DNA of 64,000 nt. Origin: Raja brachyura. Taxonomy: Eukaryota. The position numbers were made by a program, and so were the translations under genes. The DNA is taken from positions 49,476,001-49,540,000 of the forward strand of contig OY740789.1 in assembly GCA_963514005.1 (NCBI GenBank), read 5' to 3'. Below are positions 1 through 64,000 of the stretch, one piece after another. A model generated the notes under the pieces. That model was given only the letters and a program-made list of their open reading frames with translations. It made no database searches and was not told where the DNA came from. Position 1 is the first letter of the stretch, and each line of letters starts with the position of its first letter.

Positions 1-412
1 AGACTTGATTTTTAAAATCTCAAAATTTTGTAACATTGCTAATCTAAGTGCTTATGTATTGTGATACCTGTACTGAACTGTATACAAAAATGAATTTCAC
101 TGTACCTCGGAACATTTGACAGTAAAGTACCATTGAACAGAAAGTACTAACAAGATAATAAAAAAGTCCCTGCACCAGCATTCAAGAAAGTGTGCCATCA
201 ACATTGATCAAGCCTTAGCACAATGCAAATGGAATGAGTCAGCCCATGTCATGTTGTTTTATTATCTGATACAGAATTTCTGTCTGGCGTGTCCTTCCAT
301 CTAGTAGTTTGGTGAATAAATAGTCCAATGGTAGAGTTTGTGTTTGAAATAGTATTCAAGCAAAAAACACATGATATTCTGAGGATATCAATAAAGGCCT
401 GCATTTGTCAAG

Positions 413-545
413 TTTAGTGTAGAGGTACAGCGTGGAAGCAGGTCCTTCTGCCCACTAAGTCCAAGCCGATCATCGATCACCCGTACACTAGTTCTATCCT
501 CCATACTTGGGACAGTTTACGGAAGCCAATTAACCTACAAACCTG
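413..545 (-). mobile_element. V-SINE (HE1-like) 3' fragment
   Basis: Reverse complement of the SINE tail seen in the full copies (gccaattaacctacaaacc; tag...tacagcgtggaa.caggtcc). Confidence 0.75.
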
Positions 546-930
546 TAGGCAAGAACTGAAGATGCTGGTTTAAATCAAAGGTAAACACAAAATGCTGCAG
601 TGGGTCAGGCAGCATCTCTGGAGAGAAGAAATGGGTGACGTTTCGGGTCGAGACCCTTCTTCAGACTGATGTCAGGATTGGGCGGGACAAAGATAAAATG
701 TAGTCGGAGACAGTAGACTGGTGGGAGAACTGGGAAGGGGGAGGGGATGGAGAGAGAAGGAAAACAAGGGCTATTTGAAATTAGAGAAGTCAATGCTCAT
801 ACCGCTGTCTACAAGCTAAATATGAGGTCCCTCCAATATGTGCTGGGCCTCACTCTGACAATGGAGGAGGCCCAGGACAGAAAGGTCAGATTGGGAATGG
901 GAGGGGGAGTTAAAGTGCTGAGCCACCGGG
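546..930 (-). mobile_element. Penelope-like element 3' end (pseudo-LTR) with hammerhead core
   Basis: Minus strand carries degenerate GIY-YIG C-terminal sequence, then GTCTGAAGAAGGGTCTCGACCCGAAACGTCAC (666-635). Confidence 0.8.
635..666 (-). ncRNA. Minimal type-I hammerhead ribozyme core (PLE-associated)
   Basis: CUGAAGA-A-GGGU(CUCG)ACCC-GAAA-CG-UC; all core nucleotides present, stem I only about 2 bp. Confidence 0.65.
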
Positions 931-1222
931 AGCTATCTCGACCACACTTCTTCCCACCCTGCTTCCTGTAAAGTTTCTATCCCCTACTCCCAATTCCTCT
1001 GTCTAGGCCACATCTGTGCCCAGGATGAGGTGTTCCATACCAGGTCATTAGAGATGTCATCATTCTTTAGGAAATGGGGGTTCCCCTCTTCCATTATAGA
1101 AGAGGCTCTCACTAGGGTCTCCTCCATATCCCACAGCTCATCTCTTGCTCCCCTTACTCCCATTCATAACAAGGACAGAGTCCACCTTATCCTCACCTTC
1201 CACCCATCAGCCGTCGGCATTC
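931..1222 (+). mobile_element. Penelope-like RT thumb/linker fragment (pseudogenised)
   Basis: Translates YLDHTSSHPASCKVSIPYSQFLCLGHICAQDE...EMSSFFRKWGFP...DRVHLILTFHP, typical of PLE RT C-terminal region; inverted relative to adjacent 3' end. Confidence 0.8.
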
Positions 1223-1610
1223 TACATTCAAATGAATGAGAAAAATGGGCTGTTAGGAAAATGGTAAGCACATTAATTATTTATTTACAAACTCAATGAC
1301 CTCAAATGATTTTTCGGATTCTCGTATTTTAAATTTAGAACAAAACATAAAAAAAAATAGTAACATATTTAAAAAACGTTTTAATAGCTTGTAAGTGTGG
1401 CTGACTGAATGTCAAAAGGATTCAGAAACAATCAGTGACGCTGACATCTCTGACAGCTCGTGGGCATGGTGTGTGACCTCACTGTCTGTGAAAGACAGTA
1501 ATAGGATATTCAATTATCCTGTGCCATATTGGACCACAACCACTGCGTGCTGGACTGAGGACAGACAGAGTGGCACAGGGGAAGGCAAACAGCAGTTATC
1601 GGGCAGACAC

Positions 1611-1866
1611 TGGGCAGCACGGTGGCACAGCGATAGAGTTGCTGCCTCACAGAGCTGAGACCCAGGCTCAACCTTGACTCTGGGTGCCATCTGTATGGAG
1701 TTGGTACCTTCTCTCCGTGACCACGTCCCAGTGCTCCGGTGTTGTCCGGCAGTTGTTCCGGTTTCATCCCACACTCCAAAGATGTACAGGTTTATAGATT
1801 AATTGGCTTCAGTAAAAATGTTAAATTGTCACTAGAGTGTAGGATAGTGTTATTATACAGGGATAT
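1611..1866 (+). mobile_element. V-SINE 5' part, interrupted by Rex LINE; tail resumes 3751-3822
   Basis: tRNA-like head ggcagcacggtggcacagc, V-domain, tail gtatctctaaaccaaactaaa after the LINE. Confidence 0.85.
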
Positions 1867-3750
1867 TTCATCGAGGGCCAATCTGAAGAGGGGCATCAAG
1901 AACGCCAAACACAGATACAAGCTGCGGATCGAGGAGCACTTCAACAGCAACTCCGACCCCTGACGCATGTGGCATGGCATCCAGGCCATCACTGACTACA
2001 GAGCCACCAACTCCACCCCCACTTCCAGCGACGCATCCTTCCTCGAGGAACTCAATCACTTTTATGGCCGCTTTGAAAGGGACAACCAAGAGTTGGCCAT
2101 CAAGGCTGTGCTCCCCGATGACCACAGGCCCCTCACACTCAACCCCTACGACGTGCACGTGGCACTGAGTAGGATCAATGTACGTAAGGCTGCCGGTCCT
2201 GACGGCATCCCCGGGCGCGTCCTCAGGACCTGTGCTGCACAGCTGACAGACGTCTGGACAGACATCTTCAACCTGTCACTTGCCCAGGCAGTTGTCCCCA
2301 TGTGCCTTAAAACTACCTCCATCATGCCAGTGCCAAAACACTCCACTGCGGCGAGCCTCAACGACTTCTCCCCAGTTGCACTCACCCCTATCATCGCCAA
2401 GTGCTTTGAAAGGCTGGTCATGGCACACCTCAAATGCTGCCTACCTCCCACTCTGGACCCCTACCAGTTTGCATACCGCAAGAACAGGAGCACGGAGGAT
2501 GCCATCTCAACGATATTCCACTCCGCCCCTCCTACCTCGACAACAGAAACACTTATGTGAGAATGTTGTTCATTGACTACAGCTCAGCATTCAACACCAT
2601 TATCCCCCCTAAATTGATCGCCAAACTCGATGACTAGGGCATCAACCCCTCCCTCTGCAATTGGTTACTGGACTTTCTAACCAACAGACCACAGTCTGTT
2701 AGGTTGGATAACCACTCCTCTCCTACCCTCACCCTGAACACTGGCGTACCCCAGGGCTGTGTGCTGAGCCCCCTCCTCTACTCTCTCTTCACTTACGGCT
2801 ACATACCTGTACATGGTAACAACACCATCATCAAGTATGCAGATGACACGACGGTGATTGGTCTCATCAGCGACAACGATGAGTTGACCTATAGGGAAGA
2901 GGTTCAGCTCCTAACAGCATGGTGTGCCGACAATAACCTGGCCCTAAACTTCAAGAAGTTCAAGGAGCACATTGTGGACTTCAGGAGATCGAGAGGCTGC
3001 ACGCACAACCCCATCCATATCAACGGGACGGAGGTGGAACGTGTCTCCAACTTCAGGTTCCTGGGGGTCAACATCTCTGATGACCTCTCCTAGACCCCCA
3101 ACACATCCTCGCTGATCAAGAAGGCTCACCAGCGTCTCTTCTTCCTGAGGAGACTTAAGAAGGTCCACCTGTCTCCCCATATTCTGGTGAACTTCTACCA
3201 CTGCACCATTGAGAGCATCCTTACCAACTGCATCACAGTATGGTATGGTAACTGCTCTGTCGCCGACCGGAAAGCTCTGCAGAGGGTGTTGAAGATCGCC
3301 CAACGCATCACAGGCTCCTCACTCCCCTCCATTGAGTCTGTCCATAGTAAACGATGCCTGCGCAGGGCGCACAGCATCGCCAGGGACAGCTCACACCCCA
3401 ACCATAGACTGTTTACCCTCCTCCCATCTGGGAGACGCTACAGGTCCCTCTGCTGCCATAAAAGCAGGCTCAAGAACAGCTTCTTCCCTGCGGCTGTCAC
3501 ACTTCTCAACGCTACACCTCAATGACTGCCTGTCTCCACCCCTCCCCCCCCCCCCCCCCCCCTCGGGACTATCCAATCACCAGCAAATTGCACGGATACC
3601 ACTGTATATGTATAGATGTTCATACTCATACTACTGCGCAATTACTTGTTTATTCGTAAGTTCGCCCTTCGGAGATACCAACTGCATTTCATTGTCTCTG
3701 TATTGTACACTGCACAATGACAATTAAAGATTGAATTTAATTTAATTGAA
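1867..3750 (+). mobile_element. Rex1/Babar non-LTR retrotransposon, 5'-truncated, RT pseudogene plus 3' UTR
   Basis: [104 protein letters not shown]; stops at ~1961, 2635, 3091 and a frameshift near 2525. Confidence 0.95.
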
Positions 3751-3827
3751 TATGCTGGTCGGCAGGGGCACGGTGGGATAAAATAACTATTTCTGCATTG
3801 TATCTCTAAACCAAACTAAACCAGTGG

Positions 3828-4040
3828 GAAGATGAACTGCAGATACTGGTTTGCACTGAAAATGCTGATATAACTCAGCAGGACAGACTGCATCTCTGGA
3901 TAGAAGGAATGGTGATGTTTCGGGTCGAGTACAAAGAAGGGTCTCGATCCGAAACATCACCTATTCTTTCTATCCAGAGATGCTGCCTGTCCCACTGAAT
4001 TACTCCAGCAGTTTGTGTCTATCTTCGGTCTAAACCTGCG
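3828..4040. mobile_element. Fold-back mini-Penelope unit
   Basis: Left arm (3828-3929) is the reverse complement of the right arm (3935-4040); decayed hammerhead cores meet at the centre. Confidence 0.8.
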
Positions 4041-4057
4041 GTGATCAGATGAGGACA

Positions 4058-4600
4058 GGGAACTCTGTCAGGGATGTAATGTTGAGGCTTTAGAAGGCAC
4101 TGATCAGACCGCATTTGGAATACTGTGAGCAGTTTTGGGCCCCCTATCTGAGGAAGGATAGGCTAGTGGAGGTTTACGACAAAAACGTATGAGAAGCGTT
4201 TGATGGCACTGGGCCTGTACTCACTGGTTTAGAAGGATGAGTGGGTACCTCTATTGAGTTGATGTGGAGAGGGTGTTTCCAGTAGATGGAGAGTCTAGAA
4301 ACAAAGGGCACATCATCCGAATAAAAGGACATACCTTTAGGAAGAAGAGGAGGCATTTCTTTAGCCAGTGGGTGGTGAATCTGTGGAATGTATTGCCACA
4401 GACAACTGTGAAGGCAATGTCATTGGGTATTTTTAATGCAAGATTGGCAGGTTCTTGATTAGGAAGGGTATCAAAGGTTATGGGTAGAAAACAGGAGAAT
4501 GGGGTTGAGAGGAAAAAATAGATCAGCCATGATTGAGTGGTGGAGCAGACTCGACAGACCACATGGCCTAATTCTGTTCCTATGACGTATAGTCTTATGA
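4058..4600 (+). mobile_element. CR1 LINE 3' fragment
   Basis: RPHLEYCEQFW, ESRNKGH..IKG...RRHFFSQWVVNLWN motifs and CR1 3' UTR. Confidence 0.85.
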
Positions 4601-4904
4601 CCTCCCTTGTAGGTAAAGCAGTTCTGGGATCTTCAGGAATACATTAGACAGTGACAATTGACTGGAACTATGTCCTGGCCTGACCCATTGGCTTCAGGCA
4701 AGAGAGGAAACATTTGGTAAATAAACACTAACAACAATTCTTTCCCCAGCTTCCTTTTCCGCCAAAGGCACAGTCAGTAAAAAAGCCTATCAATCCAATC
4801 GTGAACAGAGGAATCAAAATACAAAATATTCCTTGGGCTAATTTTATTTGCTAAGGACAGGAGTGGTGGTATTAATATTTCATCTCTCCATGTTTCGAGT
4901 TTAA

Positions 4905-5187
4905 AGCTTTAGAGATACAGTGTGGAAACAGGCCCTTCGGCCCACTTAGTCTGCACTGACCAGCGATCACTAGCACCATTCTACGCACTCGGGACAATTT
5001 ACAATTTACTGAAGCCAATTAACGTACAAACACGTATGTCTTTGGAATGTGTGAGGAAACCGGATCACTCGGAAAAAAACCCAGGGAGAATGTGCAAACT
5101 CCATTCTGACAGCACCCGTGGACAGGATGAAACTGGGGTCTCTGGCTGTAAGGCAGCAACTCTGCCGCTGTGCCACTGTGCTGCCCA
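4905..5187 (-). mobile_element. V-SINE
   Basis: Near full-length reverse copy, head at 5187. Confidence 0.85.
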
Positions 5188-5794
5188 TGTTCTCCGGGGA
5201 TGCTGCCTGACCTGCTGAGTTATTCTAGCACTTCATCTCTTTCATTAGTAAATCATGTTGCAGATATTGAAGGACACATAATACTTCGGATTACAATGTA
5301 GATCTCTGATTTTATTTTAATGCAATGTATATAAACTCAAAAGGAGGTATAAACTCCCAGCAGAGATTTGGAATCAAATGTTGTCTAGGGCTGAAATTTA
5401 AAACAGGAGCTAAACAACACTGGGTTGAAAAGGTAGCTTTTTCACCCAGGAGTATGTTTTCCATTAGCTAATAGCAATAAACACAATGCTACCGCACCTG
5501 GAGCAGAGAAGAAGGAACATGAATAAAACATGTCATATACTGTAGAATCAGGAAGCAGTTAAAAACAATAACACACGGGCCTCCTGATTTGAAGAGGCAG
5601 TGGAGCTGAGAAAAAATGGTGAGATAAATAAGCTTCTATTGCGACAAAGAGCAAGCTGAAAGAGTGCGATGTGAAAAATTCTATGATAATAGTTAAGTCA
5701 ATAGAAAAGGATGAATGATGATAAATGGCCTCCATTGTGTAACAATTTATAACTGAATGGAATTTGTTGAAAATGAATATTTATATTGTATCCC

Positions 5795-5953
5795 ACAACC
5801 TGTGTGGGAGGAAACCGGAGCACCCGGAGCAAATTCAGGTGGTCTCAGGGAGAACATACAAACTCCATACAGACAGCACCCTTAGTTGGGATTGAACCCG
5901 GGTCTCTGGCACTGTAAGGCAGCAACTCTACTGCTGTGCCACTGTGCCACCCC
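5795..5953 (-). mobile_element. V-SINE 5' half
   Basis: tRNA-like head with B box (ggttcaatcc) and V-domain. Confidence 0.8.
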
Positions 5954-6194
5954 TATATCCCTCCAATTTCTCATGTGAACCCCTTCACTTGCTTCACATT
6001 CCTTCTCACCTTCATCCCTAGGTTTAATTTAGTTTAGCTTATTATTGTCATGTGTACCAAGGTACAGTGAAAAGCTTTTGTTGCTTGCTATCCAAAAAGA
6101 AAACACAATGCATTATTACAATCAAGCCATCCACAGACCCAAATCAAATTCACAGGACATTTCTAATTTCTTTTGTCTGCTGTACCGTATCTTC

Positions 6195-6525
6195 TTTTAG
6201 TTTTGTTTAGTTTGGTTTAGAGATACAGCATGGAAACAGGCCCTTCAGCCCACTGTGTCCATGCCGAACAACGATCACCAGTACACTAGTTCTATGTTAT
6301 CCCAGTCTCACATCCTACACACAAAGGGCAATTCACCGAACCCAATTAAGTTACAAACTTGCATGTTTTTGGAATGTGGGAGGAAACCAGATCACTCAGA
6401 TTAAACCTACGCAGTCACGGGGAAAAAGTACAGATTCTGTACAAACAGCACCCGTAGTCAGGATCGAACCCACGTCTCTGGTGCTGTGAGGCGGAAACTC
6501 TACCACTGCGACACTGTGCCACCCA
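6195..6525 (-). mobile_element. V-SINE
   Basis: Full-length reverse copy with (tttag)n tail. Confidence 0.85.
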
Positions 6526-7340
6526 AATAACGTTATTTTAATCTAAAGAATCCGATAAACATTATGGTTTGTCTTGAATTTGTATTCTGAAGATAAAAAC
6601 TTGGAAGGTTTAGCCTGCGTATGCTTGTACAAATTAAGTTTTTCCCAAAATAGCTTCTGTTTGAAGAACAACCAATTAGAAACGAAAAGTAGGAATACGC
6701 AAGGCAAGAAAGAAAAAAAAGAAATAAGCTGCAAGATATTGACTGCATTTCCTTCAATAAATACTTATCTGCAGAGAGGTAGAGGATATAGTAACATTGT
6801 GATTAGTCCGCACTTCCATGGCGCTAATTAGAACGGCTGTCAATGGTGAAGAAAGGCAAGGTGAATAGCTCCACATGTGTGCATTCAGGTTTTCAGATGC
6901 TTTGTATGTAGGCACCTAGGTTTTAATTTGTATTTTTCTCTGACTCAGTCCATTAAGTTGCAGAACAGTTGCTCTTGAGCAATATCACAGCCCCAGCCAG
7001 GCAGCAGTCAGAGGTGTTATGGTAGGAAAACACCAGAAAAAATATTCTATTGTAAAAGGTAGCAGTATGCTCTGATTAAATCAGGTCATTGTGTGAAACA
7101 TGACTGCAATTTTGGTATACTCAGCTTAAACGAAATTCTGCTCAGCCAAGAATTAAGCATAAAATTGTGATCCATGTATCAATCATCAGGGTTGCATTCA
7201 TGGACCTCCTTGCAATAAATGTGCATTTTGAACTGTTTTATTGCCTTACGTCCCGAAATTAAACAATGACATTCTTACTTGCAGCAGAACAACAGAGATG
7301 TAAATATGGTACTCTATAAAACCCATAATAAACAAAAAGC

Positions 7341-7438
7341 CACACACACGCTCGCACACACACACACACGCACGCGCACACACGCAAGCGCACACATGCA
7401 CACACGCACGCGCACACACACACATGCACATGCACACG
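7341..7438. repeat. (CA/CG)n alternating purine-pyrimidine microsatellite
   Basis: cacacacacgctcgcacacacacacacacgcacgcgcac... Confidence 0.95.
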
Positions 7439-7784
7439 CCCATCTTCACTGCAGCGGTCTTGCCACATCTGGTCAGTGGCAATGGCCGATGTAATGGCTA
7501 TCAGGAAGACATGTGGCTTTCTGAGGAAGTCCCCCACTTTAACAATGGTGGGTGCAGCCTATCAATTCTAAACATAACCTGTAGATTTCCTGCAGAAGTC
7601 CACGGTGGAAGATTCCGTCCCAGCTTTCTCACAAGATGGCCATCATCACAGAACCCATTTGACACCCAATTTGATTCAATCCACAGGGAACAGTTGAGAG
7701 TACTGGATAGTGATGGCAGGATGCATATGGAGAATATGTTCTCCCTTGTTGGTGAACCTAGAAACTCAGGCCATCACACAAACC

Positions 7785-8208
7785 AACCATCTATACTTCA
7801 TGCTGCCTCAGCAAAGCCATCAGCGTAATCAAGGACCAGTCTCACCCCGGTCACTCCCTCTTCTCCTCTCTCCCATCAGACAAGAGGTACAGAAGTATGA
7901 AGACACACAGCGCCAGATTCAGGGACAGTTTCTTCCCAGCCGTTTTCAGACAACTGAACCATCCTATCACCAACTAGAGAGTGGTCCTGACCTATCTACC
8001 TCATTGGGGACCCTTGGACTATGTTTAATCAGACTTTACTGGAATTTATCTTTTGCACTAAACATTATATCCTTTATCCTTTATCTGTACACTGTGGATG
8101 GCTCGATTGTAATCATGTATAGTTTTTCCGCTGACTGGTTAGTATGCAACAAAAGCTTTTCACTGTACCTTGGTATATGTGACAATAAACTAAACTAAAT
8201 TAAACTAA
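7785..8208 (+). mobile_element. Rex1/Babar-type LINE 3' end (second family)
   Basis: CLSKAISVIKDQSHPGHSLFSSLPS.KRYRS...RFRDSFFP then 3' UTR ending gacaataaactaaactaaa. Confidence 0.85.
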
Positions 8209-8209
8209 A

Positions 8210-8850
8210 CATAGAAACTGAATAGGCCTATTTGGACTATTGAGTCTACTCCACCATTCGACCATGGCTGATCTATTTTCCCTCTCAACCTCATTTTCCT
8301 GCCGTCAACGAATAACCTTTGACACCCTTACTTATCAAGAGCCTATCAATCACCATCTTAAAAATATCGAATGATTTGGCCTCAACTGCCATCCGTGGCA
8401 ATTAATTCCACAGATTCACCATCCTCTGTCTAAAGAAATTCATCCTATGACACGATACGATACAAAACGATATAACATTATTTATCCCAGGATGGAGACT
8501 GCTCATCTCCATTGCAAAAGTACATCCTTTATTCTGAGGCTGTGCCCTCTGATCCTAGACTCTCCATTCAGTGGAAACGTTCTCTCTATAGCTACTCCAT
8601 CTTTATTCGGTAAGTTTCAATGAGTTCCCCCCACATCCTTCTAAACTCCAGCGAGAACAGTCCCAGAGCCATCAAATGCCTCTCGCACGTTAACCCAATC
8701 ATCCCAGGGATCATTCTTGGAAACCTCCGCTGGACCCTCTCCAACACCAGCATATCCCTCATCAGATATTGGGCTCAAGACTGCTCACAATACTCCATCT
8801 GTGAGATTATCATTGCCTTATAAGTCTCAGCATTACATGCTTACTTCCAC
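8210..8850 (-). mobile_element. CR1 LINE 3' fragment
   Basis: Reverse complement of the CR1 3' region at 4058-4600. Confidence 0.85.
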
Positions 8851-8944
8851 ATATGGGTTTGTCATTTAGAATAAGTGAGCCCCCTGAGACTTTGGAGCAT
8901 TTTCGGAGGGGGTGGAAACAAAGTGTTAAAATATTTTTACAGGA

Positions 8945-9190
8945 GTGGTATAAGGTGAGGGGGGATAGATTTAATAGGAAACTGAACTTTTTCACACAGA
9001 TGATGTGGGTGTATGGAACGAGCTGCTAGAGGAGGCAGTTGAGGCAGAGATTATCACTGTTTAAGAGGCATGTGGACAGGTACATGGATAGGACAGGTTT
9101 AGAGGGATATGGGCCAAATGCAGGCAGGTGGGACTAGCGTAGATGGGATATGTTGGTTAGTGTGGGCAAGTTGGGCTGAAGGGTCTATTT
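8945..9190 (+). mobile_element. CR1 LINE 3' end
   Basis: aaggtgaggggggatagatttaatagg...ttgggctgaaggg tail. Confidence 0.8.
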
Positions 9191-9354
9191 TCACCCAAGA
9201 GATCATGGGTAACCATGGAGGTGAAAAATTCCTGCCAGTAAGTAGATCATCCATAATCTTATTTAATGACAGAGCAGGTGTGAGGGCCGAGTGGCTTCTT
9301 ACTGCTTCCTTTTCATACGTTGATGTGTAATTTGTGTTCACAAAACATGTTTAC

Positions 9355-9555
9355 TATGGTGAAACATCCCAAAGTACTTTACAAGAGCATTGTCTGCAAA
9401 CACCGAGCTATGAAAGGAGGCAATCGGACATGTCGTTAAAAGTTTGGTCACGGAGTTCCACTTAAGAAGAGTCTCAAATAAATAAAACATGGGGATAGTG
9501 ATTTAGGGGACAATTTCATGAGTTTGGGACTAATCCAGCTGAAGGCATGCCTATT
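9355..9555 (-). mobile_element. Ancient L2/CR1-group LINE 3' relic
   Basis: Diverged match from memory to the chondrichthyan LINE end (aaacatcccaa...caccgagc...aaaagtttggtca...cagctgaaggca). Confidence 0.4.
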
Positions 9556-10055
9556 TCTTGCAAAGGCTCATGAGTTTTAATCGGATGATAAGTTACACAT
9601 GGGCCAACAACATGGTCACCTTGGTTTGTAGGAAGGAACTGCAGATGCTGGTTTATACCAAAGATAGATACAAAGTGCTGGAGGAACTCAGCGGGTCAGG
9701 CAGCATCTCGGCAGAAAAAGAACAGATGATGTGTTCGGTCGGAACCCTTCTTCAGACTGGTTCACCTTAATTCTCTCACTGCTCCTAGTGAGTGCACGTC
9801 TTTAATTTTATTTTTAGCTTTAGAGAGCCAGCATGGAAACAGGCCCCTCAGCCCATGCTGACCAATGATACAATGACATTTAAATTCTGCATCCGACCCC
9901 AAAACAATATTCCACTTCCATGACAGCTAGGTTCTTTCAGCAATGAAACCCTGTCATAATTTTTGTCACCCGTTAACCTGACAAATTTTATCGCATCTTA
10001 CTGTTCACTCATGACTTCAGTTAATCTGCATTGTTGCCCTGTTTGCCTGACATTC

Positions 10056-10364
10056 AGTTTAGTTTAGTGTGGAAACAGGCCCTTTGTCCCACAAACTCAA
10101 CGCCAATCATCCCTTCTCACTTGTTCAATGCTATCTCACTTTCTTACACTCCTTACACACTTGGGGGAAATTTAAAGAGGGCCAATTAACCTACAAACCC
10201 GCAGGTCTTTGAATTGTGGGAGTAGACTGGTGCACTTGGAGAAAACCTACACAGCCACAGGCAGAACGTGCAAACTCCACACAGACAGCACCCGAGGTCA
10301 CGATCAAACCCGGGTCTCTGGCGCTGTAAGGCAGCAACTCTACTGCTGTGCCACTGTGCCGCCC
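10056..10364 (-). mobile_element. V-SINE
   Basis: Reverse copy with head, V-domain and tail. Confidence 0.85.
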
Positions 10365-11034
10365 AAATACAATCTTATTGTAGATGGAGTAAAACACAAA
10401 GTGCTGGAGTAACTCAGAGGGTCAGGCAGAATGGAAATGAGGAGAAATTTATTTAGCCAGAGGTGGGTGAATCTGTGGAATTCATTGCCACAGACAGCTG
10501 TGGAGGCCAAGTAATTGGGCATTTTTAAAGCAGAGATTGATAGGTTCTTGATTAGTAAGGGCGTCAAAGGTTGTAGGGCGAATGCAGGAGAATGGCATTG
10601 TGAGAAAAAAATAGATCAGCAATGATCAAACAGCAGAACAGACTCAACGGGCCGAATATCCTAATTTGCTCCTATGTTTAATGGTCTTATGGTCTTACAT
10701 ATGGAGGGAATGGGTAGGTGATGTTTTATTGTAGAGAGAGCCTTAATTACGCATGTACTGGAATTGTCTAGATTTCATCCGCATTATGCAGTTATCGCCA
10801 ATAGATAGCTAAGACTTTCATCCAGTCAATCTAGGACAGGTTGTGTTCAAATCCAAGTCATGGATTTAACAAAAGTAGGACTAATTCCCTGAGTGTTTGG
10901 GTCAATCAATTTAGTTAATGGATGCAAAATGAGGTCTTTGTGCAGCGTTGCTTGTGAGAGTAGCTTCTTGCTCCTAATCTAAGCCACTGCAGGACAAGAT
11001 CCTAATGGCAGAGCTTTATTAAGTCATTTATCAA

Positions 11035-11330
11035 TTTAGTTGAGTTTAGAGATACAACGCGGAAACAGGCCCTTCGACCCACCTAGTTCCCTACTTATTA
11101 ACACTATCCTACACACACTATGGACAATTTTTACATTTATACCAATCCAATTACCCTACAAACCTGTACGTCTTTGGAGTGTTGGAGGAAACCGAAAATC
11201 TCTGAGAAAATCCACGCAGGTGATGGGGAGGACGTACAAACTCTGTACAGACAAGCACCTGCAGTCAGGATCGAACAGGGCCTCTGGTGCTGTAAGGCTG
11301 TAGCTCTACCATTATGCCAACATGCCACCC
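11035..11330 (-). mobile_element. V-SINE
   Basis: Reverse copy with head, V-domain and tail. Confidence 0.85.
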
Positions 11331-11773
11331 AAGAGGTTTCCAGGTGTGGAAGGACTGTGCTGCTCAGTTCTTCTATGGAGCCCAATTCCAAACACTTCTT
11401 CCTAGAGGAAAGCTTGCTCTGGTTTTTGAATCCACAAAATGTTTGGGTCAACAGAGCATTTCAAATGATTTAAGCAGCCAGAAACGTAATCTATCTGTGT
11501 TGTCCAGAGATGCTATCTGACCCACTGAGTTACTCTAGCACTTTATTTCTTTTTTTGCAAACCAGCTTCTGCAGTTCCATGTTTCTACATCTTCAAGAGT
11601 CAAGGATCAAGAGTGTTTTATTATCATATATCCCTAAACAGAACAATTAAATTCTTACTTGCAGCAGCACAACAGAATATGTAAACATACTGTAGTACTT
11701 CTCTTATGTTCTTCAAGCTAATTTTATATTTTCCAATTATGAAAATGATGAGTAATAATGACTATTATTATGT

Positions 11774-12052
11774 GTAGAAACATAGGTGCAGGAGTAGGCC
11801 ATTCGCCCCATCGAGCGAACACCACCATTCAATATGATCATTGCTGATCATCCAAAATCAGTATCCCGTTCTGACTTTTTCCCCCATATCCCTTGATTCC
11901 CTTAGCCCTAAGAGCTAAATGTAACTCTCTCTTGAAAACTTCAGATACTGGTTAAGAATCTGAGGAAGGGTTTCCATCGGAAACATCACCTATTCCTTCT
12001 CTCCAGAGATGCTGCTTGACCCGCTGAGTTACTCCAGCATTTTGTGTCTACC
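11774..12052. mobile_element. Mini-Penelope unit with 16-bp TSD, containing a nested CR1 3' end (11777-11937, minus)
   Basis: TSD atgactattattatgt at 11758-11773 and 12053-12068. Confidence 0.8.
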
Positions 12053-12754
12053 ATGACTATTATTATGTTTAAGAGCCATTTCAATTTCCCTAGTGTTTTA
12101 TCTTCGTAGGACTTTTATTACACAGTTTCCACCAATATAAGTTAATATCTCCATTCTCTTCTTGTAATTTACTTCACACATCGCATTCTGTTAATGGGTA
12201 GCGACTGGTTTGTGATAAGACCTGCTACATCTTAGGAAACTTGCAGCTTTTCACAAGAACCAAATTATGTTCCGTTAGAAGCTACTTTCAAAACAAATGT
12301 CTCTCTCTGACTTGGACCAGTGTTAGGTGTTTCTTCTTGCTTTTGGAACAGCTTGAGGTTATTCACCTCCATTAGCCCGAGGAGATTACTGCCAGCAAAA
12401 CGAGAAACATTCTTCCCTCTAGCCCTCAGGACTGGCTGAAAAGCATATTCGGTAATTATCAAACCTGCTCTATTCAATAACATTCCACAATTATGACTTT
12501 TGGTCTGTTTCACACAATGTTTCAGTAAAAGAAAATTAGTTTTTGGAAAGTGACAAAAGTGTACTTGATAACCATCAATATAACACATCCATGTTGTACA
12601 TGTCCTAGTCTCAATGTTCAGCATGAAAGCTATATTTGGTGCGCGGTGATTTACTAATATGCAACCTTCGATCTGAATGCTAATTGAACTATTTTTAAAG
12701 AGGGTTCTTTGGCCCAATACTGGCACCATTTGTTCACAAACATAAGCATTGTTC

Positions 12755-13020
12755 CGCACATACTCCACTTGTGTAGCTTGCAACCCAATGGCATGAGCGT
12801 TGAATTTTCCAATTTCAGGTAACTACATAACCCACCCCTCTTTCTTCCCCCCTCTCCCCTCTCTCCTGTGCCGCATGTGGGCCTGCACCCATTCCTCTCC
12901 TCCCCCTCCCCTTCCATCTACATTCCTTCCTCGAGCTTCACAATTCTCAAATCTTCTATCCTTCTGTCTCACGCCTTCTGTCTTTTTCATCTCTGGCCTT
13001 TGTCCAACAATCTGCCGATC
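12755..13020 (+). mobile_element. Penelope-like GIY-YIG C-terminus and 3' UTR fragment
   Basis: Encodes HLCSLQPNGMSVEFSNFR, the LxTLxPxGxN end motif, then pyrimidine-rich UTR. Confidence 0.75.
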
Positions 13021-14699
13021 AACATTGTTCTGACTAGAGGGCACAGGGAAAGGGGGAGGGTTATGTAATTACCTTTAATGGTAATCTGTGGGGTAACCTT
13101 TTTACACAAAGGGCGGTGGGTGTGTGGAACAAGCTGCCGGAGGAGGTAGTGGAGGCATGTACTATCACAACATTTAAGAAACATTTAGACAAGTACATGG
13201 ATAGGATAGGTCAAAAGCAGGCAGGTGGGACTAGTGTAGATGGGGCATGTTGCTTGGCATGGGTAAGTTGGGCTGAAGGGCCTGTATGACTATGATTCCT
13301 CTGCCTGCACATGATCCATATCTCTCCATTCCTTCCATATCCATGCGCCTATACAAAATCGTCTTAAATATTCTTAATCTTTCATATATATAAGATGATT
13401 CTGTAATCTTAATTGAGGATCACTACCATATCTGCCCACAGCACCACCCCTGGTATCATGTTCCACCGCCCTCCGTGTAAAAGAGTTGCCCCGGGCATCT
13501 CTTTTAAATGTTGTTCCTCTCACTTTAAATCTATGGCCTCTAGTCAGAACAATAGAAATAGAGAATACAGGATTAAAACACAGAGATAAAGTAAGGTAGT
13601 GTGACAAAACAGTGCACAGAAATAAATATAAATAAACAGAGCAAGGAGTACAAGAAACAGGGACACAAAGATCGTGTGAGGGAGAGCATATCCTACAAAT
13701 TATCAAGAAGAAACTGTGACAGGTCCATTCATTTGGAAGAACTAGATGTATAACGTCTACCCATTAATAATCTTCTCTTATCCCCTTCAAATCCTCTTCC
13801 ATTGCAAAGCTTCACATCCTTATCGCCATTTCACTGCGCTATTTATTTCCCCACGGTGCCCTACAACTTACGAATCACGACATTGCCTTTATCTCATACA
13901 CTATACCGACGAGATTCTCATCGTTTTGGCACAGCAAAAAATAGAGGAAAAAATGTGATCTGTAATTGGCTGAAAAAGATAAATAATGAGCCTTTGTGAG
14001 TAAAGGAGAGGGGAGGAAAAAAATCACATTATGGTTTGCAAATACATTCAGAGTTTTCCTCTACACTCTACAGTACAGCAAGACGGTTTTAATACAGGTC
14101 AGTGGATGCAGCTCTCTAAACAATAGCCAGTGTGCTAATGGGACACAGTGTTACCTTGAGGAATATAATAAGGAAGAACAGAGCTGTCAATTGCCCGTAG
14201 CTTCAAGCAGAGGCTAACAAAGCAACTGCTCCATTGATAATGATGACATTTAATGGCGTTCAAGTTCTATTAATGTCTTTCACTTCTGGGGAGAACTTGC
14301 AGCATGCAAATGCTGTTCACGCACATCAGAATTCTACGTAGGGAAGAAATTCAAAGGAGACAAGGGAATGACAAACTTTTAAAGAAACAGGAGGTAAAAG
14401 AGGACCAGACGTGAAGGCATAAACAGAGTTAACTACTGGGAAACATCAAACTCATAATAACACATTTCTCATAAATTAATAAATGAAACTTACAGAAGTG
14501 ATTTAAATCAAGTCAATGCAGGATCTACATCAGCTAGAGTCTGAAGAAGGGTCTTGACCCATAACTCCACACAGGCACAACCCAAGGTCAGGATCGAACC
14601 CTGGTGTCTGGGGCTGTGCGGCAGTGGCTCTACTAGATGTGCCACTGTGCATCCCTGACCGACAGCAGCCAATTGCAACTTCTTGATAATCTGAGCTGA

Positions 14700-15290
14700 C
14701 CCTTTTGCTTCTAACCCTTCCCAGACTAACAGCATCTCTCTCCCCCAGGACCACCCTCCTCCAGACCCCTCCCTCTGCAAACACAATCTGGACTTGTGAC
14801 TTCCCTATCCTTCCTCTCCCCTCCTCCCCCTTGCCCCCTTCCTCCAACCTCATCGTTTAACCAGTTCCACAGTTCACCTCAGTCTGAAGAAGAGTTTTGA
14901 CGCAAAACGTTGCCTATTTCCATAGATACTGCCTCACCCGCTGAGTTTCTCCAGCATTTTTGTCTACCTTCGATTTTCCAGCATCTGCAGTTCCTTCTTA
15001 AACAACCACAATTTATCACACTGTATCCCTCTTGAGACCACACCTTCCCTAGCCCACCATTGGTCGACCAGGGCACCTCCCTGCCTGAGGTCATTTGTTG
15101 CCGGCCCGAATTTGTCATGTTTTTTTCTCACCTCCAGTTCTTCTCCCACCCACCCCCTATTTTCAGTCTGAACTAAAATGTCACCTATCCATTCTCCAGA
15201 GATGCTGCAGATACTGCAGAACATGCTCCAGATGTGTTCTCCAGAGATGCTGCCTGACCTACTGAGTTACTGCAGGACTTCATGTCCTGC
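14700..15290 (+). mobile_element. Penelope-like 3' fragments with decayed hammerhead cores
   Basis: agtctgaagaagagttttgacgcaaaacgttgcc at 14881 and repeated ccagagatgctgcc units. Confidence 0.7.
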
Positions 15291-15479
15291 TTTAGAATCA
15301 TTATTTGGATGAGCTCTTCAACCAAAGCTTTCCTGCAAGACTGACTTACTTGCATAATTTACTGAAAGAGTCATCTGAGCATCTAACCAGAGATGCTGCC
15401 TGGCCCGCCAAGTTACTCCAGCACTTTGTGTCTACCTTTGGTGTCTACCAGCATACACAGTTCTTTGTTTCTATTGATT

Positions 15480-15822
15480 AGAAACATAGAAACATAGAAA
15501 ATAGGTGCAGGAGGATGTGCAGGAGGAGGCCATTCGGCCCTTCGAGCCAGCACCGCCATTCATTGTGATCATGGCTGATCGTCCCCAATCAATAACCCGT
15601 GCCTGCCTTGATTCCAGAAGCCCCTAGAGCTCTATCTAACTCTCTCATAAATCCATCCAGTGATTTGGCCTCCACTGCCCTCTGTGGCAAGGAATTCCAA
15701 AAATTCACAATTCTCTGGGTGAAAAAGTTTTTTCTCACCTCAGTCTTAAATGGCCTCCCCTTTATTCTAAGACTGTGACGCCTGGTTCTGGACTCGCTCA
15801 ACATTGGCGAACATTTTTCCTG
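15480..15822 (-). mobile_element. CR1 LINE 3' end, (catagaaa)n tail subfamily
   Basis: ESRTRRHSLRIKGRPFKTEVRKNFFTQRIVNFWNSLP. Confidence 0.9.
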
Positions 15823-16074
15823 CCACTCAATTCCTTACCCCATGCATCCAAATCCTAGTATCTCAGACACCTCAGTATTTTGCAGCTTCAGGCAACAGAG
15901 GAAGCGTTTGTTAGTCTGTCACACCTCAATGAATTACTGCACCTCGCCAAGCACCCCAGATCATTTCTAAGCCAACATACCTCAGTTGAGAATTCCCACT
16001 GCAGCTCGGCTGCAGTTCCCAATCATGGAAAGTCTTGGAAGGAAGGGTGTTTAGCTATTGGTCAGTGTATGATC

Positions 16075-16660
16075 TAAGATCTAAGGCACTGGTCAGGCTG
16101 TATTTTGAGTATTGTGAGCAGTTTGGGCTCCATATGTGAGGTACGACGTGCTGGCATTGGAGAGGATCCAGATGATGTTTACGAGAATGATCCTTGGGAT
16201 GACTGCATTAACATGTGATGAGCATTTGACAGCATTGGGCCTGTTCTCGCTAGAGTTTAGAAGAATGAGGGGGGGGGACCCCATTAAAACTAACTGAATA
16301 GTGAAAGGCCTGGATTGAGTGGATGTGGAGAGGATGTTTCCACTAGAGGGAGAGTCTAGGGCCAGAGGGCACAGCCTCAGAATAAAAGGACATACCCTTA
16401 GAAAGGAGCTGAGGAGGAAATTCTTCAGTCAGATGGTGGTGAATTCATTGGGAATTCATTGCCTTAGACAGCTGTGGAGGACCAATCCTTGGATATTTTT
16501 AAAGCGGAGATTGACTGATTCTTGATTAGCAAGGGCGTCAAGGGTTATGGGGAGGAGGCAGGACATTGGTGCGGAGAGGGAAAGATAGATCAGCCATGAT
16601 TGAATGGCGGAGTAGACTTGATGGACCAAATGGCCTATTCTGTTACTTATGAACATGATA
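16075..16660 (+). mobile_element. CR1 LINE 3' fragment
   Basis: EYCEQFGL, ESRARGHSLRIKG motifs and 3' UTR. Confidence 0.85.
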
Positions 16661-17084
16661 AATACCAATGGTAAAATGTTACTTCATTTGCATTAAAAAC
16701 AATCTTTACATTCACAAGTGCGAGAGATATGTGCATTAATCTGTTAAAATAATGCTTGCAGATCTGGAGACTCACACTTTGAGACGGGCAGATGAGGTTT
16801 TGTCTAAAGTACGTTTATGGATAAGAGAGCCTGTGATGAAAGACTTTTACCTTTTTTATGGGAACAGAAACAACACAATTTCCATTGAAATCCCTTTACA
16901 TCAAATGCCTTTAAAGTCTGTAATACTATTAAGTGAAGCACATACCAATTCATGATTGCTCATGTAGATTTGATTAGTATTAGGTATTTTTTGATTTTTT
17001 TTTCCAGTGCTGTCCGTGTTTGTTTGGTTTGGACTATTACTGTAAAACACTTATTTCCTTTTAGATTTGGGGAAACTACTAAAT

Positions 17085-17852
17085 GAATCAGAAGAATCAG
17101 AATCACACTTTATTCGCCAAGTTTGTTTGCACATACGAGGAATTTCATTGGCCAGGTCAGTCATACAATTAAAAGCAACAGATCACTCAAATAAAACAAA
17201 TTTTAACATGAACATCCACCACAGTGACTCCTACACGTTCCTCACTGTGATGGAAGGCGAAATAAAGTTCAAGTCTCTTCCTTTTGTTCTTCCTCAGTCG
17301 TGGGCCTCGAGCCCCCGTTGACGGGATGATCTTGACTCCAGTAGCCGGTGGCATTCAGGCCTTCCTCGTCGAGGTGATCCGCTCCCGCATCGGGGGATGT
17401 CAGCACCCGGCGCCGAGCGATTGAACCTCGTGTCGGGGCTGGCCGAACCTTCCGCGATGTTGGAGCTTCCCGACTAGCCTCTCCTGACTGCGAGCTCTTG
17501 ATGTTAAAGTCCATGGTGGGAGCGATCCTAGGCAAGGGATCAGCTCCAATGTTAAGTCCGTGCCCCGCGCTGGGGCTCACGACAGTCCGAGGTGGCTTCC
17601 AGCCCCATCGTTGGTAGGCCGCAGAGGCCGGAGAATGTGATCCGAAAATTGATCACATCTTGAACAAAAGTTTCCCCTGATCCCCTCCCTCCTCCCCCCT
17701 CCCTCCTCCCCCCTCCCCCCACCCCCTTCCCCCCACTTAAAACAAACCGAAGAACATTAAAACAAACTTTTAAAAAACTAAAAAATAACAAAAAGAAAGA
17801 AAATACAAATAGACTGCCGGCAGGGCAGCCATCACCCCGGTGCCCCTGGTGG
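17085..17852 (-). mobile_element. GC-rich non-autonomous retroposon (copy A)
   Basis: Shares 5' block, hairpins and 3' block with 25545-26432 and 38911-39780; ends in (tgattc)n. Confidence 0.65.
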
Positions 17853-17936
17853 TCTCTATGCATTTCAACTGAAATAAAAATCTATGAGAAGTGGCAGAAG
17901 TATCTGAAAGAAAATCAGCGCTGTTTTCTACTGGAA

Positions 17937-18120
17937 GGACACAAGGTGCTGGAGTAACTCAGCAGGTTAGGCAGCATTTCTGGAGAACATGGATAGGTGC
18001 TATTTTGGGTCGAGAACTTTCCCATCCCTGTTATCCAGAGATGCTGCCCAACCTGCTGAGTTACACCAGCACTTTGTGTCATTTTATGTAAACCAGCATC
18101 TGCAGTTCCTTGTTTCTACT
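17937..18120. mobile_element. Fold-back mini-Penelope unit
   Basis: gacacaaggtgctggagtaactcagcagg...cctgctgagttacaccagcactttgtgtc inverted arms. Confidence 0.8.
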
Positions 18121-18509
18121 ATTTTCCACTTGGTCAGGGGTTATGGGGAGAAGGCAGAAGATTGGGGTTGAAAAGGAAAGAAAAATTGGCCATGATTAAA
18201 TGGCGAAGTAGACTTGATGGGCTGAATGGCCTAATTCTGCTACTGTAACTTATGAACGTGATATTGTAGAAAAAGATAACTTCCAATTAAATGACACTTT
18301 CCAAACCTCATGATATTTCAGAGTACTTTACAAACAATGGATTTCCCTTCAGGCGTAATCTCTTTTGTGATGTGGAATCAGGGCTAAATGGAAAATGCAA
18401 AATGGCTGAGTGGTTAGGTTGGATTGGAATTTCAGAGAGAGAAAAACAAAATTGACGTCGGCTTAAAGTTAACTGAATATAAATCTAGAAACTCAACAGC
18501 ATGAAGGCT

Positions 18510-18688
18510 AAACATAGAAAACATAGAATATAGGTGCAGGAGTAGGCCATTCGCCCCTTCAAGCCAGCACCGCCATTCAATATGATCATGGCTGATCATC
18601 CAAAAGCAGTTCCCCATCCCTGCATTTTGCCCCATATCCCTTGATTCCATTAGCCCTAAGAGCTAAATCTAACTCTCTCTTTAAAACA
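18510..18688 (-). mobile_element. CR1 LINE 3' end
   Basis: (catagaaa)n tail, taggtgcaggagtaggccattcg. Confidence 0.85.
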
Positions 18689-19803
18689 AGAGAGAGTTAA
18701 AGCCAATAACTTTGCTCTGAAAAAGGATCCTGACCTGAAATATCACCTATCCATGTTCTACGGAGATACTGCTTGACCCGCTGAGTTACTCCAGCACTTG
18801 CTGTCCTTTTATTGTAAACCAGCATCTGCAGTTCCTAGTACTACATTCTAAACTTTGGTGCAGCCTCTACACTGACTCAATCCATTCTCCAGCATTTTCC
18901 CAGACTTTCAGAATCGTACCAGCCTGCTGGAACATATACCGACATTTTAATTCCACATCACTCATCCACTTCCATGACAGCTAGCTTCTTTCAGCATTGA
19001 AAACCTGTCACAATTTTTGTCACCCCTAAACCTGCCAAATTTTATCACATTTTACCCAGAACTCACGGTAAGTTAATCTGCATTGTGCCCTGTTTGCCTG
19101 ATGTTTAGCTTAGTTTAGGGACGCAGCGTGGAAACACGCCTGTTGTCCCACTGATTCTACGCCAATCATCGATCATCCGTTCACACAATAGTTCTCTGGT
19201 CTTTGTTCTAACTATCTGCCTATTAAAACCCCCCTTTCACCTGTGTCCACCTATTACCTGCCATGCTTTGTCTCTCCTCACTTTCAGCTTTCTTTGCCCT
19301 CCCCACCCTCATTCAGTCTGAACAAGGGTTTCAACCCAAAATGTCATCTATCCATGTTCTCCACAGATGCTGCCCACTCCACCACTTTGTGTCCTTCAAA
19401 TGAATGTTTTGCTTGCAGCAGTATAACAGGTATGTAAACATAGTATTCAGTAGATTCCATAATAAACAACAACAAAGTTCTAAATAAATAAATAAATGCA
19501 ATATAGTGCATAAAACAAGCCCGAAGCCCCTAGTACAATCAAGGCAGTTCAAAGTTTATTTGGAGATACATTATAATTAGAAAATAAAGCATGAAAACAC
19601 AAAGAACAAAAGAATTTAAACAAGACATCAGAAAAAAATTATGGAGGGAAAAGGAGGTTTGCAATTATTTAATTTGTTTTGGAAAGAATGCAACTACTGC
19701 CCTCGGCAGTAGGGCCTTAATTAGCCACCAGACAAGAAACACATTGCAATTGGAAGCAATAACATGGGGAAGAGTGACATCACTCCTACAGAAATACTGC
19801 AAC

Positions 19804-20034
19804 TGTAGTGAGACCAGACAGCTTGAGCGAAAAGGTTTTTAATTTTAATCAAAAAGGAACAAAGAAAACCCCTGAAGTTCGCGAGTCTGACTGCACTAAC
19901 AATAAGTCAGTCGCTGGGAGGAGCGCTGACTAACTACTTGGCACACCCCAAAAGCCTGGGAAAACTAACAACCTGTGGTCACCGACCAATGAAGAGGGTT
20001 TTGCCCTCTCAACCCACCACTAGGTGCCGCTACA
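19804..20034 (-). repeat. 3' LTR
   Basis: Direct repeat of 23650-23895; preceded on minus strand by PPT ggggggatcc (20035-20045). Confidence 0.95.
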
Positions 20035-20279
20035 GGATCCCCCCCAGAACCCGAGGAGAGGAAACGAGCGGGCGTCCAAACAATCCGCTCAGATCGAGGG
20101 GAGACAGGAGGGACTGGCACAATCGGTGCCACGGGTGGAACAGGACAAACAGGCGGGAGAGAGGAAACAGGCGCAACAGGTGCAACCGGGGAACAGGGCG
20201 TGTCCGACGGATGACCCCTAGGCCGGGGTTGGGCCACCACCACCAGGCTGTCGATATCCAAATGAGCAGGCATGAGGCG

Positions 20280-22700
20280 GGCCACTGACACGATCTCCTC
20301 ACGACCCCCGACATCCAATACAAAAGTCGCGACCCCAGGCCGCAACACCCGGAAAGGCCCCTCATAAGGCCTCTGTGAACAAAGACAAAAGAGCAGTCCT
20401 CAAGCACCGGCAGAACATACACCGGGACGACCCCATGGCGGGAGGTGGGAATGGGAGCCAGGACCCCCACTTTCTCACGCAGTTGTGCCAGCACAGACGG
20501 GGCGGGCTCCGGCGACCCCCGAGCCACAGGAAGGAAATCCTCAGGCACCCGCAGCTGCGCACCACACACCAGCTCCGCGGATTATGTGTCGAAATCCGCC
20601 TTAGGAGCCGTGCGGATCCTCAGCGACACCCAAGGCAATTGGTCCACCCAATCCGGGCCAGTGAGGCGAGCCTTCAATGCCGATTACATATGTCTGTGGA
20701 ACCGTTCGACCAACCCGTTGGCCTGAGGGTGATACGCGGTGGTCTGATGCAGCTGCGCACCATACAGCTGAGCCATGGCCGACCACAAGGCGGAGGAGAA
20801 CTGGGCACCACGATCCAAAGCGGGCGCGCCTAAACGCGCCACCCTGTGGGCCGCGAGAGCCCGGGCACAATTCACAGTGGAGGTGTTGGACAGCAGAATA
20901 GCTTCAGGCCACCGTGTGAAATGATCCAATACCATGAGCAGGTGAGGCAAAGGACCCACCAGATCCACATGGATGTGCGCAAACCGATGAGAAGGAACCA
21001 CAAAATCCTGAAGCGGCGCATGAACATGCCGCTGGACCTTAGATGTCTGGCAAGGAATGCAGACCCTGGCCCACGCCGCAACCTGCTTCCGAATGCTATG
21101 CCACACAAACTTGGCCGTCACCAATGCAAAAGTTGCCCGGATAGAAGGATGAGCCAGTCCATGAATAGAGTCGAAACCTCTCCTCTGCCAAGCAACTGGA
21201 CCGACAGGTCGCCTCTGGCCGGTGGATGTATCGCACAGGGCGGTCACTCCTGCAGGATCGAACGGCACGTCGGCCAACACCAAACCCGATGCAGCAGTAC
21301 GATATCCTTGCATCTGGTCACCATCGCGCAGAGCAGCAGCGAGCGCAGCACAGTCCAACGCCCGGGTGACGGACGGCACAGCATGGACAGCAGGACAGGA
21401 CAACGCATCGGCCACTTGATTCAGCTTCCCATCCACGTGTTGAACATCAGTTGTAAACTCAGAAATGAAAGCCAGGTGCCGCTGCTGCCGAGCAGACCAG
21501 GGATCAGACACCTTTGCAACGGCAAATGTGAGAGGTTTGTGGTCCATAAATGCGGTAAATGTCCTGCCCCCCAGAAAATATTGTAAATGTCAGACCACCA
21601 ATTAAAGAGCAAATAGCTTGTGGTCGAACGCACTGTAATTGAGCTCAGGAGGCGTAGGTGCTTGCTGAAGAAAGCGAGCGTTTACCAACGACCACCGGTG
21701 AGCTATTCGATGACCCCACAGACAGCAGCTTCAGAAGCATCCACAGTAAGGTCGGTGGGGGCCAAGGCCCGCGGGTGCACCAGCAAAGTGGCCACAGCTA
21801 GCACCTCCTTGGCACCCTCGAAAGCGGCGTCAGACTCGGCGGGCCACACGAGATCCCGTGGCTTACCGGCCAGGCACAGGAACAAAGGCCATGGCATGAA
21901 ACGATGGTAAAAGTTCACCATTCCCACAAACTCCTCCAGACCCTTGACGGTAAAGGACCCAGGAAACCGTCAAATCGCCTCCACCTTGCAGGTAAGAGGC
22001 GTTGCGCCCTGTGGGGTAACGTGCTGCCCCAGGAAGGAGATGTAGCTGAGACTGAAATAGCACTTGGCTGTGTTAATGACCAAACCATGATCCCAGAGCC
22101 ACTGGAACAGCATGCGGAGATGCTAACAGTGTTCGCGATGAGAACGGCTGGTGACCCAAATGTCATCGAGGTAAATGAAAAGAAAGTTCAAACCACAAGC
22201 AACCATGTCCATCAGGCATTGAAAAGCCTACGCGACGCTTTTAAATCCAAAAGGCATCTGCATCCACTCAGGCAGGCCAAACGGAGTGATGATAGCAGTC
22301 TTGGGCACATCATTGGGGTGGACAGGAATCTGATGGTAGCCCCGCACCAGATCGACCTTTGAAAATATGGTAGCAGCATCCAGATGACCCGTGAAATCCG
22401 GCATATGCGGGACTGGGTAGCGATCGGCGGTCGTGAAGTTATTCAGGCGGCGATAATCCCCACACGGCCTCCATCCCACAGACGACTTAGGAACCATGTG
22501 AAATGGGGAAGCCCAAGGGCTGTCGGAACGCTGCACGATCCCCATGTCCTCCATGCCCTGGCCGTGAGGCCACAGGCTGGGGGGGGGAGGGGCCAGAGGA
22601 ACGAGGCGCTGGCCCCAGATGTCCACCATGAGGGAATAAGCCCACAGAAAAACGGCCCTGAGCAACGGCTGAGAGACGTCGGTGATGGTGAAAGGCCACG
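20280..22700 (-). pseudogene. pol: Gypsy pol (RT, RNase H, integrase), frameshifted and internally deleted
   Basis: [43 protein letters not shown] (~22162-22179), TVDAS, DHKPL, HGLAHP...CIPC, HVDLVGPLP, TTAYHPQANGLVERFHR. Confidence 0.92.
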
Positions 22701-22924
22701 AATAACGATGAGAATCCAGGACAAACGAAACAGTCTGAGTCCTGTAGGAGCGAATGGGGCTGCCATTAACGGTGGTCAGGGCAGGGCCATGCTCACAGGT
22801 ATCGAGGCCGAAGGTACGATGATGATCTCAGCCCCAGAGTCCAGAATGGCGATCCCTGACGTGGAGGCGATGTTTCTGGCCGACTGCAATAGCTTCTACT
22901 GGCAATCGTCCGAGGCATTTCCCT

Positions 22925-23602
22925 AAAACGAGCAGGGGGCGCGACATTGGCGGGCCTCCGCACCCCAGCGTTGGTGGTAATAACGACACTGGCGCTTACT
23001 GCAAACCACGGCGGTGGACTGCGAGCCAGCAAAGTCATCCTGAGGAGGAACGGCGCAGACACACGGCTGATGGAACCACCATCTTGCTGCTTGGAAAGCC
23101 ATAGCTCATCCGCCCGTTCAGCGAGCTGCAGGGTGTCGGTGAACTTGGACCCAGCGAGAAGCAGGCGAATGTTATCGGGCATTTGCTTCAAAAATGCCTG
23201 CACGAACAGCAGGCAAGGCTGATGCTCACCCATGAGCACTAACATCTCACTCACGAGAACCAACGGCTGATGATCACCCAGACCAACCATATGTAGCGGC
23301 CTAGCCACGCAATCGCGGCGGCTGAGCCCGAAGGTGCGTAGCAGCAACACCTTCAGGGCCTCGTACTTGCCAACAGCTGGCGGATTCTGCGGGAACGGCA
23401 GCAGCCGCAATGCCGTCTCTTGGGTGAGAGCACCCACCATGTAGAAGTAGCAGGTCACATCCATAACGACCTGGCGGCGCTCAAACTGGGCCTCGATGTG
23501 TGCGAACCACACATGAGGCTGCGCCGCCCAGAACATGGGCAGTTTAAGTGCGACCGCGTACTGCTGAGCGGGCGAGTCGTCAAAGTTCTTGTCGGCGTAC
23601 AT
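22925..23602 (-). pseudogene. gag: Gypsy gag (CsRn1 type)
   Basis: LKLPMFWAAQPHVWFAHIEAQF N-terminal motif; frameshifted CHCC-type knuckle YYHQRWGAEARQCRAPC at ~22930-22985. Confidence 0.88.
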
Positions 23603-23630
23603 GGCGAGAAGTAATCCCGAAAAACGTTCA

Positions 23631-23648
23631 GATCATCTGGGTCACAAA
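23631..23648 (-). other. Primer-binding site, tRNA-Trp-like (degenerate)
   Basis: Minus strand tttgtgacccagatgatc directly after the 5' LTR resembles TGGTGACCCCGACGTGAT. Confidence 0.65.
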
Positions 23649-23649
23649 A

Positions 23650-23895
23650 TGTATTGAGACCAGACAGGTTGAGCGAAAAGGTTTTTATTTTAAATGAAAA
23701 CGAACAAAGAAAACCCAGTGAAGTTCGTGAGTCTGACTGCACTAACAATAATAAGCTCCTGTCGCTGGGAGGAGCGCTGACTAACTACTTGACACACCCC
23801 AAAAGCCCGCGAAAACCAACACCTGCGGTCACATGACTGCACCGACCAATGAGGAGGGTTCTGCCCTCTCCACCCCACCACTAGGTGCTGCTACA
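23650..23895 (-). repeat. 5' LTR
   Basis: Direct repeat of 19804-20034 with several indels. Confidence 0.95.
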
Positions 23896-25057
23896 CAAAG
23901 ATGCGTTAATCCATTTCAGAAGGTTGGGGAAGCCAAATTATTGGATATTTTTAAGGCGGAGATTGATAGATTCTTGATTAATAAGGGTGTCAGGGATTAT
24001 GGGGCGAAGGCAGGAGAATGGGGTTGAGAGGGAAAGATAGATCCGCCATGATTGAATGGCAGAGTAGATTTGATGAGTTGAAAGGCCTAACTGCTCCTGT
24101 AACTTATGAATTTATGAACAATACTTTGCAATTTTAACCAGTAAATCTTGTTCATGTTAATATCTGTCATTTAAATGCAACACACATTATATTAGTTGCC
24201 CATTGTAAGTTAAGCCCAGGGATCTGTTTATCTAATTCTATTAAAGTTAAGGGAATTGAAGAAGAAACAGGACAAAATGTCATCTCACTTTTTATTTATA
24301 GTTTGGAAATGTTGATTCTGTAGCAGAATTAATCTGTATATTGATGAGGTGAAGACATTTCTTTCACTCCCGGGATAATTGTGGATATGTCTTAACATGT
24401 GCAAATTTACTGGACTGAGTCCAATAAATGTAATTACCTTCCTTCCTTCCATTATGCAGTAGTTGTGTCCTCACTAACAGCAATTTATGCAGAGTAAAAT
24501 TTGAAACAAATTGTAGATTTACAGTTCAGTTCATATCAGGGAAATAAAGATGTAAAACACTTTCAAGCCTTGGATTAGCAGACAAGTGCCCAGATAGGGT
24601 AACACTTGAGAACACTGGTGAGGCTAACACTGTATAGATTAACATGAAATTGATTTCAAAAATAAATATGAATTTTCCATGCTGTAAATCAAAAAACAGC
24701 AACTGTTAATAATACATGCTTCTGGCAGTCTGATGCTGAAACTAATAGTCACCTCTGACTCTAGTTTCTCAGAGGAAATTTACCACCATCAATGCATCTT
24801 TGAAACAGATTTAAACATGTTGGCTTGGATATTACAGCTGTAATGATGGCAAGCTGCTTGAGCCTGTCATTGTTGCACTATGAAAGTGACAGCAAGTTCT
24901 GGAGTACTTGTATGTATAACTAAACATAGACATCCAGAATTTGCCATCAGCAATACCTTGTGGATAGTGAAAGGCCTAGATAGAGTGAACGTGGAGAGAA
25001 TGTTTCCAGGAGATGAGGTGGAATTTATTTAGTCAGAGTTTGGTGAATTTGTGTAAA

Positions 25058-25424
25058 CGTAGAAACATAGAAAATAGGTGCAGGAGTAGGCCATTCGGCC
25101 CTTCGAGCCTGCACCACCATTCAATATAATCATGGCTGATCATCCAACTCAGTATCCCGTACCTGCCTTCTCTCCATACCCCCTGATCCCTCTAGCCACA
25201 AGGGCCACATCTAACTCCCTCTTAAATATAGCCAATGAACAGGCCTCAACTACCTTCTGTCGCAGAGAATTCGAGACTCACCACTCTCTGTGTGAAAAAT
25301 GTTTTTCTCATCTCAGTCTTAAAGGATTTCCCCCTTATCCTTAAACTGTGACCCCTTGTTCTGGGCTTCCCCAATATCGGGAACAATCTTCCTGCATCTA
25401 GCCTGTCCAACCCATTAAGAATAT
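25058..25424 (-). mobile_element. Young CR1 3' end nested in an older plus-strand CR1 (24960-25545, resuming 26433-26545)
   Basis: GLDRLDAGRLFPILGKPRTRGHSLRIRGKSFKTEMRKTFFTQRVV; near-identical to 45035-45182. Confidence 0.9.
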
Positions 25425-25544
25425 CCATAGTGTAGGCCAAGTCAATGGATATTTGCATGTGTGGAATCTGTGGAGGCCAAGTCAATGGATATTTTCAAGG
25501 CGGAGATTGACAGATTTGTGATTAGCATGGGCGTCACGGGTTAT

Positions 25545-38734: not shown

Positions 38735-40392
38735 GTGTGTAGGAAAGAACTGCAGATGCTGGTTTACACTGACGATAGACACAAAATGCTGGAGCAACTC
38801 AATGGGTCAGGCAGCATCTCTGGAGAAAAGGAACAGGTGACATTTCAGTTTGAGACCCTTCATCAGACTGAGAGTCAGTGAGGAGGAAACTAGAGGTATG
38901 AGAGGGTGCAGAGTGGGCGGGCGCGACTCACGTTGCAGCGGCCCCTACAGCCTGTCTGTCTTTTTTTTTTTTTTTTGTCTAGTTAAATGTAGTTGTTCGT
39001 GTTTTTTTTTGTATCGTGTTCCTAACTGTGTATGTGTGGGGGGGGTGGTGGGGGGGGGGAAACTTTACAATCTCTTCCCTGCACGGGAGACCCGACTTTT
39101 TTCCCTGTCGGGTCTCCGTTGTCGTTTTGGGCCCAGCACAGCGGAGCGGCCTCCGACCGGGATGAGCTGCGGACTCACCATCGTGGGGCTGGCCGGCCTC
39201 GGAGCGTGGGGAGCGGTGGTGGCTCGCCGGTGCAGCCCGACTCCGGGCTCCGGAACTCCGCGTGGGGAGCGGTGGTGGCTCGCCGCTGCGGCCCGACTCC
39301 CGACTCCGGGTGGACTGTGATATCGGGAGCTCGCGGGTCCGGGTGAGAGACCGGTCTCCGGAGCTCCCGCAACACAGCTTCTCCGGCCCGTGTCGCGGGG
39401 TTGGAGCGACCCGGAGCGGGGCCGTACATCGCCCGGTGCGGCTTCGGTGTCCGCGGGACATTCCAGCGGGACATTCCAGCGCCCGCCGGGGGCTCCAACG
39501 CTGTGACTTTGACTTTGGGCCTAGAGCGGGGCCGTACATCACCCGGCCCGGGCCTGGGACTTGGCACCGCCCGCCTGCAGCTTCGACCTCAGGAGAGAAA
39601 TGGTGCGGGGGAGAGAGAAGACTTTGCCTTCCATCACAGTGAGGACTGTGATGGATGTTTGTGTCAATTGAATTGTTTGTGTGTTTTTTTATGAATTGTT
39701 CTGGTTGTAGAAACGGAGTTTTGTTCGAGCCTCTCTGAGGTTCGAATGACAAGCAATAAAATCAAATCAAATCAAATCAAGAACAAATCATAGCCTGCAT
39801 CCATGACTCAGGAAGGGAAGGGTAAAGCTCTTTGTTAGCTTGGGACAAGGTGATAACGAAGAAATACAAAGGGTGAAATTAGTAAGGGAACTAGTGATGG
39901 GGGGGGGGGGGGGGGGGGGAGAAAGGGAATGCAGAGAAATCAATATTCATGCCGAAGATAGACACAAAAGGCTGTAGTAACTCAGTGGGTCAGACAGCAT
40001 CTCTGGAGAAAAGGAATTGGTCAATTTCGGGTCGAGACTCTTCTTCGGAATAGGTCAGAGGAGAGCGAAACAAGAAATGTAGATGGTGATGTAGAGATAT
40101 ATAGAACAAATGATGAACGATATGAAAAAAAGCAAAGATGATAAAGAAAACAGGCCATTGTTAGCTGTGGATGAGGTGAAAATGAGTTATAGCAAAAGGG
40201 ACTCAACAAGACAACTTTGAACAAAGTACAACGACTTGGGTGGGGGAGGGACAGAGAGAGCGGAGCTGCAAGGGTTACTTGAAGTTAAAGAAATTAAAAT
40301 CATGCTGCTGGGTTGTAAGCTGCCTAAGCAAAATATGAGGTGCTGTTCCTCCAATTTGCGTGTGGCCTCTCTCCGACAGTGGAGGAAGCCCA
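38735..40392 (-). mobile_element. Penelope-like 3' fragments (two subfamilies), interrupted by GC-rich element
   Basis: 40187-40393 translates GFLHCRREATRKLEEQHLIFCLGSLQPSSM (GIY-YIG C-terminus); decayed hammerhead cores near 38836-38867 and 40018-40047. Confidence 0.8.
38911..39780 (+). mobile_element. GC-rich non-autonomous retroposon (copy C)
   Basis: T-tract, G-tract, hairpin 39087-39117, internal tandem duplications, hairpin 39631-39654, aataaa then (aaatc)n tail. Confidence 0.7.
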
Positions 40393-41075
40393 TAATATCT
40401 CTATGATTCTATTCATTTCATTCCCCTTAAGACTAAAGAAGCTTTTTTTGCTGGTTGTTTTCAAAGTTAAGCTGCTGGGCTAAGGAAGCCTAAGAAGTCA
40501 TCAACACAATGAAATCATTAAATAAATGATGGTTTTTAAGACCAAGGCATCAGTCAAACCCACCTCACAACAGTGTGAAGCTTTCAAATGTCTTCTTTAA
40601 TTGAAGATAGCTCAACCAAGTGGAAGAATTTCCCTGTGCTACCCTGTCATGCTGCAGAGGTTTAAATAATACGATTACCACATCAGTGCAGCAGACATCA
40701 AAGCTGAGTGTCTCGTTTCTCTGCCACTTAAATTGCACCCTATCAATTGTTAAATTGTTATCATGAACGTAAGTATTGGCATTAAAAAGCGTACAAACAT
40801 TGATTTATCAATCTTTTAAATACTCATCAAGATGTTTGTTGTCTAAATGTGCAAGGAATCTTATTTATTTCAGCACAATAATGGTTAATATTTTTACAGT
40901 GTTTTGAAGTGCTGACAGTTTCACAGATTTGAATTCTACCACATGAAACATATGCATTATCTAATGATAACCTTAATTCTTGTTTTTTGATGTTTTTCTT
41001 CTAGGTACAATAACACAACCAATTCCTTTCCATTCAAAGTCCTTTTGTTTAATGTTTGAAACATTATCTGTATAT

Positions 41076-41530
41076 TGGGCGGCACTGTGTCGCAGTGGTA
41101 GAGTTACTGCCTTACAGCGCCAGAGACCTGGTTCGATCCTGACCACGGGTGCTGCCTGTTCGGAGTTTGCACATTCTTTCTGTGATTGCATGGGTTTTCT
41201 CTGGGTTCTCCGGTTTCCTCTCACATTCCAAATCTTCTTATTCTTGCGTATGGCGTGCACAGCCTAAAGTTGTTGGACAACTTGTTCTATTTGATCTTAT
41301 TTGATTGTGCACGCCAGGTTGATTGCATTAGTTAAAACAGGAAACATGTGAAGGTTGCAATCTCCCACACCACATTCCAAATATGTACAGGTTTGTAGAT
41401 TAATTGGCTTTGGTAAAAATTGTAAACTGTCTGAAGTGTGTAGGATAGTGCTAGTGTAAGGGATGATTGCATGTCAGCATGGACTCAGTGGACCGAAGGG
41501 CCTGTTTACATGCTGTATCTCTCAAGTCTA
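41076..41530 (+). mobile_element. V-SINE interrupted by 137-bp retroposon
   Basis: Head, V-domain and tail with insert at 41234-41370. Confidence 0.85.
41234..41370 (-). mobile_element. Short RTE-type retroposon with 12-bp TSD and HDV-like 5' fold
   Basis: TSD cacattccaaat at 41222-41233 and 41371-41382; 3' tail aagaataagaag; internal hairpin ggcgtgcaca/tgtgcacgcc. Confidence 0.75.
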
Positions 41531-41894
41531 TTGGCCACAATTAGCTTCATCTAACTAAACCACATTTAATTCATTTTTTATTTTTCATCTCCAGGGAACA
41601 ATAAGACATCACATACATAATGTAGGCAGAGGGGGGTGCTTTCCTTTGAATGCATTTCAATAAATCAAACCAAATTATGGGTTAACTTGTGATGCCTTCA
41701 GCTGAAGGTTTTCCCCAAAAGATTTGAATCATACGCCAGTGCAAGTTTTAAGAGTGTTTATTTTCCTTTGTATAACTGTACTAGTTAACTTAAGTGGTTT
41801 GTCTCTAATATATTCCTCATATGCAGCTCCAAGAACAGCTGGGATCATCATGAATAATATATAAGTCATGTCATGCCTTCTTGTGCACAATACC

Positions 41895-42082
41895 AAGCCA
41901 ATTAACTTACAAACCCGTACGTCTTTGGAGTGTGGGAGGAAACTGAAGATCTCGGAGAAAAGCCATGCAGGTCACGGGAAGAACGTACAAACTCCATGCA
42001 GGCAAGCACCCTTAGTCAAGATCGAACCTGGGTCTCCGACGCTGTAAGGCAGTAGCTTTACCATTACGCCACCATGCCACCC
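41895..42082 (-). mobile_element. V-SINE 5' part
   Basis: Head and V-domain. Confidence 0.85.
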
Positions 42083-42870
42083 TCTCTGTAATTCATCTCT
42101 GTAATTTTTTAAGTAAATGAAAGAAGCAATTCAATCACTAGCATCCAATACCTGACCAGACACAAGCTCGTTGACGAGAAGCATGATAATTTGGGGAGGC
42201 TAGAAAGCTCTCCAGTTGTGTAGATGATTGAAGATTGAAAAAAAACCCAAACAAGATGATTGCACTTTGGGTCCAAGCAAAATGATTGCTGCTGGAATCA
42301 GTTATAGCAAGTGCTTACTGGGTCACTAGACCTGCTTTTGTCTTGGACATCCGTGGCACTGGCTTTCATTTAAATATGCAGAAAACTGCTCAAGACCACA
42401 ATTCCACAACAAGGAGGAAAAATCTCATCTAGCTAATTACTAGAGCCAGAATTTTACCATAAATGCCATGTGCCTTTTCATGTCTTTTTTGATAATTTCA
42501 CCAAGATAATGCCTTTTTCATGATCGAGTGCCTAAATCAGTCTTTTTTTGCCGTTTTGCTAAAAGGTTGTGCTATTTTCTCTAGTTGTACCATGATTACA
42601 ATGACCGTTTTCTATGTTAACCCGCTAATATTAATGTTATTATTAACGTGTTAACATAGTATAATTTACAAGAAAACTTCCACCACCAGGTCGAAACCCG
42701 GGGCGCCACCATCGGTCGTTCATTCGTTCGTGCCGCTGCCCGCTGTTTTAATTTTCTCCAAGTTCATCATTCTCCAAGAAGGAACTGCAGATGTTTGAAA
42801 AATCGAAGGTAGACAAAAAATGCTGGAGAAACTCAGTGGGTGAGGCAGCATCCAAGGAGAGAAGGAATAG

Positions 42871-42902
42871 GCGACGTTTCGGGTCGAGACCCTTCTTCAG
42901 AC
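42871..42902 (-). ncRNA. Minimal hammerhead ribozyme core
   Basis: GTCTGAAGAAGGGTCTCGACCCGAAACGTCGC intact. Confidence 0.65.
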
Positions 42903-43059
42903 TGATGTGGGAGGGAAAAAGAAAGGAAGAGACTGAGACAGTAGGATTAGAAGGAGAGCTGGGAAGTTGGAGGGGGGGAGGTGGGAGAAGACAAGGGCTG
43001 TCTAAAATTAGAGGTCTATGTTGATGCCGCTGGGGTGTAGATTACCCAAGCAAAATATC

Positions 43060-43853
43060 CAAGCTTGTCTCCTCACTACATTTACTGCTGGCTCCAGTCG
43101 CAAAACTGAGTTTTCGAGTGGTTTGTGCAAGGCATTCATTGATGCTGGAATTCCACTGTGGAAATTTGAAAACAAATCTCTCAGGGGTGTTTTAGAGAAA
43201 TACACAGAGGAACATATACCAAGCGCATCATCATTATGGAAATGGCACCCGAGATTCCGCTACCTCCTCTGCCCTTTTTGACTATGTGGGGTACATAGCT
43301 CTCTGCTGTATTCTACTACGCTGTAAATTTTGAAAAGAAGAAAGAAATCGTCAACTGTTTTGAAGAAGAACCTGCTGCAGTCAGGATCGTCAGTGAAATC
43401 ATGCAGAAAAAGTCCCTCCACCGCGATCTTGTGTTTATTGTTTCCAATTTTGCAAACTTCCCACAAGCTATCACTTCCTTTGAGAAACGTGGTGAAAAAT
43501 TAGTGACTAACTTGCAGGTTTTCAACAAAGTAACTGACGATATTCATAAAGTTCTTGGCGATGTAGGTAAAGACATAGAAGGAAAATGTGAGAGAGTGAT
43601 TATAGCTAACAAAGATCTTGAAGAAATACAAAACATAGCTAAAGTTCTCAAAGGTAGTTGTAATGCACAAGATATCAATATGAATTTAGAGTCTGTAGCT
43701 TGTTTCGGGTATGCACTAATGACCTCAGCTGGGGTGGAAAGAAGTTTTTCACAACTGAAGTATATTCTGTCTGACAGACAGCATATTTTAACACCAGATA
43801 ATTTGAAAAAAATGCTAGTAATTATGTGCAATCAGGCAACTTTGGTCATTTAA
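43060..43853 (+). pseudogene. hAT transposase remnant
   Basis: LCKAFIDAGIPLWKFENKSLRGVLEKYTEEHIPSASSL; deletion; PEIPLPPLPFLTMWGT*LSAVFYY; YALMTSAGVERSFSQLKYILSDRQHILTPDNL (hATC-like). Confidence 0.88.
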
Positions 43854-44761
43854 TGTAGTATACATATATATTATTATTTTTAACCCTTGGTGGAAATAAA
43901 TGCTTTTTTATGCCTTTTTTTTGTCAATAAATGCCTTTTTCGTGCCTCTTTTGTAATTTTATTATGATTTTTTGCCTGCGTACTTCCGAGTTTTTTAGTG
44001 CCTAAACATCCTAGCTCTACTAATTACAATCCAATTGGTTTACTCTCAATCATCATTGAAGGATGGCAGGTGTTATTTCTAGTGCTATTGTGTCCCATTG
44101 ATCTGCTCACATAGATTACACCAGGTGGCAGATCTCGTTGCACTTTGGGTCCAAACATAATCTTTTGTTGCGTGATATACAGTCAGTGGAAAGACTATAC
44201 ACGATTACAATCTAGCTGGAGCAACTCAGCGGGTCAGGCAGCATCTCTGGAGAAAAAGGAACAGATGACATTTCATGTCCCTTCTTCAGACTGGGCTGAA
44301 GTTCATAAGTTGTAGGAGCAGAATTAGGCCATTTGGCACATCAAGTCTACTCTGCCATTCAATCATGGCAGATCAATCTTTCCCTCTCAACCCCATTCTA
44401 CTGCCTTCACCCCACAACCCTTGACACCCTTGCTAATCAAGTAACTGTTAATCTTCACCATTAAAATATCCCTTGACTTGGCCACCACAGCCTTCAGTAT
44501 CAAGAATAATGGAGGTCTCTTTTAATGGATGTGAATCACCTTTCCACCATTTCATACATAGCTTTAGCCATTTTCACTTTTTTTAAATCAGTGAACTTTA
44601 GCTTAGTTAATTTTAGAGATGCAGCGTGATAACAGGCCCTTCTGCCCACCGAGTCTGTGCTGACAAAAAAGGGCTATGCATGAGTGTTGCAATATTGCGT
44701 TGGGGAACGGGTTGCGTTGTGGGAACCAGGCCTCCCAACGGGTCCCACTTAGTCTAGAAGT

Positions 44762-45232
44762 AAATGAAAGTGACAGTCCACAATTCTCTGCAATTTCTTG
44801 CCGTCTTGGATGGAACTATGCCCAAAACATGCTGTGAAGCATCCTGATAAAATGCTTTCTACGGCGCACCTGGTGAGAGTTGCTGAACTTCCTAAGGTTT
44901 CTAAGGAAGTAGAGATGTTGGTGTGCTTTCATAGCCATTGCTTCAATATGGGTGGTCCAGGAGAAGTTGTTGATGATATTTACTCATAGGAATTTGACGC
45001 TTTCAACCATCTCTACTTTGGTGCCGTCAATACATAGAAACATAGAAACATAGAAAATAGGTGCAGGAGTAGGCCATTCGGCCCTTCGAGCCTGCACCGC
45101 CATTCAATGTGATCATGGCTGATCATCCAACTCAGTATCCCGTACCTGCCTTCTCTCCATACCCCCTGATCCCTTTAGCCACCGGGATACAAACCGGGAT
45201 ATGTGAACCGCTTCACTTCTTGAAGTCGATCA
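44762..45232 (-). mobile_element. Rex/Babar RT fragment with nested young CR1 3' end (45035-45182)
   Basis: Minus strand KAHQHLYFLR...AVESILSGCFTACFG...KLQRIV. Confidence 0.75.
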
Positions 45233-45243
45233 CTATATCTTAC

Positions 45244-45472
45244 TGACATCATTACTTTTTTGCATATCTTTCATTCATTTGTTCTATTTCTCTCTAGATC
45301 ACCATCTACATCTCCAGCTTCCCTTTCCCCTGGCTCTCAGTCTGAAGAAGGGGCTCGACCCGAAACGTCACCTATTCCCTTTCTCCAGAGACACTGCCTG
45401 TCCCGCTGAGTTACTCCAGCTTTTTGTGTCTATCTTCAGTTGAAACCAGCATCTGAAGTTCTTTCCTATGCA
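45244..45472 (+). mobile_element. Penelope 3' unit with hammerhead core (45340-45371)
   Basis: gtctgaagaaggggctcgacccgaaacgtcac; flanked by approximate TSD cactatat(c/t)tt. Confidence 0.75.
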
Positions 45473-45512
45473 CACTATATTTTTACATATTTTGTTGTGC
45501 TGCCGCAAGTAA

Positions 45513-46148
45513 AGGGCCTGTCCCACTGCGGGGACCTAATTTGCGAGTTTAGAAGAGTGTAGGAGAGTTTAAAAAAGTGTCATGGTCGTGTTGCATCGCC
45601 GAAGTAGAACACCTCCTCTGACCTCCTTCGACTATGCAGAGAACCTCCTACGAATATGTAGAAGATCTCCTTCGATCTCCTTCGACTATGTTGAAGATGA
45701 GCTTTGACTAGCTTTGGGAAAATCGGACACAGAATAGTGGAGAGTGAAGCCAACCATCTTCAACCACCTTCGACTATACTAACACTATCTACGACTACCT
45801 TTGACTACCTTCGATTACCTTCAACTATCTTTGACTACCTTCGATTGCTTTTGATTACCTACGAATAACATGCCAACCTACCACGACCTACCACGACCTA
45901 CTTACACGAAACTACGAGTAAAAAAATCGATTTTTTCCATACCGACCAATTTGTCTTGCGGACATTTTTCAGCATGCTAAAAAATACTCCTCAACCAAAC
46001 TGAGGCCTCGAGTACGTGGGAACTTCTCTCGAGCATGAAGGAGAGTTACATAGACCTCCTAGGACACGTGTCGACCATGCTTCGCATTTGAGTCGAGCGC
46101 AAACTCTTCTAAACTCGCAAATTAGGTCCCCGCAGTGGGACAGGCTCT
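45513..46148. mobile_element. PIF/Harbinger-type MITE
   Basis: 46-bp TIR agggcctgtcccactgcggggacctaatttgcgagtttagaagagt (1 mismatch); TAA TSD at 45510-45512 and 46149-46151; internal 11-bp repeats ttcgactacct. Confidence 0.92.
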
Positions 46149-47369
46149 TAAGAATGTCATTCTTCTGTCTGGGACATAGGATAGTAAAACACTCTTGAAT
46201 CGTCTGGCAAAGTCTAAGGAATGTGGAAGGCAGGGCTGCTGTCAGTGCCTAATGGCAGGGCTGCAATGTCACAGTTTCTGCTCCTGACCTGTGTTGCCCT
46301 ATTCCCTCAGTGCTGTAACGGAGACAGAAGCCAGTCACCTTGGATAGTCTTTTGTGCTGTGACTCCGTGATGACTTTTCAACTCAGCAGGCAGGCAAAAA
46401 TAGGGGGGGGGGGGAGGAAATGAAGGATCAGAAAGACATGTCTCCAATTCCTCTATTTACAGCCACTGGGGTTTAATGCGATCCATAAACTCATCTGTCT
46501 GTTTACATACCAGCAAATGATATGTCTCTTTGATCCACTTACATCTTCGAGCCTAATGTATACACAGAGCACTGGCACTGTGTAGACAAGACACGCAGAT
46601 AGCTGCGGGCTGTGTACTATCCTTGCTTCCACAGCAGACTGTCACTCTAATAAATAAGCATTCGTTTAGGCAGAGGGGTCTCGGAGAGACGAGGAGCCAC
46701 ATTGCGTGCAAATCCAGCTCACCGATCGGGCTTCCTTGAGCTTGAGCATGATCCTAACTGACATGTTACAGTAAAAGTACTTTATCAAATCAATATTAAA
46801 TTCACAGTCTCTGACATCCTGGGACGTCTAAGATAAAGGTGAAATAAGGCATAGAGTAAATACTGTAGTCCTACAGCCATGTCAGTAGCTCAAGCATTCA
46901 GTCAAGGAAGGCACTGGGGACTCCAGAGTAAATTAGAGCAGCACTCACCATATTTTATACGCGAGTCTTGACATCAATGAAAACATTAAAAAACTGCACG
47001 CAACTTTTACACCACAGAAAGGATTTGCTCAGCAAAAGACCCAGTGGGTATATGATTTTGCCCCTCTTTTATACTTTATAAGGTTCATTTACTGAAGTAC
47101 TTACATTTGACAAAACATTGCAGAGCATGTTATTTTTGACATTTAATAAAGTAGACGTAAGTCTCTTTCTGAATAATTTACAGGGCTGATTTTCTTGAGT
47201 ACAGATATGAAATTAAAATTAATAATTATCTGGCTTTCGTTAGGTAAGAGCTGTGAATGATAAATCGATGGGGGATACAGATCAGAGACTAAGATTAAGA
47301 AACAAGGGACGGGGTTGAGTTAAAGCATATATCGCTTTGGGGAAAAAAAGACATAAATTGCTGGAGTAA

Positions 47370-47699
47370 AAGCCCTGTCCCACGGTATGAGTTCATTCCA
47401 AGAGCTCTCCCGAGTTTGCCCTGATTCGAACTCGGAGATTTACGGTAATTGCCACTCGTCGGTACTCGGGGCTCTCGTGGACATTTTTCAAAATGTTGAA
47501 AAATCTTCACGAGTCTTCTCGTGCTTACCTGCCATTAGCGAGTCTCCCCGAGTACCTGTCGTTAGCGTTACGAGCCGCTAAGAGACGTCCCCGAGCTCCG
47601 ACGTACCCGCTACGTTCATTCTCCGTGCTTACCACGAGTTTGATTTTTTTAAAACTTGGGAGAGCTCTTGGAATTAACTCGTACCGTCGGACAGGGCTA
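47370..47699. mobile_element. PIF/Harbinger-type MITE
   Basis: TIR agccctgtcccacggta.gagtt.attccaagagctctccc; TAA TSD at 47367-47369 and 47700-47702; inserted in a mini-Penelope unit. Confidence 0.9.
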
Positions 47700-47799
47700 T
47701 AAGTCAGTGGGTCAAGCAGCATCTCTGGAGAACGTGCATAGGTAGATAACACTTCTTCAACCTAGGCACACCTTGAGGAAATTCCATAGTGGAGCAGTG

Positions 47800-47980
47800 A
47801 GAACAAGGAACTGCAGATGCTGGTTTACGAAAAAAAGGCATAAGTGCAGGAGTAACTCAGCCTATCAGGCAGCATCTTTGTAGTACATGGATAAGTGGCG
47901 TTTTGGATCCCGGCCTGAAACATCACCCATCCATGTTCTCCAGAGATGCTGCCTGACCTGCTGAGTTACTCCAGCACTTA
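47800..47980. mobile_element. Fold-back mini-Penelope unit
   Basis: taagtgcaggagtaactcagc...gctgagttactccagcactta inverted arms. Confidence 0.8.
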
Positions 47981-48681
47981 GGTTGATCGCAGCAGTGCAC
48001 CCATCATTGAACCAACTCCTCAAGTGGGGAACCAGGGTGGAGGTGGAGTCACTGGGATGCCATTGCCATTTACTGTCCTCACCTCCAGTCTAATACTACA
48101 TGATATTCCTGGCCATCAAGGCCATCAAGTACTACTGTATGTCATTGGAAACTCACCTTCTCTCGGTTGACGTGTACATTTTTAGGTGGTATTTTCCTTG
48201 GTCTGGTTTGTTGTTCTTTACAGAATCTGAAATTGCTCCTAAGTTTCAAATGTTAGGATGCTCTTGACATTGCAACAGTATTTGCTGAGTTTCCTTTTCA
48301 GAATTCCATGCTGGAAGGAAGAAGAGATTCCACAGACGTGTAATAAATGAAAGACCAAACAGAAAATATGGTGGCACGGTGGCACAGTGGTGTTGCTCTC
48401 TTACCGAGTCAGATCCTGATGGTACGGAGCTTTATAATCACACAGTGACCGAGTTCGATCCTGACTACGGGCAGGCAAATGGAACTAGTGTAGATGGGGC
48501 GTGATGGTTGGCGTGGGCAAGATGGGCCGAAGGGCCTGTTTCCACAATGTATGACTCTAGGACTCTATGAAATGAATTTGACTAGGTCAGAAAACAATGA
48601 GAGCGCACAACAAGACTTGCTGATAATGCCACAGGCTAGCACACGTTTCCATGCCCAGACCAAGTAAAGAGCAGCATAGTT

Positions 48682-48895
48682 TCGTAGTGGTAGAGTTGCT
48701 GCCTTACAGTTCCGGAGACCCTGGTTTGATTCTGATTATGGGTGCTATCTGTATGGAGTTTATATGTTCTCCCTGTGACCGCGTGGGTTTTCTACGGGTA
48801 CCCCAATTTCCTCCCACGCCCCAAAGATGTACAGGTTTGCAGGTTAATTGGCTTCAGTAAAATGTTAGTGCTGTATCTAAAGTCTAAAGTAAAGT
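48682..48895 (+). mobile_element. V-SINE (internally deleted)
   Basis: Head and V-domain. Confidence 0.8.
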
Positions 48896-49464
48896 CCGAA
48901 TACACCATAGGTCTAGATGACACCTTAATAATCAAGAACCTGTCAATCTCTGCTTGAAAAATACCAATGACTTGGCCTCCACTGCCGTCTGTGGTAATGA
49001 ATTCCACAGATTCACCACCCTCTGGCTAAAGAAATGCCGGAGGCTGTGCCCTCTGGTCCTAGACTCTCCCACTAGTGGGGACATCCTCTCCACATTCACT
49101 TGATCCAGGCTATTTGGTAAGTTTGGAACGAGTGAGTGAGTGAAAATCCCAAGCTTTGCAAAATGTTTTTAAAATTAACCAATTAATTTTGACCAGACAG
49201 CAATTAAACTGCAGAATGGGTTTGTAACGGCTGTCAATAACTTTTGTATGAAAAATGAACAAATGTTGTGCAGGAAATCTGGAAGAGTTTGCACATAGGA
49301 ATGAATGATATAACAGTAATGAAGCAGCCGTTTGGGACTCTTATTCAGTTGCTACACTTTAGGGATGTGATGGTGTTAAATTGGCCCACATCCCTGCTGG
49401 CTTACGGTCTGGTCCACAAAGACCCGATTCACAGATGGGATGGAATAATGAGCTGGCAATGAGT

Positions 49465-50040
49465 TGGAAGGAACTGCAGATGCTGGTTTATACTGCTAAT
49501 GAACACAAATTGCTCGAGTAACTCAATGGGTCAAGCACCAACTCTGGAGAAAAAAAATAGGTGATGTTGCAGATCGGGCCCTTCCGACTGAAATTAGAGG
49601 TGAGGTGAGGAGTGGTGGTGGTGGTGGTGGTGGGTGGGGAGGGGGGAGGGGGGAGGGGGGAGGGGGACTGGAGGTGAGTAAAGGCTGGAACAAATCAGGG
49701 GTGTATCTCAGGGAGGGTGGAGCCCATAATGGCCCATTATTGGCTGGGGAAGGGGTGATAACAAGAGGGACAAAAGGATGCTACAACTAGGGGGGAGGTA
49801 GGGTAAGGTGCAGGGAGGAAATGGGAGGGAATGCATGTGTTACTTGAAATTCGAGAAATGAACATTCCTAGCACTGGGTTGTAAGCTGCCTAAGTGAAGT
49901 ATGAAGTGCTGTTCCTCCACTTTGTGTGTGGACTCACTCTGGCAGTGGAGGAGGAACAAGACAGAAAGGTCAGTAGGGGAATAAGAAGGGTTAGTTCAAA
50001 TATATGGCAACCTGGGAGATCCTGTAGGCTAAGGCAGATG
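49465..50040 (-). mobile_element. Penelope-like 3' fragment
   Basis: Minus strand TKVEEQHFILHLGSLQPSARN-type GIY-YIG end, UTR and terminal unit. Confidence 0.75.
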
Positions 50041-50756
50041 GAGATCGTGTAGGCCAGATGCTGCCTGACCTGCTGAGTTAGCCCATCATCGAGGAAGTGG
50101 AGCTGATTGCCAGAACCACCTTTCCCTTCCACCTTTCCACACTGTGTGGTGGTCAGATAATTATCCCAAGTTGTATGTTCACCAGTTCATTTTGCCGACA
50201 CCTGCTAGTCTGCTGGGCATCTGAACATAGACCAGGACAACTCAGGAACGGGCCCTTCGGCCCACAATGTTTGTGCCAATCACAGTTAAACTGATCTCAT
50301 CTGCCTGTACATCATCCATATCCCTCCATTCCCTGCACATCCATGTTCCTATCTAAAAGCCTCTTAAACGCCACTATCGCAACTGCCTCCATCACCACCC
50401 CTGGCAATGCTTTCCAGGCCCCCACCACTCTCTGTGGAAAAACCAGCCTCGCACATCTCCATTAAACTTTGCACACCTCACCTGATAACTCACCTTCTTC
50501 TGAAGAAGGGTTTTGACCCGAAAAGTTGCCTTCGCTCCATAGACGCAGCCTCACCCACTGAGTTTCTCCAGCATTTTTGTCTACCTTGTTCACCTTATAA
50601 CTATGCCCTCTAGTGGTGGACATTTCCACCCTGGTAAAAAGGTTCTGACTGTCAAACCTATCTATGCCTCAATTTTGAAATAATGCCTGCATTTTGTGAA
50701 TATTCCTCTTTCTTAAAATTAACAAGAAGAATTAATTAATTAATTGATTAATTAAT

Positions 50757-51000
50757 GGGTCAGCACAGTAGCACAGTGGTAGAGTTGTTGCCTTTTAGTG
50801 CCAGAATCCTGGTTTTGATACTGACTATGGGTGCTGTCTCTCCCTGTGATGGCATGGGATCTCTGGGTGCCCCGGTCTCCTCCCACACTCCAAAGATGTA
50901 CAGGTTTGTAGGTTAATTGACTTTGGTAAAATTAAAATTGTCCCTAGTGTGTAGGACTCGATGGGTCGAAAGGCCTGTTTCTGAACTGTATCTCAAGTCT
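50757..51000 (+). mobile_element. V-SINE
   Basis: Diverged copy with head and tail. Confidence 0.8.
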
Positions 51001-51650
51001 ATAGACTAACTGATTGATTCATTGAAGTTGGAGGAAGAGTACCGACCCGATACATCACCTATCCATGAGCTCCAGAGATGTTGCCTGACCCGTTGAGTTT
51101 CTCCAACACTTGATGTCCTCTTTCTTCAGGTCTGCTTTTCCTTCTGTGCTACAGATGTGGCATATCATCCCCCAACTGAAGAGAGGTGACCAAAAATACA
51201 TCGTCATCAATTTGCAAACTTTCCTTATGCTACCCAAAGCATCCCTCAGCGAACGAGGGTGGAAATTCATGTAATAGGCTCTGGAAATATGTGAGAATAT
51301 CACCGAGATTAAAGGGCCTTAGAGGATGATTGACTACAGACATCCTAAAACACAGCAGGACCTTTCTGTGCCATCCAAACCACTCCTCCAATAAACAAAG
51401 TCACAAAGTGCAGACTGGAGAAGGGTGTTGACCCAAACGTCACCTATCCATGTTATCCAGAGATGCTGCCTGACACGCTGAGTTACTGCAGCACTTTGTG
51501 TCTTTGTTTTGTAAGCCAGCATCTGCAGTTATTTGTTTCTACTTACAACAAACCCCCTCACTTCCCAAGGGCCCAAACCCAAATCTCTTGCCGCTACCAA
51601 ATTTAGGAAACCTTCTTTACTGGTAGGAAGGATGGGAACAGAATGGTAAT

Positions 51651-51976
51651 AGGGCGGCAGGGTGGTGTGGGGTAGAGTTGCTGCCTTGCAGTGCCATAGA
51701 CCCCAATTCAATCCTGACTGCGGGTGCTGTCTGAACAGAATTTGTACGTTCTCCCCATGAACTGTGTGGGGTTTTTTCTGGGTGCACCGGTTCCCTCGTA
51801 CAAGACGTACAGTTTTGTAGGTTAATTGGCTTTGTATAATTGTAAATTGTCCCTCGTGTGTAGGATAGTGTCAGTGTGTGGGGATCGCTGGTCAGCGTGG
51901 ACTTGGTGGGCCAAAGGGCCTGTTTTCACACTGTACCTCTAAACTAAATAAAATCTCTAAACTAAACTAAACTAAA
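51651..51976 (+). mobile_element. V-SINE
   Basis: Full length with (ctaaa)n tail. Confidence 0.85.
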
Positions 51977-52699
51977 GGACGTTTTAGAGAATCAGATCAC
52001 TAATAACTTGCAAAAATCTCCAACCATTAAAGTGCTAAGAGCTGTTGTCAATGCTATTGAACATAAATTCTCAGTGGGACTCCACTTCCCCAATAACTCA
52101 TTTCCCAACACATATTTGAAATGAAACAAGGTATCAAGATTTTTACTAAAGTGGGTTAAGGGAGAGGATTGGGAATATGGAAGGTGGGGGTGGGGACGGT
52201 GAGACGAATGGGGAGATGACACTAAGCAACAAAGGCAATTATCTAAAAGAAAGACAGAATTCACGAGAAGAAAGGGTGGCAAAAAGGCTGCAAAAGTAGG
52301 TGAGAAAGGATTAAATCATTAATGAAAAGGTCAGGTCTATTCTCGATTTAATGTGCTTATAACAATCTTTATGGAGTTATCACATTGCCACTCGTGCTGG
52401 GTGTGAAAAGGTTTTAGTGGATCGAGTTACTGTTGCAATATGAAAAGCCACAACTTTAAAATGTTGTGAAAGTTAACCCATGCTTAAAACTAAACAAACC
52501 ATTCGGTCTGAATAAGGGTCTTGACCTGAAACGTCACCTATTCCTTTTCTCCAGAGATGATGCCTGACGCGCTAAGTTACTCCAGCTTTTTTTGTACATC
52601 TTCGATGCAACCAGTATCTGCAGTTTCTTCCTACACATCCGTAATGTAGGTTCAATACAGTAGTTGAAAAGTTATAGAAGGTTACTGCTCTAATTTATT

Positions 52700-53022
52700 T
52701 AGCTTTGGTTTTAGATTCAGCATGGAAACAAGCCTTGCGGCCCACTGAGCCCACGCCCACCATTGATCACCCATTCACACTAGGTCTACAGTATATTACC
52801 CCACTTCCCCTACACACTAGGGGCAATGTAGAGAGCCCATTTGACCTACAAAGACCTGCTCGCACATCTTTGTATATGGGAGGAAATCGGAGCACCCGGA
52901 GGAAAACCACACGTTCATAGGGAGAACGTGCAAACTCCACACAGACAACAACCGAGGTCAGGATGGAATCTGGGTCTCTGGCGCTGTGAGGCAACAGCTT
53001 TCCCAGCTGTGCCATTGTGCCC
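52700..53022 (-). mobile_element. V-SINE
   Basis: Full-length reverse copy. Confidence 0.85.
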
Positions 53023-53349
53023 TCCAGGTGTCCATGTGTTGGTGAAGTGGATTTTGTAATCAGCTAATATAAAAACTTTGGTTGCAGTGGTGATTCAGGT
53101 GAACATTCTTGTGCCGGGGCTAGAAGATTGTGTGTTCTTTGGCTCCAGAGAACTCTGCACGTAATTCAGGAAGCTAGTCTGTTGCATTACTTTCCCCCTC
53201 TCACTTTATAGCTATGCCCTCTAGTGTTGGATGTTTCCACCCTGGGTAAAAGGTGCTGGCTCTATCCTATCTATGCCCTAATTTTGAAATACTGCCTGAA
53301 TTTTGAGAATATTCTTCTTTCTTAAAATGAACATCCAAAGATTTAATTG

Positions 53350-53835
53350 GGTTAAACGTATACTGAGCATTTGACGGCTTTGGGCCTATATGCGCTGGAG
53401 TTAAGAAGGATGAGTGGGGACCTTGTTGAAACGTACTGAATGACAAAAGGCCTGGATAGAATGGATATGGACAGGATGTTTCCATGAGAATCTAGGACTA
53501 CGGGAGCTATCGCAACATATAAGAAACATTTAGACAGGTGCATGGATAGGACCGGTTTAGACAGATATGGGCCAAACGCAGGCAGGTGGGACTAGTGTAG
53601 ATGGGACATGTTGGCCAGTGTAGGCAAGTTGGGCTGAAGGAACTGTTTCCACCCTCTACGATCATGACCACAGGACATATAAACTCAGAATAAAAGGATG
53701 TACCTTTAGAAAAGGGATGAGGAGGAATATCTTTAGCCAGAGGGTGGTGAATCTGTATAATTCATTGCCACAGACGGCTGTGAGGCCAAGTCACTGGATA
53801 TTTTTAAAGTGGAGAATGATAGAACTTTGAATAGT
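53350..53835 (+). mobile_element. CR1 3' fragments (nested)
   Basis: CR1 RT C-terminal and 3' UTR sequence. Confidence 0.8.
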
Positions 53836-53991
53836 AATGGGCCGGTCCCACTTAGGCGATGTTTTAGGCGAGTGCAGGAGACTCTGCATGTTCATTGTCG
53901 CCACACGTTCATTGATGGTCTCTGGTGAGTCTCCTTCATGGGCGCAAGGAGTTCCCACATTCTGGGAACTAGTCGCGGCCTCAGTATGTCG

Positions 53992-54087
53992 AAAAATTGT
54001 TGAAAATGTTTAATGCGACCAAACATTGTTGAAAATGTTTCATGCGACCAAAAATTGTTGAAAATGTTTCTGCAACCAAAAATTGGT
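53992..54087. repeat. 29-bp tandem repeat, about 3.3 copies
   Basis: aaaaattgttgaaaatgtttcatgcgacc. Confidence 0.9.
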
Positions 54088-54356
54088 CACCATGGAGAAA
54101 ATTGATAATCCTGTAGTTGTAGATGCAGTTGGGGTTGCCATATAGTAATGGGTAATCGAGGTAGCTGTAGGTGGTTTTAGTTAATCGCCTCTGCTGACCG
54201 GTCATTTTCATTGGCTCATTGGGGAAAAAAAACTTAAGCAGGAGTTTTCAGAACCAAGGATAACCGAACGGTAATATTAAATGCCTGCCCAACTTCACAG
54301 CTGTGTATCTCTGGCTTATTAAAAGTTGTCTGGATTCTTAAAAGTTGTCGCCACTC

Positions 54357-54453
54357 CTTCTCCTCCCCCCTCCTCCCCCCCTCCTCCCCCCCTCCTCCCC
54401 CCCTTCTCCCCCCCTCCTCCCCCCCATCTCTCCCACCTCTCCCCCCCCTCCCC
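54357..54453. repeat. C-rich (cctccccc)n tract, G-quadruplex potential on minus strand
   Basis: Many runs of 5-7 C. Confidence 0.85.
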
Positions 54454-54709
54454 TTTTTTAAAGAACTTACATACACTGTGCTAGCCGTCTTAATTACAAC
54501 GCCAACCTTCCTGTTCATTGCGGTGTGTGTCTGTATCACCTTGGCTTTGTACCCTGTGAACTTCAGACAGCACTCCCCCGCTTGCCCTTGCCCCGCCTTT
54601 GCGATGTGTTTGTGCGTGTGTGTGGGTGTGTGTTTGTGTGTGTGTTCCACTCTGACAGTCGCCGTTCCAGTTGCCGGTTTTTCAGGCAACTGCCGGCAAC
54701 TTGGGCCGA

Positions 54710-54856
54710 ATTTGGAGTGTGGGAGGAGACTGGAGCACCCACTTGGTCACAGGGAGAATGTACAAACTCTGTATAGGCAGCACTCGTAGTCAGCATCGAA
54801 CTTGGGTATCTGACGCTGTAAGACAGCAACTCTAAGGCTGCGCCACCGTGCTGCCC
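54710..54856 (-). mobile_element. V-SINE 5' part
   Basis: Head and V-domain. Confidence 0.8.
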
Positions 54857-54881
54857 GAGACATAAAAGATTGAATGGAACT

Positions 54882-55040
54882 CTGAAGCCAAGCAGGGGAT
54901 CTCTCTTCTACTGGCCAATAATTTCCTACACCATAGGGACAGATTATCTGGTTATTTTCATGTTGCTTTCATGGTATCTCGCTGTCTATAAATTGCCGGC
55001 TGAATGGTGTGGGGCTGTGAAAAGCATTCTATAAACTCTT
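54882..55040 (+). mobile_element. Ancient DeuSINE (SacSINE1-like) relic
   Basis: agcagggga...ctggccaata...acagattatctggttatt...ttgct...gctgt...aaattg...gtgaaaagcattctataaa; recognised from memory of the Deu domain and tail. Confidence 0.6.
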
Positions 55041-55775
55041 GGATTTATATTGGTTTTTTGCATCAGCTGCCAAAATTACTAAAATGATTGGAGATTTCTA
55101 TTACACAGACACAACACAGCCCTGCTTCCAGATCGGAACAAAAAATGCCAAGTTAAACTGATCTCATCTGCCTGTACATACATGATCCGTATCCCTCTAT
55201 TCCCTGTGTTTCATTGTGCCTATCAAAAGAACTCTTAAATGCCGCTATCATACCGGCCTCCACCACCACCCATGGCAATGCATTCCAGGCCCCCACCACC
55301 TTTTCTCCAGAGATGCTGCCCGACCCGCTGAGTTACTCCAGCTTTTTGTGTCTCTGCCCTGAAAGCGGAATTAGTCCTCCACTAGTCATTGCAAATGAGA
55401 TGGCTTCCTGCATCCTACTTGTAACATTGGTTTTGTCTGTTTAATAATGGTAACTCTTCGCATCAATGAACAAGGTCTCAGCTGCAGGGAATCCTCACGT
55501 CAGCTGCAGCCTGAGCTTTTGTGTTTATTTCAGAGACAGCCCACGGTACATTGATTGTATTGATTCAACTCTTTTCATCTGTACCAATGCTAAATTACTG
55601 TCTGTGTGAAAATAATTCCCAAATCCACCAACACAAAAGTCTATAGAAGTGTGGTTGCACTTGACAGATAATAAACACTCCACAGAGTTGATGCAATTAA
55701 ATTGAGAGGGATTCGACCGAAGGAGATATTAACAGATTTTCCCTCAATAGCTCAAACCAAAATGAAAAACTGAAA

Positions 55776-56270
55776 AACGGAGTGCAGCGTAGGTTTACAA
55801 GGTTAATTCCCAGTATGGCGGGACTGTCATATACTGAGAGAATGGAGCGGCTGGGCTTGTATATTCTGGAATTTAGAAGGATGAGAGGGGATCTTAAAGA
55901 AACATATATGATTATTAAGGGTTTGAACACACTAGAGGTAGGAAACATGTACCCGATGTTGGGGGAGTCCAGAACCAGAGGTCACACTTTAAGAATAAGG
56001 GGTTAGCCATTTAGAATGTAGACGAGGAAATACTTGTTCTCACAGAGAGTTGTGAGTCTGTGGATTTCTCTGCCTCAGAGGGCGGTGGAGGCAGGTTCTC
56101 TGGATAGTTTCAAAGAGAGCTAGATAGGACTCTTAAAGATAGTGGAGTCAGGGGATTTGTGGAGAAGTCAGGAACGGGGTACTGATTGGGGATGATCAAC
56201 CATGATCACATTGAATGGCGGTGCTGGCTCGAAGGGCCGAATGGCCTACTCCTGCATCTATTGTCTATTG
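55776..56270 (+). mobile_element. CR1 LINE 3' fragment
   Basis: VQRRFTRLIPSMAGLSYTERMERLGLYILEFRRMRGDLKETY...ESRTRGH. Confidence 0.92.
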
Positions 56271-57879
56271 AAATATTACTTAATGCTCATAGGTTCTAGG
56301 AGCAGAATTAGGCCATTTGGCCCATCAAGTCTATTCCACAATTCAATCATGGCTGACCTATCTTTTCCCTCTCAACCCCATTCTCCTGCCTTCGCCCCAT
56401 AACCCCCGACACCCTTACTAATCTGTCAATCCCCACTTTAAAAATATCCATTCACTCGACCTCCACAGCCCACCTTGCCAAAGATGCCCACATCGCAAAG
56501 AAAACAAACAAATAAATACAAAATGTGATCCCACCTTCCTGTCATTCTTTTTTTTAAAGAAAGGGTTCACTATCGATTTTCAAGCAACTGGTCTGGCCCT
56601 CCTTTAATACAGACAGAATTACGAGAACACACATGAAATTCCCCCCCCCCCCGATGTCCCTCTGAAAATGTGGCACCTAGGCCAGGTGAGGCGGCCAATC
56701 TTGACCTCATCACGGCTGGATTTCCTATGAGTGGGTCGAATTAGTCCCCTGCCGTCGGGGCTCTGGAACCCATTTCAATTTAATTTTAGAAGTGGAAACT
56801 TGATTGGCTCGTTGAGTTTGATACTTGTCTACAATACCCTGTTATCGCTGAAAAACATGAACACATTGTTTGTGTTGAGGCCTTTAAGTAGGTCTGGAGT
56901 TGCTGTCACATTAATATCTTTGAGCAGCATTTTTATGAAGGGACCCCATGATCCTCTAAAGGGCAATGGGATATGGGCATAACAGCCCACCTTGCTAAAG
57001 ATGCCCACATCGCAAAAAAACCCAAAACAAATAAATACAAAATATGATCCCACCTTCCTGTTATTCTTTTTTTTAAAGAAAGGGTTGTGGCTTTCCATCC
57101 AAATGTGTCAAATTAAAATTTGCGGCAAAGATAGACACCGTCCTGGAGTAACTCAACAGATCAGGCAGCATCTCTAGAGAACATGGATAGGTGAAGTATC
57201 AGATCAGGACCCATTTTCAGACTGGATAATGCTGCCTGACCCGGTGAGTTTGCAGTTCATTGTTTCGATAAAAATGGTAAAATCTGTCTATATGGGATCC
57301 CAACCCAAAATATCACCTATCGATGTTCTTCAGCGATTTTGCCTGACCTGCTGAATTACTCCAGCACTTTGTGTCTCCTAAACCAGCATCTGCAGTTCCT
57401 TGTTTTTACATTTTGTATTTATTACCACAGAGAAAAGCTGAAACATGACAAGGGACGTACAGTTAATTCAATTCCGAATTTCTACTTTCTTTTCAAAAGT
57501 AAAACAAGCTGCAATGATGGAAAATGTTGCAGAATGAAGCATAGTTTATTGTCATTTGTACCTAGTTACAGTGAAAAGCTTTTGTTGCATCATAACCCAG
57601 TTATGGGAAGAAGGCAGGAGAATGGGGTTGAGAGGTTAAGATAGATCAGCCATGCTTGAATGGCGGAGTAGACTCTTGGGCCGAATGGACTAATTCAGCT
57701 CCTATAACATGAACTTATACTGCCTGACTCGCTGTTACTCTGACATTCTGTGTCTTTTTAGACCCATGCAGTCACGCGGAAAACATACAGATTCCACGCA
57801 GACAGCACTTGAGGTCACAATCAAACTCGGGTCTCTGGCACTCATGACGTTTTCACTCTCATTTGGGTGGATTCATATT

Positions 57880-58445
57880 AGAGTCGTAGTCATAGAGTCA
57901 TACAGCGTGGAAACAGGCCCTGTGACACAACTTGCTCACGCAGACCAACATGCCCCATCTACATTAGTCCCACCTGCCTGCGTTTGTCCCATATTCCTCT
58001 AAACCTGTCCTGTTCACGTACCTGTCTAAATGTTTCTTAAACGTTACGATAGGACCTGCCTCAACCACCTCCTCCGGCAGCTTGTTCCACACACCCACCA
58101 TCCTTTGTGTGAAAAGGTTACCGCTCAGGTTCCCATTAAATCTTTTCCCCTCTCACCTTAAACCTACAGTGTGTCCTCTAGTTCTCGATTTCCCTACTCC
58201 CCCTGCGCAGGAAACGGTGTGCGTCTACCTGATCTATTCCTCTCATGATTTTGTACACCTCTCATCCTCCACCCAATAAAGTCCTAGCCTGCACCACTGC
58301 TCCCTATAGCTCAGCCTCTACAGCTCAGACAACATCCTGGTAGACCTTCTCTGCGTCCTTTACAGCTTGACATCTTTCCTATGACATGGTGCCCAGAACT
58401 CAACACATAACTCTCATTGTGGCCTTGCCAACGCCTTGTCTAACT
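57880..58445 (-). mobile_element. CR1 LINE 3' fragment
   Basis: Reverse complement of CR1 RT end and UTR; (tagagtca)n tail. Confidence 0.88.
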
Positions 58446-59149
58446 ACAATAATCTCCGAGTCACCTGCCAGTTTTTCCCATGCAATTGGGACTTCCTCGG
58501 AGCCAGCATGCTGAGTTTTCACTCATTCCCCCTTCAACGTCTCACTGCTGACTACCCTTACCGGGCTGAGCTGTACAACTGCCAGTGGTGGCTCAGAGCT
58601 TTGCGCTACCTGCCTGCATTATGGTGCTTTTTCTATTCACGTTGTTTACCATTCCTTGTCATTTTGTTATGACACTTGCAAAAGTTGAAAAAGCATTCAT
58701 GCAAGGAAACAGAAAACATGATTACACATTTATACAGAGGAACTAAACAATTTAAAAATGTAAGGCTGTTAAAATATTAACTGCGTAAAGTACTGCATTA
58801 CCACTAAATGTTTACAACAATGTGATGATTTGCTTATTTAGTGTGTAAACTAAATTTTAAAAAAACATGCAAATATGGGCACGTAAATATGAGAAGCATT
58901 TTCAAATGTGGTCTCACGTTGATATTTGCAATGCTCTGGAATGATTTTCTGGTAAGATATTGCATTTTATTGAAGAGTCATATTCTGTGACATGAAGTGA
59001 AGTGTTTTTGAACGTCATGCTGCATCTAACTGATGTGATATCACAACAGTCGCCTTTCAGGAGACACAGTGAGTGCACAAATGGCATTGGCAGAGTTATC
59101 CATTGTAAACCAAAGTGGTTTTCTAAGTTTTCTTTAAGGATCCTTTAAG

Positions 59150-59462
59150 AACGGCATAGTTACAAAGTGAGAGAAGGGAAGTGGCATAGTTACAAGGTGG
59201 GAGGGGGAAAGTTCAATGGAGATGTGTGCGGGGAAAGTCTTTTACACATAGAGTGGTGGGGGCTGGAATGCACTGCCTGGGCTGGTGGAGGAGGCAGATG
59301 TGATAGTGGTGTTTAAATGGCATTTAAATAAGCACATGGAAGTGCAGGGAATAGAGAGATATAGTATGGATGCTGTACAGGTGGATGAGATCAGTTTAAC
59401 AACATCATGTTCAGCACAAACATTGTGAGCCAGAGGGCCTGTTTCTGTGCTGTATTGTTCTA
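59150..59462 (+). mobile_element. CR1 LINE 3' end
   Basis: ggcatagttacaaggtg...gggcctgtttctgtgctgta. Confidence 0.8.
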
Positions 59463-59569
59463 GTTTAGTTTGATTTAGTGATTTTTTTTTAGTTTAGAGA
59501 TACAGGTCTGAAGTAGGAACCTTTACAAATGCATTAAGTGGTTAGAATACCTTCTTAAAGCTGATTCAT

Positions 59570-59857
59570 TTAGTTCTGTTTGGAGATACAGTGTGGAAAC
59601 AGGACATTCGCCCCACCGAGTCCATGCTGACCAGCGATCTCTCGTACACTAGTTCTATCTATACATAGGGACAGTTTACAGAAGCCAATTAACCTACAAA
59701 CCTGCATTTCTTAATACTGTGGGAGGAAACTGGGGCACCCGGAGAAAACACGGGGAGAAAGTACAAACTTCATACAGACAGCACCTGTACTAAGGATTGA
59801 ACCTTGGTCTCTGGCGCTGTAAGAAAGCAACTCTACCGCTGTGCTACTGTGCCACTC
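59570..59857 (-). mobile_element. V-SINE
   Basis: Full-length reverse copy. Confidence 0.85.
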
Positions 59858-60773
59858 AATGTTCTATGTTACCCCCTGAAATGGTAGTAATCATGTAGTC
59901 TTCCACTGACTACAAACAGGCAACAAAAAAACCTTTCCACTGTACCATGGTACACGTGACAATAAAAACTAAATCAAACCGTAAAGACCGGGTGAATAAC
60001 TGGAAGGAACGTATTTTTCTGTTGAAGCAGCAGAACCTCTCGGCATTGTGTTCTGTTGCTGCCACCTCAGTAAGGAATCTGCATGATTACCATTCATAAC
60101 AAACTAGAGCGTGGACTGGACTCTGAAAATGACACCAAAACATGGCGCCTCTTGCGCGCAGGATCAGTAGACTATTTCTATGTCTGTCCACTTGCTAATC
60201 AGGGATGTGCTTGGGTATGGGAACACTTTACTGGACTGTATGTTAGGAAATAATTTCACTGTGTGTTTGCACTTAGTACAGGTGATAATAAAAGCACCAT
60301 AGAACCATTAACCAGCTGGATGCTAATGGGGCAGCCAATGCTACGAATCAATTGCTAAAGTAGTCTATTTGTTCCATTCCATTCATTGTGTCAAATCCGA
60401 TAACACATTTCAAATCAAGCACCAGTTTGACAGAAAATAATGAACAGGGAAGCAGAACCAATTAATTGCTTCCCATTGGAGTCTGATTGGTTCGAGTAAG
60501 TGTTGCCTGTCAATAAGAACTGCAAAAGACATTTTCCTGAACTTTCTGAATCTGCACATTTCGAAGGGGGGAGGGGGGGCAAAGTTCTATGATGACTTTG
60601 CGGGTGGTTGCCAAATGCCGACCAGCAGCCAGTCATGGAACCAAGGAGCTCGCTGGAGTGGGTATGAGGTTCGCCTCCCACTCGCCCCCGACGACCAGCA
60701 ACCAGTCCATGCATGGGGTACTGAATCGGGGGTTGTCTTTATGTATGGCAATAATCGCACTGATCTATATGCC

Positions 60774-60898
60774 TGAAGAAGGGTCTCGACCAGAGACGTT
60801 GCCTATTTCCTTTGCTCCATAGATGCTGCCTCACCCACAGAGTGTCTCCAGCATTTTGTCTACCTTTGATTTTCCAGCATCTGCACTTCCTTCTTAAA
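60774..60898 (+). mobile_element. Monomeric mini-Penelope unit with 9-bp TSD
   Basis: TSD ctatatgcc at 60765-60773 and 60899-60907; begins at the hammerhead core ctgaagaagggtctcgacc. Confidence 0.85.
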
Positions 60899-60954
60899 CT
60901 ATATGCCAAAAATGTATTTCACTGCATGACAATAAAAGAACCATGGAACCATTG

Positions 60955-61310
60955 AGATAGAGTCATACATCATCCAAACAGGCCCTTTGGCCCAACGTGC
61001 CCATGCTGACCAACATATCTCATCCACACTAGTCCCACCCGACTGCGTTTGGCTCATATCCCTCTAAACCTGTCCTATCCAAGTCCCTGTCTAAATGTTT
61101 CATAAACGTTGCGATAGTACCTTCCTCAACTACCTCCTCCGGCAGCTAATTTCTTGCACCCACCACCCTTTGTGTGAAAATGTTACCCCTCAGAATCCTT
61201 TTAAATCTTCCCCCACTCACCTTAAACCTATGTCCTCTGGTTCTCGTGTCCCCAACTCTGGGCAAGATGCTCTGTGTGTTTATGCGATCTATTCCTCTCA
61301 TGATATTGAA
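60955..61310 (-). mobile_element. CR1 LINE 3' end
   Basis: Reverse complement of CR1 3' region. Confidence 0.85.
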
Positions 61311-62319
61311 CATATTGATGCTTTAATCCTTTAATGATCATTGAACAGCTTCTTACCTGACCACGGAAAGCGTTAAGATTGACATAATAAGCTGGAGTAG
61401 AGCAGTTCAGGCAGCATCTCTGGAGAAAAAGAATACGTGGCATTTTAGATTGAGACCCTTCTTCAGACAGAGAGTCATGGGAGAGGGAAGCAAGAAAACT
61501 TGTTGGAGAGAGGAGGAGAACTTCTTCAATGTAGGCATATCTTGAGGACATTTCGTAGAGGAGCAGAGAAAATGTGCAGGAAGGAATTGCAGATACAGGT
61601 TTAAACCGAAAATAGACATAAAAAGCTGGAGTAAATTAGCGGGTCAGGCAACATCTCTGGAGAAAAGGAATTGGTGACCTTTCGGCTCAAGACCCTTCTT
61701 CAGACAGAGTCAGGAGAAAGGGTAACAAGAGAACTCTCGTTGAGGAGAGGAGGATAATTTCTTCAAAGTAGAGCGACCTGAATGTTACAATTAGCTGCAG
61801 AGTAAGGAACTAAATTGGGAATATCAAGTGTTTCCCTAATTTAGCCAGGAAGGTGAGTATTGAGGAATCTCACAAGTTGTGGTGAATAAGCTGTGCATGA
61901 AAGAGATTTGCTTTAAATCACAACACGGTTCGCTGAAACATAAAATGCATGAGTAAGACTTTTAACTGCAGCTCTGGCTTGTGGGCTTAATAGGTTTTGA
62001 CATTGCAACTTCTATAAACAGCCACTTTACTGTCAAAGGGGAAATAAATATTAGCAGTTGGCCCAACTGACATTTGATGCATGTAAAACACTGGCACGCA
62101 ATAGACACAGCAGACTTGGAGATATTAAACATGACAAATTGCTGCTCGTACAGCTGGAAGATTTGCGACTGGGGACGAATGTGTATGAGCTCGGCAACAA
62201 TAAGGTTTAATACATCAAACTAAACCAAGATTAATATGTTGTGGATACAAGCGACTGCAGTAGCTGGAATTGTGGGCATAAAAAGCAAACTCCTGGAGGA
62301 CCATTGAATTATTTAATTT

Positions 62320-62745
62320 TAGATAACCTCAACCCCTCCTCCTTTCTACCCCACTTCCCCCTTTTTCTTACCCCCTCCTCCCCTGTGCTCCTCCTAGACT
62401 TCCACCTATTTCGCCCCTTCCACCCCCTCCCTGCTACTTTCTTCCTTCTAGCTTTGCAATCCGCAACTCCAAACCTATCTCACACTTTCTGCTCTTACCA
62501 CTGGCATTTGCTCCAAACATCTGCCTATCAACCCCCCACCCCTCGCCAATGTCCACCTATATTACCTGGCATGATTTGTCCTGCCTCTTTCCTCTTCCAG
62601 CTTGCTTCAACCCCACCCTTTGCAAAATCACTCAAAACATCACCAATCCATGTTCTCCAGAGGTGCTGCCTGAGCCACTGAGCTACTCCAGCTCTTCGTG
62701 TTATTTTGTTAATTAACCTGCATCTGCTCTTCCTCATTTCTACAA
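62320..62745 (+). mobile_element. Penelope-like 3' UTR fragment
   Basis: Pyrimidine-rich UTR as at 12820-13020 and 33125-33400, ending in the terminal unit. Confidence 0.7.
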
Positions 62746-63090
62746 CTGGAGGAACTCAGCAGGTCAGGCACCATCTGCTTCGGAAAACACAAAGTGCTGG
62801 AGTAACTCAGTGGGGCAGGCAACATCTCTGGAGGACGTTTCAGGTTTGAACCCTTAATTAGACTGATATGACCGAGAAGCATGGCAGATGCATTTATTAT
62901 TGTACTTGAAACATGAATGTGGTAAAAAATTAGCTTGAAATTCCATCAAAATATTCAATTTAATATCATGATATTATCATTATGATTAATGGAAGTGCAT
63001 GCTGTCACTAAGATGGCTCTGATGTTCACAAGGAATTGCCTCACAGTTCTAGTTACGTTCAGAATTCCCCATAAAATAATACTGGACAAA

Positions 63091-63310
63091 TGCAAGAGCA
63101 AGGAGCTTCAGATGCTGGTTTACAAAAGAAGACACAAAGTGCTGGAGTAACTCAATGGGTCAGGCAGAATCTCTGGAGAACATGGATAGGTGAAGTTTGT
63201 GGTCGAGTTCTTGTGTCTGAAGAAGGGTTTCGACCCGAAACGTCACCTATGTATGTTCTCCAGAGATGCTGCCTGATTCATTGAGTTACCCCAGTACTTT
63301 GGGTCTTCTT
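63091..63310. mobile_element. Fold-back mini-Penelope unit with 14-bp TSD and intact hammerhead core (63215-63246, plus)
   Basis: TSD taata(c/t)tggacaaa at 63077-63090 and 63311-63324; CUGAAGA-A-GGGU(UUCG)ACCC-GAAACGUC. Confidence 0.85.
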
Positions 63311-63476
63311 TAATATTGGACAAAGTCTGTTTTAAGTTGATCATGCATTTACCCGTGTGTTTGTGCAATATCTCACATTATGATATTTTAAAACATCTGA
63401 ATTTGAATGTCTTTTCTGAAAATTCAAATTATTTCCCACCAGAAAAGAATTAAAACAAATATTTTGGATACTTCAT

Positions 63477-63725
63477 GGGGCGGCACAGCGGTGGAGTTGC
63501 TGTCATACAGCGCCAGAGACCCGGGTTCAATCGTGACTACAGGTGCTGTCTGTACAGAGTTTGTACATTCTCCCTGTGACCATGTGGGTTTTCTCCGTGT
63601 GCTCCGGTTTCCTCCCACATTCCAAAGATGTACACGTTTGTAAGTTAATTGGCTTCTGGAATTTGTAAATTGTCCCGAGTGTATAGGATTGTGCTAGTGT
63701 ACAGAGTAATCGCTGGTTGGCGGGT
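63477..63725 (+). mobile_element. V-SINE
   Basis: Head with B box ggttcaatcg and V-domain. Confidence 0.85.
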
Positions 63726-63731
63726 TGTGGG

Positions 63732-63970
63732 GCAAATGTTTTTACACAGAGAGTGGTGGAGGCCTGGAACACATTGCATGGGGTGGTGCTAGAGGCAGAT
63801 ATAATATGGAGTCAGAGGCTTTTAGATAGACACGTGGAAGTGCAGGGAATAGAGGGATGTTGATCATGTGCAGGCAGACAAGATCAATTTAATTAGGCAT
63901 TGTGTTTACTCTGGGCTGAAGGGCCCGTTCCTGTGCTGTATTGTTCAACTACAGTTCTACTGTTCTAAAC
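63732..63970 (+). mobile_element. CR1 LINE 3' end
   Basis: tttttacacagagagtggtg...gggctgaagggcccgttcctgtgctgta. Confidence 0.8.
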
Positions 63971-64000
63971 AATCATGACTCTTGGCTCTTCACCACCCTC

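What the first reader, a model, noticed from the sequence alone, without database searches (positions are those of the whole stretch)
635..63246. Dense family of minimal hammerhead-ribozyme cores on both strands
Seen: the motif GT-CTGAAGA-A-GGGT(N4)ACCC-GAAA-CG-TC recurs roughly 20 times. It is intact at 635-666 (-), 42871-42902 (-) and 63215-63246 (+, UUCG loop), near-intact at 45340-45371 (+), and decayed at ~3935, 9727, 11960, 14540, 14882, 19316, 33465, 38836, 40018, 50500, 52507, 60773, 61440 and 61675. Known: CUGANGA / stem II / GAAA / UH with a one-pair, palindromic (ACGU) stem III is the minimal type-I hammerhead described for Penelope-like element terminal repeats and animal retrozymes, proposed to cleave as dimers. 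Here the motif lies downstream of Penelope GIY-YIG C-terminal coding sequence. Inference: any transcript crossing this region would carry many potential self-cleavage sites. Caveat: stem I is only about 2 bp by eye.
Basis: partly seen in the sequence, partly recalled or inferred. Interest (0 to 1): 0.7.

Follow-up and report, generated by a model that had tools for sequence, protein, structure and literature searches.

The report
Penelope retrotransposon ends with minimal hammerheads
The repeated motif is the outline of a tiny self-cutting RNA of a known kind, sitting in the end piece of a jumping gene that has left roughly a million mostly decayed stubs in this genome (likely a shark, ray or skate); most young stubs begin at the motif's first letters, which likely marks where the element's RNA starts and suggests it is usually copied uncut.

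Summary
Observation confirmed: all 18 cited positions hold the motif. It is the first 32 nt of a ~95–135-nt pseudo-LTR unit of a Neptune-type Penelope-like element (PLE). A full-length copy with a 1,191-aa RT/GIY-YIG ORF lies elsewhere in the genome (L036). The window has 46–53 fragments and only 3 strict minimal hammerheads. Its density (7.2 per 10 kb) is within the genome's range (mean 4.5, range 0–13), and 82,164 intact cores occur genome-wide. Copies decay neutrally: core conservation equals flank conservation, and catalytic G12 is kept in only 65%. Stem I is 2 bp. Three of four best copies are predicted to fold into an inactive hairpin; the fourth is buried in a fold-back duplex. 'Many self-cleavage sites in a transcript' is therefore not supported. 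The copy ends are the interesting part. Of 93 young copies, 58 start within −5..+10 of the motif, none starts at the cleavage site, and 3' ends fall in two clusters, matching the published PLE 'tail'. This suggests run-off cDNA from uncut RNA that begins at the hammerhead; a small excess of starts at the cleavage site is only a hint. This is a known kind, and the scan has reported it many times, including in this genome.

The parts
635..666 (-). Intact minimal type I hammerhead core: 2-bp stem I, CUGAAGA, extra A, 4-bp stem II, GAAA, CG, cleavage triplet GUC
542..667 (-). Pseudo-LTR unit (hammerhead to second RT-start zone, tail included) at the 3' end of a 5'-inverted Neptune-type copy
777..932 (-). 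Broken GIY-YIG C-terminal coding fragment (aa 1146-1202 of the L036 frame, 60% identity), followed by 3' UTR down to 668
931..1212 (+). Inverted RT-thumb fragment of the same element (aa 917 to about 1010, 68% identity), joined at 931/932 with about 400 nt of the element missing
42871..42902 (-). Intact minimal hammerhead core; unit 42770-42906, preceded by 3' UTR and a short endonuclease C-terminal remnant near 43000-43060
63215..63246 (+). Intact minimal hammerhead core (UUCG loop closed by U-A), right arm of a fold-back insertion
63094..63311 (.). Head-to-head inverted pair of pLTR units (63094-63211 minus, 63212 onward plus), with an 8-nt flanking repeat that may be a target-site duplication; RNA across it is predicted to form a ~110-bp duplex that sequesters the core
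45250..45471 (+). 3' UTR end plus pLTR unit; core 45340-45371 near-intact (G.A mismatch at stem II pair 4)
39949..40396 (-). 5'-truncated copy: endonuclease C-terminal remnant (40310-40396), 3' UTR, decayed core
49460..49992 (-). 5'-truncated copy: endonuclease C-terminal remnant (49846-49992) and decayed pLTR unit (49460-49588)
61374..61790 (-). Partial tandem with a 237-nt period: decayed core at 61705, tail, ORF start, jump to the last ~30 nt of 3' UTR, second decayed core at 61468; part of a third unit lies upstream
3832..4039 (.). Head-to-head inverted pair of decayed units (source of the spurious Rfam AEV_CRE hit)
17904..18116 (.). Head-to-head inverted pair of decayed units (source of the spurious Rfam RUF6-5 hit)
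28168..28307 (.). Head-to-head inverted pair, both arms lacking the core
33408..33594 (.). Head-to-head inverted pair; plus arm has C3 changed; 11-nt flanking repeat
47801..47981 (.). Head-to-head inverted pair of decayed units
57126..57266 (.). Head-to-head inverted pair of decayed units; a further plus unit at 57295-57405
9625..9759 (-). Decayed solo unit (G12 and A14 changed)
11958..12056 (+). Decayed solo unit
14537..14564 (+). Core-only fragment
14879..15004 (+). Decayed solo unit (G12 changed)
18714..18844 (+).
19312..19397 (+). Decayed unit (G8 and G12 changed)
38736..38899 (-). Decayed unit with 3' UTR end; core letters kept, stem II and palindrome damaged
44214..44293 (-). Decayed solo unit with a deletion in stem II
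50499..50587 (+). Decayed solo unit; core and stem II kept, palindrome lost
51026..51540 (+). Two decayed solo units (51026-51145, 51410-51540)
52503..52638 (+). Decayed solo unit (G8 changed)
60768..60900 (+). Decayed solo unit (A14 changed); 9-nt flanking repeat
62632..62866 (.). Three further decayed fragments (62632-62735 plus; 62745-62776 and 62782-62866 minus)

Best explanation
The motifs are minimal type I hammerhead cores at the start of the pseudo-LTR of a very abundant Neptune-type Penelope-like retrotransposon, and the window's copies are mostly decayed stubs, likely made when reverse transcriptase started at one of two internal sites about 95 and 130 nt into the element's RNA and ran off its likely 5' end at the hammerhead's first letters without the RNA having cut itself. 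Shown: the parent element, the copy boundaries, neutral decay, and head-to-head pairs. Inferred: (1) RNA polymerase starts at the YCAGTCT initiator-like sequence that overlaps stem I, which would explain why stem I has only 2 bp. (2) Internal RT initiation gives the two 3' end classes. (3) Extension from both nicked target strands gives the inverted pairs. (4) Run-off followed by a jump to about +190 to +290 of an element RNA gives partial tandems such as 61374-61790. (5) The ribozyme is off in naked monomer RNA and would cut only rarely, as a dimer or with help from the element's protein. The inserted copies have no shown function.
For: Full-length element L036: pLTR starting at the hammerhead, ORF of 1,191 aa from the first Met with YIDD, linker CNRKRCYTC and CIRCSRC-LIYIG, a second pLTR, and an inverted copy upstream. 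Pfam RVT_1 and GIY-YIG hits were weak, below curated cut-offs. A homolog search gave 1,868 relatives; the closest named ones are from cartilaginous fishes. Young subfamily, 93 copies picked by a 47-mer downstream of the core: 3' ends at +92..+103 in 60, +123..+136 in 32 and +232 in 1; 5' ends at -5..+10 in 35 of 64 solo and 23 of 29 inverted copies; none at +31. Target-site duplications of 8-17 nt in 31 of 68 solo copies. Of 24 copies that read into the ORF, 21 break at +187..+286, and 20 of those re-enter the element. Neutral decay in 169 spanning copies: non-CpG core 0.947 against flank 0.931 with no per-base difference (p 0.24-1.0); G12 kept in 106 of 163 against a flank CpG G in 121 of 168. 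Stem II pairing probability is 0.0 in 3 of 4 folded monomers because GAAGAAGGG pairs with the pyrimidines just past the cleavage site. PMC11167929 shows two internal RT starts, extension of both strands, uncut RNA as the main substrate and protein-assisted cleavage for a Poseidon element.
Against: No raw RNA reads were available, so no RNA start or cut end was seen. The extra-G signal at 5' junctions is strong in mixed lists (54 of 100 and 63 of 100, counted by eye) but weak in solo copies (21 of 50, p about 0.05; 10 of 28, p 0.32, in the first subset). An extra G also appears before starts at +31, so it is not cap-specific. The sequence before the core also fits a 3' splice site. The 93 copies come from the first 4.2 Mb of one contig, and both arms of inverted pairs were counted, so they are not independent. 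Starts at the cleavage site do exist. The in vitro precedent is from a different clade, where the hammerhead overlaps the start codon.
Confidence: 0.8

Rival explanations
1. The 5' pile-up marks a 3' splice site (pyrimidine tract, CAG, then the core), and short copies come from spliced or splice-cleaved RNA rather than from a transcription start.
For: The 3' UTR ends in a pyrimidine tract and CAG in L036 and in other subfamilies. In D. virilis Penelope the intron end maps to the 5' end of helix I (PMC4209133).
Against: No shared upstream exon: solo copies are preceded by target DNA or heterogeneous inserts. Many copies include the AG or CAG. No GT..AG joint among the 15 joints shown of 111 (contigs only; three of the four runs may be DNA).
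Confidence: 0.12
2. The short units are a self-propagating non-autonomous family (retrozyme or SINE) that spreads through hammerhead-processed circular RNA.
For: About a million short copies; partial tandems with about 200-240-nt period in the window (61374-61790) and elsewhere; a preprint links animal retrozymes to PLE pLTRs.
Against: The young short copies match the pLTR of the coding element. Tandem junctions differ from locus to locus (19 loci, no shared junction). The core is minimal, not canonical. Both cores of the window's tandem are damaged.
Confidence: 0.1
3. The dispersed cores act as many self-cleavage sites that shape host transcripts crossing the region.
For: 82,164 intact cores genome-wide; some copies gain a 3-5-bp stem I from junction bases (20 of 246 matches).
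Against: 3 intact cores in the window, no same-strand intact partner within 42 kb, the plus-strand core is in a duplex, decay is neutral, the predicted fold is inactive, and no host exon was detected. Published minimal hammerheads do not cleave as monomers.
Confidence: 0.05
4. The motif in this family is a catalytically dead relic kept only because it overlaps promoter or protein-binding sequence.
For: 2-bp stem I; no two-sided compensatory change among five subfamily majority sequences; flank blocks are as invariant as the core; competing helix.
Against: All 5 subfamily differences in the 32-nt motif are structure-compatible: two in loop II, U-A to U.G in stem II, C17 to U17, and U-A to U.G in stem I. 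There is a modest excess of starts at +31, and two loci have 63-nt tandem units each starting exactly at +31.
Confidence: 0.25

Closest known systems
Minimal hammerheads (min-HHR) in pLTRs of metazoan PLEs: Xena, Poseidon and Neptune of fishes, coelacanth, Xenopus (Cervera and De la Pena 2014, PMC4209133; parts 1-2 of 4 read, supplement searched by terms)
   Same: Type I order, extra nucleotide between 9 and 10.1, G10.1-C11.1, palindromic 15.2-16.2, located in the pLTR, mostly solo or opposite-strand pairs.
   Different: Stem I is 2 bp (4-5 bp in Schistosoma; 2 bp reported for D. virilis) and stem II is 4 bp. There are 82,164 intact cores here against about 4,000 and 9,000 in coelacanth and X. 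tropicalis (different descriptors). No shark or skate term was found in the searched supplement files.
Neptune-type EN+ Penelope-like elements (Craig et al. 2021, PMC8557442; Introduction and passages read)
   Same: RT plus C-terminal GIY-YIG, Zn-finger-like linker, partial tandems, inverted 5'-truncated copy, optional 30-40-bp tail.
   Different: The ORF has a long proline-rich N-terminal part (1,191 aa), and the copy population is dominated by ~95-135-nt stubs. Neptune versus Nematis was not separated by a tree.
Poseidon of Anolis carolinensis, PAc (Frangieh et al. 2024, PMC11167929; parts 1-2 of 4 read)
   Same: Two internal RT starts that delimit the tail; both target strands extended; uncut RNA is the main substrate.
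   Different: In PAc the hammerhead overlaps the start codon; here it lies about 165 nt upstream of the first Met, and copy 5' ends pile up at its border.
Non-LTR retrozymes (Cervera and De la Pena 2020, PMC7229834, passages; Li et al. 2026 preprint 10.64898/2026.07.22.740005, parts 1-3 of 5)
   Same: Type I hammerhead in short repeats related to PLE pLTRs.
   Different: Retrozymes are tandem arrays, with canonical, efficiently cleaving hammerheads in the cases tested in PMC7229834; here the units are dispersed, minimal, and have variable tandem junctions.

Membership tests
Minimal type I hammerhead of PLEs | CUGANGA and GAAA boxes, NUH triplet, stem II with G10.1-C11.1 | tested here: met
   3 strict matches in the window, 0 in 200 simulations; 82,164 genome-wide
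Minimal type I hammerhead of PLEs | Extra nucleotide between 9 and 10.1 and palindromic 15.2-16.2 with no helix III | tested here: met
   All 18 strict hits in 664 kb have both
Minimal type I hammerhead of PLEs | Helix I of several base pairs | tested here: inconclusive
   Only 2 bp (174 of 246 relaxed matches); a guessed 3-bp variant had 0 matches; 2 bp has a precedent in D. virilis
Minimal type I hammerhead of PLEs | Structure-compatible variation between lineages | tested here: inconclusive
   5 of 5 subfamily differences are compatible, but only one-sided; no two-sided compensatory change
Minimal type I hammerhead of PLEs | Self-cleavage as dimer or with protein help | not testable with these tools
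   No raw reads; only an indirect hint from copy starts at +31
EN+ Penelope-like element | Single ORF with RT and C-terminal GIY-YIG carrying two Cys between GIY and YIG | tested here: met
   L036 ORF; Pfam scores below curated cut-offs, motifs visible
EN+ Penelope-like element | Pseudo-LTRs in partial tandem, inverted truncated copy at the 5' end, optional 30-40-nt tail | tested here: met
Neptune clade | CX2-5CxxC Zn-finger-like linker between RT and EN (shared with Nematis) | tested here: met
   CNRKRCYTC at aa 1070; definition from PMC8557442
Neptune clade | RT phylogeny grouping with Neptune references | not tested
   No clade-labelled reference proteins were available; Neptune is preferred because the preprint found only Neptune and Poseidon in vertebrates
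Non-LTR retrozyme | Tandem array of a fixed unit with an intact hammerhead in each unit | tested here: not met
   Window tandem has two damaged cores; junctions vary among loci
Non-LTR retrozyme | Abundant circular RNA of unit size | not testable with these tools
   Only contigs were available

The most novel reading that the evidence does not exclude
The element's RNA begins at the hammerhead, so the ribozyme is a 5'-terminal switch. Uncut, the capped RNA is translated and copied, giving about a million stubs that start at the motif. Occasionally, with help from the protein or a second RNA, it cuts off its capped 30-nt leader, and the genome keeps a fossil record of this as a few hundred copies and short tandem arrays that start exactly at the cleavage site. 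That would be genomic evidence that a PLE minimal hammerhead cuts in vivo.
Probability: 0.3. Interest if true: 0.6.

Novelty: new member of a known kind. Interest (0 to 1): 0.27.

Why it matters
The motif class and its host are published, and the window's copies are neutral debris, so this is not a regulatory ribozyme array. The value is as a natural dataset. The role of the hammerhead in PLE transposition is open (PMC8557442, PMC11167929). A young family with more than 36,000 near-identical copies and an intact full-length ORF makes the RNA start, the two RT starts, the double-strand insertion and in vivo cleavage testable by counting junctions and by in vitro work.

Tried and rejected
Rfam at E<=1 gave no hammerhead hit; the RUF6-5 and AEV_CRE hits are fold-back pairs below gathering scores. 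Local enrichment was rejected. A longer stem I in the master sequence was not found. Cap-derived extra G as proof of a transcription start: too weak in solo copies and not cap-specific. A fixed mini-element family for 61374-61790: junctions vary. Host exons: no Pfam hit above cut-off in 97 non-repeat ORFs; only 99 of 227 candidate ORFs of 45 aa or more were scanned, so short exons are not excluded. RNA evidence: only contigs, with two of the four laid runs flagged probably DNA and one an unconfirmed guess, so nothing on expression or ends. The energy of the dimeric hammerhead fold could not be evaluated (invalid value); the co-folded MFE was not the active dimer. Literature searches for PLE hammerheads in cartilaginous fishes returned nothing relevant; Repbase and Dfam could not be searched, and the preprint's supplements (one chondrichthyan genome) were not seen, so prior description is not excluded.


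Full report
Observation. The 30-nt motif has 20 matches with up to 6 mismatches on both strands: three exact (637-666 minus, 42873-42902 minus, 63215-63244 plus) and one with a single change at 45340. A strict descriptor (core boxes, stem II of 4 bp or more with G10.1-C11.1, palindromic insert, UH) finds 3 in the window and 0 in 200 Markov simulations. Rfam gives no hammerhead hit.

It is a genome-wide repeat. The 32-nt pattern occurs 14,789 times and the structural core 82,164 times in the 2.7-Gb genome, evenly on both strands, with 0 for reversed controls. In 40 arbitrary 10-kb stretches the unit occurs 4.5 times per 10 kb (range 0-13; 4.5% of bases), against 7.2 in the window and 2.6 and 5.6 in the flanking 100-kb stretches. 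Extrapolated, that is about 1.2 million fragments. The window is ordinary.

Parent element. A search with the window's RT-thumb fragment found copies with long open frames. L036 holds a full element: a pLTR beginning at the hammerhead (2038-2170), an open frame of 1,203 codons (1,191 from the first Met) with YIDD, a CNRKRCYTC linker and CIRCSRC-LIYIG, a 3' UTR, a second pLTR ending about 35 nt earlier than the first reads through, and an inverted copy upstream. Pfam RVT_1 and GIY-YIG hits are weak. The closest named homologs are from Chiloscyllium, Rhincodon and Mobula at 66-74% identity, so the host is probably a cartilaginous fish. The linker motif puts the element in the Neptune/Nematis group (PMC8557442); no tree was built. 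In the window, 542-1212 is a 5'-inverted copy with endonuclease and RT-thumb remnants; 40049, 49588 and 42902 also have endonuclease remnants upstream. Seven head-to-head pairs occur among the 53 fragments.

Is the ribozyme under selection? In 169 copies spanning the unit, non-CpG core positions are 0.947 conserved against 0.931 for subfamily-invariant flank positions, with no difference base by base. In the 22 window copies the values are 0.917 and 0.938. Catalytic G12 lies in a CpG and is kept in 106 of 163 copies, no better than a flank CpG G (121 of 168, p 0.19). Only 21 of 169 keep core, stem II and palindrome. Local alignment slightly favours matches at the 5' end, which would inflate the core value. 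So inserted copies are neutral. Between five roughly defined subfamilies, 5 of 32 motif positions differ against 23 of 63 flank positions, and all five changes are tolerated (loop II twice, U.G in stem II, U17, U.G in stem I). That is modest evidence for constraint on active elements; it has no two-sided covariation and could also reflect promoter constraint.

Can it fold? Stem I is 2 bp (174 of 246 relaxed matches). In 46-nt monomers stem II has probability 0.0 for the 635 and 42871 copies and for L036, because the purine run of the core pairs with the pyrimidines after the cleavage site; it is 0.74 for 63215. But 63215 is one arm of a fold-back whose RNA is predicted at -138.6 kcal/mol, z -15. 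PMC4209133 reports no cleavage of a minimal monomer and low cleavage of dimers; PMC11167929 reports cleavage only with protein and no need for it in insertion. The two other intact cores are 42 kb apart. No host exon was found among 97 non-repeat ORFs scanned (99 of 227 candidates). The inference of many working cleavage sites is not supported.

What the copy ends record. A 47-mer downstream of the core marks a young subfamily with 36,149 exact copies. Of 93 distinct copies from the first 4.2 Mb of contig C1, 3' ends lie at +92..+103 in 60, +123..+136 in 32 and +232 in 1 (G of GUCUGA = +1), matching the two RT starts and optional tail described for PAc. 5' ends lie at -5..+10 in 35 of 64 solo and 23 of 29 inverted copies; the other 29 solo copies extend from -9 to beyond -700; none begins at +31. 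Inverted arms are not independent. 31 of 68 solo copies have 8-17-nt target-site duplications, often with short purine-rich inserts at the 5' junction. A structure-induced RT stop would be expected on the 3' side of the hairpin, so an RNA 5' end at the initiator-like YCAGTCT is the simplest reading (inference). D. virilis Penelope has an internal promoter (PMC2377424, passages). An extra G marks capped full-length L1 insertions (PMC11702581, one passage); here G precedes 54 of 100 and 63 of 100 listed starts at 0 and +1 (counted by eye), but only 21 of 50 solo copies (p about 0.05), so this is weak. Of 24 copies that read into the ORF, 21 break at +187..+286 and 20 of these re-enter the element at or before another hammerhead unit, with variable junctions. 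The window's 237-nt tandem at 61374-61790 is an old example, and 19 look-alike loci share no junction. I read these as template jumps.

Does it ever cut? Following an earlier AI note (e1-9878350), I counted apparent starts at +31, +33 and +30: 283, 163 and 77. In 30 loci each, true starts were 26, 19 and 16 (about 245, 103 and 41 genome-wide) and solo starts 8, 10 and 11 (about 75, 54 and 28). Starts at 0 and +1 number 4,464 and 7,033. The excess at +31 comes partly from fold-backs at a small palindrome and from two loci with 63-nt tandem units that each start at +31; a start at +32 plus an added G would look the same. This is a hint, not evidence, and cut templates are at most a few percent.

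Comparison and novelty. The motif meets the sequence definition of the minimal PLE hammerhead except for its short stem I, and the host meets the structural definition of an EN+ PLE. It fails the tandem-array definition of a retrozyme. Two searches found no paper on hammerheads in cartilaginous-fish PLEs, but Repbase, Dfam and the preprint's supplements were not seen. The copy number is high but not a record: a section heading of PMC7229834 on axolotl hammerheads, shown cut off, gives 'up to 120 000'. The scan's index holds 787 notes with these words in at least 40 genomes and 54 hammerhead notes in this genome; several reached the same reading, which is not independent support. Verdict: real, a new member of a known kind, interest 0.27; the testable part is the RNA start at the hammerhead and rare in vivo cleavage.

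Noticed in passing
window 19968-23632 (-): Broken LTR-retroelement remnant of Gypsy type: DUF7041 gag-like, RT, RNase H and integrase domains in several frames.
   Followed up: partly
window 43299-43853 (+): 184-aa frame with a weak hAT dimerisation hit (E 0.018); probable DNA transposon remnant.
   Followed up: partly
window 1964-3525 (+), 34676-35116 (+), 31761-32138 (+), 55701-56006 (+): Non-LTR RT fragments (RVT_1 hits for the first two); Rex1-like and CR1-like labels are recalled, not tested.
   Followed up: partly
window, e.g. 1621-1860, 4968-5174, 29201-29377, 30678-30896: A second abundant ~170-240-nt repeat with about 20 copies; it resembles a SINE of cartilaginous fishes from recall only.
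   Followed up: no
L305 1350-1800 and L310 (G000:C1:74.83 Mb and 117.72 Mb): Head-to-tail arrays of four to five 63-nt units running from the predicted cleavage site (+31) to the first RT start (+92), joined by one extra G.
   Followed up: partly
L036:2039-2170: The unit's 5' end is predicted to pair with the end of the tail, and an 8-9-bp stem joins +50..+58 to +106..+114 (z -1.7, weak). Both RT-start zones follow a CCAGC motif.
   Followed up: no
L009, L058, L064, L084, L109, L110, L113, L163, L166 and others: Junction bases (often GG) extend stem I to 4-5 bp in 10 of 246 matches, so individual insertions may be better ribozymes than the master.
   Followed up: no
L037 387-2402 (-): RT plus restriction-like endonuclease frames of another non-LTR element next to the PLE copy.
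   Followed up: no
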